Shown: piece by piece, positions 1 through 64,000 of the stretch | Layout of the letters: each line of letters begins with the position of its first letter | Numbering within the stretch: position 1 is the stretch's first letter | Virus record (IMG/VR): IMGVR_UViG_3300045738_001977 | DNA length: 64,000 bases | Reading direction: 5' to 3' (one strand) | From: an uncultured virus (IMG/VR IMGVR_UViG_3300045738_001977) | Lineage: Duplodnaviria > Heunggongvirae > Uroviricota > Caudoviricetes | Position numbers and translations under genes: made by a program | The notes under the pieces: model-generated | The model's database searches: none | Told to the model about the DNA's origin: nothing | What the model saw: the letters and a program-made list of their open reading frames with translations, nothing else

Positions 1-1
1 T

Positions 2-3000
2 AGCGATAAAGTTTTTGGAGTTGTAATTTATAGCCCGACTGTAACTAACAACACCGGCGCGGCCGGTGCAACCGCTAGCCTCGAACCTGATCCTGCGGAA
101 TTCAATCATAGCGACGGGACAGGCGGTAGCGTTATTATAAACGGCCATCTTGTGACAATCGTAAATGATGATCCTAGTACTTGCAATTTGAGATGGCACT
201 TAGCGGGTGAAGATTTAAGCGGCTTCAAGCTTGCCGATGAAAGCGACGGCCCAGTCGACGCACCTGCGTGGAGTATTACAGAAGGTACTAACGCCGCCTC
301 CCAAACCGCCAGCGTGTATGTTGTAAAAGAAGACGCAAACAGTAACGAGCCAACGACCGTTGAAGTTAATTTTGTGGGTTGGGGTGGCGGCACGGCCACA
401 GAAGGGGTAGATTATACTGCGACAGGAGGGACTGTTCAGACGGTAACATTCTCTGGAACGACGACCTTAGTTAAGGTGAACTTTGAAGTTCATGCCGACT
501 CCATTGGCGAAGGCAACGAAACCATTCACATTAAGTTACAAAACGCGGATCAAACAGGAATGGGCATGTCCGAACATACTTTAGCTAACACCGCCTCGAT
601 TACCGGCATTGTTACAAACATCTTTGAGATAATTGATGATGACACTTTGATTGAATTTGCCTCGAGCGCCTCTACTGTGCCGGCAGAAGGAGATTCTGGA
701 ATGACAACAGCGCATCTGGTAACCGTACGCAGGGTCGGTTTAACGGTTGGTGAAGCGACAGTTGAGTGGGAAATTACCGGTGGCACGGCAACCAATGCAG
801 TAGATTACTACTCCAACTACAACAACCTTGTAAACGGGATTCTCACGTTTGGCGATGGTTCAGATTCTGAAAACATATCTATATCCATTATTGGAGATAA
901 CGACATTGAAGACGACGAAACCTTTACTATTACTTTGTCGAATGCTCAGAATGACCCTCAATATACCCCGGTAAGCTTAGGCGCTCAAACTTTACACACA
1001 GTAACAATTACGGATGATGACAATGGGACGTATTTTAAATTTACATCTGGGACTTCTTCCGTGCTCGAGCTCAACGCCAGCAATACCCTCCATGAGGTAA
1101 CGGTAGAAAGAAGGGGAAATCTGTCTGGAATGGCGGAGGTAGGTTGGGATGTCACCGGTGGCACAGCAACCGCCGCCGAAGATTATGATCTCGGTCTGAA
1201 CACAAGTCAGACTTTGACCTTTGCCAGCGCGTCGCTTACCGAGCAGACTGACGGTGTGCAGTTTAAAACTTTCAACATAACTGTGTTGGCAGATACCGAC
1301 ATTGAGGGCAACGAAACCATTGAGATCACTTTGTTGAATCCAACGCACGAAGCTCAAGATCCGGTTGTCGAGGCGCCATCCATAATCGGAACTAATCCAC
1401 ATGTAGTTACAATTATAGGTGATGACACCACTGAGATCCGATTTGCTTCGGCAACCTCTACTGTGCCATTCGAAGGACAACATGCGCCAACCACGCATCT
1501 CATAACGGTTCAAAGGGTTTACGCTGGGACCAATACACTCTGCGACACTGGGATGGCGACAGTAGATTATGAAACGCTCGACGGCGACAGCGGCCTGCCC
1601 GGTGGCCAATGGGACGCGATATCGGGTACAGACTTTGAATACAAGATCGGTACCTTGACTATACCCGACGGACAAAGCTCCGGGACTATATCTGTGGTTA
1701 TTAAAGAAGATCGTATCAATGAGAATGACGAAGAGTTTAGGGTGATCCTGTTCAATCCGACTGCCCTTGGTCCGGTGGTTCTCGGTGGGGTTGTGGTGGA
1801 TGACAAAGCCCACCATACAGTAACAATTACGGACGATGACACCACTCACATAGATTTTACTTTTGACACCTCTTCTCTGTACGAGCCGGAGTGGAGCACG
1901 GCGGCGGGGTCGGGCACAGTCGTACATCAGGTACAGGTTAGGAGGGTTGGCCCACTCCTTGATCTGCTCACCAACGGTACTGCTTCCATAAATTGGGAAA
2001 CTGTAGACGACACTGCAATAGCTGGAGATGATTATGTGGCGGCGAACGGTACCTTGACTATACCCGACACACAAAGCTCCGCGGTTATCGAAATAACGAT
2101 TAATGGAAATGAAACTGTTGATGGTGATAAGACCTTTAAAATAAAATTGAATGAGCCGGCAACGGCCGAGTTTGGCACGGCGGTGTTGGGGTACGGTGGT
2201 TACTTAGATCATGTGGTAACAATTCTGGATAATGACAGCTCGATTCAATTTTCTACAAATACCTCTGTTGTGATAGAAGGAGATTCTGGAACGACAACTC
2301 ATAATGTGAGAGTAACCAGAACCGGTAATTTGCAAGCGTCTGTGAGTTTTAAATACACCATACGTGAGGCGGTGAACAATGAGAGCGCTAATGATCCTGC
2401 GACGGCCGGCACTGATTACACACATCCTTATAGCGTGCCGGCGACGATTGTTTTGCCGTTGGGGACCACCTCCGAACACTTTGTAGATATCCCAATATCC
2501 ATTACTGGGGATCCGAATGCAGAAAACGACGAAGACATTGTGGTCGAGATTTGGGATGTTTTGAGCAGTACTGGATTCACGGGCATAGCGAGCTTGGGCG
2601 CTGGCGTAGCTGGCCAAGACGGGAAGACTTCCTTGATACATGTAGTAACAATTACAAATGATGACACCACCACCACCAGCTGCCCCGCGGGATCTGCTTA
2701 CCAATGTCTAGATAGTTTCGGGCAACCTTGCACGGCCGGCGAGACCGACTGTGAATGCAGTTGCGTAGCCACAACAACTACCGCTGCACCGACGACAACA
2801 ACCGTTGCGCCGACGACAACCGCAGCACCGACGACAACCGCAGCACCGACAACAACTACGTCAACAACTACGTCGACGACGGCAGCACCTACGACTACGA
2901 CGGCAGCGGGAACTACAACTACCGCTGCGGGAAATTATTATCGGGTGCAAGACTGCCAGAACACCAGCAACTACTTCTTTGTTAATGAGAACCAGTGGAG

Positions 3001-3481
3001 TTTTGAACTAAACGATATTGTAAAATGGCAGTGCACCGACGGCGCCAACTGCGTCGAGTTCGAGGAGTATTGCGGTACGGTTCTTAACGCTGTGCTTCCC
3101 CCGCCCTTCACACACATTGATGGAGAAGTAATAGAGACGGAAGACGTAAACGGTAACCCGTATGACGACTGCGGGGAGGGCCAAGCGGGTTGCACAGGAG
3201 GCGGCGGGACAACGACTTCTACAACCGCGGCTTCAGGATCTTACTACCGAGTAGAAGACTGTACGACCGGAGTGGTGTCCATTGTAGCTGATACGACAAT
3301 GTATGCACCGATGGAGGGATGGATCGTGCACTGGATGGATAACAATTTAACGACGAACTATTGCGCGGAGGTTCTTACAACCGCTTCACCCGGTCCACCA
3401 GTGGGTGACATCGCCAACGTGGAAGACATGAATATGGATCCGTATTCCTGTGCGACCTGTAATAATGAACATGGATTATAA
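2..3481 (+). CDS. Calx-beta repeat adhesin/virion fibre protein (5'-truncated) with Thr-rich linker and two Cys-rich C-terminal modules
   Basis: The frame is open from position 2 (SDKVFGVVIYSP...), upstream of the GTG called at 152. There are six complete repeats plus a partial one of the type 'V.R.G....A.V.W...GGTA..G.DY...G.LT......I.I.I.GD...E.DE.F...L.N....H.VTI.DDD', typical of Calx-beta. These are followed by a TTTAAP linker and two 'YYRV.DC...YC...PY.C' modules. Confidence 0.85.
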   Translation, partial: SDKVFGVVIYSPTVTNNTGAAGATASLEPDPAEFNHSDGTGGSVIINGHLVTIVNDDPSTCNLRWHLAGEDLSGFKLADESDGPVDAPAWSITEGTNAASQTASVYVVKEDANSNEPTTVEVNFVGWGGGTATEGVDYTATGGTVQTVTFSGTTTLVKVNFEVHADSIGEGNETIHIKLQNADQTGMGMSEHTLANTASITGIVTNIFEIIDDDTLIEFASSASTVPAEGDSGMTTAHLVTVRRVGLTVGEATVEWEITGGTATNAVDYYSNYNNLVNGILTFGDGSDSENISISIIGDNDIEDDETFTITLSNAQNDPQYTPVSLGAQTLHTVTITDDDNGTYFKFTSGTSSVLELNASNTLHEVTVERRGNLSGMAEVGWDVTGGTATAAEDYDLGLNTSQTLTFASASLTEQTDGVQFKTFNITVLADTDIEGNETIEITLLNPTHEAQDPVVEAPSIIGTNPHVVTIIGDDTTEIRFASATSTVPFEGQHAPTTHLITVQRVYAGTNTLCDTGMATVDYETLDGDSGLPGGQWDAISGTDFEYKIGTLTIPDGQSSGTISVVIKEDRINENDEEFRVILFNPTALGPVVLGGVVVDDKAHHTVTITDDDTTHIDFTFDTSSLYEPEWSTAAGSGTVVHQVQVRRVGPLLDLLTNGTASINWETVDDTAIAGDDYVAANGTLTIPDTQSSAVIEITINGNETVDGDKTFKIKLNEPATAEFGTAVLGYGGYLDHVVTILDNDSSIQFSTNTSVVIEGDSGTTTHNVRVTRTGNLQASVSFKYTIREAVNNESANDPATAGTDYTHPYSVPATIVLPLGTTSEHFVDIPISITGDPNAENDEDIVVEIWDVLSSTGFTGIASLGAGVAGQDGKTSLIHVVTITNDDTTTTSCPAGSAYQCLDSFGQPCTAGETDCECSCVATTTTAAPTTTTVAPTTTAAPTTTAAPTTTTSTTTSTTAAPTTTTAAGTTTTAAGNYYRVQDCQNTSNYFFVNENQWSFELNDIVKWQCTDGANCVEFEEYCGTVLNAVLPPPFTHIDGEVIETEDVNGNPYDDCGEGQAGCTGGGGTTTSTTAASGSYYRVEDCTTGVVSIVADTTMYAPMEGWIVHWMDNNLTTNYCAEVLTTASPGPPVGDIANVEDMNMDPYSCATCNNEHGL

Positions 3482-3484
3482 AAA

Positions 3485-3493
3485 GTGTAATAA
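3485..3493 (+). promoter_or_regulatory. GTGTAATAA recurrent upstream motif (putative late promoter)
   Basis: Begins 14 nt before the ATG at 3499; the same motif precedes many genes in the window. Confidence 0.55.
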
Positions 3494-3498
3494 CTATC

Positions 3499-4635
3499 AT
3501 GAGCGATAACGAAAACAAAGACGACCAAATCAAAGCCTTTTACGACGAAAGCGTAGATATTTCATTACCTGATGATATGGTTATGCCTACGATTCCTGAG
3601 GAAAACGAAGGCAAGGCGTATGAGAACGAAATTATAGACGACGTAGATGTTTCTTTTAAGTTTGCTTTTATTGGCGTTGGGCAAGGCGGATCAAGAATAG
3701 CCGAAACATTTAGCAAGCTTGGATATAATCGGGTGGCAGCAATCAATACCGCTCAGCAAGACCTAAATTCTGTTGATCTCGAACATAAACTATGTATTGG
3801 AGATGGAGGCGCAGGAAAACAGCCCGAGCTAGCTAAACAAATATTTAAAGAAAAGAAAGAAGACGTTTTAGATTTCATGCGCTACTCTTTCGGAGAATCG
3901 TTTGACAGAATTTTCGTATGCGCTGGTGGAGGAGGAGGTTCTGGATCAGGAATGATGGCTCCAATTGTGGAGCAGGCCCAAGAACTGCAAAGAATGTTAG
4001 ACACAAGCTCAAAGCAGGTTGGGGTAATTTTGACTTTGCCGAGAAAATCCGAAGGGCAAAAAGTACACGCAAATGCAAGGAGAGCCTTAAATGAGGCTGT
4101 TAATTTAAGAAACAGGGGGCTTGTTTCTCCTCTCATTATTTTGGATAACGAAAAAATTAGCGAACTATATCCAAATCTTTCTGTGTCCAAGTTCTGGGAT
4201 ACGGCAAATTCAAATATGGCAGGTTTATTTCACCTGTTTAATTTGACGTCTAACAAAGATAGCAGTTATTCTTCGTTCGATAAAAATGATTATTTAACAA
4301 TATTGAATTCAGGAGTTGTAGCTTTCGGGGTTTCTCCTGTTCAAAAATGGGATGATCCCGTTGCACTTTCGAGAGTGGTAAGGGACAATTTGAAAAAAAG
4401 CTTATTGTCTGGAGTAACAGATATCTCAACAGGGAACACGGCTGGGGTTATAGTAATCGGCGGAAAAGAAGTATTAGACAACCTTCCTCAAAGTCACATA
4501 GACCAAGCTCTAGATCAACTTAATAGATTGTTAAGACCGGGAAGCGTAATTCATAGAGGGATTTATAGCGGCGATAAACCCACCTTAATGATTTTTACCG
4601 CTATAGGTGGGCTCGCAAATCCACCCCTTAAGTAA
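3499..4635 (+). CDS. Tubulin/FtsZ-family GTPase (phage-encoded, divergent)
   Basis: N-terminal GVGQGGSRIA loop, AINT, GAGK, tubulin signature-like GGGGGSGSG, P..SEG, DNE and T7-loop-like FDKND, in FtsZ order. Acidic N-terminal extension and no FtsZ C-terminal tail. Confidence 0.88.
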   Translation: MSDNENKDDQIKAFYDESVDISLPDDMVMPTIPEENEGKAYENEIIDDVDVSFKFAFIGVGQGGSRIAETFSKLGYNRVAAINTAQQDLNSVDLEHKLCIGDGGAGKQPELAKQIFKEKKEDVLDFMRYSFGESFDRIFVCAGGGGGSGSGMMAPIVEQAQELQRMLDTSSKQVGVILTLPRKSEGQKVHANARRALNEAVNLRNRGLVSPLIILDNEKISELYPNLSVSKFWDTANSNMAGLFHLFNLTSNKDSSYSSFDKNDYLTILNSGVVAFGVSPVQKWDDPVALSRVVRDNLKKSLLSGVTDISTGNTAGVIVIGGKEVLDNLPQSHIDQALDQLNRLLRPGSVIHRGIYSGDKPTLMIFTAIGGLANPPLK

Positions 4636-5433
4636 ATGAATGATGTAGCTGCAATTACTTGTTTTTTTAATTTTGAAAAAAATCCTGACAAGTTAAAAAA
4701 ATTTATCAAATTCAAAGACGCCATAGAAAAACAAGGCGTCCCACTTTTTGTTATAGAAATTTCACCAGAAGGGGTGATTCCAGTTCTTCGTAAGGCCTGC
4801 GGTAAAGGTAAATATATGTCAGGTAAAACGATTGTTCCCGTTTTAATCAAGGGAAATGCCCTCAATGTTCTGTCTTCTCATATCCCTAAAGAATACAAGA
4901 ACATCGCTTGGTTGAATTGGGGAACTACTATAACAAACGAAAACTGGGCGGAAGAAGCCTGCGTTCTTTTAGATAATTATAAACTGGTAAAAATTGGAAG
5001 AGACTCGGATTGGGAATCCCCCATGGTTGTCAAAAGGGACTTTTTTGAAATGATAGGTTTATTTGATTATGATTTTTGCGGGAATAGCAACTTGATAACA
5101 TTCCTTAGCGCCGTAGATGACAGCACACTCTATAACTATAAAGATTTGTTAGATCTGTATGAAGAGAGCAATTTAGAAATTTTTTATAAAATACTTTCTT
5201 ACAAACAATTGTGTTATAATTATTTTAACGGAAGCGTTACTTGTTTAGACTCTACAATAAAAAATATATCAAACAGCAAACTTGTCTCCGTAGAACAATC
5301 AATTGGTTTACTAAAACATATAGACGCGGATTACAATATCCATTATGAAAATATTCACAAACTAATAGCTGTTAAAAATCTATTAGAATTTAATTATCCG
5401 GCGAATATGTTAAATTTATTAAAGAAGGTGTAA
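4636..5433 (+). CDS. Hypothetical protein, possible degenerate GT-A glycosyltransferase-like fold
   Basis: 'AAITCFFN...LFVIEI...KGNALN...YKNIAWL' resembles the N-terminal part of phage glycosyltransferase-like proteins, but the expected DxD position reads NWG. Confidence 0.4.
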   Translation: MNDVAAITCFFNFEKNPDKLKKFIKFKDAIEKQGVPLFVIEISPEGVIPVLRKACGKGKYMSGKTIVPVLIKGNALNVLSSHIPKEYKNIAWLNWGTTITNENWAEEACVLLDNYKLVKIGRDSDWESPMVVKRDFFEMIGLFDYDFCGNSNLITFLSAVDDSTLYNYKDLLDLYEESNLEIFYKILSYKQLCYNYFNGSVTCLDSTIKNISNSKLVSVEQSIGLLKHIDADYNIHYENIHKLIAVKNLLEFNYPANMLNLLKKV

Positions 5434-5436
5434 TTA
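5428..5436 (+). promoter_or_regulatory. GTGTAATTA motif
   Basis: Overlaps the stop codon of the upstream gene; 16 nt before the ATG at 5444. Confidence 0.45.
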
Positions 5437-5443
5437 ATTATGA

Positions 5444-5947
5444 ATGAGGTTTATTATAGCTTTAATTTTGTCAATAGTGCTGTCTGGCTGCGGCGTATTG
5501 CAAAGTTCGAGAGATTCTGATTGGGTTAAAAAACAACGAGCAATGAATCTTGATCCTTATCATATTCAAAGCTGTGGGCCAGAAGCATTACAAAAAGCGT
5601 TTTTAAACTTCGGTATTTCAATTGGGCTAGAAAGCTTAAGTTATACAATACAAAGCAGCCCCTCTTGTAGCAATCTTTTAAGGGACGCGCTATCCGCGTT
5701 CAACAAGGAGGCCAGACAAATAACGTTTCCAGCAGAAATCAAAAAGATTTTAAAGAAAAACGGCTTCACGATCGTCTCTATAGAAAGGCTAAAAGATTTG
5801 GACAAAGACAAAGACACGGCTGTAGTTCTAATCAGAAAAAAAGGTTCCCTAACCTACCACTGGGCCTGCTTCCCGAACGATGGAAATATCGAAAGTTTTT
5901 TTGGAAAAGACACTGTTATAGAAGAAATATATCTTATTACAAAATAA
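5444..5947 (+). CDS. Predicted lipoprotein with C39-like cysteine peptidase motif
   Basis: Signal peptide with lipobox MRFIIALILSIVLSG-C; QSCGP (Cys nucleophile-like) and downstream YHW (His). Confidence 0.6.
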   Translation: MRFIIALILSIVLSGCGVLQSSRDSDWVKKQRAMNLDPYHIQSCGPEALQKAFLNFGISIGLESLSYTIQSSPSCSNLLRDALSAFNKEARQITFPAEIKKILKKNGFTIVSIERLKDLDKDKDTAVVLIRKKGSLTYHWACFPNDGNIESFFGKDTVIEEIYLITK

Positions 5948-5992
5948 AACAAATATTTATTAATTTTTATTGAATCTTTTGCAATAAAAATA

Positions 5993-6000
5993 GTGTATTA
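5993..6000 (+). promoter_or_regulatory. GTGTATTA variant motif
   Basis: In an AT-rich intergenic gap, 33 nt before the ATG at 6026. Confidence 0.4.
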
Positions 6001-6025
6001 TTAGTTGTAGGGAACACGCTTTTTC

Positions 6026-6544
6026 ATGAAAAAACTAGAAATCGAAGGATTGGATAACGAGCCCCAAGAAGAGGCTAAAGATAATGCGCAGGAGCAAAAC
6101 ATAGCTTTTTCTTCCAAGCTCGTTGACTACTTTTCTCAACAAGTAAAAGTCTTTAAGAAGAACAACAAGGTTTCCCTAACCGCAGACAACCTCAAAAAAG
6201 TATATTGTCATGGAGCAAGACTGGCAAAGAGCTGCGGCGTAGAGCCTCTTAATCTTTACGCTTTGGCAAGAGTACATATGTTTCTAAGAATGAAATCTGG
6301 AGATATGGAAGTAACCAAACAATCCGCGCCTGACCTAGCTAAAGCTACTAAGCTAGACTTAGAAGACTCTCAAAAAAATATGAAATTTTCGAGTTTTATT
6401 GACATTTCAGAATCTCGATTTCCTACCGAAGATGACCTCAAGAAAGCTGAAAAAGAAATGGATGAAAACGACCTAAAACATGAATATAACAACATAGAAG
6501 ATTTATATTTAGAATATGAACCAATTGAACCAAAGTGGGATTAA
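6026..6544 (+). CDS. Hypothetical protein, DUF5824-like segment
   Basis: 'LKKVYCHGA...YALARVHMFL' resembles the 'L..VY.RG...WA.ARV..F' pattern seen in viral proteins; recognised by eye only. Confidence 0.45.
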   Translation: MKKLEIEGLDNEPQEEAKDNAQEQNIAFSSKLVDYFSQQVKVFKKNNKVSLTADNLKKVYCHGARLAKSCGVEPLNLYALARVHMFLRMKSGDMEVTKQSAPDLAKATKLDLEDSQKNMKFSSFIDISESRFPTEDDLKKAEKEMDENDLKHEYNNIEDLYLEYEPIEPKWD

Positions 6545-6547
6545 ATT

Positions 6548-7432
6548 ATGAACATCGACTTCACCAATCAAATTAAAGAACTAAAAGAAAAAGACGTCTT
6601 ACATAAGCCGTTTCCGGTGGCAGATGGAGGATACGCTCTTTTCGCCAAGAATGAAAAAGGGAACTTTGTCAGAGTATTGTTCTCTAACCAAGACCACGTC
6701 AAAAAATATCTTAGTGACCTCGGGTATGACTGGGGGAACGAGGGGAAAAATGAATATACAAATTTTGATTCCCTAAATCGTCTTTTAACGGTTATGCCTG
6801 AATTGGCCGGAGCAGAGACTATCGCCGCAGACCCACAGTGGGAAATTTCTGAGAAAGCTGTTGATTTTCCCCAAAACTCTTCTAAAAGAACAATGGAAGA
6901 TATGCCTGACGCTGTCAAACTTAGAGAAGTCGATCACCCAGTTCGTGCCGAGGATTTTCGCATGAATATTGAAGACAACATTGAAGACGTCGTCGCCAAG
7001 GATGACAAAACCTCAACCTCCAAAAAGAAGCTTCCGCCGTGGCTCGATAAAGACAAGAAGAAAGATAAAAAGGACGGCAAGAAGGGGGATAAGAAAAAAG
7101 ATAAGAAGGGCGATAAAAAGGAAGAAGGCAAAAATGGCAAAAAACTTCCGCCATGGTTAATGAAAAAGAAGAGCAAATCGAAAGATTATTCCGAACTTTA
7201 CCGCAAAGTTACTGACGCTGAATACGGTGGCTCTCTCAAAGTGGGAGACAACGTTAAAAACGTCAACAAAAAATGCACTCACTTTGGAAGCGAAGGGGTT
7301 ATCAAAAAGTTCAATGACATCCCGGGCAACAAGGGGGTAACTATTGCCTATAAATGTACTAACGCTGGAAAAGGCTGGAAAGAGGGAGACGTCTTAGACA
7401 AAACCCCAGACCAGTTAGAACTGAAAAGGTAA
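6548..7432 (+). CDS. Hypothetical protein with Lys/Asp-rich linker bracketed by two KKLPPWL motifs and a small C-terminal beta domain
   Basis: 294-aa ORF in the operon; low-complexity DKKKDKK tract; 'LKVGDNVKN...' C-terminal domain. Confidence 0.7.
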   Translation: MNIDFTNQIKELKEKDVLHKPFPVADGGYALFAKNEKGNFVRVLFSNQDHVKKYLSDLGYDWGNEGKNEYTNFDSLNRLLTVMPELAGAETIAADPQWEISEKAVDFPQNSSKRTMEDMPDAVKLREVDHPVRAEDFRMNIEDNIEDVVAKDDKTSTSKKKLPPWLDKDKKKDKKDGKKGDKKKDKKGDKKEEGKNGKKLPPWLMKKKSKSKDYSELYRKVTDAEYGGSLKVGDNVKNVNKKCTHFGSEGVIKKFNDIPGNKGVTIAYKCTNAGKGWKEGDVLDKTPDQLELKR

Positions 7433-7435
7433 ATT

Positions 7436-7765
7436 ATGTCATTTTTTAGAGAAACAGGCAGGCCAGAGCCTTCAAGAGTCGCCAATCATTCTGGCACCGG
7501 TACCGCGGTCTTTGTTGACGGGGCGGATATTCTTCCGGATCAACGCGTTGTTGTCTATGACATTACGACATCTTTGGCCCTTAATTTGGCGGACACCATC
7601 ACCGGTGCCGCTGTTATGTATATTGAGGCGGGGAATTGCAATTTATCGGCTCCAATTGCTTTCCCAAAAGGCAGTGGCGTTGTATTAAATTTAGCTGACG
7701 ACCCATTAACGGGTTTACCCATTTCAGCAAACGTAACAATAACATATGACATCGTAGAAGGATAA
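7436..7765 (+). CDS. Small beta-rich hypothetical protein (possible virion protein)
   Basis: 109-aa ORF tightly packed between its neighbours, directly upstream of the prohead protease. Confidence 0.65.
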   Translation: MSFFRETGRPEPSRVANHSGTGTAVFVDGADILPDQRVVVYDITTSLALNLADTITGAAVMYIEAGNCNLSAPIAFPKGSGVVLNLADDPLTGLPISANVTITYDIVEG

Positions 7766-7767
7766 GC

Positions 7768-9297
7768 ATGAAAGATTTTAAATATAAAACAATTTTTAGC
7801 TCAACCATTAAACCATTAGTTTCCGAAGAGAAAGATAAGTATCTGGCTTTAGCAAGTCTTGCTGATATTGGAGATTTTATTCCCGATATTGATACGAATG
7901 AAAACGTAGATCTACTTCCAATCGCCTTTAATGCTTGTGTTGTTAATAGAGTCAACAAAAACGGAGATGTTATTGATACAGAAACTGCGACAAAGATCTT
8001 CGAAAATTTCATCAATAAACCTATTAACATTGAACATAATAGAGATAAGGTTGTCGGCGTTATCCTAACTGCTGGATTTAGCGAGTTTGGAACAGACAAC
8101 GTTATTGCGAAAGACCAAGTTGTTTCCAATTCTAAAATTTTTAAAACAGGGCCCTTCAACATTACTTTGGGGGGAATTTTTTGGAAGGTAGTAAATAATG
8201 ATTTGGCAGACTTAATTGAAGAAGCTAGCGATCCTACAAGCGACAATTATATGGGTGTTTCAGCTAGTTGGGAATTAGGTTTTACAGATTTTAATATAAT
8301 TTTACTAGAAGATGGTGAAAAAAATATAGAGAATGGAGAAGTTATAGCAGAAGAAGCAGCTATAGAAAGAATGAAGCATCATCTTAAAGGATTTGGGGGG
8401 GAAGAAACTGTAGAAAATAGCAATAAAAAGGCCTATAGGCAAGTTATTGGTGAAGTAGTTCCGCTTGGCATAGGTCTAACAGAGAATCCTGCTGCTGACG
8501 TAGAGGGGGTAGCTACTAAAACTACATTGGAAAACGTCTCAAAAGAAAGTGAAAAAGAAGAAGAAACTTTGGTAAAATCAACTAAAGAATCTAATAATAT
8601 TTCACAAGAACCTAAAATTAATGTAATTTTAAGGGAGAATATCATGAAAATAAAATCAGTAAAAGACATTACGGACGACTTGTTGAAAGAGGTCTCCGCT
8701 TCTGTCGTGTCTGACTTTATCGAGGAAGAGCTGAAGCAAGCATCTAAGAGCTTCGTGGAAGAAAAGAGTAAACTTGAGAACGAACTCAAGGAATCTCTGG
8801 AAGCCCGCGAAACTCTTTCGAAGGAACAAGAAGAGCTTAAAACTAAGCTTGATTCCGTTGAAAAAGCTATGACCGAACTCGAAAAAGAAAAGACGCAGAG
8901 AGAAGCCGAAGCTAGATTCAACGAGCGTATGGGACTCTTGGACGAAGATTTTGAATTGAACGATGAAGATCGTGAAGTTCTTGCTTCGGACATTAAAGAC
9001 ATGAACAAAGAAGATTTTGAGTCTTACCAGAAAAAGATTAACGTTCTTTTGAAGGAAAAGTCAAAGAAACTTATTGAAGCTAGAAATGCTGAAGAGGCGC
9101 AGAAAGCTGAAGAAACCAAAACTGAAGAAGCTAAAGCTTCCGAGGAAACGAATGAAGAAGAGTCAGTAGTTGAAACTGCGGTTGATGAAGCCGACAAGGA
9201 AGACGCTGAAGTCCCTAATTCTATCCAAGCGGAAGACGAGACTCTTGTTGAAAAATACAAGAAAGCCTTTAGCTTAGATCAATTCGAATTAAATTAA
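7768..9297 (+). CDS. Prohead (capsid maturation) protease fused to a C-terminal coiled-coil scaffold
   Basis: N-terminal 'NKNGD...KPINIEH...VVG...SASWE...GIGLTENPA' pattern of HK97-type (clan SH) His/Ser proteases. The C-terminal half is a Glu/Lys-rich coiled coil. It lies two genes before the capsid gene. Confidence 0.8.
   Translation: MKDFKYKTIFSSTIKPLVSEEKDKYLALASLADIGDFIPDIDTNENVDLLPIAFNACVVNRVNKNGDVIDTETATKIFENFINKPINIEHNRDKVVGVILTAGFSEFGTDNVIAKDQVVSNSKIFKTGPFNITLGGIFWKVVNNDLADLIEEASDPTSDNYMGVSASWELGFTDFNIILLEDGEKNIENGEVIAEEAAIERMKHHLKGFGGEETVENSNKKAYRQVIGEVVPLGIGLTENPAADVEGVATKTTLENVSKESEKEEETLVKSTKESNNISQEPKINVILRENIMKIKSVKDITDDLLKEVSASVVSDFIEEELKQASKSFVEEKSKLENELKESLEARETLSKEQEELKTKLDSVEKAMTELEKEKTQREAEARFNERMGLLDEDFELNDEDREVLASDIKDMNKEDFESYQKKINVLLKEKSKKLIEARNAEEAQKAEETKTEEAKASEETNEEESVVETAVDEADKEDAEVPNSIQAEDETLVEKYKKAFSLDQFELN
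8600..8629 (+). promoter_or_regulatory. Intragenic putative promoter TTTCACA-N15-TGTAAT
   Basis: Same two boxes and spacing as at 32936-32964; followed by GGGAG (8633-8637) and an in-frame ATG at 8644. Confidence 0.45.
8644..9297 (+). CDS. Putative separately translated scaffolding protein (in-frame internal start, 217 aa)
   Basis: In-frame ATG (Met293) with Shine-Dalgarno GGGAG 6 nt upstream, at the protease/coiled-coil boundary. Confidence 0.55.
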   Translation: MKIKSVKDITDDLLKEVSASVVSDFIEEELKQASKSFVEEKSKLENELKESLEARETLSKEQEELKTKLDSVEKAMTELEKEKTQREAEARFNERMGLLDEDFELNDEDREVLASDIKDMNKEDFESYQKKINVLLKEKSKKLIEARNAEEAQKAEETKTEEAKASEETNEEESVVETAVDEADKEDAEVPNSIQAEDETLVEKYKKAFSLDQFELN

Positions 9298-9322
9298 ACT
9301 ATAAAAAAAGGAATAAACTATT

Positions 9323-9973
9323 ATGGCAATTTTAAAACCATTTAGAGATTATGATGAGAAGGACGTTATTAACTTATTCGCCCTTTTAAATCCACCCGCA
9401 ATCACATCTTGGGATACCCGCGTAACTGCCGGAACCCTCGTGGGATTGTCAACTAAGGGGTGGCATAACGACGACAGCATTCATGATGTTGATCAGACTA
9501 TGAACGCGGCTGGAGATTATTCAGTTAATAATGTAACAAGCACTCGTTGGGAGCATACCGCGGAGATTACGGTCTCCGGTGTTAGCGCCACGGATGGCGT
9601 GTTAGGAATGTTGCTCAATCACGTAGCGTTATTTGACGAGAACGGAGAGCGGCTAGACTATAACCCGAGAAAGGCAAGTGAACTGCAAGCAGTTTTGCCA
9701 TGGCAGGCAGTGCCCGTTGTGAGAAAAGGACTTTTCTTACTTTCAGGCAGTGACCTAGACGGCAAGACATTTGACGCAGGAACACCGCTGACATCCAGCG
9801 CTGCAACTGCTGGAGAATGGGACACAGCCACGGCCTCAACGAACGAGGTTCTCGTTGGCTATACTCTCGGCAACAACCATCTGACCGTGGGCAACGCAGA
9901 TCATCACACCGAGCATTTAATTATGTTAGATGTTGGCGGACCTGCAAGCTCTGGCGCATCTCATAGTGCGTAA
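9323..9973 (+). CDS. Probable capsid decoration/cement protein
   Basis: Lies between scaffold and major capsid genes; small and beta-rich with 'G.L...G.LL...AV.V...G' features. Confidence 0.6.
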   Translation: MAILKPFRDYDEKDVINLFALLNPPAITSWDTRVTAGTLVGLSTKGWHNDDSIHDVDQTMNAAGDYSVNNVTSTRWEHTAEITVSGVSATDGVLGMLLNHVALFDENGERLDYNPRKASELQAVLPWQAVPVVRKGLFLLSGSDLDGKTFDAGTPLTSSAATAGEWDTATASTNEVLVGYTLGNNHLTVGNADHHTEHLIMLDVGGPASSGASHSA

Positions 9974-10001
9974 ACCAATTAACTAAACAGGAGAATTAAA
10001 A

Positions 10002-11165
10002 ATGAAATTAAAATTAAAAAACACTCCAGAACAAGTAGAGCTAATAAAGGCTATTGGTTCGAGGGACACATCTGTTTCCCGCGAAGCATCTGAGGCTTTT
10101 GCAGCTTTTCTTGGACCAGTGATTCAAAAGGTTTTGTTAACGGCAGGAACAGCAAGTCAGATCTTTGTTGACTCAGAGTTTGATGAAGACGATAGCCCGA
10201 GCTACCCGCTCGATCTTCACTACGGTGAAGGAGAAGGCTACGTCACTGTTTGGAGCCAACACATGGCCGGTGGATTACCGACCTCGCAAGTCGAGGGAAT
10301 GAAAGAGGTCAAGATTGCAACGTATCGTTTAGACTCAGCAGTGAGTTTTAACAAGCGTTATGCTCGTAGAGCGCGTCTTGATGTTGTTAGCAAGGCTATC
10401 GAAAGAATGGCCAATGAAGTATTGATCAAGCAGGAAAGAAACGCTTGGGCAGTTATCCTTAAGGCTCTCGGTGAGGGCAATACAGGCGGACAAGCTCACG
10501 TTGTTCCCAGCGCCTCATTTAATACGGCCGGCGGATCGTCCTTTGGACTCGCTGACTTGAACAAGCTGATGACCATTAGCAAGAGAATCAATGAGTCCTT
10601 CTCAGGACATACACCGATTGCACCTTATTCCGACGGAATCACTGACTTATATGTTAGTCCTGAGGTTTTGGAGCAAATTCGTGGATTCGCTTACAACCCA
10701 ATGTACACCGGCTCGCCGGCACAGGCTCTTCCGGACAACATCCGTGAGGATATCTACCGGAACGCAGGCATGGCTTCCATTTATGGTGTTAACATCAATG
10801 AAATGGTTGAGCTTGGCGTAGGCAAAAAGTATAACTCTTTGTTCGCAGCCGTTGCACCCGCTAGTGGGGTAAGCAATACTCACTTCGCTCTCGACGATGT
10901 CGAGGGAGATGCTGGCTCTAGCACAGGAACCGCGTTTGCAGCCGCCACACACGAACTCGCCGTTGGCGTTGACAATGGTCGCGGAGCATTTATCCGCCCG
11001 GTTGCCCGTCAATGGGATAGCGGTGGAGATGGAACATTCAGAGCTCTTCCCGATGAGCAGTTCAACATGTACGGAAGTCGTGTTGAAAAGACAGGTTTCT
11101 ACGGATTCCTCGAAGAGGGTCGGATTTGTATCGACGCTCGCGCCATCATGGGATTAGTCCTCTAA
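10002..11165 (+). CDS. Major capsid protein (HK97-fold expected)
   Basis: 387 aa, strong SD (AGGAG), follows protease/scaffold and decoration genes, and is followed by an intrinsic terminator. C-terminal 'GFYGFLEEGRICIDARAI' fits the end of a P-domain. Confidence 0.8.
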   Translation: MKLKLKNTPEQVELIKAIGSRDTSVSREASEAFAAFLGPVIQKVLLTAGTASQIFVDSEFDEDDSPSYPLDLHYGEGEGYVTVWSQHMAGGLPTSQVEGMKEVKIATYRLDSAVSFNKRYARRARLDVVSKAIERMANEVLIKQERNAWAVILKALGEGNTGGQAHVVPSASFNTAGGSSFGLADLNKLMTISKRINESFSGHTPIAPYSDGITDLYVSPEVLEQIRGFAYNPMYTGSPAQALPDNIREDIYRNAGMASIYGVNINEMVELGVGKKYNSLFAAVAPASGVSNTHFALDDVEGDAGSSTGTAFAAATHELAVGVDNGRGAFIRPVARQWDSGGDGTFRALPDEQFNMYGSRVEKTGFYGFLEEGRICIDARAIMGLVL

Positions 11166-11194
11166 TCATAGAGATATTCTTATCACATAACACT

Positions 11195-11219
11195 CCCCGC
11201 CTTCGGGCGGGGTTTTTTT
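11195..11219 (+). terminator. Rho-independent terminator
   Basis: CCCCGCC-TTCG-GGCGGGG perfect stem with a cUUCGg loop, followed by T7. Confidence 0.92.
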
Positions 11220-11245
11220 GTTTAAATATTTGTTTTTTTAAGCAA

Positions 11246-11253
11246 GTCTAATA
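11246..11253 (+). promoter_or_regulatory. GTCTAATA variant motif
   Basis: Directly after the terminator, 17 nt before the ATG at 11263, the same spacing as other copies. Confidence 0.35.
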
Positions 11254-11262
11254 GCATAAGTT

Positions 11263-11661
11263 ATGGCAAATAAGAAAAAACCAACGAAGAAATCAGCTAA
11301 AAAGACTGAAAGCAAGGCTAAAAAGAAGTCGCTAGAATCTCTTTCTCAGATTCATGGGAAAGAGGAAAAGTTTGAGCCCACTACCCTTGACCAAGTTTGG
11401 GGGGAATCAGGCAATACAAAATACGGCACAACCGACGTAAATGACTACATTAGGAAGCTTGAGGACATGAATACCACCGATCTACAGACTCATGCCCATG
11501 TAATAGGGTTTGTGCCTGTAGATGATAGGGTAACTTTAATGAAAAAACTTATCGGCGAGTTTAAAAAACACATTTCCGGGTTCCAAAAACCCACAGATCA
11601 GCTTCTTCATAACCGCCCCCTGTCAGACGAAGTGAAAAAAATATTATCTGAAGGAAGATAA
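11263..11661 (+). CDS. Hypothetical protein with Lys-rich N-terminus
   Basis: 132-aa ORF; the 'LEDMNTTDLQTHA..IG...DDR..L..KL' helical segment is reminiscent of small helical-bundle (Rho-N/HeH-like) domains. Confidence 0.7.
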   Translation: MANKKKPTKKSAKKTESKAKKKSLESLSQIHGKEEKFEPTTLDQVWGESGNTKYGTTDVNDYIRKLEDMNTTDLQTHAHVIGFVPVDDRVTLMKKLIGEFKKHISGFQKPTDQLLHNRPLSDEVKKILSEGR

Positions 11662-11690
11662 ATAAAAAAAAGTATAAATTTCCTGCGTAC

Positions 11691-11699
11691 GTGTAAAGA
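11691..11699 (+). promoter_or_regulatory. GTGTAAAGA variant motif
   Basis: 17 nt before the ATG at 11708. Confidence 0.4.
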
Positions 11700-11707
11700 T
11701 ATAATGT

Positions 11708-12079
11708 ATGAGCGCGGCAAATGTAGACTTAGATATTACTCAGGGATCAACTTTTTGGATAAGAATACAATTACTGGACGATAACTGGAATGTTGACAAT
11801 TTAACCGGTTATGAAATAAGGGGTGTTGCAAAGAACCAATACTCCGATTCAGATAATGATATTCTAGTTAACTTGGACCCTGTCGTCTATGATGCCTCAA
11901 ATGGGCTCGTAGATATTCTTCTAACCGCAGAGCAAACCGCTCAATTACCCATTACTGAAGCTCTATATGATATGGAGAAATATCCTTTAACAAATGTAGA
12001 AAACACAACAAAAATTTTATTTGGAAAACTTAAAATTCATCCAGAAATCACCAGCGGCGTAGACCTTGACTACAATTAA
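11708..12079 (+). CDS. Fibre adaptor-like virion protein (BppU-N/LtfC-like beta-sandwich)
   Basis: 'I.QGSTF...LTGY...G...I.LTAEQTA.L.....YD.E......IL.G.....P.IT' pattern typical of small phage fibre-anchoring proteins; directly precedes the giant fibre gene. Confidence 0.6.
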   Translation: MSAANVDLDITQGSTFWIRIQLLDDNWNVDNLTGYEIRGVAKNQYSDSDNDILVNLDPVVYDASNGLVDILLTAEQTAQLPITEALYDMEKYPLTNVENTTKILFGKLKIHPEITSGVDLDYN

Positions 12080-12089
12080 ATAAAGCAAC

Positions 12090-15000
12090 ATGGCAATTAT
12101 TATTACCAACCCCAACACCGGAGGTACGATATACGAATCCGGGAGCGAAGCAGGCGGACAAGCCGGACCGCGAGGGTATCAAGGGTATCAAGGATATCAA
12201 GGGGTCGGCGGGGGTGGAACCGGTGGCGTTCCGTTGGAAATTGTTTTTATCGTTACGGTGCAGCCTGACGGAATGGGCAATGATGCGTTTTATATTGATG
12301 GAACTAGAAACGCTAATTTAATTCTTTCTACAAATAGAAAATATAAATTTGATTTATCAGATGTTAGTAATTTTGGGCATGTTTTTCAACTGTCCACCAC
12401 AGAGGGTGGGATATGGAATGGTGGGAATACATATACCGGCGGACAAGATGAAGTAGAAAAAGCCGGCGCAGAAGGAACAGCGGGAGCTTATTTATCGTGG
12501 GACGTACCAAACATAGTAAACAATGTAATGTACTATTTTTGTACGATGCATTCAGTAATGGGTGGAGAACTCAAGATGGCCGGCGCCCAAGGACATCAAG
12601 GCGATCAGGGGCATCAAGGGCACCAAGGCTATCAGGGGCATCAAGGATATCAAGGATATCAAGGAATTGATGGAGCTTTTGCCGCGATAGGTAATCAAGG
12701 CTATCAGGGGTATCAAGGAAATCAAGGCAACCAAGGATACCAAGGCAACCAAGGAGACACTGGGGCCGATAGTGTCGTAGCTGGACCACAAGGAAACCAA
12801 GGCAACCAAGGGCACCAAGGCAACCAAGGATACCAAGGCAACCAAGGGGACACGGGTGCCGACAGTGTCGTAGCTGGTCCGCAAGGAAATCAAGGCAACC
12901 AAGGAGACACGGGTGCCGACAGTGTCGTAGCTGGCCCACAAGGAAATCAAGGCAACCAAGGATACCAAGGCAACCAAGGAGACACGGGTGCCGACAGTGT
13001 CGTAGCTGGCCCACAAGGAAATCAAGGCAACCAAGGATACCAAGGCAACCAAGGAGACACGGGTGCCGACAGTGTCGTAGCTGGCCCGCAAGGAAATCAA
13101 GGCAACCAAGGATATCAAGGATACCAAGGCAACCAAGGAGACACTGGGGCCGATAGTGTCGTAGCTGGCCCACAAGGAAACCAAGGCAACCAAGGATACC
13201 AAGGCAACCAAGGAGACACTGGGGCTGACAGTGTCGTGGCGGGACCACAAGGAAACCAAGGCAACCAAGGATATCAAGGATATCAAGGCAACCAAGGGCA
13301 TCAAGGTTATCAAGGGCACCAAGGAGATACCGGCGCCGATAGTATCGTAGCAGGCCCACAAGGAAATCAAGGCAATCAAGGGAACCAAGGGTACCAAGGG
13401 CATCAGGGCAACCAAGGACACCAAGGATCGCAACCAAACCCCTCTACTTTGGGGTATGTATTGGTTACGGATCAAACTAACGCGTCTTCTACCGAGGTTT
13501 CAGTTAGTCATGGCACGGATGGATATAAGGCTTTCTTGGAAAATAACGTTAGCGTTTTCTGGGAAACGACCTTCTCTAGCCCTGCAACTATAACGTATGA
13601 TTTCGGTTCTGGAGTGACAAAGAAAGTCACAATGCTGGGCTTTAATATATATGATGGTTACGAATTCCGTATGCCATATGACTTTTATCTTGAAGGTTCA
13701 AACGATGGCTCTAACTGGACTCATTTGAGTTCTTGGGTTAATACGCCTTACGATAGCATGATTAGTTCTGGCAGTACGTTCTACAGCTTTCCTTTCGCTA
13801 ATAATACGGCTTACCAATACTACAAGATAGTTGTTTCAGCGATCCATCCTAGTGAAACAAATATTCGAATCGGCTGGATGGGGTACTACGAGGGTAGAGC
13901 TACTGGCGATCAAGGATACCAAGGATACCAAGGTGAGCCGGGCGGATTTGCCGCGCAAGGATATCAAGGTTACCAAGGAGACACCGGTGCTGATAGTACC
14001 GTAGCGGGGCCGCAAGGAAATCAAGGCAATCAAGGGCACCAAGGACACCAAGGGTATCAGGGGCACCAAGGAAACCAAGGCAACCAAGGTCACCAAGGAG
14101 ACGTTGGGGCCGACAGTACCGTGGCAGGCCCACAGGGAAATCAAGGCAACCAAGGTCACCAAGGAGACGTTGGGACCGACAGTACCGTAGCAGGACCGCA
14201 AGGAAATCAAGGTAACCAAGGATATCAAGGACACCAAGGATACCAAGGTTACCAAGGAGACATTGGAGCCGATAGCACCGTAGCAGGACCGCAAGGACCC
14301 CAAGGAGCAGGCGGAAGCGGCGGGGATGGAACCGGCGGTACTGGATGCGCGAATTGTTTTGATTTTGTTTGGTGTCAAAATATTGGCGACACGGATTGCG
14401 TAACATGCCAACCATTAAGCGGCGATCCTAATTGGGATAACGTAACGGCTCTTATTCAATCCAAAGACACAGACAATGGCGTTATCTTTACGGATTCATC
14501 CATTTCACAACACGCTGTAACACCCGGGGGAGATGTTCATCATGGTATTCATAAGGCTAAATTTGGAAATTCTTCTATTCACTTTGACGGAGCAGGAGAT
14601 TACCTTTCCGTTGGGGATTCAGCAGGTCTAGATGTAGCGGCGGGAGATTTTACTTTAGAATTTTGGGTATACCCCATTGGCCTTGCCGCTGGTGGGCTTA
14701 TTACTAAGAGAGCAATTTCTACCGATTTTTCCCCCATTCATTTGCTGTCTACCAGCGCGGGAAAACTTAATTTATATTTGACAGACATATCCAATGCCTT
14801 TGTGGCGGTATCTTCGTCAGACGGAGCGTTGAGCGTGGGGGTTTGGCATCATATAGGTATTGTTAGATATGGCGATGTTGTTTCGCTGTATGTCAATGGC
14901 GTAAGTGTAGCTAGTGGCAGTTTGTCTGCTGGAGTAGCGCTGCTTAATAATTCGGACGCCTTTATTTTAGGGGCAGATTCAGGAACAGGATCCGGCTCCA

Positions 15001-18000
15001 GCAACATACACTTAGAAGAATTTAGACTTACAAAAGGCGTTGCCCGTTATCAAGCCAACTTTACTTCTCCGATAGCCTCATTCTGCGCTTATGGGGAAGC
15101 GGTGACAACGACCGTTGCTCCAAGCTCTGGTAATTTTATTTACTTGGCCACCGGTTGGGACGGTTTGCGCACTTACTCTGTTGATGGTTCTGGAAACCTA
15201 ACACACATTGATTCAGATGCGGCATCTTCAATAGGGTCTAGCACTATTGCTCGGGGTGTCTGGGGAGACGGGAACTTTATTTACTTGGCTAGTGACGCTG
15301 GCGGTTTACACACTTACTCTGTTGATGGCTCTGGAAACCTGACACACATAGATTCTGATTCTTCACAGCTTGGTGAAGCTTGGGACGTCTGGGGAGACGG
15401 GAGCCTTATTTACTTGGCCAATTACGGTGGCGGTTTGCACACTTACTCCGTTGATGGTTCTGGAAACCTGACGCATATAGATTCAGATGATCAGGGTGAT
15501 TATGCTATGGGTGTCTGGGGAGACGGGAACTTTATTTACTTGGCAAACTACACTGGCGGTTTACATTCCTACTCCGTTGATGGCTCTGGAAACCTGACGC
15601 ATATAGATTCAGATGATCAGGGTGATTATGCTTTTGGTGTCTGGGGAGACGGGAACTTTATTTACTTGGCGAATGAGCGTGGCGGTTTGCATACTTACTC
15701 CGTTGATGGTTCTGGAAGCCTAACGCATATAGATTCAGATGATCAGGGTGGTTTTGCGAGTGGTGTCTGGGGAGATGGGAACTTTACTTACTTGGCTAAC
15801 ACCGATGGCGGTTTGCACTCTTACTCCGTTGATGGTTCTGGAAACCTGACGCACATAGATTTTGATGCGACATCGGGTATTAATTATGCTCGGGATGTCT
15901 GGGGAGACGGGAACTTTATTTGCTCGGCCAGTGACAGCGGCGGTCTCTCCACTTACTCTGTTGACGGTTCCGGAAACCTGACGCACATAGATTCCAGCCC
16001 TTGGGGAGTCCCTCAGGGTGGTTTTGGTGGCGGCAATTATGGTGTCTGGGCTGGCCCCATTAGCGTCACGCCGACGACAACGACCCCTGCGCCGACGACG
16101 ACACCCTCACCAGCTCTGCAAGATTGTTCGCAAGCTCCATATTGTAGTGAAATTATCGTAAACTACATCTATGACTGGGCCGCGAATGTGCCGGTCGACC
16201 TTACGGAGACATTCACGCTCCAAACGGGAACTCACAATGGTATGCCGGTGTGGATGGGGCTTGATCCGGCAAACACTTCCAACACAAGATACATATACTT
16301 TGGCACCGGTGCGCTGGCAGGATGGACGGCCGGCTGGTATTACGCAGCCTCCTTGGGCGGGGGTTCGTACCTATCTATTAGCCCCGGCACCGGTAACGCA
16401 CATCCAATTAATCCAAGCGGCTACACGGGGTGCCCAGCGAATTCTTCCGGATACGATTGGTCCAATCCTCACTCGCACATAATGACTTGGGGGGCGTGCC
16501 CAGCAACAACCACTGCTGCGCCGACGACTACGACAACTACCGCCACGGGATCTTACTTCCAAGTAGAAGACTGTACTTCTTCGGGCGTATATTATATCAT
16601 TGAAGATTCCATGAGCTATATGCCGACACAGCTCGATGTTGTGCGGTGGACGCACACCAATGGGACTGAGTATTGCGGTACGATTACTGCCGATTTCGTT
16701 GGTGGTACGAGTGTGGGAGATATTCAGGGCGTGGATGACAATGCGAACATGATTCCGTATTCCTGCGCGACTTGTGCTACTGACATCGGAGGCGGGGCGC
16801 CGACGACCACAACAACGCCTGCGTCAGCAGCGTGTTGGCCGTCGGGCGGCGATACGAATTGGAGCGATGTAAAACTTCTTATTCAGTCTGACACGCTTAC
16901 GGAAACGGACGCTATAGTAGATTCGTCGGAAGGTCCTTGGCAACCCGGCTTTGATCAGCAAAACTCTTGCATTTATGTGCAGCAATGGTTGGGCGGCGGA
17001 TGCGGAGACCCACACCACGAAACGGACAGAAAGAAATTCGGCGACTCTTCGATATATTTCGACGGGGTGGACGATTATTTATTGACGGATTACAATGCGA
17101 CCTTCGGCTTCGTTTATGGTGCAACCGAAAGTTGGACAATGGAGTTTTGGCTTAATTGGAGTGATGGTATGAACACGCTGTCCTATGGGCCGCAGTACTT
17201 GCTGTCAATGGATAGTAGGCTTTATACCGGTACGAATCCGTGGACGGCGGGTGGGTGGCCGTGGTACGTCGACGATTATGTATTCAGCCTCTCCTACGCG
17301 CCTGACACCTCAGGCGGCAAATGGTTTTTAGATACCGGAAGGGTTGCCTCACGCGGTCAAGGGCAAAGTTCGAGCAACCCGCCGGGTGGCAATGCCAATC
17401 AGTGGTATCATATTGCTATTGTCGCTGATGGAACCAATGTAAATTTATATGTTGATGGCCAAAGCGTTATAAATTTCTCGCAGGTTGCGGTCGGAGGTGT
17501 GGGGATACATGCGCCTCTTGCAATTGGCGCGTACCTCGATTGGAGCATGAGCGTTTATGACCCGTCGTACTTTCCCGGCGTCTACCAGCCCAGCGTGCAC
17601 GGCCCACTTAGCTTTTTTAAAGGCTACATAGATGAGTTTCGTGTCACCGGGGGTGTTGCGCGCTATACCGCTGACTTTAGTAGTAATTTGCCAAACGCGC
17701 CTTTCTGCGTTAGCTCCAGCGAGGCAACAACTACCGCTGCGCCGACGACAACCACTGGTGACCCAGCCGGCCCGCAATATGACCAAATATGTGTATCCGG
17801 CTGCCAAGAAGACACCCCGGGAGACGTCAATCAGTTCTCGTGTGATTTGTCTGACGGTACATATACGAAGCAGTCCACCACGCCCAGTTACCTAGCCGGC
17901 TATGACCCCAATAACTCAAGCCTGATTAATGGAAAAGCTTGGTGGGCCGACTCAACAAATACCGCCCAGAATGCTCATTTTTCAAAGATAGCTTGGAACG

Positions 18001-21000
18001 CCTCCGCGTCGCAATGGGAGATCACGTATTCCTATTTCGGCGGGGGAGGATCTCCACTGTGGCATCATACCAGTGATACAACTAATCCTACGTTCGCGTC
18101 ATGGGACAACGATATGAATTTTTCGATGGGGTACACCGGGACCCTCTCAAGTGTAGCGTGTGGTGGGCCGAGGTTGGTCGATCCGTACGCTCAACCCCCA
18201 AAGAAAACAATTATGCCATGGAATGATCCGCATGGTTCATACGATCATGAATGCGGAGTTAATGTTTGCGGCGCGACAAACCATATTAAACATTGTATTC
18301 ATAGTGATCCTGAATTTTTAGATAAATACATAAAACAAGAAGAAAAAGCAAGAGAAAGAATTTTATCAAAATCAAATCTATCTACAGCCGGTGGAGAATT
18401 ATACAAAATAAATGTATGGTTTAATATAGTTGGTGACACTCAGGGTATTGTTACTGACGCTATTTTAAACGAACAAATAGCAACGCTAAACGAGGACTTT
18501 AGAAAACAAAACTCTGATCTTACAAGCAGATGGACTGATCGACAAGGAGATATGTGGATTGAGTTTGTTTGGAATTCAGCAGACAAAAGCACCTCAACGG
18601 GCGTATACAATGGATCTCCTGTGAATAGTTGGCCGTATTATGATTCCAGCGATACAGCAAGTGACTATTATGACGCAAATTCTCCTTGGGGTCATTGCGA
18701 TTGTTACCCGTTAAAAAGCTCTCAGCATGGTGGGCTTGACGTTCATGGTCCAGAGACGTTTCTTCCACAAAGTTATTTAAACATTTGGGTTGCAAACTTG
18801 TCGGATGGACTTTTGGGCTGGGCCCAATTCCCCGGCCCCACATACGCCGGGTGGTGGTCAGCGCTAGATGGGATAGTTATTGATACTTTATCGCTTCCGA
18901 CAATAGGATCCTCCCCTTATAACCTAGGAAGAACGGCCGTCCATGAAGTGGGACATTATCTTGGTCTATGGCATATATGGGGAGATGGTGACTGCAGTAT
19001 AGACGATATAGTAAGCGATACTCCCATAGCGGCCGAACCAAACTTTGGGTGCCCAGATATAACAAGAGATTCCTGCCCAAACCACGCTGATCCAGACATG
19101 TGGGAAAACTACATGGATTACTCATACGACGCGTGTATGAACATGTTTACGAAAGGTCAGCGCACGCGAATGATAGATACCCTAGAGAATACAAGAACGG
19201 GAATTTATACGAAAGAAAATTGCCCAACATGTTTTGACTCGGCGACAACTACGACTTCTGCCGGAGCTACAACCACGGCTAACCCATCGACAACGACAAC
19301 CCCTCAGCCACCGACCTTAAGTGTAACTGGTGCCGCAGCATGCGTAAAGGTAGATGATATATATTGTTTAAGTTTTATTAATACCGCCTGCGATAAACGA
19401 GTGGTGGGAGAAGTTAAGATAACTGAGGTACTAATTGGCGCAACAGATACAACCAGCTGGATAACAGTAGAACCATTGTGTGACGCTTTGTTATTAGATA
19501 GTTTAGAAACTGGAGATAATATCAATTTATGCAAGGGACCATGCAGCGCGGCAGCCGGAGAGCTGTTTGTCGCCACAATCGATCCTACCTGCTCCGTAAA
19601 TGGAGATACTTGGATTAAAATAAACAGCGGTGGAAATATTACAAACTTTTACAAGAAAGAAAACGGTGTTTGGGCTGGGCAAGACTTAAATGATCCTTGC
19701 TTATTAGGAGTGACAACTACCGCTGCGCCGAGTTTAGATTGCTCGCAACCTCCGTATTGTCAGGAAATTATTATGAGCGAGGCTTCATCCAATTGGCCAC
19801 CTGCTCCGTTTTATTTAGAGCCTAACACTTTAAATGGTATGCCTGTGTGGCGCCGCTTTGGAGGTGCAGCAAACCCCTCGGTGGACAAATGGATATATTT
19901 CTGCCCATCGAACTGCACGGGGACAAGTGATACAGGTTGGATCTACGCTTATACCTCTGGGGGTGCGCCGGAAGTGGAGGTTAACGCGGGGGTTGGAGAA
20001 ACCCACCCAATCAATCCAAGCGGCTACTCGGCGTGTCCAGCAAGTTCCTCCGGACATCCTTGGCTTACTTTCCCCGGCGGCAGTGGCGATGTTGCTATAA
20101 TGACTTGGGGGGCGTGTGTGACAACTACCGTTGCGCCGACGACAACTACCGTTGCGCCGAGTGCGAATTGTTATCCGTCCGGGGGTGATCCAAACTGGGC
20201 TGATGTAAAACTTCTTATTCAGTCTGACACCACGGCTGTACCGGGTTCCTTTGATGATTCGTCTTCTAATCACACAATTGAAATATCGGGGAATCTTCAG
20301 CACACGACTACTGAAAAGAAATTCGAAAGCTCTTCCATGCATTTCGATGGCGCTAACTCCGGTTCCCCGCTGCTCCGGGTATACGATACGCCGCCAAATC
20401 AATGGGTGACGTCAACGGCGGCGAACAGCACCGATTGGGACTTTGCGGCTGATGATTTTACAATTGAATTCTGGTTTAAAGCAAAACCGGAGACGGAGCC
20501 ATACGATACCATTTTGTGTATGGGCCAAGCTTCTGCTCTGGGCATTAATGGTGGAGGGTGCGCGTTAAGTGAGGTATGCGGTAACAGCATACTCATTCAA
20601 GCGGGCGGCGCTGGCGTGGGCAGCGCGGGACGCTTAAACATTAAAATGTCGACTAACATGACCAGTTGGTTTCTGGATGAGAATGGCGGTACGGTTTCCG
20701 ATGGCCAAGGCGGCTACTTGACGCTTCCCTCTTACCCGACGCGAGACTTAACAGCATACTGGGGGACAGACATGGGGGCTTTCTCTACGGGTTGGACTCA
20801 TTTTGCAGTAACAAGAACCGGAGGAGCGTTTACCACTTTCGCTGACGGCGTCATACAAAGCACTTGGACGCCAACTCACGACGTGATGGACCCAGTCACC
20901 AATATCTGGACCTCCCACACCTTGGCTTTCCAACCGATGAGCGTGAGTAGCTTTGTTCTTGGGGGGTGGGAATTCGGTTGGGGCGATGGCCCTGTTCATC

Positions 21001-24000
21001 CTCAGATTGGCCTGCCTTCTCCGTACATATACGACGGATATCTTAAAGGATATCTGGAAGAGTTTAAAATTACCAAAGGGGTGTCTCGTTACGCTAGTGA
21101 CTTTAGTAACAATTTGCCGACCGGACCTTTTTGTGATTTTGCAGCTGCGACGACAACTACCGCTGCGCCGACGACAACTACCGCTACACCGACGACAACT
21201 ACCGCTGCGCCGACAACAACAACAACAACAACGCCTAGCCCCCTGCCTTACGGCCTGTATGTCGATGGTGTAGGCGGCGTAGAGACCATGGATGGCGATT
21301 TCAAAATCCACACATTCACATCAAGCGGAACGTTTCAGGTGACGGATGCGGGTGATTCGAGCGGTAGTGACTCGGTTGAGTATTTAGTGATTGCTGGCGG
21401 CGGCGCTGGGGGAGCGGGAGCCTGCACAAGTAATGCTTGGCGGAGTGGTGCTGGAGGCGGCGCGGGCGGGTATTTGACTGCCAGCGGATTTACCGTAGCT
21501 GTACAATCGTATTCCATATCAGTGGGCGCAGGGGGGGTCGGCGGACAAACATCCGAATATACGCAAGGTGGCGATGGAAGTGGGTCGGTGTTTTGGTCTG
21601 TATCTTCTACCGGCGGCGGGGGCGGCGCCGCCACCCAAAACGGAGATGGACGAGATGGCGGTTCCGGTGGCGGTTCTGCGTGCGACGGGTCTTACGGCGG
21701 TTCATGCCCGGCTGGCGCGGGGATTTCCGGGCAGGGCAACTCCGGTGGGCTCGGGGGGGCGGTTGGGACTACCTCTAATTATGGCGGTGGCGGGGGCGGC
21801 GCTGGTGAAGTTGGTAATACAGACGGACAAACATTCGGCGGCGATGGCCTATCTTCGAGCATCACAGGGACCTCGGTTCAACGCGGTGGCGGTGGCGGTG
21901 GTGGTAGCGGAAGTAACGTGTCCGGCAACGCTGGCGCAGGGGGTGGCGGTGAAGGAAGCAAGTTGTCTCCCACCGCGGGAACGGCAAACACAGGCGGTGG
22001 CGGCGGCGGTGCGGGCGGGAGCCAGTATGGGTATAGCAACGGTGGTTGTGCAGCGGCTAATGGCGGCTCAGGCGTCGTTATCATACGCTATCTACGTCCG
22101 ACCGGTTATCCGACGACAACTACCGCAGCGCCGACGACAACTACCGCTGCGCCAACGACAACAACTACCGCTGCGCCGACGACTACGACAACGACCGCTG
22201 TGCCGTGTTGGCCTTCCGGAGGAGATCCGGATTGGAATAGTGTAAAGTTTTTAATTGTCAATGATGGAAGCTTAGTCAGTGATTCTCGGGGTTTGTTCAC
22301 GTTTACCGTAGTACGCTCACCAAATATATCCGGCCCCGGATACTGCTCGATCGAAGCCTCCAGCCAGTCTCGGTTTGATAACTCCTCGATTTCTATGCAC
22401 GGTGGATCGAACGTTTGTGAAATCGTTGCCACCGGCGCGGGCACCGGAGGCGACGACACGACAATGGGCGGAGCAGCTGCACACACATTTGAGTGTTGGT
22501 TCCGTACTAATAGTACCGCCGTGCAAAGTTTAGTTACTAGATGCTCTAACCAACAATGGGGCGGTCTTCAAATCGACCCCGCATCTAATGAAATATTTTG
22601 GGGCGGAAATGTTCTCGGCACTGATCTGATTGCAACGGGAGTCACTATAAACACAGGTACTTGGTACCACATTGCAGCAGTGGTGGATGGAAATGGAAAT
22701 GCTGCTATATATTTTGACGGAAATAACGTTGCGAGCACATCGTCTTGGTCGCATTGGAATACTTCCAGCGGAAACCCGGTGGGCAGCCCGCCTAACTACC
22801 CTACACCCTCAAACAACATTACGATTGGCGCGCTTTGGTCCGGCTATAGCGGCAGCCCGGGTAATACTTTTGATGGAAACATGGAAGAAGTGCGTTTCAG
22901 TGGTGTTGCTCGTTACAGCAGCAATTTTTCTAACAATTTACCAACCGGACCGTTCTGCGATTACTTCGGGACGACAACCACGGCGGGGCCGACAACGACC
23001 GCTGCGCCGACGACAACAACTACCGCTGCGCCGACAACAACCGTTGCGCCGACTACAACCACCGCTGCGCCGACGACAACAACCGTTGCACCGACAACAA
23101 CAACTCCCGCTCCGGGAATGTCAATTACTCAACCATCTGCGGCAAGTTATGAAAATGCAGCTGCTGTTCCTGATTTGACAGTAGACATAACGGGAACCGC
23201 CCATAGTCATTGGCATTGGAGCATGGAGCCAATAGCGACAGCGTGCCCAGCTTCTGGTTATTCATATGTGTCTCCGACTTCTGCGGTTGCTGTTGCTCAG
23301 CACTCGAATGGTACCGGAAATGCGGCCGCCGCGATAGATGGTAATTCTTCCACGGGGTGGTTTCAAAATTCAGTATACTACCCGCCGGGCTACGTTAACC
23401 TCACGGATACAATAACTTTTGACCTTGGAGAAGAAAAGTGTATTAACGAAATCAATTGGGCCTTTAACGGCGTACTCAATAATTGGAATAACGATTCGGT
23501 TAGAATTTCTACAGATAACACAAATTGGACCACCATACCAAACTCCAGTTTTGCCGTTACGCATCCGGGGTTCACCTTCTCCATCACGCCAACGAAAGCG
23601 CGATATATTGAAATCCAAGTAAGACAGACCTGCACCGGCGAATGGTCCGCGTGTACGCGCGCCGAATGCTCGGAGTTTACGGTGAGCTGCGCAACCGCGC
23701 CCAATTCAGGAACCATGGTAACGTCTGGATTGACAGACGCAAACTGGGTTACAACCGCTAATCTACAGCCGGGAACTCATACAGTTTATACCGCTTTAGT
23801 TGACGGCAATCATGATTTATTATCACCGTCAGTAACAGACAGTCACCAATTTATAATTGGTCCAATGAGGCTTGTAGACGGTAACGTCCCTAACTGGATA
23901 CAACCATATCATCATGAGAACCTTGGAAATATAACCAACAGTTATATTACAAATAACAATCCAAAATTTAACGCTTGGTGCGTTCCAACCGCGGCAGCGT

Positions 24001-27000
24001 GTCAATTGGGGCATTTAAATTCTTACCACGGGCTTACTCTCCCCTCAAAAGCGGGCGGACACTCTCATGGAATAGATGATTTAAAAGACGCGGGACAACT
24101 TCCAACAAATGATTTAGGCAACATAATTGGAACTAAAGTCTGGGATTCTGAACACGGCTGGGGAGACTCCTTAATTGATGGCCCAAGCCCGCGACCAAGC
24201 ATGTACGTAATGCATACGTGGTATGACTATACGAACGTATTCCCATTGCCCGTCGGCACCGGTTGTATAACAACTGATTTTGGTTGGTATATGAATACCA
24301 ATAATTCTTCAGAAGATCAAAATGTATCAGGAACCCGAGTAGGAAATGGAATAATTAATCTTAGTGGGGCGGGTACAACCGTAGATAACGCTTACCTTGG
24401 GCTGAAAGATTTTTATAGGATGGCGGGATACCATAATATGGTTGGAATCATTTATCATAGAATGAGCGATGGCACAGTTGGTTCAATTCCTGTCGGTATA
24501 CCAACTCAGCCCCAAGGAATATATCCACGGCATTGGTTCGATCAAAATTTACATCTCAACACTGTAAATGTCAGCGGAACAGATTATATAATTACCGGCA
24601 TAGACAAGCAAATGACGTGGGAAACGATTAAGCGGGAGCTGGACGAAAGTAGAACCGTTATAGCTTGTACGCAGGGTTGGAATTTAGGAGTCTGGAACAA
24701 TGGGGCCCCTACGGCGCCTTCAACAACAGCGTATCATGCTAATTTCCCGAATACGACAAACGTATACGAAAAGGGTCAACCCCCGGGTCTAACTCCTGAC
24801 GGTAGTGACTATTATCATCTTGGGGTTGAGGCTAATGCCCATCCAAACCCCAATCATGTACAGCCTCAAACGACTGGAGATTCAACTGACCCGCCTCATT
24901 GGGGAGGTACAGCCTTAGGTCACACCATATTGATTGTCGGTTATATTCCTGCTGGTGCAGCAGATGATATTTCTTTAAATGGAGATACGGATTGGTTAAT
25001 CGTCAGAGATAATGATGAGACTACCGCTAGAAATGTTATTATCCCTTATACAAGCTTAGACAAAAACGCAACAAATACCACCAACGTCGATACAACAAGA
25101 TTCTTGGAAGACATGATCTTGGCTACGATATACACTGATTGGACTCATCCGACAACTGTAATTAATTTAGTAAATTGTACGCCCGCGACTACAACAACAA
25201 CCGCCGCGCCGACGACAACTACCTCTGCTCCGAGCTCTGTACCCACCTCTATTGAATACCTCATTGTAGGTGGTGGTGGCGGCGGTGGTGCTGGTTCAAC
25301 AGGGTACGGTCAAGGCGGCGGCGGTGCGGGCGGAGTGTCGGAAGACACATTCACAGGTACAATAACTGATCTGGAATGGGCTGTCACAGTTGGTGATGGT
25401 GGGGCTGACTCCACCGGTCAAGGCTATGATGGTGCAAATTCAGAAATAATAAATGGATCAACCCGTTTCGGTGGCGATTACGCAGGTGGCGGCGGCGGCG
25501 GTTCGGTTTTTTCCGCTGGCAGCGGAGGGAATGCGAACGATGGAGGCAGCGGCGGTGGCGGCGGTTCGGTTGCTAGTGGGGAGGGCACTGGTGGGTCAGC
25601 AACCGGACATGGAACAGGCTTTGATGGTGAAAACATAGGCCCCGGTAGCAATTTCGGTGGCGGTGGAGGCGGTGCGGGTGAAGCAGGCGGCAGTGATAAT
25701 CCCCAAACAGGCGGTGACGGAATTTCAAGCACGATTGAAGATGGTTCTACTAGCGTATTCTATGCGGGTGGAGGGGGCGGCGGTGGAACTACGCCCGGGC
25801 TCGGCGTCCCCGGTGACGGCGGTGGTGGGGCAGGTGGAGTTTCAGATGCGGGCGGTTCGGTAGGTGGTGTTGACGGCACAGCTAACACGGGTGGTGGTGG
25901 CGGTGGCGGGGGTACGAACTCCGATATGACCTCTGGCGGCAGCGGTGTAGTAATAATAAGCTACGACGACACATTTATAGCTCCAGATACAATTACAGGC
26001 ACGTACACTGACATTTCATACGCGGGGAAACGGGTATACAAATTTACTGGTAACGGAACATTTGGTTGGAATACGCCGACGACAACTACCGCTGCGCCGA
26101 CTACAACCCCGGCTCCAAGCTCTGGTAATTTTATTTACTCGGCTAATAACGTTAGCGGTTTGAACACTTACTCTGTTGATGGTTCTGGAAACCTGACGGC
26201 CATTGATTCAGATCCCGGAAATGGGTTTGGTGTCTGGGGGGATGGTACCTTTATTTACTTTGCCGCCAGCGCGGCCGGTTTGCGCACTTACTCCGTTGAT
26301 GGTTCTGGAAACCTAACACACATTGATTCAGATGATCAGGGTGATAATGCTTATGGTGTCTGGGGAGATGGTACCTTTATTTACTTGGCCAATGGCGCAG
26401 GTGGTTTGCACACTTACTCCGTTGATGGCTCTGGAAACCTGACGCACATAGATTCGGATGATCAGGGTGATACTTGGGGCTCGGTGAAGGTCTGGGGGGA
26501 CGGCAACTTTATTTACTTGGCTGAATACTATGGCGGTTTGCACTCTTACTCCGTTGATGGTTCTGGAAACCTGACGCACATAGATGTAGATATTCAGGGT
26601 ACTCGTGCTCAAGGTATCTGGGGAGATGGTACCTTTATTTACTTGGCAAGCACATACGGCGGTTTGCATTCCTATTCTGTTGATGGCTCTGGAATCCTGA
26701 CACACATTGATTCAGATGATCAGGGTGATGCGGCTTATGGTGTCTGGGGGGACGGCAACTTTATTTACTTGGCGAACGCGGCCGGTGGTCTGTTATCCTA
26801 CTCTGTTGACGGCTCTGGAAACCTGACGCACATAGATACAAATGATCCGGACGGTTATTCCGGTACTGGTGCTGGTGATTCTGCCATGGAAGTATGGGGA
26901 GATGGTACATATATCTACTTGGCGAACGCGACCGGCGGGACGCAGTCCTATTCCGTTGATGGTTCTGGAAACCTGACGCACATAGACTCAGTACCGGTCG

Positions 27001-29213
27001 TTGGGGGCGATCATGCTTATGGTGTTTGGATTGGCCCCGCGGTGGCGCCGACAACAACAACCGCTGCACCGACAACAACTACCGCTGCACCGACAACAAC
27101 TACCGCTGCGCCGACTACAACAACCGTTGCGCCGACGACAACAACCGTTGCGCCGACGACAACTACCGCTGCGCCAACCACAACGACAACAACCGTTGCG
27201 CCGACCACAACAACCGTTGCGCCGACTACAACTACCGCTGCGCCGACTACAACAACCGTTGCGCCGACGACAACAACCGCTGCGCCGACGACAACAACCG
27301 TTGCGCCGACGACAACAACCGCCGCACCGACAACAACTACTGCCGCGCCAACTACGACAACTACTGCTGCGCCGACGACAACAACTACCGCTGCGCCGAC
27401 AAGATTTGTAGATGGTGTTATTCCCGATTGGATGCAGCCACCATTTTATGAGGGCGCCACAAACAGTATAACGCAAGGAGATCTTTCAAACAGTACAGAT
27501 GTTGCCGGTCCAAACATGCCGGCAGGAAATATGGCGTGGTGTTCTCCAACCGCGGCCGCTTGTCAACTGGGGCACCTAAACAATCATTGGGGCTTAATTG
27601 AGCCGAGTAAAGCAACCGGGCATTCCAGTGGAATAAGTGATCTTCTTGACGCGGGAGCGTTAGACGCTGTTCAACACGGAGTGGCTGGGTTAGGAACAAA
27701 ACCTTGGGGCGACAGTGGGTGGGGAGATTATTTAATTGATAAACCATTTGACAAGGGTGGCGGAAGATATAACGGCCCCACCGCCCCCACCATGCTTGGT
27801 ACGGATCAGTACAGCTATGACCCACTTTTCACAGCTGGTTTGTGTCAATTAACTGATTTTGGTTGGTTTATGAATACCAACAATTCCTCTGAGTCGGTAG
27901 CCTTCGCTGGCTCAAACAGAACAGGGCGAGGTATAATTGATCTCTGTGGAGTTTCTACACTCGGGACCTTTGGGTCAACCATAGACAATATCTACAACGG
28001 ATTAAAAGACTTTTACAGAATAGCGGGCTATACAGATCTTGCTGACGATCTCACACAAAAAATGGTTGGCATAGTTTACCATAGAACAGACGGGACAAAC
28101 TGGAAACCGGCAAAGGGAAGACTGCCAGCGTGGTGGGGTGACAATGGTATGGATTATTCGCAGCCGATAGGAATAATAAACATGTCTGGAGCGACATCAA
28201 CTTGGGACATGATAAAGCAAGAAATAGACGAAAACAGAACCGTCATAGCTTGCATGCAGGGGTGGGATCTCACCGCTGTAACTTATACGTTGCCAGCCGG
28301 ATTTCCAAATACAACAAATACAACAGAAAAAGCAACCAGTGGAATGGCAACTCCAAATGGTACGGATTTCTATAGTATTGGAGCCACAAACCCGGCGGGA
28401 GAAGGCTTTGACGGCACACCGTATACGGCAGACGATTCAAGCCAAGTAGACGCGGAACATTGGTCTGGGAACGCCATGGGTCATACCGTTTTAATCGTGG
28501 GATATATTCCTCGGGGAGGCACTGACGACGTTTCTCCCTTGAGTGATACTGATTGGCTCATAGTTAGAGACAATCATCAAAGCACACAAAGAAATGTTGT
28601 TATTCCTTACGACAGTATCACTAAAGCTTCTTGGGGCGGAACCACAGTAAGATGGGCGCCAGATATATTGATGGCTACGATATATGTCAATCCAATTTTT
28701 AATGGCGTACCAATTATGCCAACGCAAAACTGTACGGTAACGACAACTACTGCTGCGCCGACAACTACTGCTGCGCCGACAACTACTGCTGCGCCGACAA
28801 CTACCGCTGCGCCGACAACTACCGCTGCGCCGACTACAACGACAACTACCGCTGCGCCGACTACAACGACAACTACCGCTGCGCCGACTACAACGACAAC
28901 TACCGCTGCGCCGACTACAACGACAACTACCGCTGGGGGATCTTACTTCCGAGTGGAAGACTGTACTTCCTCGAGCGTGTATATCATTGAAGATTCCTCG
29001 ATGATGTATACTCTAAACGTAGATGATGTTGTATATTGGGCGGACTACAGCTATACCACTAGCTATTGCGGTAAGATTACTGCCATTGGCGTTGGTGGTA
29101 CGAACGTGGGAGATATTCATGGCGTGGAAGACATGAATATGGATCCGTATACCTGCGCTACCTGTAATTCGGATAATGGACTTCGTTACGAAGAAAATAC
29201 TAACAAGAACTAA
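12090..29213 (+). CDS. Giant (5,707 aa) modular fibre/adhesin: cupredoxin-like, collagen, F5/8C x2, LamG x4, 7-repeat beta-propeller x2, M43 metalloprotease, papain-like peptidase x2, Gly-rich x2, Cys-rich modules
   Basis: Uninterrupted ORF. Motifs: G-X-Q triplets; 'S..FDG..DY...FT.EFW...W.H.A.V.....LY..G...EE.R...GVARY' (LamG); HEVGHYLGLWH plus ENYMDY (M43); WC.PTAAACQLG / GHT.LIVGY / WLIVRDN (papain-like); 'EYL...GGG.GG...GGSGVVII.Y' (Gly-rich). Modules are separated by TTTAAP linkers. Confidence 0.88.
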   Translation: MAIIITNPNTGGTIYESGSEAGGQAGPRGYQGYQGYQGVGGGGTGGVPLEIVFIVTVQPDGMGNDAFYIDGTRNANLILSTNRKYKFDLSDVSNFGHVFQLSTTEGGIWNGGNTYTGGQDEVEKAGAEGTAGAYLSWDVPNIVNNVMYYFCTMHSVMGGELKMAGAQGHQGDQGHQGHQGYQGHQGYQGYQGIDGAFAAIGNQGYQGYQGNQGNQGYQGNQGDTGADSVVAGPQGNQGNQGHQGNQGYQGNQGDTGADSVVAGPQGNQGNQGDTGADSVVAGPQGNQGNQGYQGNQGDTGADSVVAGPQGNQGNQGYQGNQGDTGADSVVAGPQGNQGNQGYQGYQGNQGDTGADSVVAGPQGNQGNQGYQGNQGDTGADSVVAGPQGNQGNQGYQGYQGNQGHQGYQGHQGDTGADSIVAGPQGNQGNQGNQGYQGHQGNQGHQGSQPNPSTLGYVLVTDQTNASSTEVSVSHGTDGYKAFLENNVSVFWETTFSSPATITYDFGSGVTKKVTMLGFNIYDGYEFRMPYDFYLEGSNDGSNWTHLSSWVNTPYDSMISSGSTFYSFPFANNTAYQYYKIVVSAIHPSETNIRIGWMGYYEGRATGDQGYQGYQGEPGGFAAQGYQGYQGDTGADSTVAGPQGNQGNQGHQGHQGYQGHQGNQGNQGHQGDVGADSTVAGPQGNQGNQGHQGDVGTDSTVAGPQGNQGNQGYQGHQGYQGYQGDIGADSTVAGPQGPQGAGGSGGDGTGGTGCANCFDFVWCQNIGDTDCVTCQPLSGDPNWDNVTALIQSKDTDNGVIFTDSSISQHAVTPGGDVHHGIHKAKFGNSSIHFDGAGDYLSVGDSAGLDVAAGDFTLEFWVYPIGLAAGGLITKRAISTDFSPIHLLSTSAGKLNLYLTDISNAFVAVSSSDGALSVGVWHHIGIVRYGDVVSLYVNGVSVASGSLSAGVALLNNSDAFILGADSGTGSGSSNIHLEEFRLTKGVARYQANFTSPIASFCAYGEAVTTTVAPSSGNFIYLATGWDGLRTYSVDGSGNLTHIDSDAASSIGSSTIARGVWGDGNFIYLASDAGGLHTYSVDGSGNLTHIDSDSSQLGEAWDVWGDGSLIYLANYGGGLHTYSVDGSGNLTHIDSDDQGDYAMGVWGDGNFIYLANYTGGLHSYSVDGSGNLTHIDSDDQGDYAFGVWGDGNFIYLANERGGLHTYSVDGSGSLTHIDSDDQGGFASGVWGDGNFTYLANTDGGLHSYSVDGSGNLTHIDFDATSGINYARDVWGDGNFICSASDSGGLSTYSVDGSGNLTHIDSSPWGVPQGGFGGGNYGVWAGPISVTPTTTTPAPTTTPSPALQDCSQAPYCSEIIVNYIYDWAANVPVDLTETFTLQTGTHNGMPVWMGLDPANTSNTRYIYFGTGALAGWTAGWYYAASLGGGSYLSISPGTGNAHPINPSGYTGCPANSSGYDWSNPHSHIMTWGACPATTTAAPTTTTTTATGSYFQVEDCTSSGVYYIIEDSMSYMPTQLDVVRWTHTNGTEYCGTITADFVGGTSVGDIQGVDDNANMIPYSCATCATDIGGGAPTTTTTPASAACWPSGGDTNWSDVKLLIQSDTLTETDAIVDSSEGPWQPGFDQQNSCIYVQQWLGGGCGDPHHETDRKKFGDSSIYFDGVDDYLLTDYNATFGFVYGATESWTMEFWLNWSDGMNTLSYGPQYLLSMDSRLYTGTNPWTAGGWPWYVDDYVFSLSYAPDTSGGKWFLDTGRVASRGQGQSSSNPPGGNANQWYHIAIVADGTNVNLYVDGQSVINFSQVAVGGVGIHAPLAIGAYLDWSMSVYDPSYFPGVYQPSVHGPLSFFKGYIDEFRVTGGVARYTADFSSNLPNAPFCVSSSEATTTAAPTTTTGDPAGPQYDQICVSGCQEDTPGDVNQFSCDLSDGTYTKQSTTPSYLAGYDPNNSSLINGKAWWADSTNTAQNAHFSKIAWNASASQWEITYSYFGGGGSPLWHHTSDTTNPTFASWDNDMNFSMGYTGTLSSVACGGPRLVDPYAQPPKKTIMPWNDPHGSYDHECGVNVCGATNHIKHCIHSDPEFLDKYIKQEEKARERILSKSNLSTAGGELYKINVWFNIVGDTQGIVTDAILNEQIATLNEDFRKQNSDLTSRWTDRQGDMWIEFVWNSADKSTSTGVYNGSPVNSWPYYDSSDTASDYYDANSPWGHCDCYPLKSSQHGGLDVHGPETFLPQSYLNIWVANLSDGLLGWAQFPGPTYAGWWSALDGIVIDTLSLPTIGSSPYNLGRTAVHEVGHYLGLWHIWGDGDCSIDDIVSDTPIAAEPNFGCPDITRDSCPNHADPDMWENYMDYSYDACMNMFTKGQRTRMIDTLENTRTGIYTKENCPTCFDSATTTTSAGATTTANPSTTTTPQPPTLSVTGAAACVKVDDIYCLSFINTACDKRVVGEVKITEVLIGATDTTSWITVEPLCDALLLDSLETGDNINLCKGPCSAAAGELFVATIDPTCSVNGDTWIKINSGGNITNFYKKENGVWAGQDLNDPCLLGVTTTAAPSLDCSQPPYCQEIIMSEASSNWPPAPFYLEPNTLNGMPVWRRFGGAANPSVDKWIYFCPSNCTGTSDTGWIYAYTSGGAPEVEVNAGVGETHPINPSGYSACPASSSGHPWLTFPGGSGDVAIMTWGACVTTTVAPTTTTVAPSANCYPSGGDPNWADVKLLIQSDTTAVPGSFDDSSSNHTIEISGNLQHTTTEKKFESSSMHFDGANSGSPLLRVYDTPPNQWVTSTAANSTDWDFAADDFTIEFWFKAKPETEPYDTILCMGQASALGINGGGCALSEVCGNSILIQAGGAGVGSAGRLNIKMSTNMTSWFLDENGGTVSDGQGGYLTLPSYPTRDLTAYWGTDMGAFSTGWTHFAVTRTGGAFTTFADGVIQSTWTPTHDVMDPVTNIWTSHTLAFQPMSVSSFVLGGWEFGWGDGPVHPQIGLPSPYIYDGYLKGYLEEFKITKGVSRYASDFSNNLPTGPFCDFAAATTTTAAPTTTTATPTTTTAAPTTTTTTTPSPLPYGLYVDGVGGVETMDGDFKIHTFTSSGTFQVTDAGDSSGSDSVEYLVIAGGGAGGAGACTSNAWRSGAGGGAGGYLTASGFTVAVQSYSISVGAGGVGGQTSEYTQGGDGSGSVFWSVSSTGGGGGAATQNGDGRDGGSGGGSACDGSYGGSCPAGAGISGQGNSGGLGGAVGTTSNYGGGGGGAGEVGNTDGQTFGGDGLSSSITGTSVQRGGGGGGGSGSNVSGNAGAGGGGEGSKLSPTAGTANTGGGGGGAGGSQYGYSNGGCAAANGGSGVVIIRYLRPTGYPTTTTAAPTTTTAAPTTTTTAAPTTTTTTAVPCWPSGGDPDWNSVKFLIVNDGSLVSDSRGLFTFTVVRSPNISGPGYCSIEASSQSRFDNSSISMHGGSNVCEIVATGAGTGGDDTTMGGAAAHTFECWFRTNSTAVQSLVTRCSNQQWGGLQIDPASNEIFWGGNVLGTDLIATGVTINTGTWYHIAAVVDGNGNAAIYFDGNNVASTSSWSHWNTSSGNPVGSPPNYPTPSNNITIGALWSGYSGSPGNTFDGNMEEVRFSGVARYSSNFSNNLPTGPFCDYFGTTTTAGPTTTAAPTTTTTAAPTTTVAPTTTTAAPTTTTVAPTTTTPAPGMSITQPSAASYENAAAVPDLTVDITGTAHSHWHWSMEPIATACPASGYSYVSPTSAVAVAQHSNGTGNAAAAIDGNSSTGWFQNSVYYPPGYVNLTDTITFDLGEEKCINEINWAFNGVLNNWNNDSVRISTDNTNWTTIPNSSFAVTHPGFTFSITPTKARYIEIQVRQTCTGEWSACTRAECSEFTVSCATAPNSGTMVTSGLTDANWVTTANLQPGTHTVYTALVDGNHDLLSPSVTDSHQFIIGPMRLVDGNVPNWIQPYHHENLGNITNSYITNNNPKFNAWCVPTAAACQLGHLNSYHGLTLPSKAGGHSHGIDDLKDAGQLPTNDLGNIIGTKVWDSEHGWGDSLIDGPSPRPSMYVMHTWYDYTNVFPLPVGTGCITTDFGWYMNTNNSSEDQNVSGTRVGNGIINLSGAGTTVDNAYLGLKDFYRMAGYHNMVGIIYHRMSDGTVGSIPVGIPTQPQGIYPRHWFDQNLHLNTVNVSGTDYIITGIDKQMTWETIKRELDESRTVIACTQGWNLGVWNNGAPTAPSTTAYHANFPNTTNVYEKGQPPGLTPDGSDYYHLGVEANAHPNPNHVQPQTTGDSTDPPHWGGTALGHTILIVGYIPAGAADDISLNGDTDWLIVRDNDETTARNVIIPYTSLDKNATNTTNVDTTRFLEDMILATIYTDWTHPTTVINLVNCTPATTTTTAAPTTTTSAPSSVPTSIEYLIVGGGGGGGAGSTGYGQGGGGAGGVSEDTFTGTITDLEWAVTVGDGGADSTGQGYDGANSEIINGSTRFGGDYAGGGGGGSVFSAGSGGNANDGGSGGGGGSVASGEGTGGSATGHGTGFDGENIGPGSNFGGGGGGAGEAGGSDNPQTGGDGISSTIEDGSTSVFYAGGGGGGGTTPGLGVPGDGGGGAGGVSDAGGSVGGVDGTANTGGGGGGGGTNSDMTSGGSGVVIISYDDTFIAPDTITGTYTDISYAGKRVYKFTGNGTFGWNTPTTTTAAPTTTPAPSSGNFIYSANNVSGLNTYSVDGSGNLTAIDSDPGNGFGVWGDGTFIYFAASAAGLRTYSVDGSGNLTHIDSDDQGDNAYGVWGDGTFIYLANGAGGLHTYSVDGSGNLTHIDSDDQGDTWGSVKVWGDGNFIYLAEYYGGLHSYSVDGSGNLTHIDVDIQGTRAQGIWGDGTFIYLASTYGGLHSYSVDGSGILTHIDSDDQGDAAYGVWGDGNFIYLANAAGGLLSYSVDGSGNLTHIDTNDPDGYSGTGAGDSAMEVWGDGTYIYLANATGGTQSYSVDGSGNLTHIDSVPVVGGDHAYGVWIGPAVAPTTTTAAPTTTTAAPTTTTAAPTTTTVAPTTTTVAPTTTTAAPTTTTTTVAPTTTTVAPTTTTAAPTTTTVAPTTTTAAPTTTTVAPTTTTAAPTTTTAAPTTTTTAAPTTTTTAAPTRFVDGVIPDWMQPPFYEGATNSITQGDLSNSTDVAGPNMPAGNMAWCSPTAAACQLGHLNNHWGLIEPSKATGHSSGISDLLDAGALDAVQHGVAGLGTKPWGDSGWGDYLIDKPFDKGGGRYNGPTAPTMLGTDQYSYDPLFTAGLCQLTDFGWFMNTNNSSESVAFAGSNRTGRGIIDLCGVSTLGTFGSTIDNIYNGLKDFYRIAGYTDLADDLTQKMVGIVYHRTDGTNWKPAKGRLPAWWGDNGMDYSQPIGIINMSGATSTWDMIKQEIDENRTVIACMQGWDLTAVTYTLPAGFPNTTNTTEKATSGMATPNGTDFYSIGATNPAGEGFDGTPYTADDSSQVDAEHWSGNAMGHTVLIVGYIPRGGTDDVSPLSDTDWLIVRDNHQSTQRNVVIPYDSITKASWGGTTVRWAPDILMATIYVNPIFNGVPIMPTQNCTVTTTTAAPTTTAAPTTTAAPTTTAAPTTTAAPTTTTTTAAPTTTTTTAAPTTTTTTAAPTTTTTTAGGSYFRVEDCTSSSVYIIEDSSMMYTLNVDDVVYWADYSYTTSYCGKITAIGVGGTNVGDIHGVEDMNMDPYTCATCNSDNGLRYEENTNKN
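12582..13433 (+). repeat. Collagen-like coding repeat, block 1
   Basis: G[NYH]Q triplets with eight GDTGADS[VI]VAGPQ units; near-identical DNA units. Confidence 0.95.
13905..14309 (+). repeat. Collagen-like coding repeat, block 2
   Basis: G[NYH]Q triplets with four GD.G.DSTVAGPQ units. Confidence 0.95.
15129..16053 (+). repeat. Seven ~40-aa LVIVD-like repeats (predicted 7-bladed propeller 1)
   Basis: Unit VWGDGNFIYLA...GGLH.YSVDGSGNLTHIDSD, about 120 nt, repeated seven times. Confidence 0.85.
26124..27036 (+). repeat. Seven ~40-aa LVIVD-like repeats (predicted 7-bladed propeller 2)
   Basis: Same unit as 15129-16053; both blocks begin with identical DNA gctccaagctctggtaattttatttact. Confidence 0.85.
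27045..27400 (+). repeat. Thr-rich mucin-like linker tandem repeat (APTTTT[AV])n
   Basis: Longest of many such linkers, with ~21-nt units; similar tracts at about 2770-2928, 21150-21230, 22110-22200, 22970-23110 and 28740-28935. Confidence 0.95.
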
Positions 29214-29231
29214 ATAACAAATAGAAAAACA

Positions 29232-29657
29232 ATGGCACATTTTGCACAAATTAATGAAGAGGGAATCGTCCAGCGCGTAATCGTTGTGTCTGATTCTGAT
29301 ACGGCTGATTCGAATGGCAACGAGGTGGAATCAATCGGCGTAGAGTTTTGTAAAGAACTTCTGGGCGGGGATTGGATTCAAACCAGCTACAACAATAACA
29401 TGAGGGTGAGGTTCGCAGGCATCGGTTGTTTTTATGATATTGCACGAGACGCCTTTATCCGAATAAAACCATATCCGAGTTGGGAGCTAGATGAATCAAG
29501 CACGGATTGGGTTCCGCCAGTACCAATGCCCACGGGGGGCAATGGAGAATTTTACGATTGGGACGAGGAATCGCTTAGCTGGGTAGTGCAGGAAGATGCG
29601 CCACCCCCGCGTGACGAAGAAAATACTGACAACTCCACAACGTTCGGATATAATTAA
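29232..29657 (+). CDS. Conserved phage protein, probable fibre-associated/assembly chaperone
   Basis: 'MAHFA......V..VIVV...W.QTSYN...R..FAGIG..YD...DAFI...PYPSW.L.E....W.PPVP.P....Y.WDE....W' family, commonly found next to Gly-rich fibre genes. Confidence 0.6.
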   Translation: MAHFAQINEEGIVQRVIVVSDSDTADSNGNEVESIGVEFCKELLGGDWIQTSYNNNMRVRFAGIGCFYDIARDAFIRIKPYPSWELDESSTDWVPPVPMPTGGNGEFYDWDEESLSWVVQEDAPPPRDEENTDNSTTFGYN

Positions 29658-29659
29658 TT

Positions 29660-30517
29660 ATGGATAAACCATTTCTAACAATTGGAATGCCTACGTATGA
29701 CGACTTTCATGGGGTCTATTTCTCTGTTCAGGCGCTAAGGATATATCATCCGGAAATTATGGATAAAACAGAAATCATAATTATTGATAATAATCCAAAT
29801 TCTGCGCACGGTAAAGAAACAAAACATTTTTCAAATTCAGCCCCAAACATAAAATACGTACCTTACGAAGAAAGCGTGGGCCCGGCGAATGCAAAAAATC
29901 GAGTTTTTGAAGAAGCGCAGGGTTCATATGTGCTTTGCATGGATGGACATATACTTTTTGAGCCGAAAGCCTTAAGTAAACTAATTGACATGTATAAGCA
30001 AATTCCTGATACAAGTGACCTTTATCAAGCGCCGCTCATATATGATGACTTGCATAATGTTTCCACACATTTTGACCCCGTGTGGAGAGGGCAAATGTAC
30101 GGGATTTGGGCAACTGACGAAAGAGGGCGCGATAAAAATGCGGAACCCTTTGAGATAGAGATGACAGGGTGTGGCGTTCTATCATGTCGAAAAGAAGCTT
30201 GGCTTGGATTTAACAAGCATTTTAAGGGATTCGGTGGAGAAGAAGGATACATTCAGGAAAAATTTAGGCAAGCGGGGAACAAAACCGTATGCTTACCATT
30301 CTTAAGGTGGGTTCATAGATTCGGTAGGCCAGACGGAGTAAAGTATCCATTAACCATGGAAAACAAATTAAGGAACTTTTTTATAGGTCATTTTGAACTT
30401 GGTTTAGATATTGCCCCAATTATAGATCATTTTAAAGAGTGGAAAACCGAAGAACAATTAGCGCATATGGCCGCCAGTGCGAAAAAAGAAATGATGGATT
30501 TGGGGTATATTAAATAA
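29660..30517 (+). CDS. Glycosyltransferase family 2 (GT-A fold)
   Basis: LTIGMPTY, EIIIIDN, GPANAKN, VLCMDGH (DxH variant of DxD), GF...F.GFGGEE. Confidence 0.85.
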   Translation: MDKPFLTIGMPTYDDFHGVYFSVQALRIYHPEIMDKTEIIIIDNNPNSAHGKETKHFSNSAPNIKYVPYEESVGPANAKNRVFEEAQGSYVLCMDGHILFEPKALSKLIDMYKQIPDTSDLYQAPLIYDDLHNVSTHFDPVWRGQMYGIWATDERGRDKNAEPFEIEMTGCGVLSCRKEAWLGFNKHFKGFGGEEGYIQEKFRQAGNKTVCLPFLRWVHRFGRPDGVKYPLTMENKLRNFFIGHFELGLDIAPIIDHFKEWKTEEQLAHMAASAKKEMMDLGYIK

Positions 30518-30543
30518 TAATGTAATATTTATTTTGTAGAACC

Positions 30544-30552
30544 GTGTAATTA
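30544..30552 (+). promoter_or_regulatory. GTGTAATTA motif
   Basis: Intergenic, 16 nt before the ATG at 30560. Confidence 0.55.
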
Positions 30553-30559
30553 TAAGAAT

Positions 30560-31057
30560 ATGAAAGTCGTTGATATCGCTGACCAAATTTATAGAGAGCT
30601 TGATTCGCCTACCGATTTGAGTATCCCTGCTGTTGCTTTTTGGATTCGCTCAAATGTGGGAGCCTTAAATAACTATATTAATACAAAATTCTTAGTTAAC
30701 GCGGTCTTAGAGATAGTAAATTCGGATGACCTTGTTAAAGAGGTAGGTCTAGAAGAAGTTGCTATTTTAAAAAAAATGTATTTTCTTCACGATTATGAAA
30801 AGAAACTTAGAAGCGTTCTGGGCGCGGCATCTATGGATGCAGTAATTCAAATATCTGATTTGGGCACATCCATAAGAAAAGTAAACAAAAATGAAGTGGG
30901 AAAAACTTTCGCGCAGGTAAAAAAACAAGAGCAAGAACAACTAGACAAAATGATTGCCGCTTACAAAATCTCAGCTAGCTCACCTCGTCAAGTCGCTGGT
31001 GACGATACGGAAGAGGGTAACTATTCAAGCGAATCTGGTCAAAGAACGGGGTATTAA
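30560..31057 (+). CDS. Probable head-tail adaptor (neck) protein
   Basis: Helical 165-aa protein, first of four small genes before the major tail gene; assignment is positional. Confidence 0.5.
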   Translation: MKVVDIADQIYRELDSPTDLSIPAVAFWIRSNVGALNNYINTKFLVNAVLEIVNSDDLVKEVGLEEVAILKKMYFLHDYEKKLRSVLGAASMDAVIQISDLGTSIRKVNKNEVGKTFAQVKKQEQEQLDKMIAAYKISASSPRQVAGDDTEEGNYSSESGQRTGY

Positions 31058-31058
31058 T

Positions 31059-31502
31059 ATGGATCTTTTAAGTGAAGATGAAAGACAACAAATAAAGTCA
31101 TCATACGAAGATTTTTTCGAAACGTTTCGTAAGGAGATTGTTGTGCATAAAACTTCTGAGATCGTTGTCTCTGACATAAATTTAAGTCAAGTATTTGGCT
31201 ATGAAGAAGGGGCTAATGTCGAAAATTATTCGTACGAACATCAATCTAAAATTTTTTATGCTCTTATAGTATTTCCCACTAGGGGGGATCAAACGTTGGT
31301 GGTTATGACGGAAATGGCCGCAATGATACCAGAGGGGGAAATCAGAATAAAAGTAAAAGAAGACTGTAAAGACTATATCCAAGCAGGAAAAACTGAAAAA
31401 ATAGAAGTAAAAAACAAAAACTACACGCTAATAAGTACAGAGGCAGAAGTAAATAATATTGTAACTGGTTATTATATCTTTAAACTAAAGGAGATAAAGT
31501 AA
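31059..31502 (+). CDS. Probable head-closure (stopper) protein
   Basis: ATG 1 nt after the upstream stop is preferred over the 30954 start; beta-rich C-terminus; assignment is positional. Confidence 0.5.
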   Translation: MDLLSEDERQQIKSSYEDFFETFRKEIVVHKTSEIVVSDINLSQVFGYEEGANVENYSYEHQSKIFYALIVFPTRGDQTLVVMTEMAAMIPEGEIRIKVKEDCKDYIQAGKTEKIEVKNKNYTLISTEAEVNNIVTGYYIFKLKEIK

Positions 31503-32092
31503 TGAGAATCAGGATGGTCGGCGGAACAATTAATTCCAAAGAAATAGACAGAAGGGTTGCTAAATCCAAGGCATTCCAAAAGGAGGCTCATAAGATGGCT
31601 AACAAAAAGCTTGCTAAAGCTAAGCATAAAATGATTCAGGAATTCAATTCCCACCCAGTTACGCAAGAGTTAGAAGGTGGAAAAGATGCTACCAACATTT
31701 CCAAAACATTGAGTGGATATGGGAATTTATTTTCTTTTATGGGGTTTGGCTCTGGAGCTAAGCCTACGGGGGCCGTAAGACAATTCCTGCAATCTTCTAT
31801 TGATTTAAAACTTAAGGGAAAAGCCACTTCATTAGTAAAAGAATTTTCGGTTAATGTCCCAACACTTGAAGATTTTAATTTCGCCTTGATGCCTTGGGAG
31901 TCGGGGAATAGTTGGGTGAAATCAGTAGAAAAAGGTATGTCTAGTTTTAGTTACTACATGCACAAGGCGCATGAAGCCTCAAGATCAGGGGCAGGTATAC
32001 AAATAGACAACAGGCTTCGAAACAGTTCTTCTGTCCCGGTGAGGTATATATCTTTAATTTTAGATAACTTTAGAAAAAGGCTAACGAAATGA
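31502..32092 (+). CDS. Probable neck/tail-completion protein (basic)
   Basis: Overlapping TAATG start; Lys/Arg-rich; positional analogy to HK97 gp10-like genes. Confidence 0.45.
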   Translation: MRIRMVGGTINSKEIDRRVAKSKAFQKEAHKMANKKLAKAKHKMIQEFNSHPVTQELEGGKDATNISKTLSGYGNLFSFMGFGSGAKPTGAVRQFLQSSIDLKLKGKATSLVKEFSVNVPTLEDFNFALMPWESGNSWVKSVEKGMSSFSYYMHKAHEASRSGAGIQIDNRLRNSSSVPVRYISLILDNFRKRLTK

Positions 32093-32928
32093 AAGCTCAA
32101 TGGGAAAACCTTATAATGAGCAGCTTAATGCTGCATATAGATCACAAGATTTGTAAGGACGGGGAAGGATTTATTAATCACACGGGTAAATTTTATAAAA
32201 CTAAAAAACAATTTAATCAATTTTATTCATACTCCTTACCTTTTAAGCAAATTATCTCTGACCAATCTGTGCCCGGGGCAAATATAATGCAGGGCATTAC
32301 GGTTAACGGTCAATTTATAGCTCCCGGGGGAAACTTGGGGCTTCAGGGAATTTTGCATCACAAGGGCACCGTATTATTTGATCAGAACCATGATTCCAGC
32401 AATATTACGGGAACTTTCGCGGTAAAAGAATTCAACATATACATAACCACAAAAGCTGAAGAAAATATATTATTTAAAACAGCTAAACAAATAAATCCAA
32501 AATTATCGCAGGTTGAAGGCGGGCTTGACCCTAATACCGAGGCTTTTCCTGCTATCTTTTTAAAAAATATGGGAGGAACCCTTAACCCCCTTGGGTTCGG
32601 CGGCATTGAAGATACTGTTTCGTATGTAAGAGCCGTCGTTTTGTCAAATTCCGCGTTTAGCTTGGACGCTGTATGTGGTCTGTTAAAGAAATCAGCCAAA
32701 ACTGAAATTCCTATTATCGAAAGCTTGCCTTTTAATGCTATTGGCGCGTACACTGGGGTTTCTTATGATTATGAAAGCATGTCTTCCCAAGTTCAAGCAA
32801 CAGCAATGATATGGAATGCCACAATCAGTAAAATAATGCCCCAAACATCAGGCATGAATGACTTAAATTTAGATGTTTTCCCGGCCTTTGTTGACTTTGA
32901 GATCAGAAGTTTGGGTACCGAATTTTAA
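32089..32928 (+). CDS. Probable tail terminator protein
   Basis: ATGA overlap; 'FPAIFL' strand and position directly before the major tail gene. Confidence 0.45.
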   Translation: MKAQWENLIMSSLMLHIDHKICKDGEGFINHTGKFYKTKKQFNQFYSYSLPFKQIISDQSVPGANIMQGITVNGQFIAPGGNLGLQGILHHKGTVLFDQNHDSSNITGTFAVKEFNIYITTKAEENILFKTAKQINPKLSQVEGGLDPNTEAFPAIFLKNMGGTLNPLGFGGIEDTVSYVRAVVLSNSAFSLDAVCGLLKKSAKTEIPIIESLPFNAIGAYTGVSYDYESMSSQVQATAMIWNATISKIMPQTSGMNDLNLDVFPAFVDFEIRSLGTEF

Positions 32929-32935
32929 TAAATTC

Positions 32936-32964
32936 TTTCACATCCCCAGCAATCTGCTGTAATA
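32936..32964 (+). promoter_or_regulatory. Putative promoter TTTCACA-N15-TGTAAT
   Basis: Matches 8600-8629; followed by SD AGGAG (32971-32975). Confidence 0.5.
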
Positions 32965-32984
32965 GGGGGTAGGAGATTATAATT

Positions 32985-34106
32985 ATGGCAGTAACATTAC
33001 AAAGATCTATTTATATTAATTCATTCGTAACGATTGGTGCAGAGGTAGCACCGGCGGACGCCGCAATCACGACGCCCCTCGGAGCATTCTTCGCAAATAC
33101 CAATAATACAACTACGTTCCAATTGGCGCAAAGTTGCAATTACTCATTGAATATCCCACGCGCAGATGTAAATGCGTTTGGGTTTGACGGCGTATTAGAC
33201 CGTCCACAGTTAGAAGCAGAAACCGCAACCATGGAAGTATCATTCGTCGCTCAAGCGCAGGCTTCGGGTTTGAAAACGGTTGACGTAACCGCCAATCACT
33301 TGAACGACTTGATTGAGGAAACAAAGGCTCAAATTCCAGCTTACGTTAAGGTTCTTGGCGTCGGTGTTGGAGGCGTAAAAGCAGCCCTTATGAATTCTCT
33401 TAGCGGAGAAGTATCTGTAGGGTCTTTAGCGACAATGACCGCCTCCTTTACTGGAGCCACGAATGACGTTACCAACCCTCAGGAAGTACTTGCAGCTGGA
33501 GTAAAAGACCCCGCTGGCAATATAACATTCCTTCCGCCCGATGACCCCGCCCTTGGCTTTAACTCGCCGGGTAGTGGTGGAGCGAACCTTACCGGTGCCC
33601 CGTTCGGCTCCTTGTTCGGCTCAGCAGGCGGCATAATTGTAACACCGCAAGACATTGACCTTAGAGCGGCCCAAAATACGCCCGTTTCACTCGACCTAGC
33701 AGTTAATCTGTTGGACGAAGATCTGGAAACAGATCCCGGAGCACAGATTGAAGGTACTGACGGCCTTGATGACGACACCACAGAGTCATGCGCCCAATCC
33801 GCAAGTTTTTCATGGGATATGCCCGTAGAAATCATCTTGTGTTTGGGATCTGACCCGACAAAGGATGGCCTTGCTTTAGGTAATCCTCCCGGATCTGCTA
33901 GCATAACTGTAGAAGCCTTGTCTGCTCAGTTGTCAATGGATATTGCTCCGTTGAACTACAACTTACGGATAGGAGCTTACGGAATGTGGCTTACTGGTGG
34001 CAGAATTGACTCCAGAACTCATAACCTCGCTATTGGTGATCTGTACGGTACATACAACTATGTTATCGGCGGCACCGGAGACGGTTTTGAAATGGCAACG
34101 CTGTAA
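32985..34106 (+). CDS. Major tail (tube) protein
   Basis: Two 'QS..(Y/F)S...P........G' halves typical of tube folds; strong SD; own terminator; upstream of chaperones and TMP. Confidence 0.7.
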   Translation: MAVTLQRSIYINSFVTIGAEVAPADAAITTPLGAFFANTNNTTTFQLAQSCNYSLNIPRADVNAFGFDGVLDRPQLEAETATMEVSFVAQAQASGLKTVDVTANHLNDLIEETKAQIPAYVKVLGVGVGGVKAALMNSLSGEVSVGSLATMTASFTGATNDVTNPQEVLAAGVKDPAGNITFLPPDDPALGFNSPGSGGANLTGAPFGSLFGSAGGIIVTPQDIDLRAAQNTPVSLDLAVNLLDEDLETDPGAQIEGTDGLDDDTTESCAQSASFSWDMPVEIILCLGSDPTKDGLALGNPPGSASITVEALSAQLSMDIAPLNYNLRIGAYGMWLTGGRIDSRTHNLAIGDLYGTYNYVIGGTGDGFEMATL

Positions 34107-34129
34107 TCTTAAAAACAAAAACTTATTTT

Positions 34130-34158
34130 ACCCCGCTTTTAAAGCGGGGTTTTTTTTT
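34130..34158 (+). terminator. Rho-independent terminator
   Basis: ACCCCGCTTT-T-AAAGCGGGGT inverted repeat followed by a T run. Confidence 0.9.
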
Positions 34159-34164
34159 AAATAA

Positions 34165-34189
34165 GTGTAATAATTGATAAGGAAAAAGG
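34165..34189 (+). promoter_or_regulatory. GTGTAATAA motif plus AGGAAAAAGG leader motif
   Basis: Immediately after the terminator; the same pair occurs before the TMP gene. Confidence 0.55.
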
Positions 34190-34196
34190 CATAAAA

Positions 34197-34508
34197 ATGG
34201 GAAAAGATAGAGATATTCTGAACTCTGAATCAGAAAAAATTATCAAAAGGCTTTTTAAGTATTATTTATCTTCTATTGAAGATTTAAAATATCAACATCT
34301 TGTCGCCTTAAAACGGCTAAAAACCGAACTTTCCCTCGAACAAATCGAAATTTTAAATTATTTAGATACCCACCGCTACACTATGATAAGGAAAAGGATC
34401 CTAGATAACGGTAATGAATCAATAAGAGATTTACATAATTTTTTGGAAAATTTCGACATTAAACTAAAAGATAATACATCAAACAATAAACAGGAAAAAG
34501 GAAAATAA
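34197..34508 (+). CDS. Hypothetical helical protein
   Basis: 103-aa ORF with upstream motifs. Confidence 0.7.
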   Translation: MGKDRDILNSESEKIIKRLFKYYLSSIEDLKYQHLVALKRLKTELSLEQIEILNYLDTHRYTMIRKRILDNGNESIRDLHNFLENFDIKLKDNTSNNKQEKGK

Positions 34509-34510
34509 TT

Positions 34511-35644
34511 ATGTCTAAAAAATGGCTCTACACATTCACTATCAACAGAGAAACAGAAACTGAAAAGCGGGAAAAATCTACCAACGAAGATGGCAAAGAG
34601 GTAGAAATTATAGAAAAAGTTAAAGAAAAACAGCCCGTAGAGTTTCTAATTCAAAAACCCAACAGAAAACTTTTTGACGAGGCTGAATTATTTTACGGCG
34701 TAAAAATGTCAGAAGGCATCAAGGCGGGGCTACTCACAAGGAATCTCTTGGCCAAAAGATACGAAGATGATGGCGGAGCATTTAGCGAGGCAGAAAAACA
34801 AAGGTATTCTGAGCTTTATTTAGCCATTTATAACAAAGAAGAAGAATATCAAAGGCTTCAGCTTAATTTAGATAATAAGCCCCAAGAGCTAAAAGACACG
34901 CTTGCTCAAGACTTGTTGTATGAACTTTCAGACCTAAGGAGAGAGCTTACCGATATTGAAAATGCTCAATCAAATATTTTTGACCAAACCGCAGAAAATA
35001 GAGCAAAAAACCAAACAATCATGTGGTGGGTCCTAAACTTGTCTCACTGGAAAGAATTCAAGCACAAAGATGCAGAACAATTTTTTGGCGCCGGGGCGTA
35101 TGATGAAAAACTAGATAAATACGACGACCTTGAAGAAGAGGACGACAATTTTATGGGAGAAGCTATCAGGAAATTAGCTTATTTTGTAAGTTTTTGGTAC
35201 ATGGGTAGAGCGACTTCCAAGGAAGAGTTTAAAACCGTAGAAGAATTGTATGATTCAGAAAATAAAACACCTGAAGACGAAGCCGCAGAAGAGCAGGCTA
35301 GGTCGGACGAAGAGGCAAAACAAGAAGCCCTTGGAGGTTCAGACTTCGACGAAGAACTCGAAGAAAAGGTAAACAAACAAAAAGCCACCAAAAAAACCAA
35401 AGCCACAACGAAGAAAAAGACCGCAACAAAGAAAAAGCCCGCAAAAAAAGCAAAAGCCAAGAAGGCCGAAGCAAAGGTTGATGTAGAGCCTGAGGCAAAG
35501 GAAAAGTTGGTCGAAGAAGTGGCTGAAAAAGCGCCCGAAGAAGAGGCATCTCATCAAGAGAAAGAGCCTGCTTTAGTCGAGGCTAGCGCAGAAGAGGCCC
35601 CTAAGGCTCCTGAAGCCGCCGAAGCCAAAAAGCTTACTCAATAA
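34511..35644 (+). CDS. Probable tail assembly chaperone (G-like) with low-complexity Lys/Ala/Glu tail
   Basis: Lies between the tail tube and TMP genes; coiled-coil character. Confidence 0.55.
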   Translation: MSKKWLYTFTINRETETEKREKSTNEDGKEVEIIEKVKEKQPVEFLIQKPNRKLFDEAELFYGVKMSEGIKAGLLTRNLLAKRYEDDGGAFSEAEKQRYSELYLAIYNKEEEYQRLQLNLDNKPQELKDTLAQDLLYELSDLRRELTDIENAQSNIFDQTAENRAKNQTIMWWVLNLSHWKEFKHKDAEQFFGAGAYDEKLDKYDDLEEEDDNFMGEAIRKLAYFVSFWYMGRATSKEEFKTVEELYDSENKTPEDEAAEEQARSDEEAKQEALGGSDFDEELEEKVNKQKATKKTKATTKKKTATKKKPAKKAKAKKAEAKVDVEPEAKEKLVEEVAEKAPEEEASHQEKEPALVEASAEEAPKAPEAAEAKKLTQ

Positions 35645-35664
35645 AATTAAAATATTTTTATGAC

Positions 35665-36543
35665 GTGAACGTTATTCACACCACGAAAGATGCTCGCCGC
35701 GCATATAGAGAAATCCTTCAAGGTTATTCGTACATAGAAGAAGACGATTTATATATTAAGCACTTTACTGAAGCTGATTTGGGGCTTCTAGAAGTGCTTT
35801 ATAAAAAATGCGAAAAAGAACTTGGGAAAATAGGCATAGAGTCTTCTAAAGAAAAGCTAAAATTTCTAGACAAACAAGGCTATTGGACTAAGGACGAAGA
35901 AAGCGCTTATGTAAACGCAAGATATTCGGTAAATGATGGCCTAGCCTTTCAAGAAAAACTTACAGACCCCAAGCAAAAAGAAAATTTTCAAAAAGTAATA
36001 AAAGAAAAAGAAGAAATACTTAAAAAAATTAAAGAGACGAGAGACGAAGTATTAAACCCAACTACAGAAAGCTTCTGCGATAGAAGAATTAACGAGCATT
36101 ATGTTCGCATCGCCCTATTCAAAGACAAAGGACTCACGACCCCCCGCTTTACGGAAAAAGAATTTCAAGATCTAACCTATGTTGAGCTAGGCGATTTAGT
36201 GCAAAAATATAATGAAGTTATAGATGTTTTTAACGATCTTAACATAAAAAGGGTCGGGGTAAATGGTTTTTTTCTTAATGCTTTTTTAATGAGCAATAAT
36301 GATCCCGTGAAGTTCTATGGGAAAAGCGTCCTAGAACTAACCATGTATCAAATTAACCTATTTGGCAAAGGAAAATTCTTTAAGTCTATACTGGAAGAAG
36401 GGAAAGACCCGCCCGACTCCATATACAATATGGTTGAAGAACTTGGGCTTGACCCAATCGTAAATTGGTTCGACGCCGCTTGGGCGCAAATACAAGCCGA
36501 GAGGGCAAAAAGAGAAGCAATGTCAAGAGTCAAAAGAAGATAA
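35665..36543 (+). CDS. Probable second tail assembly chaperone (T-like)
   Basis: Directly before the TMP; GTG start without SD; its frame is open back to 35614, in the -1 frame of the upstream gene. Confidence 0.55.
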   Translation: MNVIHTTKDARRAYREILQGYSYIEEDDLYIKHFTEADLGLLEVLYKKCEKELGKIGIESSKEKLKFLDKQGYWTKDEESAYVNARYSVNDGLAFQEKLTDPKQKENFQKVIKEKEEILKKIKETRDEVLNPTTESFCDRRINEHYVRIALFKDKGLTTPRFTEKEFQDLTYVELGDLVQKYNEVIDVFNDLNIKRVGVNGFFLNAFLMSNNDPVKFYGKSVLELTMYQINLFGKGKFFKSILEEGKDPPDSIYNMVEELGLDPIVNWFDAAWAQIQAERAKREAMSRVKRR

Positions 36544-36566
36544 CATCGAACTTTTTAAAAAAAAAA

Positions 36567-36598
36567 GTGTAATAAACAGTGACTATTAAGGAAAAAGG
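36567..36598 (+). promoter_or_regulatory. GTGTAATAA motif plus AGGAAAAAGG leader motif
   Basis: Motifs at 36567-36575 and 36589-36598, upstream of the ATG at 36607. Confidence 0.55.
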
Positions 36599-36606
36599 TT
36601 GCATAT

Positions 36607-39600
36607 ATGGCAGACATTAGAGTAAGAGTCGCTGGCGAAACCACTCAGCTCCAAAAGGACATCAAAAGAGCTTTAAAGGGTGGCTATTCTCTGGGTTCGC
36701 TTGATGGCAAGGGGGTCTCCCAGCCCCTTGGCAAAATCAAGGGGCAATTAGGAGAGTTTGACAAGTCCATGGAGGCCGCTAATGCTCGTGTCATAGCGTT
36801 TGGAGCTTCAACTGGCGCTATTTATGCTGTCGCCACAGCAATTCAACACATGGTTAAGTCTGCTATCGAAGTAGAAAAAGCCCTTACCGATATTAACGTA
36901 ATTTTAGGAGCAACTTCTACCAACCTAGAAAAATTTGGAAATTCTTTATTTGCTATAGCCAGCGCAACTGGTCAATCGTTCAAAACAATAGCTGAAGCGG
37001 CGTCAGAATTAGCAAGACAGGGCTTGGGCGTAGAAGAATCACTAGGACGAGTAAGAGACGCAATGATCTTGGCTCGCATATCTGGATTAGATGCCGCCGA
37101 CGCAGTTAGCTCTTTAACGGCTGTTCTTAACGGTTTTACAAAAGCGGCGTATGAATCAAATGAAGTTGTAAACAAAATAGTCGCTGTGGATGCAGCTTTT
37201 GCTGTAAGCGCTGCCGATTTGGCAGAAGCTATTAAGCGCGTTGGAAGTACCGCTGCCGAAGCAGGCGTTTCATTAGAAGAGCTATTAGCTATTACCGCAG
37301 CCACACAACAGGTAACTGCTCGTGGGGGCGCCGTAATTGGTAACGCATTCAAAACAATTTTCACAAGGATGCAAAGACCAAGGGTTATTGAAGCTCTAAA
37401 AGCCGTCGGAGTAGAAACAAAAAACGCTTCAGGAAGTTCTCTAGGCTTAATGAAAGTTTTAGAGAATATGGCAAAATCATACGACAAAATGAACTCGGCT
37501 CAAAAGTCTGTGGTAGCAGAAATGGTTGGTGGCGTTTTCCAAGTAAACATATTAAAAGCAGCGTTGGGAGATTTAAGCAAAGAAACCTCTCTCTATGGCC
37601 AAGCGCTCAAAATTGCAAACAGCGCGACAACTGAAGCTAACGATAGAAACAACGAGCTTAACCAAACGATAAGTTCTCAGTTGATTAAAACAATGAACAA
37701 CCTAGTAAGGGTTGGCGCCAAAGTAGGAGAATTAACGTTCGGCCCTGCTTTGGAAAAAAGCTTAGCAGGAGTTAATTCCATACTTGGAAAAGCTGGCGAT
37801 AAAGATGGGGGCGGAGAAAGTATTGGTAAAAAATTAGCAAAGGGCCTTCTGTCTGGCATAGGTTCTGTCATTAGTGGTCCCGGGATCGCCTTTATAACCC
37901 TAGGAATAATGAAGCTATTCCAAAAATTAGTTAGCTTTGCCTCCGACGCCATGGGTTCAATGTCGGGGCTCAACAGTAAATCCAAAGAAACAGCGGCAAT
38001 ACAATCTCAAGTGTTACAATATCTTCAAAAAAACCCAGCAGTTATAGCCGGGATAAACGCTGGATTGGTAACTGAAAAACAGTTGCATTCTGATATCCTT
38101 TCAATGCTAAGAAGGCAAAACGACGAGTTAGACGAACAAGAAAAGGTTGCCAACCGAATTGCACAAAAGATGCAGAGAAGCGGAGCAAGAGTTTCGACAG
38201 CTACAGGAGCGAGAGAAGGCACGATTCGCGGAGGTGGCGCGGCAATAGGATATGTCCCAAATTTAAGTGAAAAAAAATACGAAGAAACAAGAGCGAGACA
38301 GCTAGGAGCACCCCCATCCGTACAAGCGAAACATTACCCACAAGGAAAAATAAAAGGAAAACCATTTACCGCCAACGACCAAGAAGACGTTCTTTCTCCG
38401 AGACAAATGCAAAAACAATACGGTGTTACTCCTCAGAAAGGAGAATACACTGTCTTACCAAAGTATGGAAAAGTGGGGCAACAAAGAAAAAAGGAATTAA
38501 AACAAAAAATTGAAAAAGCTCAAAAACCTATAAATTTTTCAGGAGGTTTTGTCCCTAATTTTATTACAGAGAATGACGTTGAAAAATTTAAAAAATCAAC
38601 ATTTAACAAAAGAAAATTTGGCAAAAAGAGAGGGGCCGTAAAAACCCAAGGCACAAAGCCAACGGCGGGACAAATGTTGGGGTACATGAATCAAAATATA
38701 AATCAAATAGATGACGCAGAACTTAAAACTTATATAGACCTAAATCGTCAAGGAAAAATATTATTGAATTGGCCGCGCGGAGGCGGTAAGCCTAGTGAAC
38801 AAACGCAAGCAAGAATTTCACAAATGTCAGGAGGCAAAGCCGGAACGAGCAAAAAAGCTGGAAGGACAAAAGAAGAAAGAGGCGCCGGTTTATCTGCGGC
38901 AGACATAGAGGGCCCAATTCTGCCGGTGCTCAAGCTTCAAACCGGGGGCGAAACTGCAGAAATTGGACAAAGAACAGCCGGCTTTGGTTTAAAGATAAAA
39001 AACGTAGAGAAAGATTTTAACAAACATTTTAACGCCGAATACGGAAAGCTCGTCGGCAACATGGGGGCAAAAATGTTCCAAGGAAAACCAGAGTTGCAAA
39101 AAGCTTTTAAGCCTCAAAAACTAGCCGCCGACGCGCAAGGCCAAGTTAAAGGTCACGTATGGGAAAGCTTCGTAAGGGGCATGATGCAGGAAGAAAAAGC
39201 GGTCGTTAGCAAAAGAGTTGACGTAAGTAAAGGCACGAAAGTAAGACCAGAGTTTCAAAGTTTGTTTCCAAAGCAGCTTCACAAGGGTGGGTTTGAAATT
39301 AGAGCAGGAGGAATATCAGGGCCAGACGCCGTAGGAAAAATGGAAGAAAGCGGAATCTCCACGACCTTTAAAAAGCTTGGCGCAGGTTATACCACTACGA
39401 AAGGCGGCAGAAGAAAACTCTCCCACAAAGAAGCCAGAGAACTATATGAATATGAGCATGGTGAAAAACCAAGTTTCGCGCCAGCGCACGACATGGCCAA
39501 GGGCACTTCGTCAGCTGTGGATTTTGGCTCCAAGAAAAAAGGCGGCATAAGAAGAATGGTTCTAGACTCAGACTTTTTAAAACAGCATTATGCAAAAATG

Positions 39601-42600
39601 GGGCCGGAGGCCGCTCAACAATCAATGAGCGCCCAACTTGACGGTGACCCAAAACCAAACATTAAAAAACTTTTTGATAAAATAGCCACACAAGCTCAGC
39701 AAAAGGGCAAGAGAACTACCTTAGTCAACGCCGCTCCCGGCGCAGGAAAAACATCTTTTGCCATGGGCAAAAAAGGCACCCAAATAACATCGATTGGCGA
39801 CCTTGATCGCGGAAGCAAACTAGTAATACTTAGAGCGGTTGAGCGAGGCGAAAACCTAGTAAAGGAACCCTATTTTAACAAAGCTGACAGGGTAATGCAC
39901 TTGGATGTTCCACCTGAAGAGATTGATAGAAGAAGAGCTCAAAGAGATAAGTCAATTAGAGCGGGCACATCAAAAACTGCGTACGGCAGACCCGTTGGCT
40001 CAACCGAGTTCGCGGGAAAAGATTTCAGCGCTGCAGAAGCCAGAGTAGCAGAAGAGTTTTCGGGAACCAGCGGAAAATTTAAATCTCTACAAGCCGGAAA
40101 AGAGAAGTGGAGAATGAAAGGCGCTTCAGAGATTGAAAAAATTCATGACACCCCAATGGTTATGACCGCTGGAGCATTTTCCCCCCCACATAAAGGTCAT
40201 GGTACTATTTTCAAAAAGATGTTGAAAGACGCGGAGAAAACAGGCGCGGTGCCTATAGCCGCAGTATCAAAGGGAGAGGGGAGAACGGGAGACGTAGGAT
40301 TAACAATCAGAGAAAAAAGAAAATTAATTGAAACAGAATACCCCGAAATGCAAACCATGGGTATTTCAGGATTCGGGGGTATACCGGAAGTTATGCGAGG
40401 ACCCGACGGAAGACTTATAAGAGCAAAAGCTGGAAAGTCAAAAGTCATTCTTGGAAGCGATAGGGTTAGCGACTCCGTAGGGGCAGGCTTTAGAAAAAAG
40501 GGAATGGAAGTTGAAGGGGTAGCCAGAGATCTTAATTCGAAAGGGATGGATGCAACCGACGCAATAAGCGCGACAAAAGTAAGAAGCGCTATTTTAGGAG
40601 GCAGAGTAGGAGAGGCGAAACAAGCCCTAGACCCTCGAATTGGAGAAATACTTACTAGACCCGAAAATGTTAATAGGATGAACAAGCGGGCGGCGGTTAT
40701 AGCAGAAAAAAAACAAAAAGAAAAGGGTATTAATACTTTAGTAGACGCAGAATTTAGAAACCTAACAAAAATAGCAGTTAATAAAGGTATTAGAGGCGCG
40801 GGAGAAAAGCCCATTTCCCGACTCGTTGGCCCAGTAACAAAGTCTGATGATCCCGAAGTTATAGCTTCAATAGGGCGAATTAAAGATTTAAGAGAAAACG
40901 AAAAAACAAGAATTAAAAAAGACTACGATCATCGCGTTGCTCAAATGGCTCGAGACAACCCTATGTCTATGGGCAGTGGTTATATTCCTAATTTTGCTAT
41001 AATGCGCAAATATAGCAAAGGGAAAAATGTTATGTCATTTGATGGGACAATAGATGACATAGTTACATCCATCGAGTCGGGCGGGCCCGAATTGAAAAAA
41101 ATTATTGAAAATGCAAACAAGAGTCTTGTCAGCACTCGGGAAGGAAAAGGAACAAAAAAAGCCCCCGGACCTTTTGCTCACGTTGAAGACACTTCATATG
41201 GATCCCTAGCTCCAATAGAAAAAACCGACAAATTTACTTCAAGAACCAAGTTCGTGAAAATTACTCCAAAAGAGATAAAGGCGTTTCAAGACCGCCACCA
41301 CCCTGAAAAATTCCCTGACAATGTGGCTGCAGAATTTGTTATGGCAGAAAAATATGGAGGATTCGTAACGGGAAAAGATCAATATCACGGAGGGTCGGCA
41401 GCCGAAGCTAAACGGCAAAAGATAAGAGGGATTGGTGAATCACAAAAAAGAACGGTCAAACAGCGGCCCAACAAACGCTCAACGGGGGAAGGAGCGTTAG
41501 GTGACAAATATTCGCAAGACATCCTTTTCCCCAAAGGAGGAGATACACATGGCCTTGGAGCTGTATCTGCAGATACGAAATGGAAAGACAACATAAGCGC
41601 TCCAAACAAAGGCAAGGGCCTAGGAAAACCGAAAATAGAAGAATTTTACGGAGCAACGATCGGTAAGCACGCAAGAGACTCCTTGTCTCGCGGCTTGGTA
41701 GATAGACAATTCAAAGAAGCTAAGCAAACTCGGGTCGATAAGATCGATTTTGGACTAGGGCTTATGGGAACGAAGGAGAAGGCGTTAAAAAAACTCCCCG
41801 GATCTTCGCCGAAGAAAAAAGCCGCACGCTCGTCTGGGCGGAAGTCCGAAGGTTACATTCCAAACTTCGCAAAAAAAAGAACGGGGGGAATTAAAGCAGC
41901 TATCGAAAGAGAAGAGTCTGCCGGACACAAGGCTAAAGTTTTATATTCAGACAGACTACAATCTCCCGTTGTAGTAAATGAGAAACAAGTTAAAAAACAT
42001 GGCCCCAATGCTGACGCGATCATAAGAGGGGATCATGTTAATCAGGGCCAAGGAGGATCAAAGACCAACCTAATGAAATCCGGCTCAGGCAAGGAAATGT
42101 ATGACGACGGTTTTGTTCCTAATTTTATGGGCGGTGGGGGCTTTATGGGGTCAATGGGCTTGGGAATGTTTGGGTTTATAGCTCAATTTGATTCACTGAA
42201 GAGATCTCTTGACCCGGTTCAAAAAGAGCTGCATAAGACCTCTAAAGAATTGGGAAGATGGCAAATAGACTTAGATAAACTAGACCGATCACTTGAGAAA
42301 ACAAGAGGGGAGTTGCACGAATTAGGCGCCGAGAATGTAAAACTAAAGGACGTGGGTGGCGGTAAATATGAAACTGAAGATCCAAGATTAGCGGGGGTTT
42401 TGAGTTCGGCCAATATGCCCGCATTGCAAACGGAGGCGGATCGTATCCGCGGCGGAGCCTCCGGCCCCGGCGCCGAAAAGGCCGCCATGGAACAGGCTGT
42501 TACGGAGGCTCGAACGGCAGAGCTGCAAGCTCAAGAAGGGCGTGATGTTGGAGAAAGAGGGAGGAAAGAAACACAATTAACTGGTGGTCAAGATAAAGTG

Positions 42601-45600
42601 GAAGCCTTAGAAAAGCGGGCTCAAGCAGAAGAAGAATTCAAGAATAAATTAAGTGCCGGAGCCATGGCTGTCGGAATGGCAATGTCGGTAGCAGCCGGAA
42701 TGATACAAGATGAAACCTCAAGATGGAAAAAAGGCATGGAAGCCGCTGGCCAAGGAGCGCAAATGGCAGCGACTGCGATGTTTATGATTCCGGGTCCGAT
42801 AGGTCTATCTATTGGCGCGGTATTGGGAATCGCCACCGCTGCAAGAGGAATATTCCACGCCATGACAGATGTTGGCCCTAAACTTAAGAAGGCGTTTGAA
42901 CAAGGTAGAGAAGAATTAACAAAATTTAGTAACGGAATACAAAAATATACACAATTATATCAAAAAAATATGCAGGCCCACGAAGACCCGAATACAAGTG
43001 CGCAAACACTTATTAGGTTAAATAGGCAAATGGCGGAGGCGTTAATGGATGTTCCGCTTGCGTACAGGGCTCAAATAGCTTCCGCCAAAAACATGACCCA
43101 GATGCAGGAAGAAATGGCCAACGCATTGGCCGAAAAGACAAGGTCTGTTCAACAGATGGAAGTCTCCGCGAAAATCGGACAAAAACTTGACGACTCGAGA
43201 GGAATGTTACCAGATACTGGGCAAGATCTAATGAGGTGGATAGGGTTGAAAAAGCTCGGCCAAACAATCGGCATGGTTGACAAGGAGCCTTATAATCCAA
43301 AAACTCGCGGTGGAAGAATGGAAGCGAAAGCAGTTGCAAATAAATTACTAACATCTCTTTCAGAAACACAGCTTGATACAGTAATGAATTTCCAAGAACA
43401 AGTTATTGACAACGATGACAACCGCAGGGCCTTGCCCGGCTCCGGCAAGGAGACTACCGCGGCATTGAGGCTATCAGGAGAATTAATGAGGGATGTTTCA
43501 TCCATTGAGGAATTAGTTGACGTTCTTGAGGACATGAGAAAAAATGGAGCAGCCGTCTCTATGATTATGGCAAGAGTATCTGCTGGAGCCGCACGAATGA
43601 AGGAGCAGCTGGAAGTAGAAAAAGACCTGTCGAGAATAAGAGGAGAACAGAAACACTGGAACGAACAACTTTCAGATTCGTTAAAAGCCTCAGTAAATTC
43701 ATACAATCAAGCCAAATCTGCGTACGCTCAATTCTTACAGCTCATAGGTAAAAAAATGGCCTTCCGGGAAAAGATGATACAAGAAAGGGGTAGCAAATTT
43801 GGAAAAATAGGAGGGCGAACCGCGAGAGAAATAAAATATAAAGAAGTAGAACTTGATATGAAAAGACTAGCGCCATTCATGAGCGCCGGCGATGCCTCAA
43901 GAAAGAAAGAGCAGCTCGCTATGGTTCGAATGTTGGACAAAAATGCAAAATCCATAGAAGCCGTACTAACCCCGGTAGCAAGCGATATGGGGGCTATTGT
44001 ACAGAAACAGGTTGCCTCAGTAAAACTTCAAGCAAAACAACTAGAAACGGGAACTCCGGGGGCAGGTGGATCAAAAGACAAATGGGTTGCTGCTACGAAA
44101 AAAGTTAAAAAAGCTTTGGACCTTCAGGAAATGGTTTTCTTCCAAGAGCGGGAAGAAATTGGAAAAGGTTTTACTCCCGAACAGATATACCAAAGAAGAG
44201 AAAATCTTATGGCCTCGCCACTTGCTAAAGAGGTTCTAGGAGGCGGAAAGATTTCGCAAATCATGACGGATTTAGGGACCAAAGTAATGGTCACTAATCA
44301 AAAACTTTCTGAAATGAAAATTGAACAGTTAAAACAGCTGAAGGCGATGCTTCATGGAAATATAGTGGCTGAAAGAATGCGTCAGGATAAGGTAGATTTA
44401 AAAACCATGGGTGGAATAGAGGCTTTTCTTAACCCAAGCGCTTTCAAGCCCTTGGAGCAGGCTTATAACAAATCTCTCACAAATCTATCAAGGGGTCGAG
44501 AATATGGCTCGCAAGAAACAAGGGGAAGAGGAGCTATGCAATACCTGTTGTCCATGAAGCAGATGACGGGAGGATCATTGGACGCTAAAAGCCCAATGGT
44601 GGAGCGTTACAGAAGAGAAGCGATTAGTGGGAAAATGACCGATGAAGCAAACAAATGGAGATCTCTCGCTGATAGAGAATTTCAGGAGGCTGGTAGAGCT
44701 CCAGTCGGAAGTCGAGATCGATCAGACCGTTTAGCTGCCGCTGATTATGCGATGGGTAGATCAGAAGATGTCGAAGGGTTGACAAGAACTGCTACCAAGC
44801 AGGTGGACGCTAAGCTTAAGCTTGACAATACTATCATAGGAAATTTGCAAGACATGAATAGTTGGCTAAAGCAAATTAAGGAAGTCCTAGATCTAAAAAC
44901 AACAGAGAACGACAGAATCCTTTCGAGAGCTTTAGAAAAAACCACAGCAGGCCCAGACGCAGAGCGTGTTGATCGACAAGTATTTAATTTTCGCCAACAA
45001 ATAAAAATGCAGCAACAGCAGGCTGAAGATATAGCGTCCACAAAAGAACATATAAATAATATATTTGCAGTAATGAAGAAAGTAGCTGTGGCATCCAAGG
45101 GAGAATACGACACCGAAGACATGGAAGATTCTTTCACGATGCAGGGCATGAATAACTTTTTTAATCAAGCGAAGTATGTCCAGCCGTACGAACGAAACGA
45201 AAAAGGTCAATTTTACTCAACAAAAACTAAGGGGTTTGAGGATAATGTTGCGCTAAAAGATAGAAAACAAATTGCTGGTAACCCCTTAGTAAAAGCGATG
45301 GCATTGATCAAGAAACAAATGGGTGATATCCAAGAACGTACTACTGGGAAGAGAGGCGAAAACTGGACCAAAGGTGACGTAGGCATGCAAAAAAGATATG
45401 GGGCGAGGGGCAAAGTCACCGGCAGAGAATATGTGGCGCGCCACGAAGGGGGAGACAGAGAAGCGTACCGACGCCTGACCAGCGAACTAATTTTAATTAA
45501 AGGAATGATGAAAAGCTCTGATATAGCCGACACGTTCACCGACACAATGAAAGGCGGGGCAAACAGAATGGTAGCAGAGCAAGCCCTTAGAGTACAGTCT

Positions 45601-48600
45601 GGTGTTGATCAGCACGGTAAACCTCTCCCCGAGGGGGGAGGTGGTTATGGCCAATCCAGCAAAGAAGCGCCACAAGTAACCCCAAGAGGAGTCCCGATTT
45701 ACAGTGGAGGCGCGGAAGATCGCAAGGTCGATGCGCAGGTTGACGCAGCGTATGACGCAGGGCATCGCTGGGATGTTGTCTCCGGCGGTGAACCCGAAGG
45801 ATTTAGAGATTTCCAGCGCATTGGAATGGAAAATGCGAAACTGACAAGCGACCCAATTTGTGAATGTATTAGGGCTCTTGGAAATAAATTTGCTGACTAC
45901 GGGGGAAATTACAAGATGTCCGGTGTTGAGAAGAATCAACCTTTCCCTAAAGATGTTGGCGCAGCGTTCCCAACAGGACCCGGTCTTCCACAAACATTGC
46001 CCTTAGTACCTATGGTTGCCGCAGCCACCACCGGAATACCCGCAATAGTCAGAGCTATATCAACGGGCTGGAACAAAGTAAAACAAGGCTGGGACAAGGC
46101 TACCAAAAGCAGATTTGCGCAAGAAATTAAAAGTCGCGCGGCACGTTTCAAGGAGGCGGGAGGATTTAAAGGGGCTGGAAAACGTTTTGCGGCGGCGTAT
46201 CGTAGCCCCGAGACCTATAAAGGCGCAGAAAGGAAAACGCTAACTCGCGCTGGACTTAAACAGTTGGCGGGAGGACAACAACAACTAGAGATGTTTAGCA
46301 AGACGGGTGGGCAAGGTCAATATCTTGGCGAAGAACCAACGTACCGTATGGACAAGAATACGCTCTCACAACGTGCTGGCGGCTTCCTTGGGAGAAACCT
46401 GCCAAAATTTATGGGTGGACAAGGTTTTGCCGGCGACGCAGTTAAGTGGCGTGAAGGCGGAGGCATGGGAAGATTAAAGGATAAAGGGGCGGAGGCTGTT
46501 TCAAAGATTAGGGCCAGTATGGAGCCTCTATTGCAAAAATACGCGGATTTCTCAGGACGTGCGCCAGAACGACGGGAAGAAGTAGGCAAGTCGCTTAAAA
46601 AATTATTGCAAAAATACGCGGATTTCTCAGGACGTGCGCCAGAACGACGAGCTGCAGTCGGGAAAGGATTTAAAGATTTTTGGGAAGGAATGAAGGGACA
46701 AAAATTTGAGACAACCCCTTCTAAATTTGGTCATGATCCGGGGCGCGCGCAGCGAGCAGGCATAAAGACTTTTGACGCACTACTTAAGATAATGAACAAA
46801 ATATCAGGCGGCACAACCGACTTGGTTACTCTACAACAAAAGGGATTAAATACATCAAAAGCCGGTTGGGCAAACATGAAGGCTTGGAACACGGTCATGG
46901 GCGCGATTAAAGCAATTCCAAATATATTTGTTGGTGCTGTTCAAGGACTCGCGGGCGGCGGAGAAGGATGGAGATCAGGTGGTTTTGGTGGAAAAAGTGG
47001 CGCTTGGTCAGAAAAAGGAATAGACAAGCTTATAAGAGGAATTTCAAAAGGAGTAGGTTATGTAGTTGGCGCGGTGCCAAGGGCAATTATCAAAGGAATT
47101 TGGAAAGCAATGCCGCTAGAACTTGTTCCGCCTACAGCGCCTGAGACGGCCAAGGCCATCGAGGCCGCAAAGGTGAAGGCAATGCCCCGTACCGGCATCG
47201 GAGGTGGGATCAGTGACGCCATCGCAGAAAAATCAGGGGCATCGGGGGAGACAAAAGCCTCGCGAGGTAAACTTAAATGGAACTTTGGCAAGGGAGCATT
47301 GGGATCATTGGGTGAGTTTGCTGACATAGGTCAAATGCGGACAAGGTTTAGTGGTGCGGACGCAGAAAAAACGTGGCAAGCAAAAGTTGCAAAAAGACAA
47401 ACCGCGTATGAAAAAGGTGGCAAGGCGCGCCTGCAGGCGAAAATGACCGTGGCTGGAAAAGGTGAAATCGCGCCAGTGCAGGTGCCTATAAAAGCAGGAG
47501 CAAAAGAAAGATGGATGCGCGCCAACGCCCGGGACGGTCGCGTTGGGGGAATGGGAAGCCAACGGGGCGTAGGTTCTGGCGGGGGCGTCGTTCGGCACTG
47601 GATTGATGCCGCTCGCCGCCAAGTTTTCGGCAGAGAAATGGGGGGGTTAGGAAAAGGTCATAGACAAAACTTAGCGCTAAGTGAAGAGGGCGGAAAACTT
47701 GGAGCTGGAAAAACTTTTACGGATCGATTCACCGGCAAAGGTGGAACCGAAATCCAAAGAGGGACTATTGGCAAATGGTTAACAAGCCCTCTAAAATCCG
47801 CGAGCGCAGCTTGGAAAGGTGAAGGTTGGGCTGGAGCAGGAAGAGGAAGTTTGTATGACCGCACAGCAGAACGCGTGAAGGGTTGGCATGGGGCAAAAAT
47901 GGAGGGCGCGCAAGGCCCGGGGGCTTTAGCAGGGGCAAAAAGAGCTGGATTAACAGGCTTAGGTTACGCGGGTAGAGGCATTGACGCAACTCGTTCATTT
48001 ATGCAAAAGCCACTTCCGAGTTTAGGCGGAAGAATGGCGATGACATATGGAATAGGCAAGGCTATTAGTGGAGTCACGAGCGCTGCCGCAGGTGACCCAC
48101 ATCGGGATATGGCCGATAAAAAAGGATTTTGGGAGAAAGGATTAAGCAGAAATCTTTTGGGCAGCTTTACGAAAACAGGAAGAAAGGAAAAGGGCCACCT
48201 AGAGAACTTAAGTGGCGGTCTTATCGATACAACCAGTTGGACGCACCAAGGTCGCACAGGAGAATCTGGCTCAACAGATTTTCGCTGGAGAGGAAAAGAA
48301 GCCGTAGATGCAACTTTGATTAATACTGTTGCGGCAGGCATATTTCGAAATTTGTCGGGAGAAATGGGAGCAAGTCAATTTGCCAAGCAATACGCAACTA
48401 ACGCAGCGGGGCAGGTTCCGGTATACAGTCAGGGTTACAGTCATGCTATGGACGCGACTTCGAATACGGGCAAATTCTTTGGAACGAAGACGACGGGCTA
48501 TCTAGCAGATACCAGCGCGAAGGGTGTTCGTGGAGCACTTGGGAAAGGGATCGAAGGACTCGGAAAGTTACTAGACAAAGTAACGGGCGCAAGCAGTAGG

Positions 48601-51600
48601 GCAATAATTAACCCACCCATACGTTCTACCGGCCAAGGATTCTCTATTGGGCAAACGGGGAAAGCTGCAACCACCTCAGCACCACTAGGTGCCGCAAATC
48701 TACTAAAGGGCGGGTTAATACATGTTGTAGGAAGCGCGCTTGGAGATTTTATAAGAGCTCAAGCCGGTGAGTTTGAAGGAGGAGGCGCGGCAGATATTGG
48801 AGGATTCATGACGAAAGTGGGCGCTGCTGCTTATGGTGGCACTGTAGCGACTGGTGGAAATTTTGTTGGGGGAGCTATTTCTGGTATAATTGAAGCTGGA
48901 TTCGAATTTAAACAAATAGGTAATGATGTAGGCGCTTTAAATGACCAAATGAATGAGCTTGGAAATTTATACGGATCAACAGCGAACCAATATAGAACTC
49001 ATTTTAATAGTTGGGCTAGTGACATGACAATGTCCGGGAAACACATGAAAAAATTTGGTGATACTTTTAAAGCGATTGGTGAGTGGAAGGCGACACAGCA
49101 AGAAACAATGGGAGCGACCGCGAGAGAGAGCCGGCCGGGAGTGGGATCATTTATCTGGGACGCGGTCACGCTTGGTGGTCGAGAAGGCTCCACTGATAAA
49201 AAGATATATGAAGCGACAAGTGGAGCCAGAGAGAAAGAGGCGGCAGCGTTAGAAGTGTTAAGAAAAAAAGTTTTACAGTTGGCGCGCGACCTAGGAAGAA
49301 CAAAAGATGGCATTGTTAAATTTGCGAAAATTACGAATGTAGCTGGAGAGTTAGTAACGAACGCTTACAAAATGGATATTAGAACAGCGGGAGGTGGAGG
49401 CTTGCAGCAAATGTCAGACAGGTTGTTGAAAGATGCGGTTGCAGGTAGGGGAATCAAGGAACGGGAAACCGCGAGACAAGACGCCATAGATAAACATAAA
49501 AGATCAAAATCAATCGGTTTGTCAGTTGCCGGGCAATTTGGTCAAGGTTCTTTCGGCGGAGCGATAACCGATGAAAATGCGCAAATTAAGATGGCCCGGG
49601 CCGTAGCGTTGGGAAAATTGGCAAAAAAAGAGGAACTCGCCGTCAGCAAAGTGCCTTCGCGATACCAGCCTGAGGCACGAAGACAATCAGAAGCCAGAAT
49701 GAAACAGATAGCTCCACAATCCTTTGCGAAGTGGGAAGAGGGTGGCAAAAAGAATGCGTTTTCAGTATTTCTTAAAGAAGGTCGAGACGCCTTAACGAAA
49801 ACGCAGGGCAGCAAGCCATCGCCGATGGATCGAGCCAAAACTGGTAGACAGCAAAGCGAATTTGGAAGTTTTTATGCTTATGAAGAGATGTTCAAACAAT
49901 CTTCAGACCAATCCTCACAAAGAGGTCAAGGGGTAATGATAGGAATAATGACCCGTCAATTACACGAATTAAGAATGATAAGAGAAATCAACGATGGTTG
50001 GTCAAGAGCTAGCGGCACTAGCGGAGTACCGAAACGTGCGACATTTATTAAAACAAAGCCTGAAGAACATCAACGTACGGCTTATGCGGGTAAAACAGCT
50101 GGTATTCAAATAGTAACAGCGATGAATAATGCGGTTGCTCAGCAACAGGCCGCTCAAGGTCGTCCGTATCAGCAACCTGCTCAAAATAGGCCTTGGCCGC
50201 AGCGACCTGCGCAACCCGGCGCTGCACAACCCGCACAACCCGGCACTGCACGACCCGGCACTGCACGACCCGGCACTGCACGACCCGGCACCGCACAGCC
50301 CGCACAATCCGGTGCTCCGCAACCCGGACCCACAGATTCATCTGCGGTTGATGCTGCGAGGTATGCCGCTGGAGCGCCGCCACTAAATTCACCTACCGCA
50401 CCTCCTCCCCCAGCTTTATTCGGCATGTCGCAAGTGGGCGGGGTAAATATTTACGCACAAAATACGCAAGCAACCAGCGATCATTACAGAGACCTAGCGG
50501 GCGCTGGTCGTCGCGCAGGTCCCGGCCCAAGACAATTAGCGCAATACAAGAATGATGGATGGGATGGGACAGGGTCAGGCGCGCATTGGGCTGGAGAACC
50601 GGGGGCAATGGGCACACCCAATAGAGGTTCAACTGTAGTGCTTGTGGAGCAACGCTCGCGAGCAATGCAGCCCGGCGCAGATATTAATCAAGCTCCTTAT
50701 GCGAGCGGAGGAACTCCTCCTGCGGACGCGGCTTCTTCCATAATTAGTGACGGGCAGAGAATGGTTTTGCAAGCCGTAGCGGCCGCCCGAGCTGCGATGG
50801 AAGAATTAGAAAGAATGAAACAGCCCGCGGAAAGCCCATATGGCGACACAATGGGTGACCCAACCGACATCGCCGCGCAAACTAAAATAGTAAAAACTTT
50901 AAAAGATAAAGTAATATCCTTAGGCGGAAAAATTGGCGCAGTAGTTGGCAGAAAGAAAGCTGAAGACGCAGCTCCCGACGCGCTAAAAGGGCCCGCTGGA
51001 GCAGTTGGCGAAGTCGCAGGAAGAGCTCAGGGAGCAGCCACCACTAAACAATTTATAGATGCCATATCAGGAATCTCCCTTGGAGATCAAATGATTGCTA
51101 CCGCTATTGTCTCTGGTTTTCAGGCGTTAGTAACAGCTGCCAAAGACCCCTCGAAAGCCGGTGATGTTAGCGGTCTAGGAAACATAATTAAAGATTTCTT
51201 AACAAGATCCCAAGTGTCAAACTTTTCAGGTGGCAGCGGCAGAGCCGGATCGCCTCCTACAACTGAAACTCCTGAGGCTCCAACTCCAGCTAAGCCCGTG
51301 GTTCCAACTCTAGCTAAGAAGCCCGTGGTTCCAACTCCAGCTAAGCAGGCTCCATCCCCGAACACACTACCCACTGATAAGGTTGACCCAGACACGGGTT
51401 TACCCAGTAGCGCCGCTAATGCGATACCAAATGCGGATTTCATGGACTCACGCGCGCGGGCACAAGGCGTTGACCCAACAACAGGTTTACCCACCGCCGG
51501 CATTAGTCAACTGGGTGTTGACCCATTAACGGGTTTACCCACTGGCGGCGGCCCGGGAGGTGGCGGTGGCAGTGGCAGTGGCGGCGGCTATGGCGGTGGC

Positions 51601-54600
51601 GGAGCTACTTTGGACACTGGCGTACAAGCTGCCCTCAGCGCAACGCCCGTCACTGGCGACCCAACAAGTTTACCCGTCGGCGCATTCGCACCCGGAACGG
51701 CCTTACAGGATATGGGCGGGAGCAGACCGCTAAAAACCGATCCGATGTGGTCTAAAGGACTGGCACCGAACTGGGCGAAGGCCGAGGAGAATAAAGACGC
51801 CATCAACCAAAGGCCAATCCCCGTGGGAATGACTAAATTCAACGCGATGGGGGAGGATGTGCCGCTACGGGAGCTGACAGCGTTTGAAGCTGGAGGTATC
51901 CAAGGGCTTGAAAACCGTGACGTTAAATTGCGCATCGGTCAAGGGAAGCTAGCAACCACACCCGATCAAAGACAAGGCTTAACAAGGGCTATAGCTACAG
52001 GAATGCAACGCCCTGTGGACGAGGGTGGTTTCGGGATGACCGCGGTACGGCATTCATACGTAGGCGGTCAGGAAGCGGTCCCCGGCGTGGCAATGTCAGC
52101 CGGTACGCTTGGCGCTCGGCACGGAGTGCCATACGGGGGCGCATATTCGGGGTCTAAATCGTCGAAGGTGGCGGGCGGCGTAGCCACCACACGAATAATT
52201 TCTGCGAGCGAAGGCAAAGTGAAGGAGGCAAAGGAGAGACTTGAAAAGGCAAGAAAGGCCAGAAGCAACTACAAAGGTAAAAAAGGTTTGAATGAACCCA
52301 AGTGGGTTGAACTTGACAAGAAATTTGCTGAGGCACAATACGAACTTGAAGCTTTACAAGCTGGTGGAGAAACCGAAACAAGTCAAGAAAGAAACGTAGG
52401 CGTTGCAGCGAAAACGTCAGCTCAACCAAGTCAGCCAGCCTTTAGAAGAAAGATACCGACTCAGGGTGGAGCGGGGTATACGAGCACTGGAACATATGAA
52501 TTTCGTCACGAGAAAAAAACTGACGAAGAGGCCCGCCGACTCCTCGGGGAACAAGCAGCGGTAGCCGGCGGCGAGAGGCAGGCGAATTATTCTACCACCC
52601 CGGGCGTGCGGCGTGTGAAACCCGGCAGTCAAATTATTTCACAGCTCAAACCCATCGAGCACGCGGGCGTACCAATAGATAATAGCAAAATGACAGAGGG
52701 ACATTTTGATAAGGGGATGTTTTTTGGGCCGTACGCAGATCAATCCTATAATCCGAATGCCCAAATAGGTACCAGCGGTTCTAATGCGCAGGAAGAACTC
52801 ACAACCCTTCGAGGAAAACTCGAAGGTCCTAATGCTCTTGGAAAGAATGAGTACGCAATTTTAGCGTCAGAGGAGACAGGTCAAGAAAAGATTCAAGGAC
52901 CCAAAGGGACAAGAGGAAAAATTGATGCAGTATTAAGAAACATGACAGTAGGAGATCTCTACAGAGGTACGCAAGCGGAAACCGTAAACAAAAGGAGTGG
53001 AAGACCGCAGAGCCCCCAGCAGCGAATAAAGTTTGGAGGAAAAGCTGCAAACCTAGAAACAAGCAAAGGAACAATGGCTTCGTGGGATGAATTCTCCACG
53101 GGAATGGAGCAAATAAGATATAGCTTAGGAGGGGAAATAGATCCGTTTAACATGGCGGAACAAACCCCGGGGCTTGGCGGCAAAAGGCTTAGCGATGTAG
53201 CGAGGGCTGAAGGCGAGCTGTTATATACTAACAAAAGAAAGGTCGACGGGAAAACACAAGTTACGGGTCGAGAAGGCGCGGGTCGCTTGTATGCTCGGCA
53301 AGGGAGATATGAACTAGGTAAAAGCGGATTCAACCAAAATACTGGCGAAGGAATATACGGAACAGGAATTCTAGCGCAGCAATCAGCTTTTATGCAGGGC
53401 CCCTTACGAGCGCAAACTGGCATATTTGGTCAGGCCATGGAAAGATATAGAGGGGGAGGAGCAGCCCTTACGGAGCAGGAATTTGCCGGCGGTCCAAAAT
53501 CACAATTTCAAAAACAACTATTTCAAATCAAATCAGCACAAGTTGGCACATTTGACCGTGGCCAAGGCAAGCAGGGCGATTTCTCACCGGGGGGCATTGC
53601 CGCGTATGGGAAAAAAGGCATGCGAAGCCAACTTAAGCGCGAATTAGACAAAGATGGAAAAACTGAAAGATGGATGTTTAGAGGCAAAGAAGTAAAGAGG
53701 GGTAGTGATTTAGCGAGGAGAATTTCGACAGGCACTCAGTCAACCCTAGGTTATCGAACTGAAAATGACGCAAAAACAAAATTAGGTTTAAAGAAGGATG
53801 GCGGCACATATGATTCCAGTAAGCGTTATTCATTACAGGGTCAAGCGGAGTATGCGGCGGAACAATATCGCTCGGCTAAAGATGACAAAGGGCGGGAACG
53901 CGCAAAACGCTTGGCGCCCAAAGGTTTAGATTTGTGGAACGAAGACAGTGCCTATAGAAAAGGGCTGGACAAGTTACAGCAAGAAGGTTTAACCACCGAA
54001 GGCTTAGGGGCTGGAGACATATCGCAATACGGAAGAAGATTTCGTAGGGATAACGAAGGAAATCTGCAACGGAAAGCTCAAGAAGACACCAAAGGCTTTG
54101 TAGTAAACGAACGTATAGCGCAAAAATTTGAAGAAAAGAAAATCAGTAATGAACGCGCCGGCACGGTCATCCCCGGAGGGAAGCGCACTGAAGATCAATT
54201 GAGAACGGCTGGCCGGGAAGAAATGCTTGGCCTAGAACCGGGCCAACTTACGGCAGAACAAAAGAAACAAATCGAAACCCAACGTCGAGCGCGACCGGAA
54301 GAAGGATTAACGGACGCACAGCGAACTAAACTTCAATCGCAACGAACAGCCAAACGAACAACCCAACGAGCAGCTCTCACGGACAAGACGGCGAGCAGCT
54401 ACGCTGGCACTACTGGTGGCGAAGCCGAATTCAAAAGAATATCAGCAAACTATAACAAACTTATGGAAGCAAGGGGAGGAGAGAAACTCTCTGATGCAGA
54501 ACTCAAAGATTTTTTGGCTGGCGAAACGAAAGGGGCATTACAACCTCCTGACGAGCGTCGAGGCAACCTGAGAATCAGGTCGGAAAAAGTGGGTCAGGGA

Positions 54601-57600
54601 GCAGCGTGGGTGGAAGCCGGAGGTGATCCCTCCAAGCTCCATCGCGCCCAAGTCGAAGCAGAAAAGCATCAAGCGGAAGTGGAGCGCGCCCCAGAAACCA
54701 CTTACGTAGGGTCATCTCGCGGTGTCTACAAACTGAGCGGGGAAGGCGAGCGAAAGCGGAGAATCGAGGAAGCGGAAAACGAGAAAATCGCTGCTCAAGA
54801 AGAATTGGTTGCGCACCGGGCGCCTACAACCGACAGATTTGGCGGTCAAGAAGCTGCAGAAACTTTACAAGCAAACCTTAGAAATATTTGGAGAGTTGGC
54901 TCCGAAGGCTTTAGTAACGCAATGCCTACCGCACTACAACAATTTGCTGCTTCGGGAGCATTTAGCGTAGACGAACAAAAAAATCTCGCTACAGCGGCAA
55001 CTCGAGCTGACGCTCAGGGTACATTTGGTTTACCGATTTTTGGAGAAGGAGATACTGGAGGAGGACTTACTGGCGAAAGTTTTGCTAAGGCCCTCAAAGA
55101 CTCCGCTCATGAAAAGAAGAAAATACGTCTTTCCGAAAAACAATTAGATAAATTAAATCAAATAATTGATGCTCTAAGAACAGGCTCCCCAGAAGAACAA
55201 GCAACAGGAGACAGACTAGAGGCCGTAGCTAACGCAATAACCGAACGCGGAACACTCGGCGGGGGTCGCGCTGGCGCCGGACAAGCCGGAGGATTTGTTC
55301 CAAACTTTAGCAGGGCAGCTGAAGAAGCAAATATGCCTGCTGGAGCAAAGGCCTATTATGATGGGTCAGTTCAAATCAATGGACAAAAGGGAGCATGGTT
55401 AAACACTAGTGAAAAAGTTTTCAGGGGCGTAGGGAAAAACGGAGACAGCGCAGTTCTTAACGAAAAAATGATGAGAGCTGCAGCTAATGCGGCGGACGGC
55501 TTTGTTCCGAATTTTGCTGGTGGGATGAGTCTAGCTCAAAAAGCAACGGAGAAACCAGAGGACAGGAAGGCTCGCATAAGTAAAGAAAAACGCTTAAACC
55601 TACGTCTCGCTGGCGCAGCGAAAGAACGGAAGCCCGAAAAGAAGCCGTGGTACAAATTTTGGAGCGAAGGCTTCGTTCCTAACTTTGGTGGCTGGTGGTC
55701 TGACATGAAAACGGGCGGAAGCATGTTGGTAGGGCTTGCTACTGGCGGCGCACTTGGCGATTCGAGCGCAGAGAATGATTTAGCTGGGGCTGACGCTTCT
55801 AATTTTAAGCGAGGTGAGATGACAAGGCGTAGCACATTGCAAAACTGGAATGCCGGTGCGACCGGAGCCAAGTACTTGGGAGATGGGGCGCAAGGGGCAT
55901 TGACGATTGCTACGGGCGGAGCATCGGCGAGTATTGTTGCCGGCGCAAAAGCCGTAAGTACAAAAGCCGTAGGTAAATTAACTACTAGTTATGCAGCCGC
56001 AGGGAAAGGGGGACAAGCTATTGCTCGGAATGCAGGCAATATTGACAACACGATTAGCGTTGTCTCATCCGGAACCCCTGCATTATACGCAAGCAGAGCT
56101 GGCGGCTTCGTTCCGAATTTCCAACCTCGGGGCGGCCGACGAAATCCGTTTGCCGCAGTAATGGCAACCCCACAAGTCGGCACAACGTCCGGCCCGGCGA
56201 CAATAGCTGCTCCCGGAAGACGTGGAGGCGGACGGCAAACATCGCTCGGCCCGGCCCCAATAGCTGCCCCCGGAAGACGTGGAGGCGGACGGCCTCAACC
56301 CAGAGTAGGAGCAAGACCTCAATCCGGGAGAAGTTCTGATAGTGCGTCAACTACCGTCCGTGAACCAACGGCAAAAGACATTGCAGACCTACAGCAAGAA
56401 GAGCGCAACTTTCAGGCGGCCCGAGCTCTAGCCGCACGTAGAGCGCCGGAAATAGCGGCGGCTCATAAGGCGTACCTAGAAGCAAAGGGAACAATATATG
56501 AAAAAGGACGCCTTCGCCTTCGCGACGAACTGATCAAAGAAATATGGGGTGCTGGCTCCACGATAGCAACACCCACTGCGCCTGCCGCACCCGCTCCACG
56601 TGACCCAACGCCAGAAGAAATAACGGCCGCAGTAGAAGAAGAGCGCGCCTTTCAGAAAGCTGAAGCAGTGGCGAAAGCGAAGCAGCAAGTTAAAATAGCT
56701 AAAGAAGCTGCAGAGAAAAAACGCGCAAAAGCTCTAGCAGAACATAGAGGCTATGATAGAGAAACGGGGGGAACAAGAAAACTGGAAGTTTCCCTTAATG
56801 ACAAATACGGCAACATTTATACAAATAAATCAGCAAAAACAGGACAAAGATTTACCGCGTTCTCCCCAGACGGCAAAGCAATAGGGATGTATGAAGTAGT
56901 TCCCAGTGTTGGAGAGGGCTTCAACGAAAAAACCGGGAAGGGAACATCAAGGCTACAAGCAGTTCAGGGGTTAGGCAAAGGCCCCGGCACGTTACCACCC
57001 GGAACGATACTAAGAAATATTAACCGCATGGCAGAAGAAAGCCAAGAAAAAAGCGCAGGAAAAACAGAGGGTGCTACTTGGCGATCAGATAAACTACAGG
57101 AAACTAAACCTGTTCTTGCGGCCAAGCACATACCCACGCCCGCCGCACCTGCGCTCGCCGCACCTGCACTCGCTACTGTAGCTACGCCAGCCGACGAGTC
57201 AAAAGCCGATCGCAAAAAGCGCAAACAAGGTCGCCGAAAGAAACGGGCTGAGAAAAAGGCTGGCCAAAACATACCTCCATCGACCGCGCCCCTTGTTCCA
57301 ACTAAATCGCCACCAGAGAGCGGGCATGTGATGAATTATGATCCGAAAAGCGGCAGCTATTTAATTACAAACGGTAGCTTGGGTGACGTCGGTCAAATCA
57401 TTGGCCCAGATGGAAAAGTGTTGGGAGAAATAACGGTAACAGGAGAACACTCTAAGCGGAAAGAAGGAAACCTCATGACCGTAGCAACATCGACCATGCC
57501 GCCGGGCACAGATCCAACCGGATCAATTGTTCGTTGGGGCAAAAAAGAAGCAAAATATTCCGGCTTTGTTCCGAATTTTTCCACTGGTTTAGAAAGAGCA

Positions 57601-59862
57601 ATTAAAGCTGAAAACAAAGCAACGGGTGGACAAGCAGAAGTCAGAACAAGCCCCACCTTACATGTCGCTGCAAGGGGGCAAGAAAAATGGCCATTCGCAA
57701 AGAGTCATCCCGAAGGAATACAAGCTGCCATAGCTAATTCTAAGGCAACTCAGATTCCAAATTTTGCACCACCAGCCAAACCTGACGGAGCAACAACTGC
57801 GCTGGCGAAAGTAGAGAAAGATTTAGCAGATAAAATCAAAAGATTAACAAACACACTATCGACGACGGGTGAAAGGTTACTACCAGTCGGTGACGGATTA
57901 AGCCAATTAGCTACTATAGAAAAAGGTCAAATCAAAGCGGTACAAAAATCTACCAACGCATACCAAAAAGCCGTAAGGAACAAAGCTAGCGCCGTCGACA
58001 TTGCCACAGCTTTCAAAAACGCTCAAAAAGCTCAAACCGAGTTATCACGAACACAGACAGACATAACAAGCATAAAAGAAATAAAAAGACTGGAGAAAAT
58101 TGACAAAAAATCCGGCCAAGCCAAAATAACAGGCGCCACCACTATACAAGGCGTATCCGCACAACGCGGATTAAAGGGGACTGTCATTGATCCAACACGA
58201 GCAAGAGCAAAACCAAAAGCAGGACCAACTAAAACCGGAGGATGGCAAAACATAGTACCCGGGGCCGGAGCAGGTTCCGGAGGAGGAGCGTCAGGAATCC
58301 CCGGGGTTGTAGGCAGAGCGCACTCTGCGTCAGCAGCGCTTGGACGACGTCACCCAAGGCCAGCTCCAACCGGAACAACGTATAGTGATCCCAGCGGCGT
58401 TAGAATTACAAGACCCTCTGTTACCGGACCAACGCCCGCCGCTACTGGAGCTGTCACTCCACCCACCGGTACACCCACGTTCACAACAGCGCCTCCAACA
58501 ATTCGTCCCGCTGCGGCTCCAGCGCCACCCGCTCGCGCGGCGCCGCTTGAAGACCCAAGATCATTTAAGGGAAAAATGCAACGAATACGGCTCCAAAAGC
58601 AAGCTGAAAAAGATGCGCAAGCTGCGGCTAATAGAGCGTCAAGAGGACCGGGAGGCCCCGCTGCACCCGCTCCCCCTACCGGAATGGGTGGCCCCCCGGG
58701 AGGACAAGTTCAACGCGAAGATCAAGAAGTTGATTACGAAGTAGAACAATCTACGGAAAATCTACTAAATATTAAAACAACAATAGAACAACTTACAGCC
58801 CAAGCAAAACAAGACAGGTCAGATATGGGCGCAGGCAAGGCTGGAGCATCCGCAAGGTTTGCTCAAACCCAAGCAGAATTAACCAAAGCCATAGAAGAGC
58901 GAGAAAAAGCGTGGAGAAAAGACGAGAAACTTAAATCACCCGAGGCGAAAAAAGCAAGAACGCTCAAGAAAAGATTAGGAAAACATGCGAAACCGTTAAC
59001 ATTTGAAAGAACTGGTGAAGATACCGAAGGCGCTAGCGCCATGATGCAACCGGCTTTCGGAGATCCTCTAGGCTCAAGATTTAACACGGCAGGCGGTGGC
59101 GAAGGGGTTGGCCAACAACAAACGTACAACCTTGGAGATGGAAGGACAATTAACCTCGGCGCCGGAGGGTTGTCGTCTGCGGCGGCACTTGCAATGGTCC
59201 CGGGCATGGCGACAGGAAGCACCAGTGGTCCTCGCGGCGGAGCCCCCGGCGTTTCAGCCACAACTTCCTCGACCACAACTGGGATGCCCCCCGGCGTTTC
59301 GGCCACAACTTCCTCGGCCGCAACTGGGATACCCGCTCTAACTGGTCAAGCAGCCATGGTCCAAGGTTTACCCGCTGATACGAGCGACCAACGTGAAACA
59401 CGCGAACGAGCTCTTAGGGCAACGTATCCGGATAGAGACCCAGTGCGCGCAGGTGGAGAAACAGGCAATGCTGAAGGCGACGGAGAAAGGATCGTAAAAG
59501 CAATGACAGACGCTATCAACGCGTCTTTCGCGACGAGCATACCGAAATTTGCCGACGCAATGAGCGCTAAGATTGGCGAAATATTCTCAACAAATAACAA
59601 ACCAGAAACCGGTGGTGACGCTGAAACACCAACAGAGTTTGTTAGCACTGGTGGAGATGAAGGCGCCATATCTGGCACAATAAAACACGATCTAGGAGAA
59701 CTTGATGGTCATTTCACAATGGAAATAGGCGGAAAACTTGAAGGAGTAGGTTTGTCGGCGGAAGAAATAAATAATTTAATTATAGCTAAAATCGGAGAAG
59801 AATTTGAAAAACTAGGAATAGAATATACAGCGGCACCGCCAACTAATATACAAAACGTATAA
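36607..59862 (+). CDS. Giant (7,751 aa) tape-measure protein with embedded P-loop kinase and HxGH nucleotidyltransferase domains and repeated G[FY][VI]PNF motifs
   Basis: The N-terminal ~400 aa match TP901-type TMP cores ('EVEKALTDINVIL...AEAASELARQGL...FAVSAADLAEAIKRVGSTA..AGVSLEEL......RGGAVIGNAFKTIFTR'). Canonical position after chaperones. APGAGKTS at 39733; GAFSPPHKGH at 40171. Confidence 0.88.
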   Translation: MADIRVRVAGETTQLQKDIKRALKGGYSLGSLDGKGVSQPLGKIKGQLGEFDKSMEAANARVIAFGASTGAIYAVATAIQHMVKSAIEVEKALTDINVILGATSTNLEKFGNSLFAIASATGQSFKTIAEAASELARQGLGVEESLGRVRDAMILARISGLDAADAVSSLTAVLNGFTKAAYESNEVVNKIVAVDAAFAVSAADLAEAIKRVGSTAAEAGVSLEELLAITAATQQVTARGGAVIGNAFKTIFTRMQRPRVIEALKAVGVETKNASGSSLGLMKVLENMAKSYDKMNSAQKSVVAEMVGGVFQVNILKAALGDLSKETSLYGQALKIANSATTEANDRNNELNQTISSQLIKTMNNLVRVGAKVGELTFGPALEKSLAGVNSILGKAGDKDGGGESIGKKLAKGLLSGIGSVISGPGIAFITLGIMKLFQKLVSFASDAMGSMSGLNSKSKETAAIQSQVLQYLQKNPAVIAGINAGLVTEKQLHSDILSMLRRQNDELDEQEKVANRIAQKMQRSGARVSTATGAREGTIRGGGAAIGYVPNLSEKKYEETRARQLGAPPSVQAKHYPQGKIKGKPFTANDQEDVLSPRQMQKQYGVTPQKGEYTVLPKYGKVGQQRKKELKQKIEKAQKPINFSGGFVPNFITENDVEKFKKSTFNKRKFGKKRGAVKTQGTKPTAGQMLGYMNQNINQIDDAELKTYIDLNRQGKILLNWPRGGGKPSEQTQARISQMSGGKAGTSKKAGRTKEERGAGLSAADIEGPILPVLKLQTGGETAEIGQRTAGFGLKIKNVEKDFNKHFNAEYGKLVGNMGAKMFQGKPELQKAFKPQKLAADAQGQVKGHVWESFVRGMMQEEKAVVSKRVDVSKGTKVRPEFQSLFPKQLHKGGFEIRAGGISGPDAVGKMEESGISTTFKKLGAGYTTTKGGRRKLSHKEARELYEYEHGEKPSFAPAHDMAKGTSSAVDFGSKKKGGIRRMVLDSDFLKQHYAKMGPEAAQQSMSAQLDGDPKPNIKKLFDKIATQAQQKGKRTTLVNAAPGAGKTSFAMGKKGTQITSIGDLDRGSKLVILRAVERGENLVKEPYFNKADRVMHLDVPPEEIDRRRAQRDKSIRAGTSKTAYGRPVGSTEFAGKDFSAAEARVAEEFSGTSGKFKSLQAGKEKWRMKGASEIEKIHDTPMVMTAGAFSPPHKGHGTIFKKMLKDAEKTGAVPIAAVSKGEGRTGDVGLTIREKRKLIETEYPEMQTMGISGFGGIPEVMRGPDGRLIRAKAGKSKVILGSDRVSDSVGAGFRKKGMEVEGVARDLNSKGMDATDAISATKVRSAILGGRVGEAKQALDPRIGEILTRPENVNRMNKRAAVIAEKKQKEKGINTLVDAEFRNLTKIAVNKGIRGAGEKPISRLVGPVTKSDDPEVIASIGRIKDLRENEKTRIKKDYDHRVAQMARDNPMSMGSGYIPNFAIMRKYSKGKNVMSFDGTIDDIVTSIESGGPELKKIIENANKSLVSTREGKGTKKAPGPFAHVEDTSYGSLAPIEKTDKFTSRTKFVKITPKEIKAFQDRHHPEKFPDNVAAEFVMAEKYGGFVTGKDQYHGGSAAEAKRQKIRGIGESQKRTVKQRPNKRSTGEGALGDKYSQDILFPKGGDTHGLGAVSADTKWKDNISAPNKGKGLGKPKIEEFYGATIGKHARDSLSRGLVDRQFKEAKQTRVDKIDFGLGLMGTKEKALKKLPGSSPKKKAARSSGRKSEGYIPNFAKKRTGGIKAAIEREESAGHKAKVLYSDRLQSPVVVNEKQVKKHGPNADAIIRGDHVNQGQGGSKTNLMKSGSGKEMYDDGFVPNFMGGGGFMGSMGLGMFGFIAQFDSLKRSLDPVQKELHKTSKELGRWQIDLDKLDRSLEKTRGELHELGAENVKLKDVGGGKYETEDPRLAGVLSSANMPALQTEADRIRGGASGPGAEKAAMEQAVTEARTAELQAQEGRDVGERGRKETQLTGGQDKVEALEKRAQAEEEFKNKLSAGAMAVGMAMSVAAGMIQDETSRWKKGMEAAGQGAQMAATAMFMIPGPIGLSIGAVLGIATAARGIFHAMTDVGPKLKKAFEQGREELTKFSNGIQKYTQLYQKNMQAHEDPNTSAQTLIRLNRQMAEALMDVPLAYRAQIASAKNMTQMQEEMANALAEKTRSVQQMEVSAKIGQKLDDSRGMLPDTGQDLMRWIGLKKLGQTIGMVDKEPYNPKTRGGRMEAKAVANKLLTSLSETQLDTVMNFQEQVIDNDDNRRALPGSGKETTAALRLSGELMRDVSSIEELVDVLEDMRKNGAAVSMIMARVSAGAARMKEQLEVEKDLSRIRGEQKHWNEQLSDSLKASVNSYNQAKSAYAQFLQLIGKKMAFREKMIQERGSKFGKIGGRTAREIKYKEVELDMKRLAPFMSAGDASRKKEQLAMVRMLDKNAKSIEAVLTPVASDMGAIVQKQVASVKLQAKQLETGTPGAGGSKDKWVAATKKVKKALDLQEMVFFQEREEIGKGFTPEQIYQRRENLMASPLAKEVLGGGKISQIMTDLGTKVMVTNQKLSEMKIEQLKQLKAMLHGNIVAERMRQDKVDLKTMGGIEAFLNPSAFKPLEQAYNKSLTNLSRGREYGSQETRGRGAMQYLLSMKQMTGGSLDAKSPMVERYRREAISGKMTDEANKWRSLADREFQEAGRAPVGSRDRSDRLAAADYAMGRSEDVEGLTRTATKQVDAKLKLDNTIIGNLQDMNSWLKQIKEVLDLKTTENDRILSRALEKTTAGPDAERVDRQVFNFRQQIKMQQQQAEDIASTKEHINNIFAVMKKVAVASKGEYDTEDMEDSFTMQGMNNFFNQAKYVQPYERNEKGQFYSTKTKGFEDNVALKDRKQIAGNPLVKAMALIKKQMGDIQERTTGKRGENWTKGDVGMQKRYGARGKVTGREYVARHEGGDREAYRRLTSELILIKGMMKSSDIADTFTDTMKGGANRMVAEQALRVQSGVDQHGKPLPEGGGGYGQSSKEAPQVTPRGVPIYSGGAEDRKVDAQVDAAYDAGHRWDVVSGGEPEGFRDFQRIGMENAKLTSDPICECIRALGNKFADYGGNYKMSGVEKNQPFPKDVGAAFPTGPGLPQTLPLVPMVAAATTGIPAIVRAISTGWNKVKQGWDKATKSRFAQEIKSRAARFKEAGGFKGAGKRFAAAYRSPETYKGAERKTLTRAGLKQLAGGQQQLEMFSKTGGQGQYLGEEPTYRMDKNTLSQRAGGFLGRNLPKFMGGQGFAGDAVKWREGGGMGRLKDKGAEAVSKIRASMEPLLQKYADFSGRAPERREEVGKSLKKLLQKYADFSGRAPERRAAVGKGFKDFWEGMKGQKFETTPSKFGHDPGRAQRAGIKTFDALLKIMNKISGGTTDLVTLQQKGLNTSKAGWANMKAWNTVMGAIKAIPNIFVGAVQGLAGGGEGWRSGGFGGKSGAWSEKGIDKLIRGISKGVGYVVGAVPRAIIKGIWKAMPLELVPPTAPETAKAIEAAKVKAMPRTGIGGGISDAIAEKSGASGETKASRGKLKWNFGKGALGSLGEFADIGQMRTRFSGADAEKTWQAKVAKRQTAYEKGGKARLQAKMTVAGKGEIAPVQVPIKAGAKERWMRANARDGRVGGMGSQRGVGSGGGVVRHWIDAARRQVFGREMGGLGKGHRQNLALSEEGGKLGAGKTFTDRFTGKGGTEIQRGTIGKWLTSPLKSASAAWKGEGWAGAGRGSLYDRTAERVKGWHGAKMEGAQGPGALAGAKRAGLTGLGYAGRGIDATRSFMQKPLPSLGGRMAMTYGIGKAISGVTSAAAGDPHRDMADKKGFWEKGLSRNLLGSFTKTGRKEKGHLENLSGGLIDTTSWTHQGRTGESGSTDFRWRGKEAVDATLINTVAAGIFRNLSGEMGASQFAKQYATNAAGQVPVYSQGYSHAMDATSNTGKFFGTKTTGYLADTSAKGVRGALGKGIEGLGKLLDKVTGASSRAIINPPIRSTGQGFSIGQTGKAATTSAPLGAANLLKGGLIHVVGSALGDFIRAQAGEFEGGGAADIGGFMTKVGAAAYGGTVATGGNFVGGAISGIIEAGFEFKQIGNDVGALNDQMNELGNLYGSTANQYRTHFNSWASDMTMSGKHMKKFGDTFKAIGEWKATQQETMGATARESRPGVGSFIWDAVTLGGREGSTDKKIYEATSGAREKEAAALEVLRKKVLQLARDLGRTKDGIVKFAKITNVAGELVTNAYKMDIRTAGGGGLQQMSDRLLKDAVAGRGIKERETARQDAIDKHKRSKSIGLSVAGQFGQGSFGGAITDENAQIKMARAVALGKLAKKEELAVSKVPSRYQPEARRQSEARMKQIAPQSFAKWEEGGKKNAFSVFLKEGRDALTKTQGSKPSPMDRAKTGRQQSEFGSFYAYEEMFKQSSDQSSQRGQGVMIGIMTRQLHELRMIREINDGWSRASGTSGVPKRATFIKTKPEEHQRTAYAGKTAGIQIVTAMNNAVAQQQAAQGRPYQQPAQNRPWPQRPAQPGAAQPAQPGTARPGTARPGTARPGTAQPAQSGAPQPGPTDSSAVDAARYAAGAPPLNSPTAPPPPALFGMSQVGGVNIYAQNTQATSDHYRDLAGAGRRAGPGPRQLAQYKNDGWDGTGSGAHWAGEPGAMGTPNRGSTVVLVEQRSRAMQPGADINQAPYASGGTPPADAASSIISDGQRMVLQAVAAARAAMEELERMKQPAESPYGDTMGDPTDIAAQTKIVKTLKDKVISLGGKIGAVVGRKKAEDAAPDALKGPAGAVGEVAGRAQGAATTKQFIDAISGISLGDQMIATAIVSGFQALVTAAKDPSKAGDVSGLGNIIKDFLTRSQVSNFSGGSGRAGSPPTTETPEAPTPAKPVVPTLAKKPVVPTPAKQAPSPNTLPTDKVDPDTGLPSSAANAIPNADFMDSRARAQGVDPTTGLPTAGISQLGVDPLTGLPTGGGPGGGGGSGSGGGYGGGGATLDTGVQAALSATPVTGDPTSLPVGAFAPGTALQDMGGSRPLKTDPMWSKGLAPNWAKAEENKDAINQRPIPVGMTKFNAMGEDVPLRELTAFEAGGIQGLENRDVKLRIGQGKLATTPDQRQGLTRAIATGMQRPVDEGGFGMTAVRHSYVGGQEAVPGVAMSAGTLGARHGVPYGGAYSGSKSSKVAGGVATTRIISASEGKVKEAKERLEKARKARSNYKGKKGLNEPKWVELDKKFAEAQYELEALQAGGETETSQERNVGVAAKTSAQPSQPAFRRKIPTQGGAGYTSTGTYEFRHEKKTDEEARRLLGEQAAVAGGERQANYSTTPGVRRVKPGSQIISQLKPIEHAGVPIDNSKMTEGHFDKGMFFGPYADQSYNPNAQIGTSGSNAQEELTTLRGKLEGPNALGKNEYAILASEETGQEKIQGPKGTRGKIDAVLRNMTVGDLYRGTQAETVNKRSGRPQSPQQRIKFGGKAANLETSKGTMASWDEFSTGMEQIRYSLGGEIDPFNMAEQTPGLGGKRLSDVARAEGELLYTNKRKVDGKTQVTGREGAGRLYARQGRYELGKSGFNQNTGEGIYGTGILAQQSAFMQGPLRAQTGIFGQAMERYRGGGAALTEQEFAGGPKSQFQKQLFQIKSAQVGTFDRGQGKQGDFSPGGIAAYGKKGMRSQLKRELDKDGKTERWMFRGKEVKRGSDLARRISTGTQSTLGYRTENDAKTKLGLKKDGGTYDSSKRYSLQGQAEYAAEQYRSAKDDKGRERAKRLAPKGLDLWNEDSAYRKGLDKLQQEGLTTEGLGAGDISQYGRRFRRDNEGNLQRKAQEDTKGFVVNERIAQKFEEKKISNERAGTVIPGGKRTEDQLRTAGREEMLGLEPGQLTAEQKKQIETQRRARPEEGLTDAQRTKLQSQRTAKRTTQRAALTDKTASSYAGTTGGEAEFKRISANYNKLMEARGGEKLSDAELKDFLAGETKGALQPPDERRGNLRIRSEKVGQGAAWVEAGGDPSKLHRAQVEAEKHQAEVERAPETTYVGSSRGVYKLSGEGERKRRIEEAENEKIAAQEELVAHRAPTTDRFGGQEAAETLQANLRNIWRVGSEGFSNAMPTALQQFAASGAFSVDEQKNLATAATRADAQGTFGLPIFGEGDTGGGLTGESFAKALKDSAHEKKKIRLSEKQLDKLNQIIDALRTGSPEEQATGDRLEAVANAITERGTLGGGRAGAGQAGGFVPNFSRAAEEANMPAGAKAYYDGSVQINGQKGAWLNTSEKVFRGVGKNGDSAVLNEKMMRAAANAADGFVPNFAGGMSLAQKATEKPEDRKARISKEKRLNLRLAGAAKERKPEKKPWYKFWSEGFVPNFGGWWSDMKTGGSMLVGLATGGALGDSSAENDLAGADASNFKRGEMTRRSTLQNWNAGATGAKYLGDGAQGALTIATGGASASIVAGAKAVSTKAVGKLTTSYAAAGKGGQAIARNAGNIDNTISVVSSGTPALYASRAGGFVPNFQPRGGRRNPFAAVMATPQVGTTSGPATIAAPGRRGGGRQTSLGPAPIAAPGRRGGGRPQPRVGARPQSGRSSDSASTTVREPTAKDIADLQQEERNFQAARALAARRAPEIAAAHKAYLEAKGTIYEKGRLRLRDELIKEIWGAGSTIATPTAPAAPAPRDPTPEEITAAVEEERAFQKAEAVAKAKQQVKIAKEAAEKKRAKALAEHRGYDRETGGTRKLEVSLNDKYGNIYTNKSAKTGQRFTAFSPDGKAIGMYEVVPSVGEGFNEKTGKGTSRLQAVQGLGKGPGTLPPGTILRNINRMAEESQEKSAGKTEGATWRSDKLQETKPVLAAKHIPTPAAPALAAPALATVATPADESKADRKKRKQGRRKKRAEKKAGQNIPPSTAPLVPTKSPPESGHVMNYDPKSGSYLITNGSLGDVGQIIGPDGKVLGEITVTGEHSKRKEGNLMTVATSTMPPGTDPTGSIVRWGKKEAKYSGFVPNFSTGLERAIKAENKATGGQAEVRTSPTLHVAARGQEKWPFAKSHPEGIQAAIANSKATQIPNFAPPAKPDGATTALAKVEKDLADKIKRLTNTLSTTGERLLPVGDGLSQLATIEKGQIKAVQKSTNAYQKAVRNKASAVDIATAFKNAQKAQTELSRTQTDITSIKEIKRLEKIDKKSGQAKITGATTIQGVSAQRGLKGTVIDPTRARAKPKAGPTKTGGWQNIVPGAGAGSGGGASGIPGVVGRAHSASAALGRRHPRPAPTGTTYSDPSGVRITRPSVTGPTPAATGAVTPPTGTPTFTTAPPTIRPAAAPAPPARAAPLEDPRSFKGKMQRIRLQKQAEKDAQAAANRASRGPGGPAAPAPPTGMGGPPGGQVQREDQEVDYEVEQSTENLLNIKTTIEQLTAQAKQDRSDMGAGKAGASARFAQTQAELTKAIEEREKAWRKDEKLKSPEAKKARTLKKRLGKHAKPLTFERTGEDTEGASAMMQPAFGDPLGSRFNTAGGGEGVGQQQTYNLGDGRTINLGAGGLSSAAALAMVPGMATGSTSGPRGGAPGVSATTSSTTTGMPPGVSATTSSAATGIPALTGQAAMVQGLPADTSDQRETRERALRATYPDRDPVRAGGETGNAEGDGERIVKAMTDAINASFATSIPKFADAMSAKIGEIFSTNNKPETGGDAETPTEFVSTGGDEGAISGTIKHDLGELDGHFTMEIGGKLEGVGLSAEEINNLIIAKIGEEFEKLGIEYTAAPPTNIQNV
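46529..46649 (+). repeat. 46-bp exact direct repeat (LLQKYADFSGRAPERR x2) in TMP
   Basis: Copies at 46529-46574 and 46604-46649, period 75 nt. Confidence 0.9.
50212..50330 (+). repeat. 15-nt tandem repeat (PGTAR/PGAAQ) in TMP
   Basis: cccggcactgcacga-type units. Confidence 0.85.
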
Positions 59863-59888
59863 TAAAAACACAGGAAAAAGGAAAAAGG
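59857..59888 (+). promoter_or_regulatory. GTATAATAA variant plus two overlapping AGGAAAAAGG motifs
   Basis: Overlaps the TMP stop; AGGAAAAAGG at 59872-59881 and 59879-59888; ATG at 59892. Confidence 0.45.
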
Positions 59889-59891
59889 AAA

Positions 59892-62459
59892 ATGCATGAC
59901 CATACAGTATATACGGGGAACCCCCAGCAGCCCGGTGGAGGATGGCCTAATCCAGCCACAGACCCCAATAATCAAATGCATCCTCTTCCTTGGGATATAG
60001 ACTGCATAAAAACAAGAGGTATTAATATAAAACAAAATTGGTTGGGGGAAATTATACATTTCCAAAACGTAACCACTCAAACATTTGAAATATTTTTTGT
60101 AAATCCTGCCACCCAAAAAGATTTAGAAAAATGGATAGCAAAAATAAATGAATATGAAGACGTTGGTGGATGGAGAGATGAACTTAATCTTTATGGAATA
60201 ATAATTGAAAACTGTAGAATCACCAGTATAACCGCGCCGACAAGTGAAAACCGAATGGAAGACGCCGTAGGCCGTGGGCGAATAGATATAACGGTAGAGC
60301 AAAGGAAGTGCGGCGGTGATGTAGAAAGCGGCAGCTTAGCCGCTAGAGAAAGAGAAGTGGTGCTACCGTGTTACGAATGCACGAAAGACGGAGTGGTCAC
60401 GGGTGATTATGTAGAGGGCGCGGGAGCGCTAGACCCTCACGGTGTAGCTATTCTGGCGTGCGAAACATTGTTGGCTGCTGCCGCTCCCAGCGGTACATCA
60501 ACAACGGCAGCACCAAGCTCCGCCGTAATAGGGGCAGTTCAAACAAGCGACGTAAATTGCGCCGGTATGACAACGCCAACCTCAGTATATGATTACGACG
60601 GATCCCTCTACCCCGGCGACAATGATTTCGGGTTAACTAGCTTATTAACAGACGCTTGTCCTTTTATAGATGATATTCAAGAAGATTTTAAATTTAATTA
60701 TGGCAAGGGGAATAGTCTTGATTTTAGTCATTCAGTAAGTATTAAATTATTTGATAGCTGCCCGAAAGGAGTTGATCCAAGCTGCGCGGGTTTAGGAACC
60801 AGTACGACAGCGCATCCACCGGGTAATTGTGGTCCGGGTACCCCGGGAAGCAAGGTTCCTAAATTTAACGAAGGTACCGCTCCCGGACAATACCAAGGGG
60901 ATGACGGAGATAAGACTGATGGCAAAAGTATTTGTAGACCCGGACAATACAATGTTGACCAAGCGCTACGGCTTGCTAGGCATATGCTAGATAAAAATAC
61001 TCCACACTTTGGGATAGCATTTCACCCGGGAATTTTACGAGACGTGGATGATCCCACGGGTGGACATGCTGTCCAAGCTCCACTTGATGATGAGCGCGTT
61101 ATCCCCTATTACACAGAAACTCAAAATCTAATTACGGGTGAAGTCTCTATGGTAAAAAGGTTAACGATCCTAAAAGAGAGGGACGATATGCTAAATTATT
61201 CCGCAGACTATAGTCATTCTTTACGAGTGGACGGGGGAGGTATAGTAACGGTAACAGAAAAGGGGAAAATTAGAGGCAACAAAAAACAACCATTAGCAAC
61301 CAACGCATTAAATCCTTCAGGAGTATCAGACGACGCATACAAGCGCGCTAAGGAAGGAATGGATGATTTACTGGGGGCAAATTTTTCGAAAGCCGAAACC
61401 AGATGCGTAGATTTCTGGGGGGCTCATAGAGAATTTTATAAAAATTATTTTGATGGCCTTGGCGAACCGCTTAAAAATGATCCGAAATACGGTTTAACAG
61501 GTCTCGTGTCAGATTTAAAAGTAGAACACCCTATGCAAAAAACCAGAAACTTCAACGAAGTAACTAGAGAATGTTCTTATTCTATAACATTTTCTACTGC
61601 AACAAATATGTTTGAAAATTTCATGGCGAACAGAACCTTAACCGCTTCTAGGGGTAAGTTCGGCTCAATAACCATAAAAGAAAAATCAGACTTAACCTCA
61701 TACGTCCCCAAGGGGGAAGATCGAAAAAAAATAGACCCCGCCACAGGAGGCATAATAAACGAAGCAGACGACCTTACAGACCCGAGAGACCCCACTAAAA
61801 TGGTTGTTGATAGTCCAATTGAAATAATATTTCCAGAAGATTACAGGGGTAAACGTGACCCAGTAACTAACGCGCTCGACGCAACCACCGGAGCAAAAGC
61901 AAGGGTAATGGAATTTTATAATGACCTGTTAGCTAACACGGTAGATTTTAAAGCTCCAAACCCACAGGGGTGCGCAGACCCATTAAAGCTATGGTCAAGG
62001 AGCGTGAACTGGAGCCCAAGCGGTCGAGGTTTAAGTTACACCGTGCAATTTACCACGGACAAAACAGTTTCGTGTGAATATCCAGACAAGCACGGAATAA
62101 GAAAAACAGAAGTATCAACAAACGATAACTTGCCGAAAAGAATGCACAAAGAGCATCCTATCGTTAATAATAAGGTATTAGTTCATGACCCAAAACAAAG
62201 CAAGCTAGGGTCGAGAACAGTAACTTTAAATATAAGTTTAGAAAGAGTACCAAAACGCAATATGTTAAAAGACCCGCTACTTCCAGAAGTGGCGTTAAAA
62301 GAATTAATGACTAGAGCAAAAGCTGAAATATTAAAAGTATTTACTGATTATGATGATCTCGTTGCAGACGACATGCATGTGAAGCTGTGTAAGTATACAT
62401 TTGATTCAAAATGGAAAGCAACAGTGACAGTCGCGGTAGATTATTTACAAAAGAAATAA
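59892..62459 (+). CDS. Probable tail-tip/baseplate-hub structural protein
   Basis: 855 aa, beta-strand-rich, directly after the TMP, with Cys/Thr-rich insertions; assignment is positional. Confidence 0.5.
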   Translation: MHDHTVYTGNPQQPGGGWPNPATDPNNQMHPLPWDIDCIKTRGINIKQNWLGEIIHFQNVTTQTFEIFFVNPATQKDLEKWIAKINEYEDVGGWRDELNLYGIIIENCRITSITAPTSENRMEDAVGRGRIDITVEQRKCGGDVESGSLAAREREVVLPCYECTKDGVVTGDYVEGAGALDPHGVAILACETLLAAAAPSGTSTTAAPSSAVIGAVQTSDVNCAGMTTPTSVYDYDGSLYPGDNDFGLTSLLTDACPFIDDIQEDFKFNYGKGNSLDFSHSVSIKLFDSCPKGVDPSCAGLGTSTTAHPPGNCGPGTPGSKVPKFNEGTAPGQYQGDDGDKTDGKSICRPGQYNVDQALRLARHMLDKNTPHFGIAFHPGILRDVDDPTGGHAVQAPLDDERVIPYYTETQNLITGEVSMVKRLTILKERDDMLNYSADYSHSLRVDGGGIVTVTEKGKIRGNKKQPLATNALNPSGVSDDAYKRAKEGMDDLLGANFSKAETRCVDFWGAHREFYKNYFDGLGEPLKNDPKYGLTGLVSDLKVEHPMQKTRNFNEVTRECSYSITFSTATNMFENFMANRTLTASRGKFGSITIKEKSDLTSYVPKGEDRKKIDPATGGIINEADDLTDPRDPTKMVVDSPIEIIFPEDYRGKRDPVTNALDATTGAKARVMEFYNDLLANTVDFKAPNPQGCADPLKLWSRSVNWSPSGRGLSYTVQFTTDKTVSCEYPDKHGIRKTEVSTNDNLPKRMHKEHPIVNNKVLVHDPKQSKLGSRTVTLNISLERVPKRNMLKDPLLPEVALKELMTRAKAEILKVFTDYDDLVADDMHVKLCKYTFDSKWKATVTVAVDYLQKK

Positions 62460-62465
62460 AAAATT

Positions 62466-64000
62466 ATGGCACTAACAACGGCATTAGGAGCAGGGGCAGT
62501 TCAAGTCCAATACGACGGTAGAACGCCGTGGGGCGCAGCTCCGCCTTATGTTTCTATTGATCGGGAGCCAATATTTTATGGAGGAAAATGGGGTCAAGTT
62601 GCAAAAATAACCTTAACAGGCGAGATAAGTCAATACGCTTATCTTTATGATTTAATTAAAATGGGGGCGTGCGATCCAACCGTCCCCGCTTCCCCCGGTT
62701 GCTTTTTCACAGACGGAAGCCCATTTGAAATTACGCTAGAATACCCCAAGGGTTTAAAGAATTTAGAAAAAATAAGAGACGATATTATTGAGACTTTCAG
62801 CAATAGTCTTAGGACATTTGAGTTCGAAGACACTCAGGTTCCACCTAATAAAATGGAGTTTGATAACGTTATTGTGGAAAGCGTTGATTTTCCTCCGTCT
62901 GGCTATTGGGGGCTATTAAATTATTCTATTTCATTAAAATGCTATGAGCAGGATTATTTTATGGCTCAAGGAATAGTGGACGCTGTTGATGAATTTCAAA
63001 CAACTGAAAATGAAAACGGTACATTAAGCGTAAGCCATAGAATTTCAGCCAGAGGGGTTGATTATACTGACGAAGCAGGAGTCAGGCAACATGGCCTTTC
63101 CAACGCGATTACTTGGGTAGATTCCAGAAAGGGAACTCAATATAAATCTGAAGAAGGAATATATAAAGCATGGTGGGGCGGAACAGGCGTTGAGGGGGAT
63201 ATGGCTGTGGAACCTTTTGGACCTACGCAAGAAAACGAAGACGTGGGCGCGGTTTGGTTGGCTACATCTGAGCCGGTTAAGGCGATTAAATTAATTTTAT
63301 TAAACCAAGATGAATCAATCAACAGACTTATTGGCACTTACGCGGTTTCAGAAAGCTTTATTGGTTATCTTGATATTGATAACAACAGGTCTGGACTACC
63401 ATTTGGAAGAAAATTTTCGGTAAACATAAATGAATCACTAACATCGGACTTTAATGTTGTAACAGTTACGGGGGAATACGTCGGAGGAAAAGATACCACC
63501 CTAAAAGAATTAAGAGACGGGTTCGTAAAAGATGGCTGGACGGACACTTCTGTGAGTCCGCCGGTATTTCATCCTAACGAGCCAGAAACAATGCTTTTTG
63601 AAAAAGCGAAAGAGCTCTCGGGGTTTGACGGAAGCTTACTAAAGCCCCCTCATCCTGACGCGGGAAAATACCATAAACCATTATTATATAATATACCTAT
63701 GGGATTTACGGTTGAAGAAAGCGAAACAGATAAAACAATAAATATTAAAGCCACATTTGATACAAACCCACTGTTTGTTGATGACGCCGGCAACCCAACT
63801 AGACATTTCTTCAACCATAAAATATCTGTCAAGATGGACGAACTTACAAATGTTGCGACAGTATCAATCGATGGGCAACTACAGATAAGAGGCCTCGCGG
63901 CAGAAAAACAATTCTATTTAAAAGAATTTTTAGAAAATCTAGATGTAATGGATTTCTTGTGGAAGAAAGCCGACCATCAACACGCAAAGATAGGAAACAC
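62466..64000 (+). CDS. Probable tail-tip structural protein, 3'-truncated (not in the ORF track)
   Basis: ATG at 62466 (MALTTALGAGAVQVQYDGRTPWGAAPPYVSIDREP...). The frame was read as open at both ends and appears to run off the window (...DFLWKKADHQHAKIGN). Confidence 0.75.
   Translation, partial: MALTTALGAGAVQVQYDGRTPWGAAPPYVSIDREPIFYGGKWGQVAKITLTGEISQYAYLYDLIKMGACDPTVPASPGCFFTDGSPFEITLEYPKGLKNLEKIRDDIIETFSNSLRTFEFEDTQVPPNKMEFDNVIVESVDFPPSGYWGLLNYSISLKCYEQDYFMAQGIVDAVDEFQTTENENGTLSVSHRISARGVDYTDEAGVRQHGLSNAITWVDSRKGTQYKSEEGIYKAWWGGTGVEGDMAVEPFGPTQENEDVGAVWLATSEPVKAIKLILLNQDESINRLIGTYAVSESFIGYLDIDNNRSGLPFGRKFSVNINESLTSDFNVVTVTGEYVGGKDTTLKELRDGFVKDGWTDTSVSPPVFHPNEPETMLFEKAKELSGFDGSLLKPPHPDAGKYHKPLLYNIPMGFTVEESETDKTINIKATFDTNPLFVDDAGNPTRHFFNHKISVKMDELTNVATVSIDGQLQIRGLAAEKQFYLKEFLENLDVMDFLWKKADHQHAKIGN

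What the first reader, a model, noticed from the sequence alone, without database searches (positions are those of the whole stretch)
38248..57765. TMP looks like a polyprotein: ten G[FY][VI]PN[FL] motifs delimit cargo segments
Seen: GYVPNL 38248, GFVPNF 38545, GYIPNF 40978, GYIPNF 41851, GFVPNF 42109, 55291, 55498, 55669, 56104 and 57562, plus IPNF at 57754 (residues 548, 647, 1458, 1749, 1835, 6229, 6298, 6355, 6500, 6986, 7050). Codons differ between copies, so conservation is at peptide level. The flanking segments are mostly unrelated, and the motifs sit at apparent domain borders. Established: TMPs such as lambda gpH are proteolytically matured and ejected into the host. Inference: a cleavage or docking signal that turns the TMP into a set of separately released, injected effectors. 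I know of no description of this arrangement.
Basis: partly seen in the sequence, partly recalled or inferred. Interest (0 to 1): 0.9.

Follow-up and report, generated by a model that had tools for sequence, protein, structure and literature searches.

The report
Tape measure with motif-fenced cargo modules
The 7,751-residue tail "ruler" protein of this uncultured aquatic phage is built from unrelated modules joined by one short, strictly conserved peptide, and related phages swap modules exactly at that peptide, but whether the peptide is cut is still untested.

Summary
ORF 36607-59862 (+) encodes a 7,751-aa protein with an N-terminal TP901-type tape-measure core. It holds ten G[FY][VI]PN[FL] motifs at the stated coordinates, plus TQIPNF and a decayed copy, GEKPSF. 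About 0.0005 copies are expected by chance.

The motif is the hallmark of one large uncultured phage tape-measure family. A profile of the 11 copies, run against 1.84 billion proteins, found 562 proteins. Of the 148 new top hits, 147 belong to this family. The family consensus is [AS]-x-G-[FY]-[IV]-P-N-F-A, with 1,257 copies where 23 are expected.

The motifs lie in linkers, not inside a repeated fold. Sequence similarity between relatives breaks at the motifs: 57% of alignment ends fall within 5 residues of one, against 6% for random positions. Two small framework modules bracket variable, shuffled cargo modules.

Cleavage and injection of separate effectors remain inference.

My best guess is a processing site (0.4), ahead of an uncut docking or packing signal (0.3). 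My searches found no paper describing the motif. This scan has noted the same motif before, on other DNA (e1-5828311, e1-5953343).

The parts
36607..59862 (+). Giant tape measure gene, 7,751 aa (P0001)
   Evidence: Single open frame. 16 giant relatives of 4,299-7,702 aa, including P0002 (7,656 aa, 61% identity) with the same two-array layout.
36820..37845 (+). TP901-type tape-measure core (residues 72-413)
   Evidence: TIGR01760 E 4.6e-43; PF10145 E 1.7e-32 over residues 120-306; PHROG tape-measure families down to E 4.3e-49.
38248..38265 (+). Junction motif 1, GYVPNL
38266..38544 (+). Framework module Mod-A, copy 1 (residues 554-646)
   Evidence: Cluster 1: 111 segments in 98 proteins, 82 of them directly after the core. 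AlphaFold2 gives a small alpha/beta domain at pLDDT 75-90. No fold match.
38545..38562 (+). Junction motif 2, GFVPNF
38563..39459 (+). Cargo module (residues 653-951) of the family's commonest cargo superfamily
   Evidence: Aligns with 29 cargo modules of relatives; invariant G, E, D and F columns (G..FE / D[FV] / [ED]x[KR]). The model is poor (mean pLDDT 60.8) and matches no fold. The nuclease-like reading of these residues is my inference only.
39460..39477 (+). Decayed junction motif GEKPSF (residues 952-957)
   Evidence: Aligns with GFIPNF of relatives; coordinates. P0002 has VKTPNL at the matching place.
39478..40977 (+). Cargo module (residues 958-1457) with Walker-A-like GAGKTS (1045-1050) and HxGH-like PHKGHG (1194-1199)
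   Evidence: Motifs read directly. Weak hits below cut-off: CTP_transf_like E 0.017 and TIGR00125 E 0.027. Homologous modules in 14 other tape measures, including P0015-17, which lack the PNF motif. No PDB hit.
40978..40995 (+). Junction motif 3, GYIPNF
   Evidence: Similarity to P0002 and P0003 stops here.
40996..41850 (+). Cargo module (residues 1464-1748), replaced in P0002 and P0003
   Evidence: Singleton cluster. No similarity to the matching segment of P0002. Partial similarity to another position in L001.
41851..41868 (+). Junction motif 4, GYIPNF
   Evidence: Similarity to P0002 resumes here.
41869..42108 (+). Framework module Mod-B, copy 1 (residues 1755-1834)
   Evidence: Cluster 32, linked to clusters 2 and 4 by hhalign at 86-95% probability. 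55% identical to P0005 residues 1772-1863.
42109..42126 (+). Junction motif 5, GFVPNF
42127..55290 (+). Motif-free central region (residues 1841-6228): glycine-rich hydrophobic start, membrane-like stretches, long helix-prone and low-complexity parts
   Evidence: Hydrophobic stretches at residues 2015-2084 and 3130-3152. Similar to P0002 only up to residue 2859. No Pfam hit. Its role as the length ruler is inferred.
55291..55308 (+). Junction motif 6, GFVPNF
55309..55497 (+). Mod-A, copy 2 (residues 6235-6297)
   Evidence: Same cluster as copy 1.
55498..55515 (+). Junction motif 7, GFVPNF
55669..55686 (+). Junction motif 8, GFVPNF
56104..56121 (+). Junction motif 9, GFVPNF
56122..57561 (+). 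Orphan cargo segment (residues 6506-6985)
   Evidence: Singleton. No hit in the loci or family proteins. No Pfam or PADLOC hit.
57562..57579 (+). Junction motif 10, GFVPNF
57580..57747 (+). Mod-B, copy 2 (residues 6992-7047)
   Evidence: Cluster 4, 42 members.
57748..57765 (+). Junction motif 11, TQIPNF (partial)
57766..59859 (+). C-terminal 698 residues, motif-free
   Evidence: Singleton. Contact with the tail tip is inferred from the order of parts in known tape measures.
34511..35644 (+). Conserved gene just upstream of the tape measure; chaperone-position candidate
   Evidence: Homologue upstream of the tape measure in 73 of 80 related loci. N-terminal 250 aa strongly conserved. No family or PDB match.
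35665..36543 (+). Second conserved gene directly upstream of the tape measure
   Evidence: Homologue in 75 of 80 related loci. No family or PDB match.

Best explanation
G-[FY]-[IV]-P-N-F (family consensus [AS]-x-G-[FY]-[IV]-P-N-F-A) is the conserved junction peptide of a cassette-built tape measure. The protein has an N-terminal tape-measure core and then a cassette. The cassette opens with the small module Mod-A, holds one or more unrelated cargo modules, and closes with the small module Mod-B. A long motif-free hydrophobic and helix-prone stretch follows. One junction peptide stands at every module border. This window's protein carries two such cassettes, with 5 and 6 motifs. That much is shown. 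The inferred part follows. Because one identical peptide is kept at more than a thousand borders between unrelated modules, one common factor must read it. I think the most likely reading is proteolytic processing, after tail assembly or after ejection, which frees the modules from the ruler and from each other. That would make the tape measure a polyprotein that carries ready-made proteins into the host ahead of the DNA. The protease is unknown; it could be a host enzyme or an unrecognised phage enzyme.
For: The motif is real and far beyond chance. It marks one family. A profile of the 11 copies found 562 proteins at E<=1e-3 among 1.84 billion. Of the 148 new proteins among the best 150, 128 carry the same N-terminal core, and 19 of the other 20 are fragments of such proteins. 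Relatives picked by the core alone also have it: 66 of 66 complete tape-measure frames from IMG/VR hold 3-10 copies. Six distant Firmicutes tape measures hold none. Conservation is confined to 9 residues, with unconserved K/G/S/A-rich flanks: 1,257 copies against 23 expected. There is one motif per border. The median spacing is 172 aa, and the minimal layout has 3 modules and 4 motifs. The motifs lie in linkers. Modules are shuffled: 1,373 segments fall into 507 clusters, and the same cluster occurs at different ranks. Similarity breaks at motifs in P0001 against P0002, P0003, P0005 and L001. Family-wide, 56.9% of 11,530 alignment ends lie within 5 residues of the motif's F, against 6.1% of random positions. 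Precedents: the T5 tape measure pb2 is cut during tail assembly between its hydrophobic stretch and its peptidase domain, and both pieces stay in the tail (passages). The P23-45 tape measure gp96 carries an active RNA polymerase that works in the host (abstract and passages).
Against: No cleavage was observed, and none can be observed with these tools. No conserved protease was found. In five relatives of 136-194 kb that are 87-100% complete, Peptidase_S78 was found in 0 of 5, ClpP in 1 of 5, S49 in 0 of 5 and S77 in 0 of 5; the S77 control was silent. The small protein between portal and capsid has no invariant His in its alignment and no PDB match. HExxH motifs occur only sporadically in relatives and are absent from P0001. 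A footprint of 9 residues with near-invariant G, P and N is longer than most protease sites and also fits a docking peptide. No natural gene split at a motif was seen. P23-45 gp96 is proposed to act while still fused. Evidence that the cargo consists of enzymes is thin: sub-threshold Pfam and NCBIfam hits, one borderline GNAT hit, no PADLOC hit, and a poor model with no fold match.
Confidence: 0.4

Rival explanations
1. Uncut docking or packing signal. The junction peptide is a short linear motif bound by one conserved phage protein. Candidates are the two conserved genes just upstream of the tape measure (34511-35644, 35665-36543, at the usual place of tail assembly chaperones) or the inner wall of the tail tube. 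Alternatively it pairs between the three tape-measure chains. Either way it would keep the modules unfolded, ordered and in register inside the tube.
For: A hydrophobic 9-residue island with invariant Pro in disordered, unconserved flanks is the typical shape of a docking motif. Both upstream genes co-occur with the family, in 73 and 75 of 80 loci. The first has many invariant residues. No protease was found. Folded modules of 80-300 aa in three copies cannot fit a tail-tube lumen; this rests on general knowledge and on the T5 trimer, so some holding device is needed.
Against: One motif at every border is more than docking needs. The long central ruler, which most needs a chaperone, has no motif. 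AlphaFold2 did not dock either motif onto Mod-A in cis. The upstream proteins have no recognisable family.
Confidence: 0.3
2. Passive border element or host-factor site. The Pro-Asn turn between aromatic residues insulates neighbouring modules, stopping folding or unfolding from spreading during threading through the tube. Alternatively it recruits a host chaperone or prolyl isomerase that refolds each module after ejection.
For: The position at every border and the near-invariant Pro, 1,097 of 1,107 G-ar-[IV]-x-N-F sites. Recalled only: HK97 entry depends on the periplasmic prolyl isomerase FkpA; I did not check this here.
Against: A mere insulator would not need 5-6 near-invariant residues kept across 1,257 sites.
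Confidence: 0.15
3. Self-cleavage at the conserved Asn through succinimide formation, as in nodavirus and tetravirus capsids, FlhB/YscU and inteins. It would be triggered by assembly and need no protease.
For: Asn holds 1,097 of 1,156 sites. No protease was found. Asn-Phe is the scissile bond in one known capsid autocleavage; this is recalled, not checked.
Against: The P0006/P0007 clade keeps the four-junction layout with GHIPSF, GFIPGF and GHVPSF. Ser, Ala and Gly replace Asn at 47 sites. Known Asn lyases need a folded catalytic setting, but the motif lies in low-confidence linkers next to unrelated modules.
Confidence: 0.05
4. An evolutionary scar. The motif is only the shared end of mobile modules, or a recombination joint, with no function as a peptide.
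For: Breakpoints of similarity coincide with motifs.
Against: The codons differ between copies. 18 bases are too few for homologous recombination. The peptide stays near-invariant between modules that share no other similarity, while its flanks are free to vary. Decay does occur (GEKPSF) but is rare.
Confidence: 0.05

Closest known systems
Phage T5 tape measure pb2, matured into pb2* and pb2C
   Same: It is a tape measure with a hydrophobic stretch and an enzymatic (peptidase) domain. It is cut during tail assembly at the border between them, and both pieces stay in the tail as a trimer (passages read).
   Different: It has one cut and one cargo domain. No PNF motif is reported, and its core is of another type. 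Here there are 11 junctions and many unrelated modules, and no cut has been shown.
Thermus phage P23-45 gp96 (5,002-aa tape measure fused to a virion RNA polymerase)
   Same: It is a giant tape measure whose N-terminal part is an active enzyme delivered to the host (abstract and passages). This shows that a tape measure can carry working cargo.
   Different: It carries one large cargo that is proposed to work while fused. No junction motif or module shuffling is described.
Polyvalent proteins of phages and conjugative elements (Iyer et al. 2017, PMC5512222)
   Same: They are single giant polypeptides that combine many unrelated effector-type domains. They are thought to enter the host with the DNA and are sometimes predicted to be auto-processed by zincin peptidase domains (passages).
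   Different: That paper has 0 occurrences of 'tape measure'. It describes no shared junction peptide, and most of its domains are recognisable families, unlike here.
MARTX toxins and viral polyproteins (recalled, not checked here)
   Same: They work in a similar way: arrays of exchangeable effector modules between conserved framework parts, released by cuts at short linker sites.
   Different: They carry their own protease and have proven cleavage. They are not phage tail proteins. The likeness is one of logic, not of ancestry.
TP901-1-type tape measure proteins (PF10145 / TIGR01760)
   Same: The N-terminal core is a member.
   Different: The best cultured relatives are only 24-28% identical over the core. 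The six distant members examined have no PNF motif.

Membership tests
TP901-type phage tail tape measure protein | N-terminal core domain (PF10145 / TIGR01760) | tested here: met
   PF10145 E 1.7e-32, 113 bits against a cut-off of 33. TIGR01760 E 4.6e-43, 148 bits against a cut-off of 29.
TP901-type phage tail tape measure protein | Gene lies in the tail module, after head and connector genes and two small conserved genes, before distal tail genes | tested here: met
   The order of portal-like, capsid-like (PF25209, E 4.6e-4, below cut-off) and seven conserved genes before the tape measure is kept in related loci.
TP901-type phage tail tape measure protein | Sets tail length and lies in the tube lumen | not testable with these tools
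   No virion or cultured member is available. The best cultured hit is 24-28% identical.
Proteolytically processed polyprotein | Conserved short sites at the borders of independent modules | tested here: met
Proteolytically processed polyprotein | A cognate protease, in cis or in the genome | tested here: inconclusive
   S78 0 of 5, ClpP 1 of 5, S49 0 of 5, S77 0 of 5 with a silent control. No HExxH in P0001. A divergent or host protease is not excluded.
Proteolytically processed polyprotein | Cleavage products observed | not testable with these tools
   This needs mass spectrometry of virions or infected cells.
Polyvalent proteins (Iyer et al. 2017) | Several unrelated effector-type domains in one phage polypeptide | tested here: inconclusive
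   The modules are unrelated to each other, but few have a recognisable function. There are sub-threshold nucleotidyltransferase hits and one borderline GNAT hit in P0018. Relatives carry precomputed labels PF16754, PF01743 and PF16581.
Polyvalent proteins (Iyer et al. 2017) | Delivered into the host with the DNA | not testable with these tools
   Inferred only from what is known of tape measures.

The most novel reading that the evidence does not exclude
A whole family of uncultured aquatic phages, with genomes of roughly 140-190 kb and more, uses the tape measure as a programmable multi-effector delivery polyprotein. A universal 9-residue junction code, [AS]xG[FY][IV]PNF-A, would be cut by a host or still unrecognised protease after ejection, releasing a strain-specific set of mostly unknown proteins into the cell ahead of the DNA. 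That would be a phage counterpart of MARTX toxins. The junction code would then let injected-protein repertoires be read straight from metagenomes.
Probability: 0.3. Interest if true: 0.85.

Novelty: new variant of a known kind. Interest (0 to 1): 0.72.

Why it matters
Tape measures are known to be ejected first and, in single cases, to carry an enzyme (T5 pb2, P23-45 gp96). Here one short peptide fences hundreds of different, mostly unknown modules in hundreds of phage lineages: 562 protein clusters at 50% identity and more than 436 IMG/VR loci. If the peptide is a processing or loading signal, it gives a simple sequence rule for finding proteins that phages deliver into cells at the very start of infection. 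Such proteins may include new anti-defence and takeover functions. It would also give a natural cassette site for engineering cargo into phage tails. If the peptide is not cut, it is still a clean case of a short linear motif that organises a giant virion protein. Either way it is directly testable by mass spectrometry and peptide binding.

Tried and rejected
- The whole genome of the window is not held.
- Single-sequence pattern scans of IMG/VR with the N-terminus and with the C-terminal array found nothing. The alignment-based scan worked.
- Inter-motif segments gave only sub-threshold hits in Pfam and NCBIfam and none in PADLOC. Pfam on 11 relatives gave the core only, plus two weak hits.
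- PDB sequence or profile searches gave nothing usable for the P-loop/HxGH module, cargo alignments A6 and A7, upstream proteins A4 and A5 and the portal-capsid spacer protein A10. Pfam on the members of A7 gave 0 of 9.
- Foldseek on the Mod-A model gave no match at E<=0.001.
- VIA-align wide on the cargo model gave a best Z of 5.0, on a helical hairpin only. My nuclease-like reading of the conserved G..FE / D / ExK residues therefore stays unsupported by any tool.
- Protein Atlas placed the two upstream proteins only in unnamed viral clusters.
- Complex prediction (upstream protein with the Mod-A segment) was not available, so no binding test was made.
- Co-loss test: the clade whose motif has Ser or Gly in place of Asn still keeps both upstream genes, so this says nothing about which protein reads the motif.
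- Natural gene splits at motifs: the 20 core-less hits look like fragments or internal starts. One protein ends exactly in GFIPNF (P0074), but whether that is a contig end is unknown.
- An N-glycosylation sequon was rejected: the residue after F is Ala in 62% and Ser in 11%.
- Weak resemblances to the OMP beta-signal and to the prepilin peptidase site (G|F) are recalled only, were not tested, and carry no weight here.
Full report
THE OBSERVATION

The window holds one open frame of 7,751 codons, 36607-59862 on the + strand. All ten are in this frame, and there are none elsewhere in the 64 kb. IPNF at 57754 is part of TQIPNF. By composition 0.0005 copies are expected, and 2,000 shuffles never gave more than one. 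The eleven copies use different codons at every position. A twelfth, decayed copy, GEKPSF (residues 952-957), aligns with GFIPNF of relatives.

WHAT THE PROTEIN IS

Residues 72-413 match the TP901-type tape-measure core: TIGR01760 at E 4.6e-43, PF10145 at E 1.7e-32, and PHROG tape-measure families down to E 4.3e-49.

Upstream lie a tubulin/FtsZ-like gene, portal-like and capsid-like genes, a 5,707-aa fibre-like gene and a glycosyltransferase. Seven genes follow that are conserved, in the same order, in front of the tape measure in related contigs. I saw no room for a sheath gene, so the module looks siphovirus-like; this is an inference.

The best cultured relatives are large Bacillus and Lactococcus siphoviruses, only 24-28% identical over the core. 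No cultured member of the family is therefore in that collection.

THE MOTIF MARKS A FAMILY

Sixteen giant relatives of 4,299-7,702 aa share the core.
- Eleven of them (P0002-P0005 and P0008-P0014) carry 8-25 copies of xx[VIT]PN[FLY].
- P0006 and P0007 carry one canonical copy plus three with Ser or Gly in place of Asn.
- P0015-17, which are only 27-28% identical, carry none.

A 30-column profile of the eleven window copies was run with HMMER against 1.84 billion representative proteins. It found 562 proteins at E<=1e-3 and 121 at E<=1e-10. The best 150 are 482-4,831 aa long with 3-13 matched stretches each. Of the 148 that were new, 128 have the same N-terminal core. Of the other 20, 19 match internal parts of core-bearing members at E<=1e-10, so they are fragments.

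The converse also holds. Among 80 IMG/VR loci chosen by core similarity alone (436 relatives among 599 pattern matches), all 66 complete tape-measure frames (1,687-3,857 aa, median 2,361) hold 3-10 motifs, median 4. Six distant Firmicutes tape measures hold none.

ANATOMY OF THE MOTIF

Over 162 family proteins there are 1,257 [VIT]PN[FLY] sites against 23 expected. The logo is [AS](82%)-x-G(91%)-[FY](83%)-[IV](98%)-P-N-F(89%)-A(62%). Nothing is conserved beyond -6 and +5, where K, G, S and A are the commonest residues. These proteins were partly chosen by the motif, so the count is inflated. The core-chosen set above is the unbiased check.

At the Asn position 1,097 of 1,156 sites have N, 32 S, 11 A and 4 G. 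Pro is kept in 1,097 of 1,107. The median spacing is 172 aa, with an interquartile range of 80-256, which is the size of a domain.

THE MOTIFS ARE LINKERS AT MODULE BORDERS

AlphaFold2 was run on residues 535-665 with 46 aligned sequences. It folds residues 555-639 into a small alpha/beta domain at pLDDT 75-90. The first motif is at pLDDT below 50 and the second at about 60, and both lie outside any secondary structure.

Cutting all family proteins at the motifs gives 1,373 segments in 507 clusters, of which 386 are singletons. Two clusters are framework modules.
- Mod-A is about 83 aa, with 111 copies, 82 of them directly after the core.
- Mod-B is about 75 aa and comprises clusters 2, 4 and 32, joined by hhalign at 86-95% probability.
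- The rest is cargo that recurs at varying ranks.

The minimal family member reads: core, motif (about residue 542), Mod-A, motif (about 624), one cargo of about 260 aa, motif (about 890), Mod-B, motif (about 960), and then roughly 550-2,600 motif-free residues.

The window's protein has this cassette at residues 548-1840, with three cargo modules. After 4,388 motif-free residues it has a second cassette at 6229-7053, again opened by Mod-A and closed by Mod-B. A second cassette is rare: 2 of 66 complete IMG/VR frames have one. It is shared by the giant relatives, for example P0002.

Similarity between P0001 and P0002 runs from residue 1 to 1465 and stops at motif 3. The next segment is unrelated. 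Similarity resumes at residue 1746, at motif 4. P0003, P0005 and L001 behave alike.

Over 70 query proteins, 56.9% of 11,530 alignment ends inside the arrays lie within 5 residues of the motif's Phe, against 6.1% of random positions. The mode is at 0 and +1, and alignment starts pile up 5-7 residues before the Phe. These alignments are not independent, and the motif itself pulls alignments up to it, but the contrast is large.

So modules are exchanged at the motifs while the motifs persist.

WHAT THE CARGO IS

This is mostly unknown.
- Residues 958-1457 carry GAGKTS and PHKGHG, with sub-threshold nucleotidyltransferase hits. Homologous modules sit in 14 other tape measures, including the motif-less P0015-17.
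- Residues 740-951 align with the commonest cargo superfamily, which keeps G..FE, D[FV] and [ED]x[KR]. This looks nuclease-like to me, but the model was poor (pLDDT 60.8) and matched no fold.
- Relatives carry precomputed labels PF16754, PF01743 and PF16581, a borderline GNAT hit and sporadic HExxH.
- PADLOC gave nothing.

HOW IT MOST LIKELY WORKS

Shown: one peptide is kept under selection at every module border of a cassette-built tape measure. Inferred: one common factor reads it.

I favour processing (0.4) for three reasons.
- There is exactly one site per border, including the borders to the core and to the ruler.
- The site is an exposed hydrophobic island in flexible linkers.
- T5 shows that a tape measure can be cut at a domain border inside the assembled tail, with both pieces retained.

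Against this stand several points.
- No conserved protease turned up in five near-complete relatives or in the window.
- The footprint is long for a protease site.
- P23-45 gp96 is thought to act uncut.

An uncut docking or packing role (0.3) is the main rival. The partner could be the two conserved upstream proteins, the tube, or the sister chains. The tool that could have probed this was unavailable. Asn-driven self-cleavage is unlikely because a whole clade replaces Asn. That clade keeps both upstream genes, so it does not help to name the reader of the motif.

WHERE IT LIVES

Relatives are in IMG/VR contigs of up to 194 kb. Five of them are 87-100% complete at 136-194 kb, and one has terminal repeats. 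Relatives are also in 19 MAG contigs from aquatic taxa, 7 of them labelled Flavobacteri*. Binning of phage contigs is unreliable, so the host is only a lead.

NOVELTY

Full-text searches for the motif words and for tape measure together with polyvalent, polyprotein, cargo or modular found no description of it. The polyvalent-protein paper does not mention tape measures. Tape measures that carry an enzyme are known, so I class this as a new variant of a known kind. Earlier notes of this scan record the same GF[IV]PNF(A) fencing on other genomes, and other joint motifs in other tape-measure families. My results agree with them.

Noticed in passing
window 12090-29213 (+): A second giant gene of 5,707 aa, with collagen repeats, Laminin_G_3, a Peptidase_M43 domain, a glycine-rich domain and an F5/8 type C domain, plus PHROG tail-fibre hits. 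It sits between the capsid gene and the head-tail genes, where 79 of 80 related loci have nothing similar.
   Followed up: partly
window 3499-4635 (+): A tubulin/FtsZ-family GTPase gene (PF00091, E 6.4e-13) next to a protein of at least 1,159 aa with five Calx-beta stretches. No homologue was found in the 80 related loci, which reach only 10 kb upstream.
   Followed up: no
P0015-P0017, and the C-terminal parts of P0006-P0014: A different recurrent peptide, about G-T-D-T-V-P-A-M-L-T-P-G-E-F-V-V-N, occurs 4-7 times in the PNF-less giant tape measures P0015-17 and 1-2 times near the C-terminus of P0006-P0008 and P0010-P0014. It may punctuate those proteins in the same way.
   Followed up: no
window 46528-46650 and 50251-50280 (+): Inside the motif-free centre, a 16-residue string (LLQKYADFSGRAPERR) occurs twice, 25 residues apart, and there is a run of RPGTA repeats. 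These are local duplications and low complexity of unknown meaning.
   Followed up: no
window 29660-30517 (+): A family-2 glycosyltransferase (PF00535, E 1.7e-14) lies between the giant fibre gene and the head-tail genes. It is shared only with L001.
   Followed up: no
window 51757-51774 (+): GLAPNW (residues 5051-5056) is a lone motif-like string in the centre of the protein. It could be chance or a decayed junction.
   Followed up: no
L039, L073 (IMG/VR relatives): Some relatives carry two or three tandem copies of one cargo module (cluster 6), each fenced by the motif. Cassettes therefore also grow by internal duplication.
   Followed up: no

Follow-up and report, generated by a model that had tools for sequence, protein, structure and literature searches.

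The tape measure gene and its two arrays

The window analysed here, a 64,000-nt stretch of DNA from an uncultured virus of the Caudoviricetes (IMG/VR record IMGVR_UViG_3300045738_001977), carries one open frame for a protein of 7751 amino acids (aa). Residues 120-306 of this protein match the TP901-1-type PhageMin_Tail domain PF10145 (1e-32, 114 bits versus a cut-off of 33.2), which is also found in 10/10 full-length relatives scanned. In addition, 27 PHROG families match residues 1-548, with phrog_4211 as the best (1.3e-50), and the annotation of the matches listed for this region is mostly tape measure. Judged by these matches, the protein is a TP901-type tail tape measure protein (TMP), and its relatives are likewise TP901-type, uncultured and mostly marine. 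A capsid-like gene lies upstream of the TMP gene, and three upstream ORFs (34197-34508, 34511-35644 and 35665-36543) are conserved alongside it in 4/4 loci. Family matches were found for none of these three, while an ESM Atlas search with two of the conserved upstream proteins led to unnamed viral clusters only. The gene and the hydrophobic segments called within it by a crude hydropathy script (Kyte-Doolittle window) are as follows:

36607..59862, plus strand: gene of the giant tail tape measure protein, 7751 aa, one open frame (PF10145; PHROG)
37846..37902, plus strand: hydrophobic segment 1 (aa 414-432), preceding array 1 (Kyte-Doolittle window script)
42649..42843, plus strand: paired hydrophobic segments (aa 2015-2033 and 2054-2079) that follow array 1 (hydropathy script)

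Hydrophobic segment 1 keeps its position in most relatives, and the loop between it and the next hydrophobic pair contains the first of two module arrays (array 1, aa 548-1840, about 1300 aa), which holds two cargo segments. Array 2 (aa 6229-7053), with three cargo segments, is situated near the C-terminal end, and a ruler stretch of 4389 aa separates the two. The original prediction had described two separate motif clusters, each opened by a small domain A and closed by a domain B; these are instead two arrays within one tape measure protein. Its cargo counts of two and three were right, and the coordinates of its four A and B segments are correct, all of them lying in frame in the ORF 36607..59862 on the plus strand. 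The bounds it gave for A1 (aa 554-646), A2 (aa 6235-6297), B1 (aa 1755-1834) and B2 (aa 6992-7048) coincide exactly with the stretches between copies of a short peptide, G-[FY]-[IV]-P-N-[FL], which the prediction itself had not included in its coordinates and which is termed the fence in the following. Array 1 comprises these features, with fence motifs 1 to 11 here and below located by motif scan:

38248..38265, plus strand: fence motif 1, GYVPNL
38266..38547, plus strand: A1 unit (aa 554-647), small A-family module of alpha/beta type (A-core alignment, 9 relatives)
38545..38562, plus strand: fence motif 2, GFVPNF
38563..40980, plus strand: cargo 1 (aa 653-1458; HMM, PHROG, motif positions)
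38836-39273, plus strand: canonical cargo domain in cargo 1 (aa ~744-889; canonical-cargo HMM)
40141-40629, plus strand: HxGH nucleotidyltransferase-like domain in cargo 1 (aa ~1179-1341; phrog_3041)
40978..40995, plus strand: fence motif 3, GYIPNF
40996..41853, plus strand: cargo 2 (aa 1464-1749), orphan (no family match)
41851..41868, plus strand: fence motif 4, GYIPNF
41869..42111, plus strand: B1 unit (aa 1755-1835), conserved closing module (profile search, 19-unit alignment)
42109..42126, plus strand: fence motif 5, GFVPNF, with a hydrophobic stretch rich in Gly and Met behind it

The canonical cargo is one conserved domain in 19 relatives that is kept in the window at aa 744-889, where its HMM scores 19.0 bits against cargo 1 (E 5e-8, valid for that single comparison). 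Inspection of the 19-relative alignment by eye revealed the pattern G..FE ... D ... [DE]xK, which may correspond to a PD-(D/E)xK nuclease-like signature and whose [DE]xK site reads E-I-R in the window and E-I-K in P0002, the closest relative. Searches with this domain returned nothing from Pfam (E<=10), PADLOC or the PDB sequences, and its part of the AF2 model has a pLDDT below 40. Cargo 1 further contains a P-loop (GAGKTS, aa 1045-1050) and the nucleotidyltransferase-like domain, whose HxGH motif has the form H-K-G-H (aa 1195-1198). The latter domain matches phrog_3041, a cytidyltransferase family, at 4.4e-8 and Pfam PF01467 with 15.8 bits, below the cut-off of 21, and its NCBIfam matches are marginal and far below the cut-offs. 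A PDB sequence search with cargo 1 gave no match, and cargo 2 is without a match in Pfam, PHROG, NCBIfam and PADLOC.

Array 2, which is limited to the giant lineage, is composed as follows:

55291..55308, plus strand: fence motif 6, GFVPNF, opening array 2
55309..55500, plus strand: A2 unit (aa 6235-6298), A-family member (A-core profile, BLASTP to P0019)
55498..55515, plus strand: fence motif 7, GFVPNF
55516..55671, plus strand: segment 1 (aa 6304-6355), Lys/Glu-rich, orphan (Pfam, PHROG negative)
55669..55686, plus strand: fence motif 8, GFVPNF
55687..56106, plus strand: segment 2 (aa 6361-6500), Gly/Ala-rich, orphan (Pfam, PHROG, NCBIfam negative)
56104..56121, plus strand: fence motif 9, GFVPNF
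56122..57564, plus strand: segment 3 (aa 6506-6986), largely low-complexity, orphan (Pfam, PHROG, NCBIfam, PADLOC negative)
57562..57579, plus strand: fence motif 10, GFVPNF
57580..57750, plus strand: B2 unit (aa 6992-7048), closing segment resembling a weak or degenerate B' (B and B' profiles)
57748..57765, plus strand: relaxed fence motif 11, TQIPNF, closing array 2

In P0002, a lysozyme-like domain occupies residues 6226-6381 and starts one residue after a fence motif; the full Pesticin/lysozyme domain (1.4e-30) was found in a fragment that shares 99.9% identity with P0002 over residues 6164-7656. A sequence similar to the relaxed motif 11, QIPNF, is also present near the C-terminus of P0020.

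The fence peptide and the opening and closing units

In its strict form, G-[FY]-[IV]-P-N-F, the fence occurs in 10 copies in the TMP frame, compared with a chance expectation of 0.009 on average and 1 at most in 2000 composition shuffles, and with no copy in the remaining five frames or in any other ORF of the window. Glycine precedes the motif core in 10/10 copies, and the sole copy in the ruler stretch between the arrays is one loose LAPNW at aa 5052. Alignment of 74 instances from 13 proteins yields a logo with Gly at -1 (68/74) and Ala or Ser at both -3 (61/74) and +5 (54/74), and the consensus spans about nine residues, [KR]-[AS]-x-G-[FY]-[IV]-P-N-[FY]-[AS]. Two AF2 models were inspected, both of low confidence (mean pLDDT 56.5 and 42.0). 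In the model of the canonical cassette the blocks with the four motifs have a mean pLDDT of 26-53 versus 57-71 for A and B, and the motifs are disordered in the second model, which includes the B unit, as well.

The level at which the fence is conserved can be read from its codons. Among the 11 copies synonymous sites vary, Gly being encoded by GGA, GGT or GGC and Pro by CCA, CCT or CCG, with similar variation for Asn, Phe and Val, which indicates that selection acts on the peptide and not on the DNA. Hence, the fence is conserved as a peptide rather than as DNA. An explanation of the motif as a DNA-level recombination linker, maintained as microhomology for cassette exchange while the peptide has no role, would account for the fact that the cargo of close relatives differs exactly at the motifs; however, with synonymous positions free and identity kept at the amino-acid level it was dropped and must be considered extremely improbable. 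A further view on selection is offered by P0032, in which about 10 fence copies follow one another at distances of 17-38 aa, mostly 19-21, and all but one (GYITNS) are intact though the spacers between them have diverged. This implies that every copy is individually selected, which would fit an avidity effect.

The A unit of L004, which is homologous to A1, is modelled by AF2 as a helix, four strands and a helix (pLDDT 60-71), while the B core appears as a helix, a hairpin and two helices (pLDDT 72-79). Fold searches with both AF2 models gave best Z scores of 3.2 and 6.3, which concern helical or low-confidence parts only. A profile search with B1 retrieved 29 matches at E<=0.001 among 1.84 billion representatives. 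Many polar residues of the B unit are invariant (R, E, S, Q, H, G), and most of these sit in its C-terminal half, the part that is missing from the short variant B'.

The original prediction regarded A1 and A2 as related, and B1 and B2 likewise. For the A units, a direct BLASTP comparison without the motifs gave no alignment, and inclusion of the motifs resulted in an alignment (E 5e-4) that was out of register. By contrast, a motif-stripped A profile built from 9 relatives scores A2 with 10.7 bits, a value reached by 0/2000 shuffles, and the second A of the closest relative with 27.7 bits. Moreover, a search with A2 alone recovered the A unit of P0019, an independent relative of 2033 aa (16/29 identical, E 6e-6), and A1 of P0001 shares 34% identity with the second A of P0002. 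These matches connect A1 and A2 through the family and, at the level of sequence comparison, identify A2 as a true A-family unit. The kinship of the closing units fared less well: B1 and B2 align with E 9e-4 when the motif is included, but not significantly without it (E 0.085). The B profile scores B2 marginally (7.6 bits, 2/2000 shuffles) and the short-B' profile with 3.1 bits (56/2000 shuffles), while BLASTP of B2 against the B' of L005 returned nothing. B2 is thus at best a degenerate B'-like unit. A treatment of A and B as one family was rejected, the hhalign probability of their cores being 0.4%.

The role assigned to these units also has to be revised. While A and B had been proposed as the conserved machinery of the clusters, the most conserved machinery of the arrays is the fence peptide G[FY][IV]PN[FY], and A and B are themselves fenced modules.

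Array layout in relatives

In the clade, the stretch at about aa 545-990 comprises three modules, namely A, the conserved cargo domain and B or short B', with a fence before, between and after them. Among 45 proteins of at least 1500 aa, which were found by B or B' search and therefore contain closure units by construction, 21 show the order A ... B/B' and none the reverse, in agreement with the predicted conservation of order in homologues; 15 more of the 45 possess a B/B' closure without a recognisable A. The anticipated expandable array is real: 17 of the 21 full-layout relatives have one cargo segment and four have two, and even the two closest giants differ in cargo content but share A, B and the motifs. 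Specifically, the BLASTP match of P0001 to P0002 ends at aa 1465 and restarts at 1746, with unrelated sequence replacing cargo 2 in P0002. By comparison of the sequences, array 1 is an enlarged version of the module set of the clade. The architecture, its conservation, and the variable number and content of the cargo are thus shown directly.

Beyond this clade, tblastn against deposited phages found no match for array 1 and none for a B'-plus-motif stretch, and two mid-size relatives used as queries matched with their N-terminal ~400 aa alone, the matching proteins including TMPs of Bacillus SPbeta-type and Lactococcus phages over about aa 8-410. An IMG/VR scan with cargo 2 plus B1 of the window had no hit, a metagenome scan recovered one syntenic locus, and a genome scan two short MAG contigs, which come with no reliable host information. 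The literature searched contains no description of one peptide that fences modules, with fixed opening and closing modules and exchangeable cargo in varying number between them.

The fixed order bears on a further element of the original prediction, namely that A and B bind each other, or that B self-processes, whereby the cargo is looped out or released. The position of A first and B/B' last in 21/21 arrays having both, as well as the many invariant polar residues of B, would fit such a model. On the other hand, the A and B cores are unrelated, the AF2 model of the whole canonical cassette, albeit of low confidence, has no A-B docking or contact, the 15 relatives with closure lack a recognisable A, and the short B' is devoid of the half that bears most invariant residues. 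Pairing or self-processing of this kind is therefore very unlikely. The chaperone-binding function that had been considered for A and B is a live option when applied to the fence peptide instead.

Possible roles of the fence

Single embedded or fused enzymes are already known in the TMPs of T5, TM4 and P23-45. In T5, a TMP trimer is formed by pb2 (pb2* plus pb2C), whose muralytic C-terminal piece is an enzyme domain beside a hydrophobic stretch that is delivered at infection; unlike the many modules described here, T5 is reported to have a single enzyme at the C-terminus and to undergo one cut during maturation (bioRxiv 10.1101/2022.09.20.507954). In contrast to the repeated fence, no motif of the PNF type was found in pb2. 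Similarly, the TMP of mycobacteriophage TM4 is reported to have an embedded peptidoglycan-hydrolase motif that aids infection, though a single one, without fences or an array (PMC1796659). The Thermus phage P23-45 protein gp96 is a giant TMP of 5,002 aa with an N-proximal enzyme that is thought to enter the host together with the TMP; its cargo is a virion RNA polymerase, whereas the window has a conserved orphan domain together with a P-loop and a domain of nucleotidyltransferase-like character, and a fence is not described in the sections available (PMC10770324). The closest counterparts are TP901-1/SPbeta-type TMPs, which share the N-terminal PF10145 domain and a loop enclosed by two hydrophobic regions. 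In TP901-1 this loop is reported to measure 129 aa and is predicted to be cytoplasmic (PMC5099701), whereas the array amounts to ~450 aa in the relatives and ~1300 aa in the window. Furthermore, the window protein differs from this type by its 7751 aa, its second array and an array 1 unmatched among deposited phages.

The presence of two rows of separately folding modules in one TMP suggests that the tail carries ready-made proteins into the host. By analogy with T5 pb2 and P23-45 gp96, the TMP is very probably a carrier with fenced modules, and the fence probably represents a peptide that is read by some partner. According to the explanation favoured here, the TMP would be expelled from the tail at infection, upon which the modules would reach the envelope or the cytoplasm of the host and adopt their fold in that compartment. 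The fence, located in disordered linkers flanking every module, would constitute a docking site for a chaperone, either a SurA-like PPIase of the host periplasm or a tail assembly chaperone of the phage, which would keep the individual beads unfolded or soluble, both inside the tail and in transit, and subsequently aid their refolding. For this full explanation, comprising carrier, fenced modules and putative chaperone docking, we estimate a probability of roughly one in three; the assignment of the fence as a putative chaperone docking site specifically is tentative to the same degree. Docking, as opposed to cutting, is favoured by the case of HK97, whose injection is reported to need the TMP plus the periplasmic chaperone FkpA (PMC5099701).

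Two further observations argue in the same direction, namely the ~10 closely spaced fence copies of P0032, as for avidity, and the partial likeness of the fence form GYIPNF to the SurA ligand WEYIPNV, with which it has Y-I-P-N plus a hydrophobic residue in common. The latter peptide, obtained by phage display, is described as binding the P1 PPIase domain of SurA with a Kd of 1-14 uM (PDB 2PV1), and client binding by SurA as multi-site and avidity-driven (PMC11401910). A look-elsewhere effect applies to the likeness of WEYIPNV to the fence. WEYIPNV is an in-vitro selected ligand of E. coli SurA and may not fit the host here. Moreover, against docking, the first aromatic residue of the SurA signature Ar-X-Ar-X-Pro is not conserved and the fence keeps Ar-X-Pro alone: the residue two before [FY] is S14/K11/E7/A6/Q5 of 74, where the SurA preference needs an aromatic one. 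An extended version, in which the fence mimics an outer-membrane-protein client signal and recruits host SurA-type PPIase chaperones at each module boundary, so that the tail would deliver and refold an exchangeable effector set and the two arrays would serve different compartments or entry stages, is rather doubtful. Also speaking against docking itself, array 1 may never face the periplasm, as argued by its cargo with a P-loop and a nucleotidyltransferase-like domain and by the loop of TP901-1 being predicted as cytoplasmic.

The main rival to docking is polyprotein processing, according to which the fence is a protease site and the TMP is cut at each fence during maturation or after ejection, freeing A, cargo and B from the ruler, as in T5 pb2. 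Strict conservation of one peptide wherever two domains meet would be expected just as much of a polyprotein that is cleaved at these sites. The same peptide of ~9 residues indeed recurs at every module boundary in low-confidence linkers, and in P0002 a fence lies one residue ahead of a complete enzyme domain. In addition, T5 pb2 is reported to be cut between the hydrophobic stretch and the muralytic domain, with the freed enzyme staying in the tail, and the lambda TMP to be cut as well (bioRxiv 10.1101/2022.09.20.507954). However, no protease candidate was detected beside the TMP gene, the three conserved upstream proteins being without family match, and T5 pb2 has no PNF-type motif. Furthermore, the many close and nearly all intact copies of P0032 are hard to explain if one cut is enough, and cuts at all fences would also part the N-terminal TMP domain from the ruler. 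Cleavage is consequently judged somewhat unlikely, and docking is favoured over it.

Since TMPs fill the lumen of the tail tube, the fence may alternatively be an assembly or structural motif that contacts the inner wall or acts as a fixed hinge, keeping non-helical modules in register without any enzyme delivery. The location of the arrays in a lumen-filling protein is consistent with this idea, the T5 TMP being reported as a trimer in the lumen (bioRxiv 10.1101/2022.09.20.507954), and the tandem repeats of P0032 resemble the repeat-based length tuning reported for TP901-1 (PMC5099701). Yet the interaction network between TMP and tube wall is described as poor in T5 (bioRxiv 10.1101/2022.09.20.507954), the fence is confined to module boundaries instead of being spread along the 4389-aa ruler part, and the cargo includes complete enzyme domains. 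A purely structural motif is accordingly regarded as improbable.

New in the present case are the two-array form, the A-first/B-last order, the indications of selection on each fence copy and the lead provided by the SurA peptide. The fence as well as the A and B units constitute small, well-defined objects for binding, cleavage and structure work. Should a chaperone or a protease indeed recognise the fences, this would explain how siphophage tails load varied proteins and deliver them ahead of the DNA, and the fence could serve as an easily searched sequence mark of such cargo in metagenomes.

The tape measure gene and its setting

The original prediction had placed two motif clusters between 38266 and 57750. 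The coordinates stand, but the clusters are not free-standing: the whole interval lies within a single ORF (36607..59862, plus strand, 7751 aa) which matches tape measure families, so that both clusters belong to the same tape measure protein (TMP). Residues 120-306 correspond to Pfam PF10145 (phage minor tail/tape measure; 1e-32), while residues 1-548 are matched by 27 PHROG families (best 1.3e-50), most of those listed being tape measure families. By its N-terminal domain and hydrophobic regions the protein belongs to the TP901-type TMP family. Based on P23-45, whose TMP of 5,002 aa accompanies a tail of 800 nm (PMC10770324), a protein of this length would imply a tail of more than 1 micrometre at ~0.16 nm per residue, if every residue counted.

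The window represents a phage structural region, all of it read from one strand, and also encodes a capsid-like protein and a glycosyltransferase.

2-3481, plus strand: Calx-beta protein, at least 1159 aa long and running off the window edge at its 5' end; it carries five Calx-beta domains (1.8e-51)
3499-4635, plus strand: tubulin/FtsZ-like GTPase (PF00091, 6.4e-13), adjoining the Calx-beta protein
12090-29213, plus strand: second giant ORF (5707 aa), which separates the capsid-like gene from the tail genes
34197-36543, plus strand: three ORFs of 103, 377 and 292 aa directly upstream of the TMP gene

Tubulin homologues are a typical feature of large phages. The 5707-aa ORF comprises collagen triple-helix repeats as well as laminin-G/ConA-like, peptidase M43, glycine-rich and F5/8 type C domains, and has the appearance of a very large fibre or decoration protein.

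Motif copies and the units they bound

Within the TMP each module is bounded by the peptide G-[FY]-[IV]-P-N-[FL], termed the fence, whose copies form two arrays.

Array 1, plus strand: residues 549, 648, 1459, 1750 and 1836
Array 2, plus strand: residues 6230, 6299, 6356, 6501 and 6987, with a looser copy, QIPNF, at residue 7049

Scanning all six frames of the window revealed ten strict copies, each in the TMP frame and each preceded by Gly, compared with a mean of 0.009 and a maximum of one in 2000 composition shuffles of the TMP. Across 74 instances from 13 full-length proteins, the conserved stretch extends to about nine residues, [KR]-[AS]-x-G-[FY]-[IV]-P-N-[FY]-[AS], with PNY replacing PNF at the related locus L005. 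Synonymous codon positions vary freely among the 11 copies of the window; selection therefore acts on the peptide and not on the DNA, and the same variation makes a role as a DNA-level linker extremely improbable. In P0032, a related TMP, about ten copies follow one another 17-38 residues apart (mostly 19-21), and all but one are intact amid diverged spacers, which points to selection on each copy.

The proposed opening units A1 and A2 and closing units B1 and B2 coincide exactly with the outermost stretches between motif copies in their arrays, and they enclose, as predicted, two cargo segments in array 1 and three in array 2. Kinship between the arrays, which had also been proposed, is borne out for the A units through relatives only. 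In direct comparison, A1 and A2 yield no BLASTP alignment in motif-free coordinates. In contrast, a profile built without motifs from the A units of nine relatives gives A2 a score of 10.7 bits (equalled in 0 of 2000 shuffles) and the closest relative's second A unit one of 27.7 bits; the latter shares 34% identity with A1, and A2 alone matches the A unit in an independent TMP of 2033 aa (16/29 identities, E 6e-6). For the B units the relation is marginal: a profile built from 19 B units scores B2 at 7.6 bits (2/2000 shuffles), while direct BLASTP of B1 and B2 in motif-free coordinates gives only E 0.085, which does not indicate direct kinship. Adding the motifs brings both pairs to no better than about E 1e-3, the A pair out of register. 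Some relatives carry a short closing unit, B', which hhalign aligns to the N-terminal half of B, with its helix and hairpin (probability 53%, E 1.4e-4); B2 scores 3.1 bits against a profile of three B' units (56/2000 shuffles) and has no BLASTP match to the B' of L005. A common family for the A and B cores was ruled out (probability 0.4%).

Two AlphaFold2 runs, of low overall confidence (56.5 and 42.0), predict A and B as small alpha/beta modules with moderate confidence. The B1 core is modelled with one helix, a hairpin and two further helices (pLDDT 72-79); when the whole cassette is modelled, A attains pLDDT 60-71 and B 57-70, while the four motif-holding blocks average 26-53. Pairing of A with B, as originally envisaged, finds no counterpart in this low-confidence model, which places the two units out of contact, and it appears very improbable.

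Conservation of the layout and diversity of the cargo

A word-index search with array 1 retrieved a single protein of comparable size, the closest relative P0002 (7656 aa, 54% identical over the region), which recurs in several assemblies and likewise contains both arrays. According to BLASTP, the two proteins are collinear over residues 1-1465 (61%) and 1746-2876 (38%) of the window TMP, whereas cargo 2 of array 1 and all that follows residue 2876, the content of array 2 included, are unrelated. A B1 profile run against 1.84 billion representatives returned 29 hits at E<=0.001, some of them full-length TMPs 2000-3000 aa long, while the B' of L005 gave 53, mostly of 1700-2000 aa, named TP901-family TMPs by their sources and in many cases marine. 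Among 45 proteins of at least 1500 aa found with B or B' queries, where closure is present by construction but A, motif and order are not, 21 display motif-A-motif-cargo-motif-B/B'-motif in order, typically at about residues 545-990, with one cargo segment in 17 and two in four. A further 15 show a B/B' closure without recognisable A, and nine lack both the complete layout and a labelled closure. The predicted order is thus conserved in homologues, B preceding A within an array in 0/45. Among deposited phages, matches to these TMPs are confined to the N-terminal ~400 aa and never include the array. Related TMP fragments also occur on short MAG-binned contigs (L002 and L003; P0052) assigned to Woesebacteria, Proteobacteria and Crocinitomicaceae; such disparate phyla probably reflect phage contigs binned with cellular genomes and hence provide no reliable host.

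In canonical relatives, the single cargo is one conserved domain, alignable across 19 relatives, with the pattern G..FE ... D ... [DE]xK. By eye, this reads like a PD-(D/E)xK nuclease core, a reading without a Pfam, PADLOC or PDB sequence match and in a region modelled with very low confidence. Cargo 1 of the window retains this domain at residues 744-889 (19 bits, E 5e-8 as a single comparison), followed downstream by a P-loop and by an HxGH nucleotidyltransferase-like domain (phrog_3041, 4.4e-8; Pfam and NCBIfam scores below their cut-offs).

Residues 1045-1050, plus strand: P-loop in cargo 1

The remaining cargo segments of the window are orphans, those of array 2 partly of low complexity. 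In P0002, a full-length Pesticin/lysozyme domain (residues 6226-6381, 1.4e-30) starts one residue past the motif at 6221-6225 and stops before the next motif-like site; hence, fences coincide with true domain boundaries. The TMP gene also contains short in-frame tandem repeats with periods of 15-45 nt (50205-50302, 51279-51345, 57137-57173 and 59243-59334), which translate into low-complexity stretches rich in Pro, Ala, Gly and Thr, located in the ruler part and the third segment of array 2.

Array 1 is flanked by a hydrophobic segment (residues 414-432) and a hydrophobic pair (2015-2079; about 1100-1200 in relatives), and array 2 lies about 700 aa upstream of the C-terminus. For the TP901-1 TMP, PMC5099701 describes a 129-aa loop between two hydrophobic regions as predicted to face the cytoplasm. 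The relatives' hydrophobic region downstream of the array (profile positions 1067-1190) weakly matches, in a PDB profile search, residues 234-408 of chain 7rb4_A (E 5.8e-4, 20.8 bits; entry title: diphtheria-toxin domain), which could reflect only hydrophobic helical composition.

Possible roles of the fence

The preferred reading, at a probability of about 0.35, is that the fence is a chaperone docking peptide, tandem copies of which would confer avidity. Its sequence is similar to WEYIPNV, a peptide selected by phage display that binds the P1 PPIase domain of SurA (Kd 1-14 uM), and SurA client binding is described as multi-site and driven by avidity (PMC11401910), which fits the tandem copies of P0032, intact but for one. 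Moreover, HK97 injection reportedly requires its TMP and the periplasmic chaperone FkpA (PMC5099701). Against SurA in particular, the first aromatic of its Ar-X-Ar-X-Pro pattern is not conserved in the fence, and cargo that uses nucleotides hints at the cytoplasm as the place where array 1 is delivered. The three ORFs upstream of the TMP gene are kept in 4/4 loci with a fenced-array TMP (the window, L001, L004 and L005) and have no match in Pfam or PHROG. They are candidates for tube proteins or chaperones, and also for the partner that would read the fence.

The main alternative, only slightly less probable, is that the fence is a cleavage site and the TMP a polyprotein, as finding a conserved peptide wherever two domains meet is a classic polyprotein mark and TMPs are known to be cut. 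According to bioRxiv 10.1101/2022.09.20.507954, T5 pb2, a trimer, is cut during tail maturation between a hydrophobic stretch and a muralytic domain, the freed piece remaining in the tail until it is expelled at infection. However, no protease candidate was found beside the TMP gene, T5 pb2 is devoid of such a motif, and tandem copies are hard to account for by cleavage. A structural or assembly role of the fence is unlikely.

As a separate observation, T5 pb2 (phage T5 locus L006, 12122-15781, minus strand) reads N-S-F-V-P-R-A in the segment that separates its hydrophobic stretch from the metallopeptidase region, sharing FVP with the fence. The preprint assigns the maturation cut to this segment; the resemblance is only a lead.

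The array modules would travel with the TMP, a reading drawn by analogy with T5 pb2 and P23-45 gp96, two published TMPs carrying enzymes into the host; in gp96, a virion RNA polymerase is fused to the N-terminal part (PMC10770324). A search of the open-access TMP literature found no published description of the fenced-array layout, and it is the fenced array that sets this protein apart from other TP901-type TMPs.
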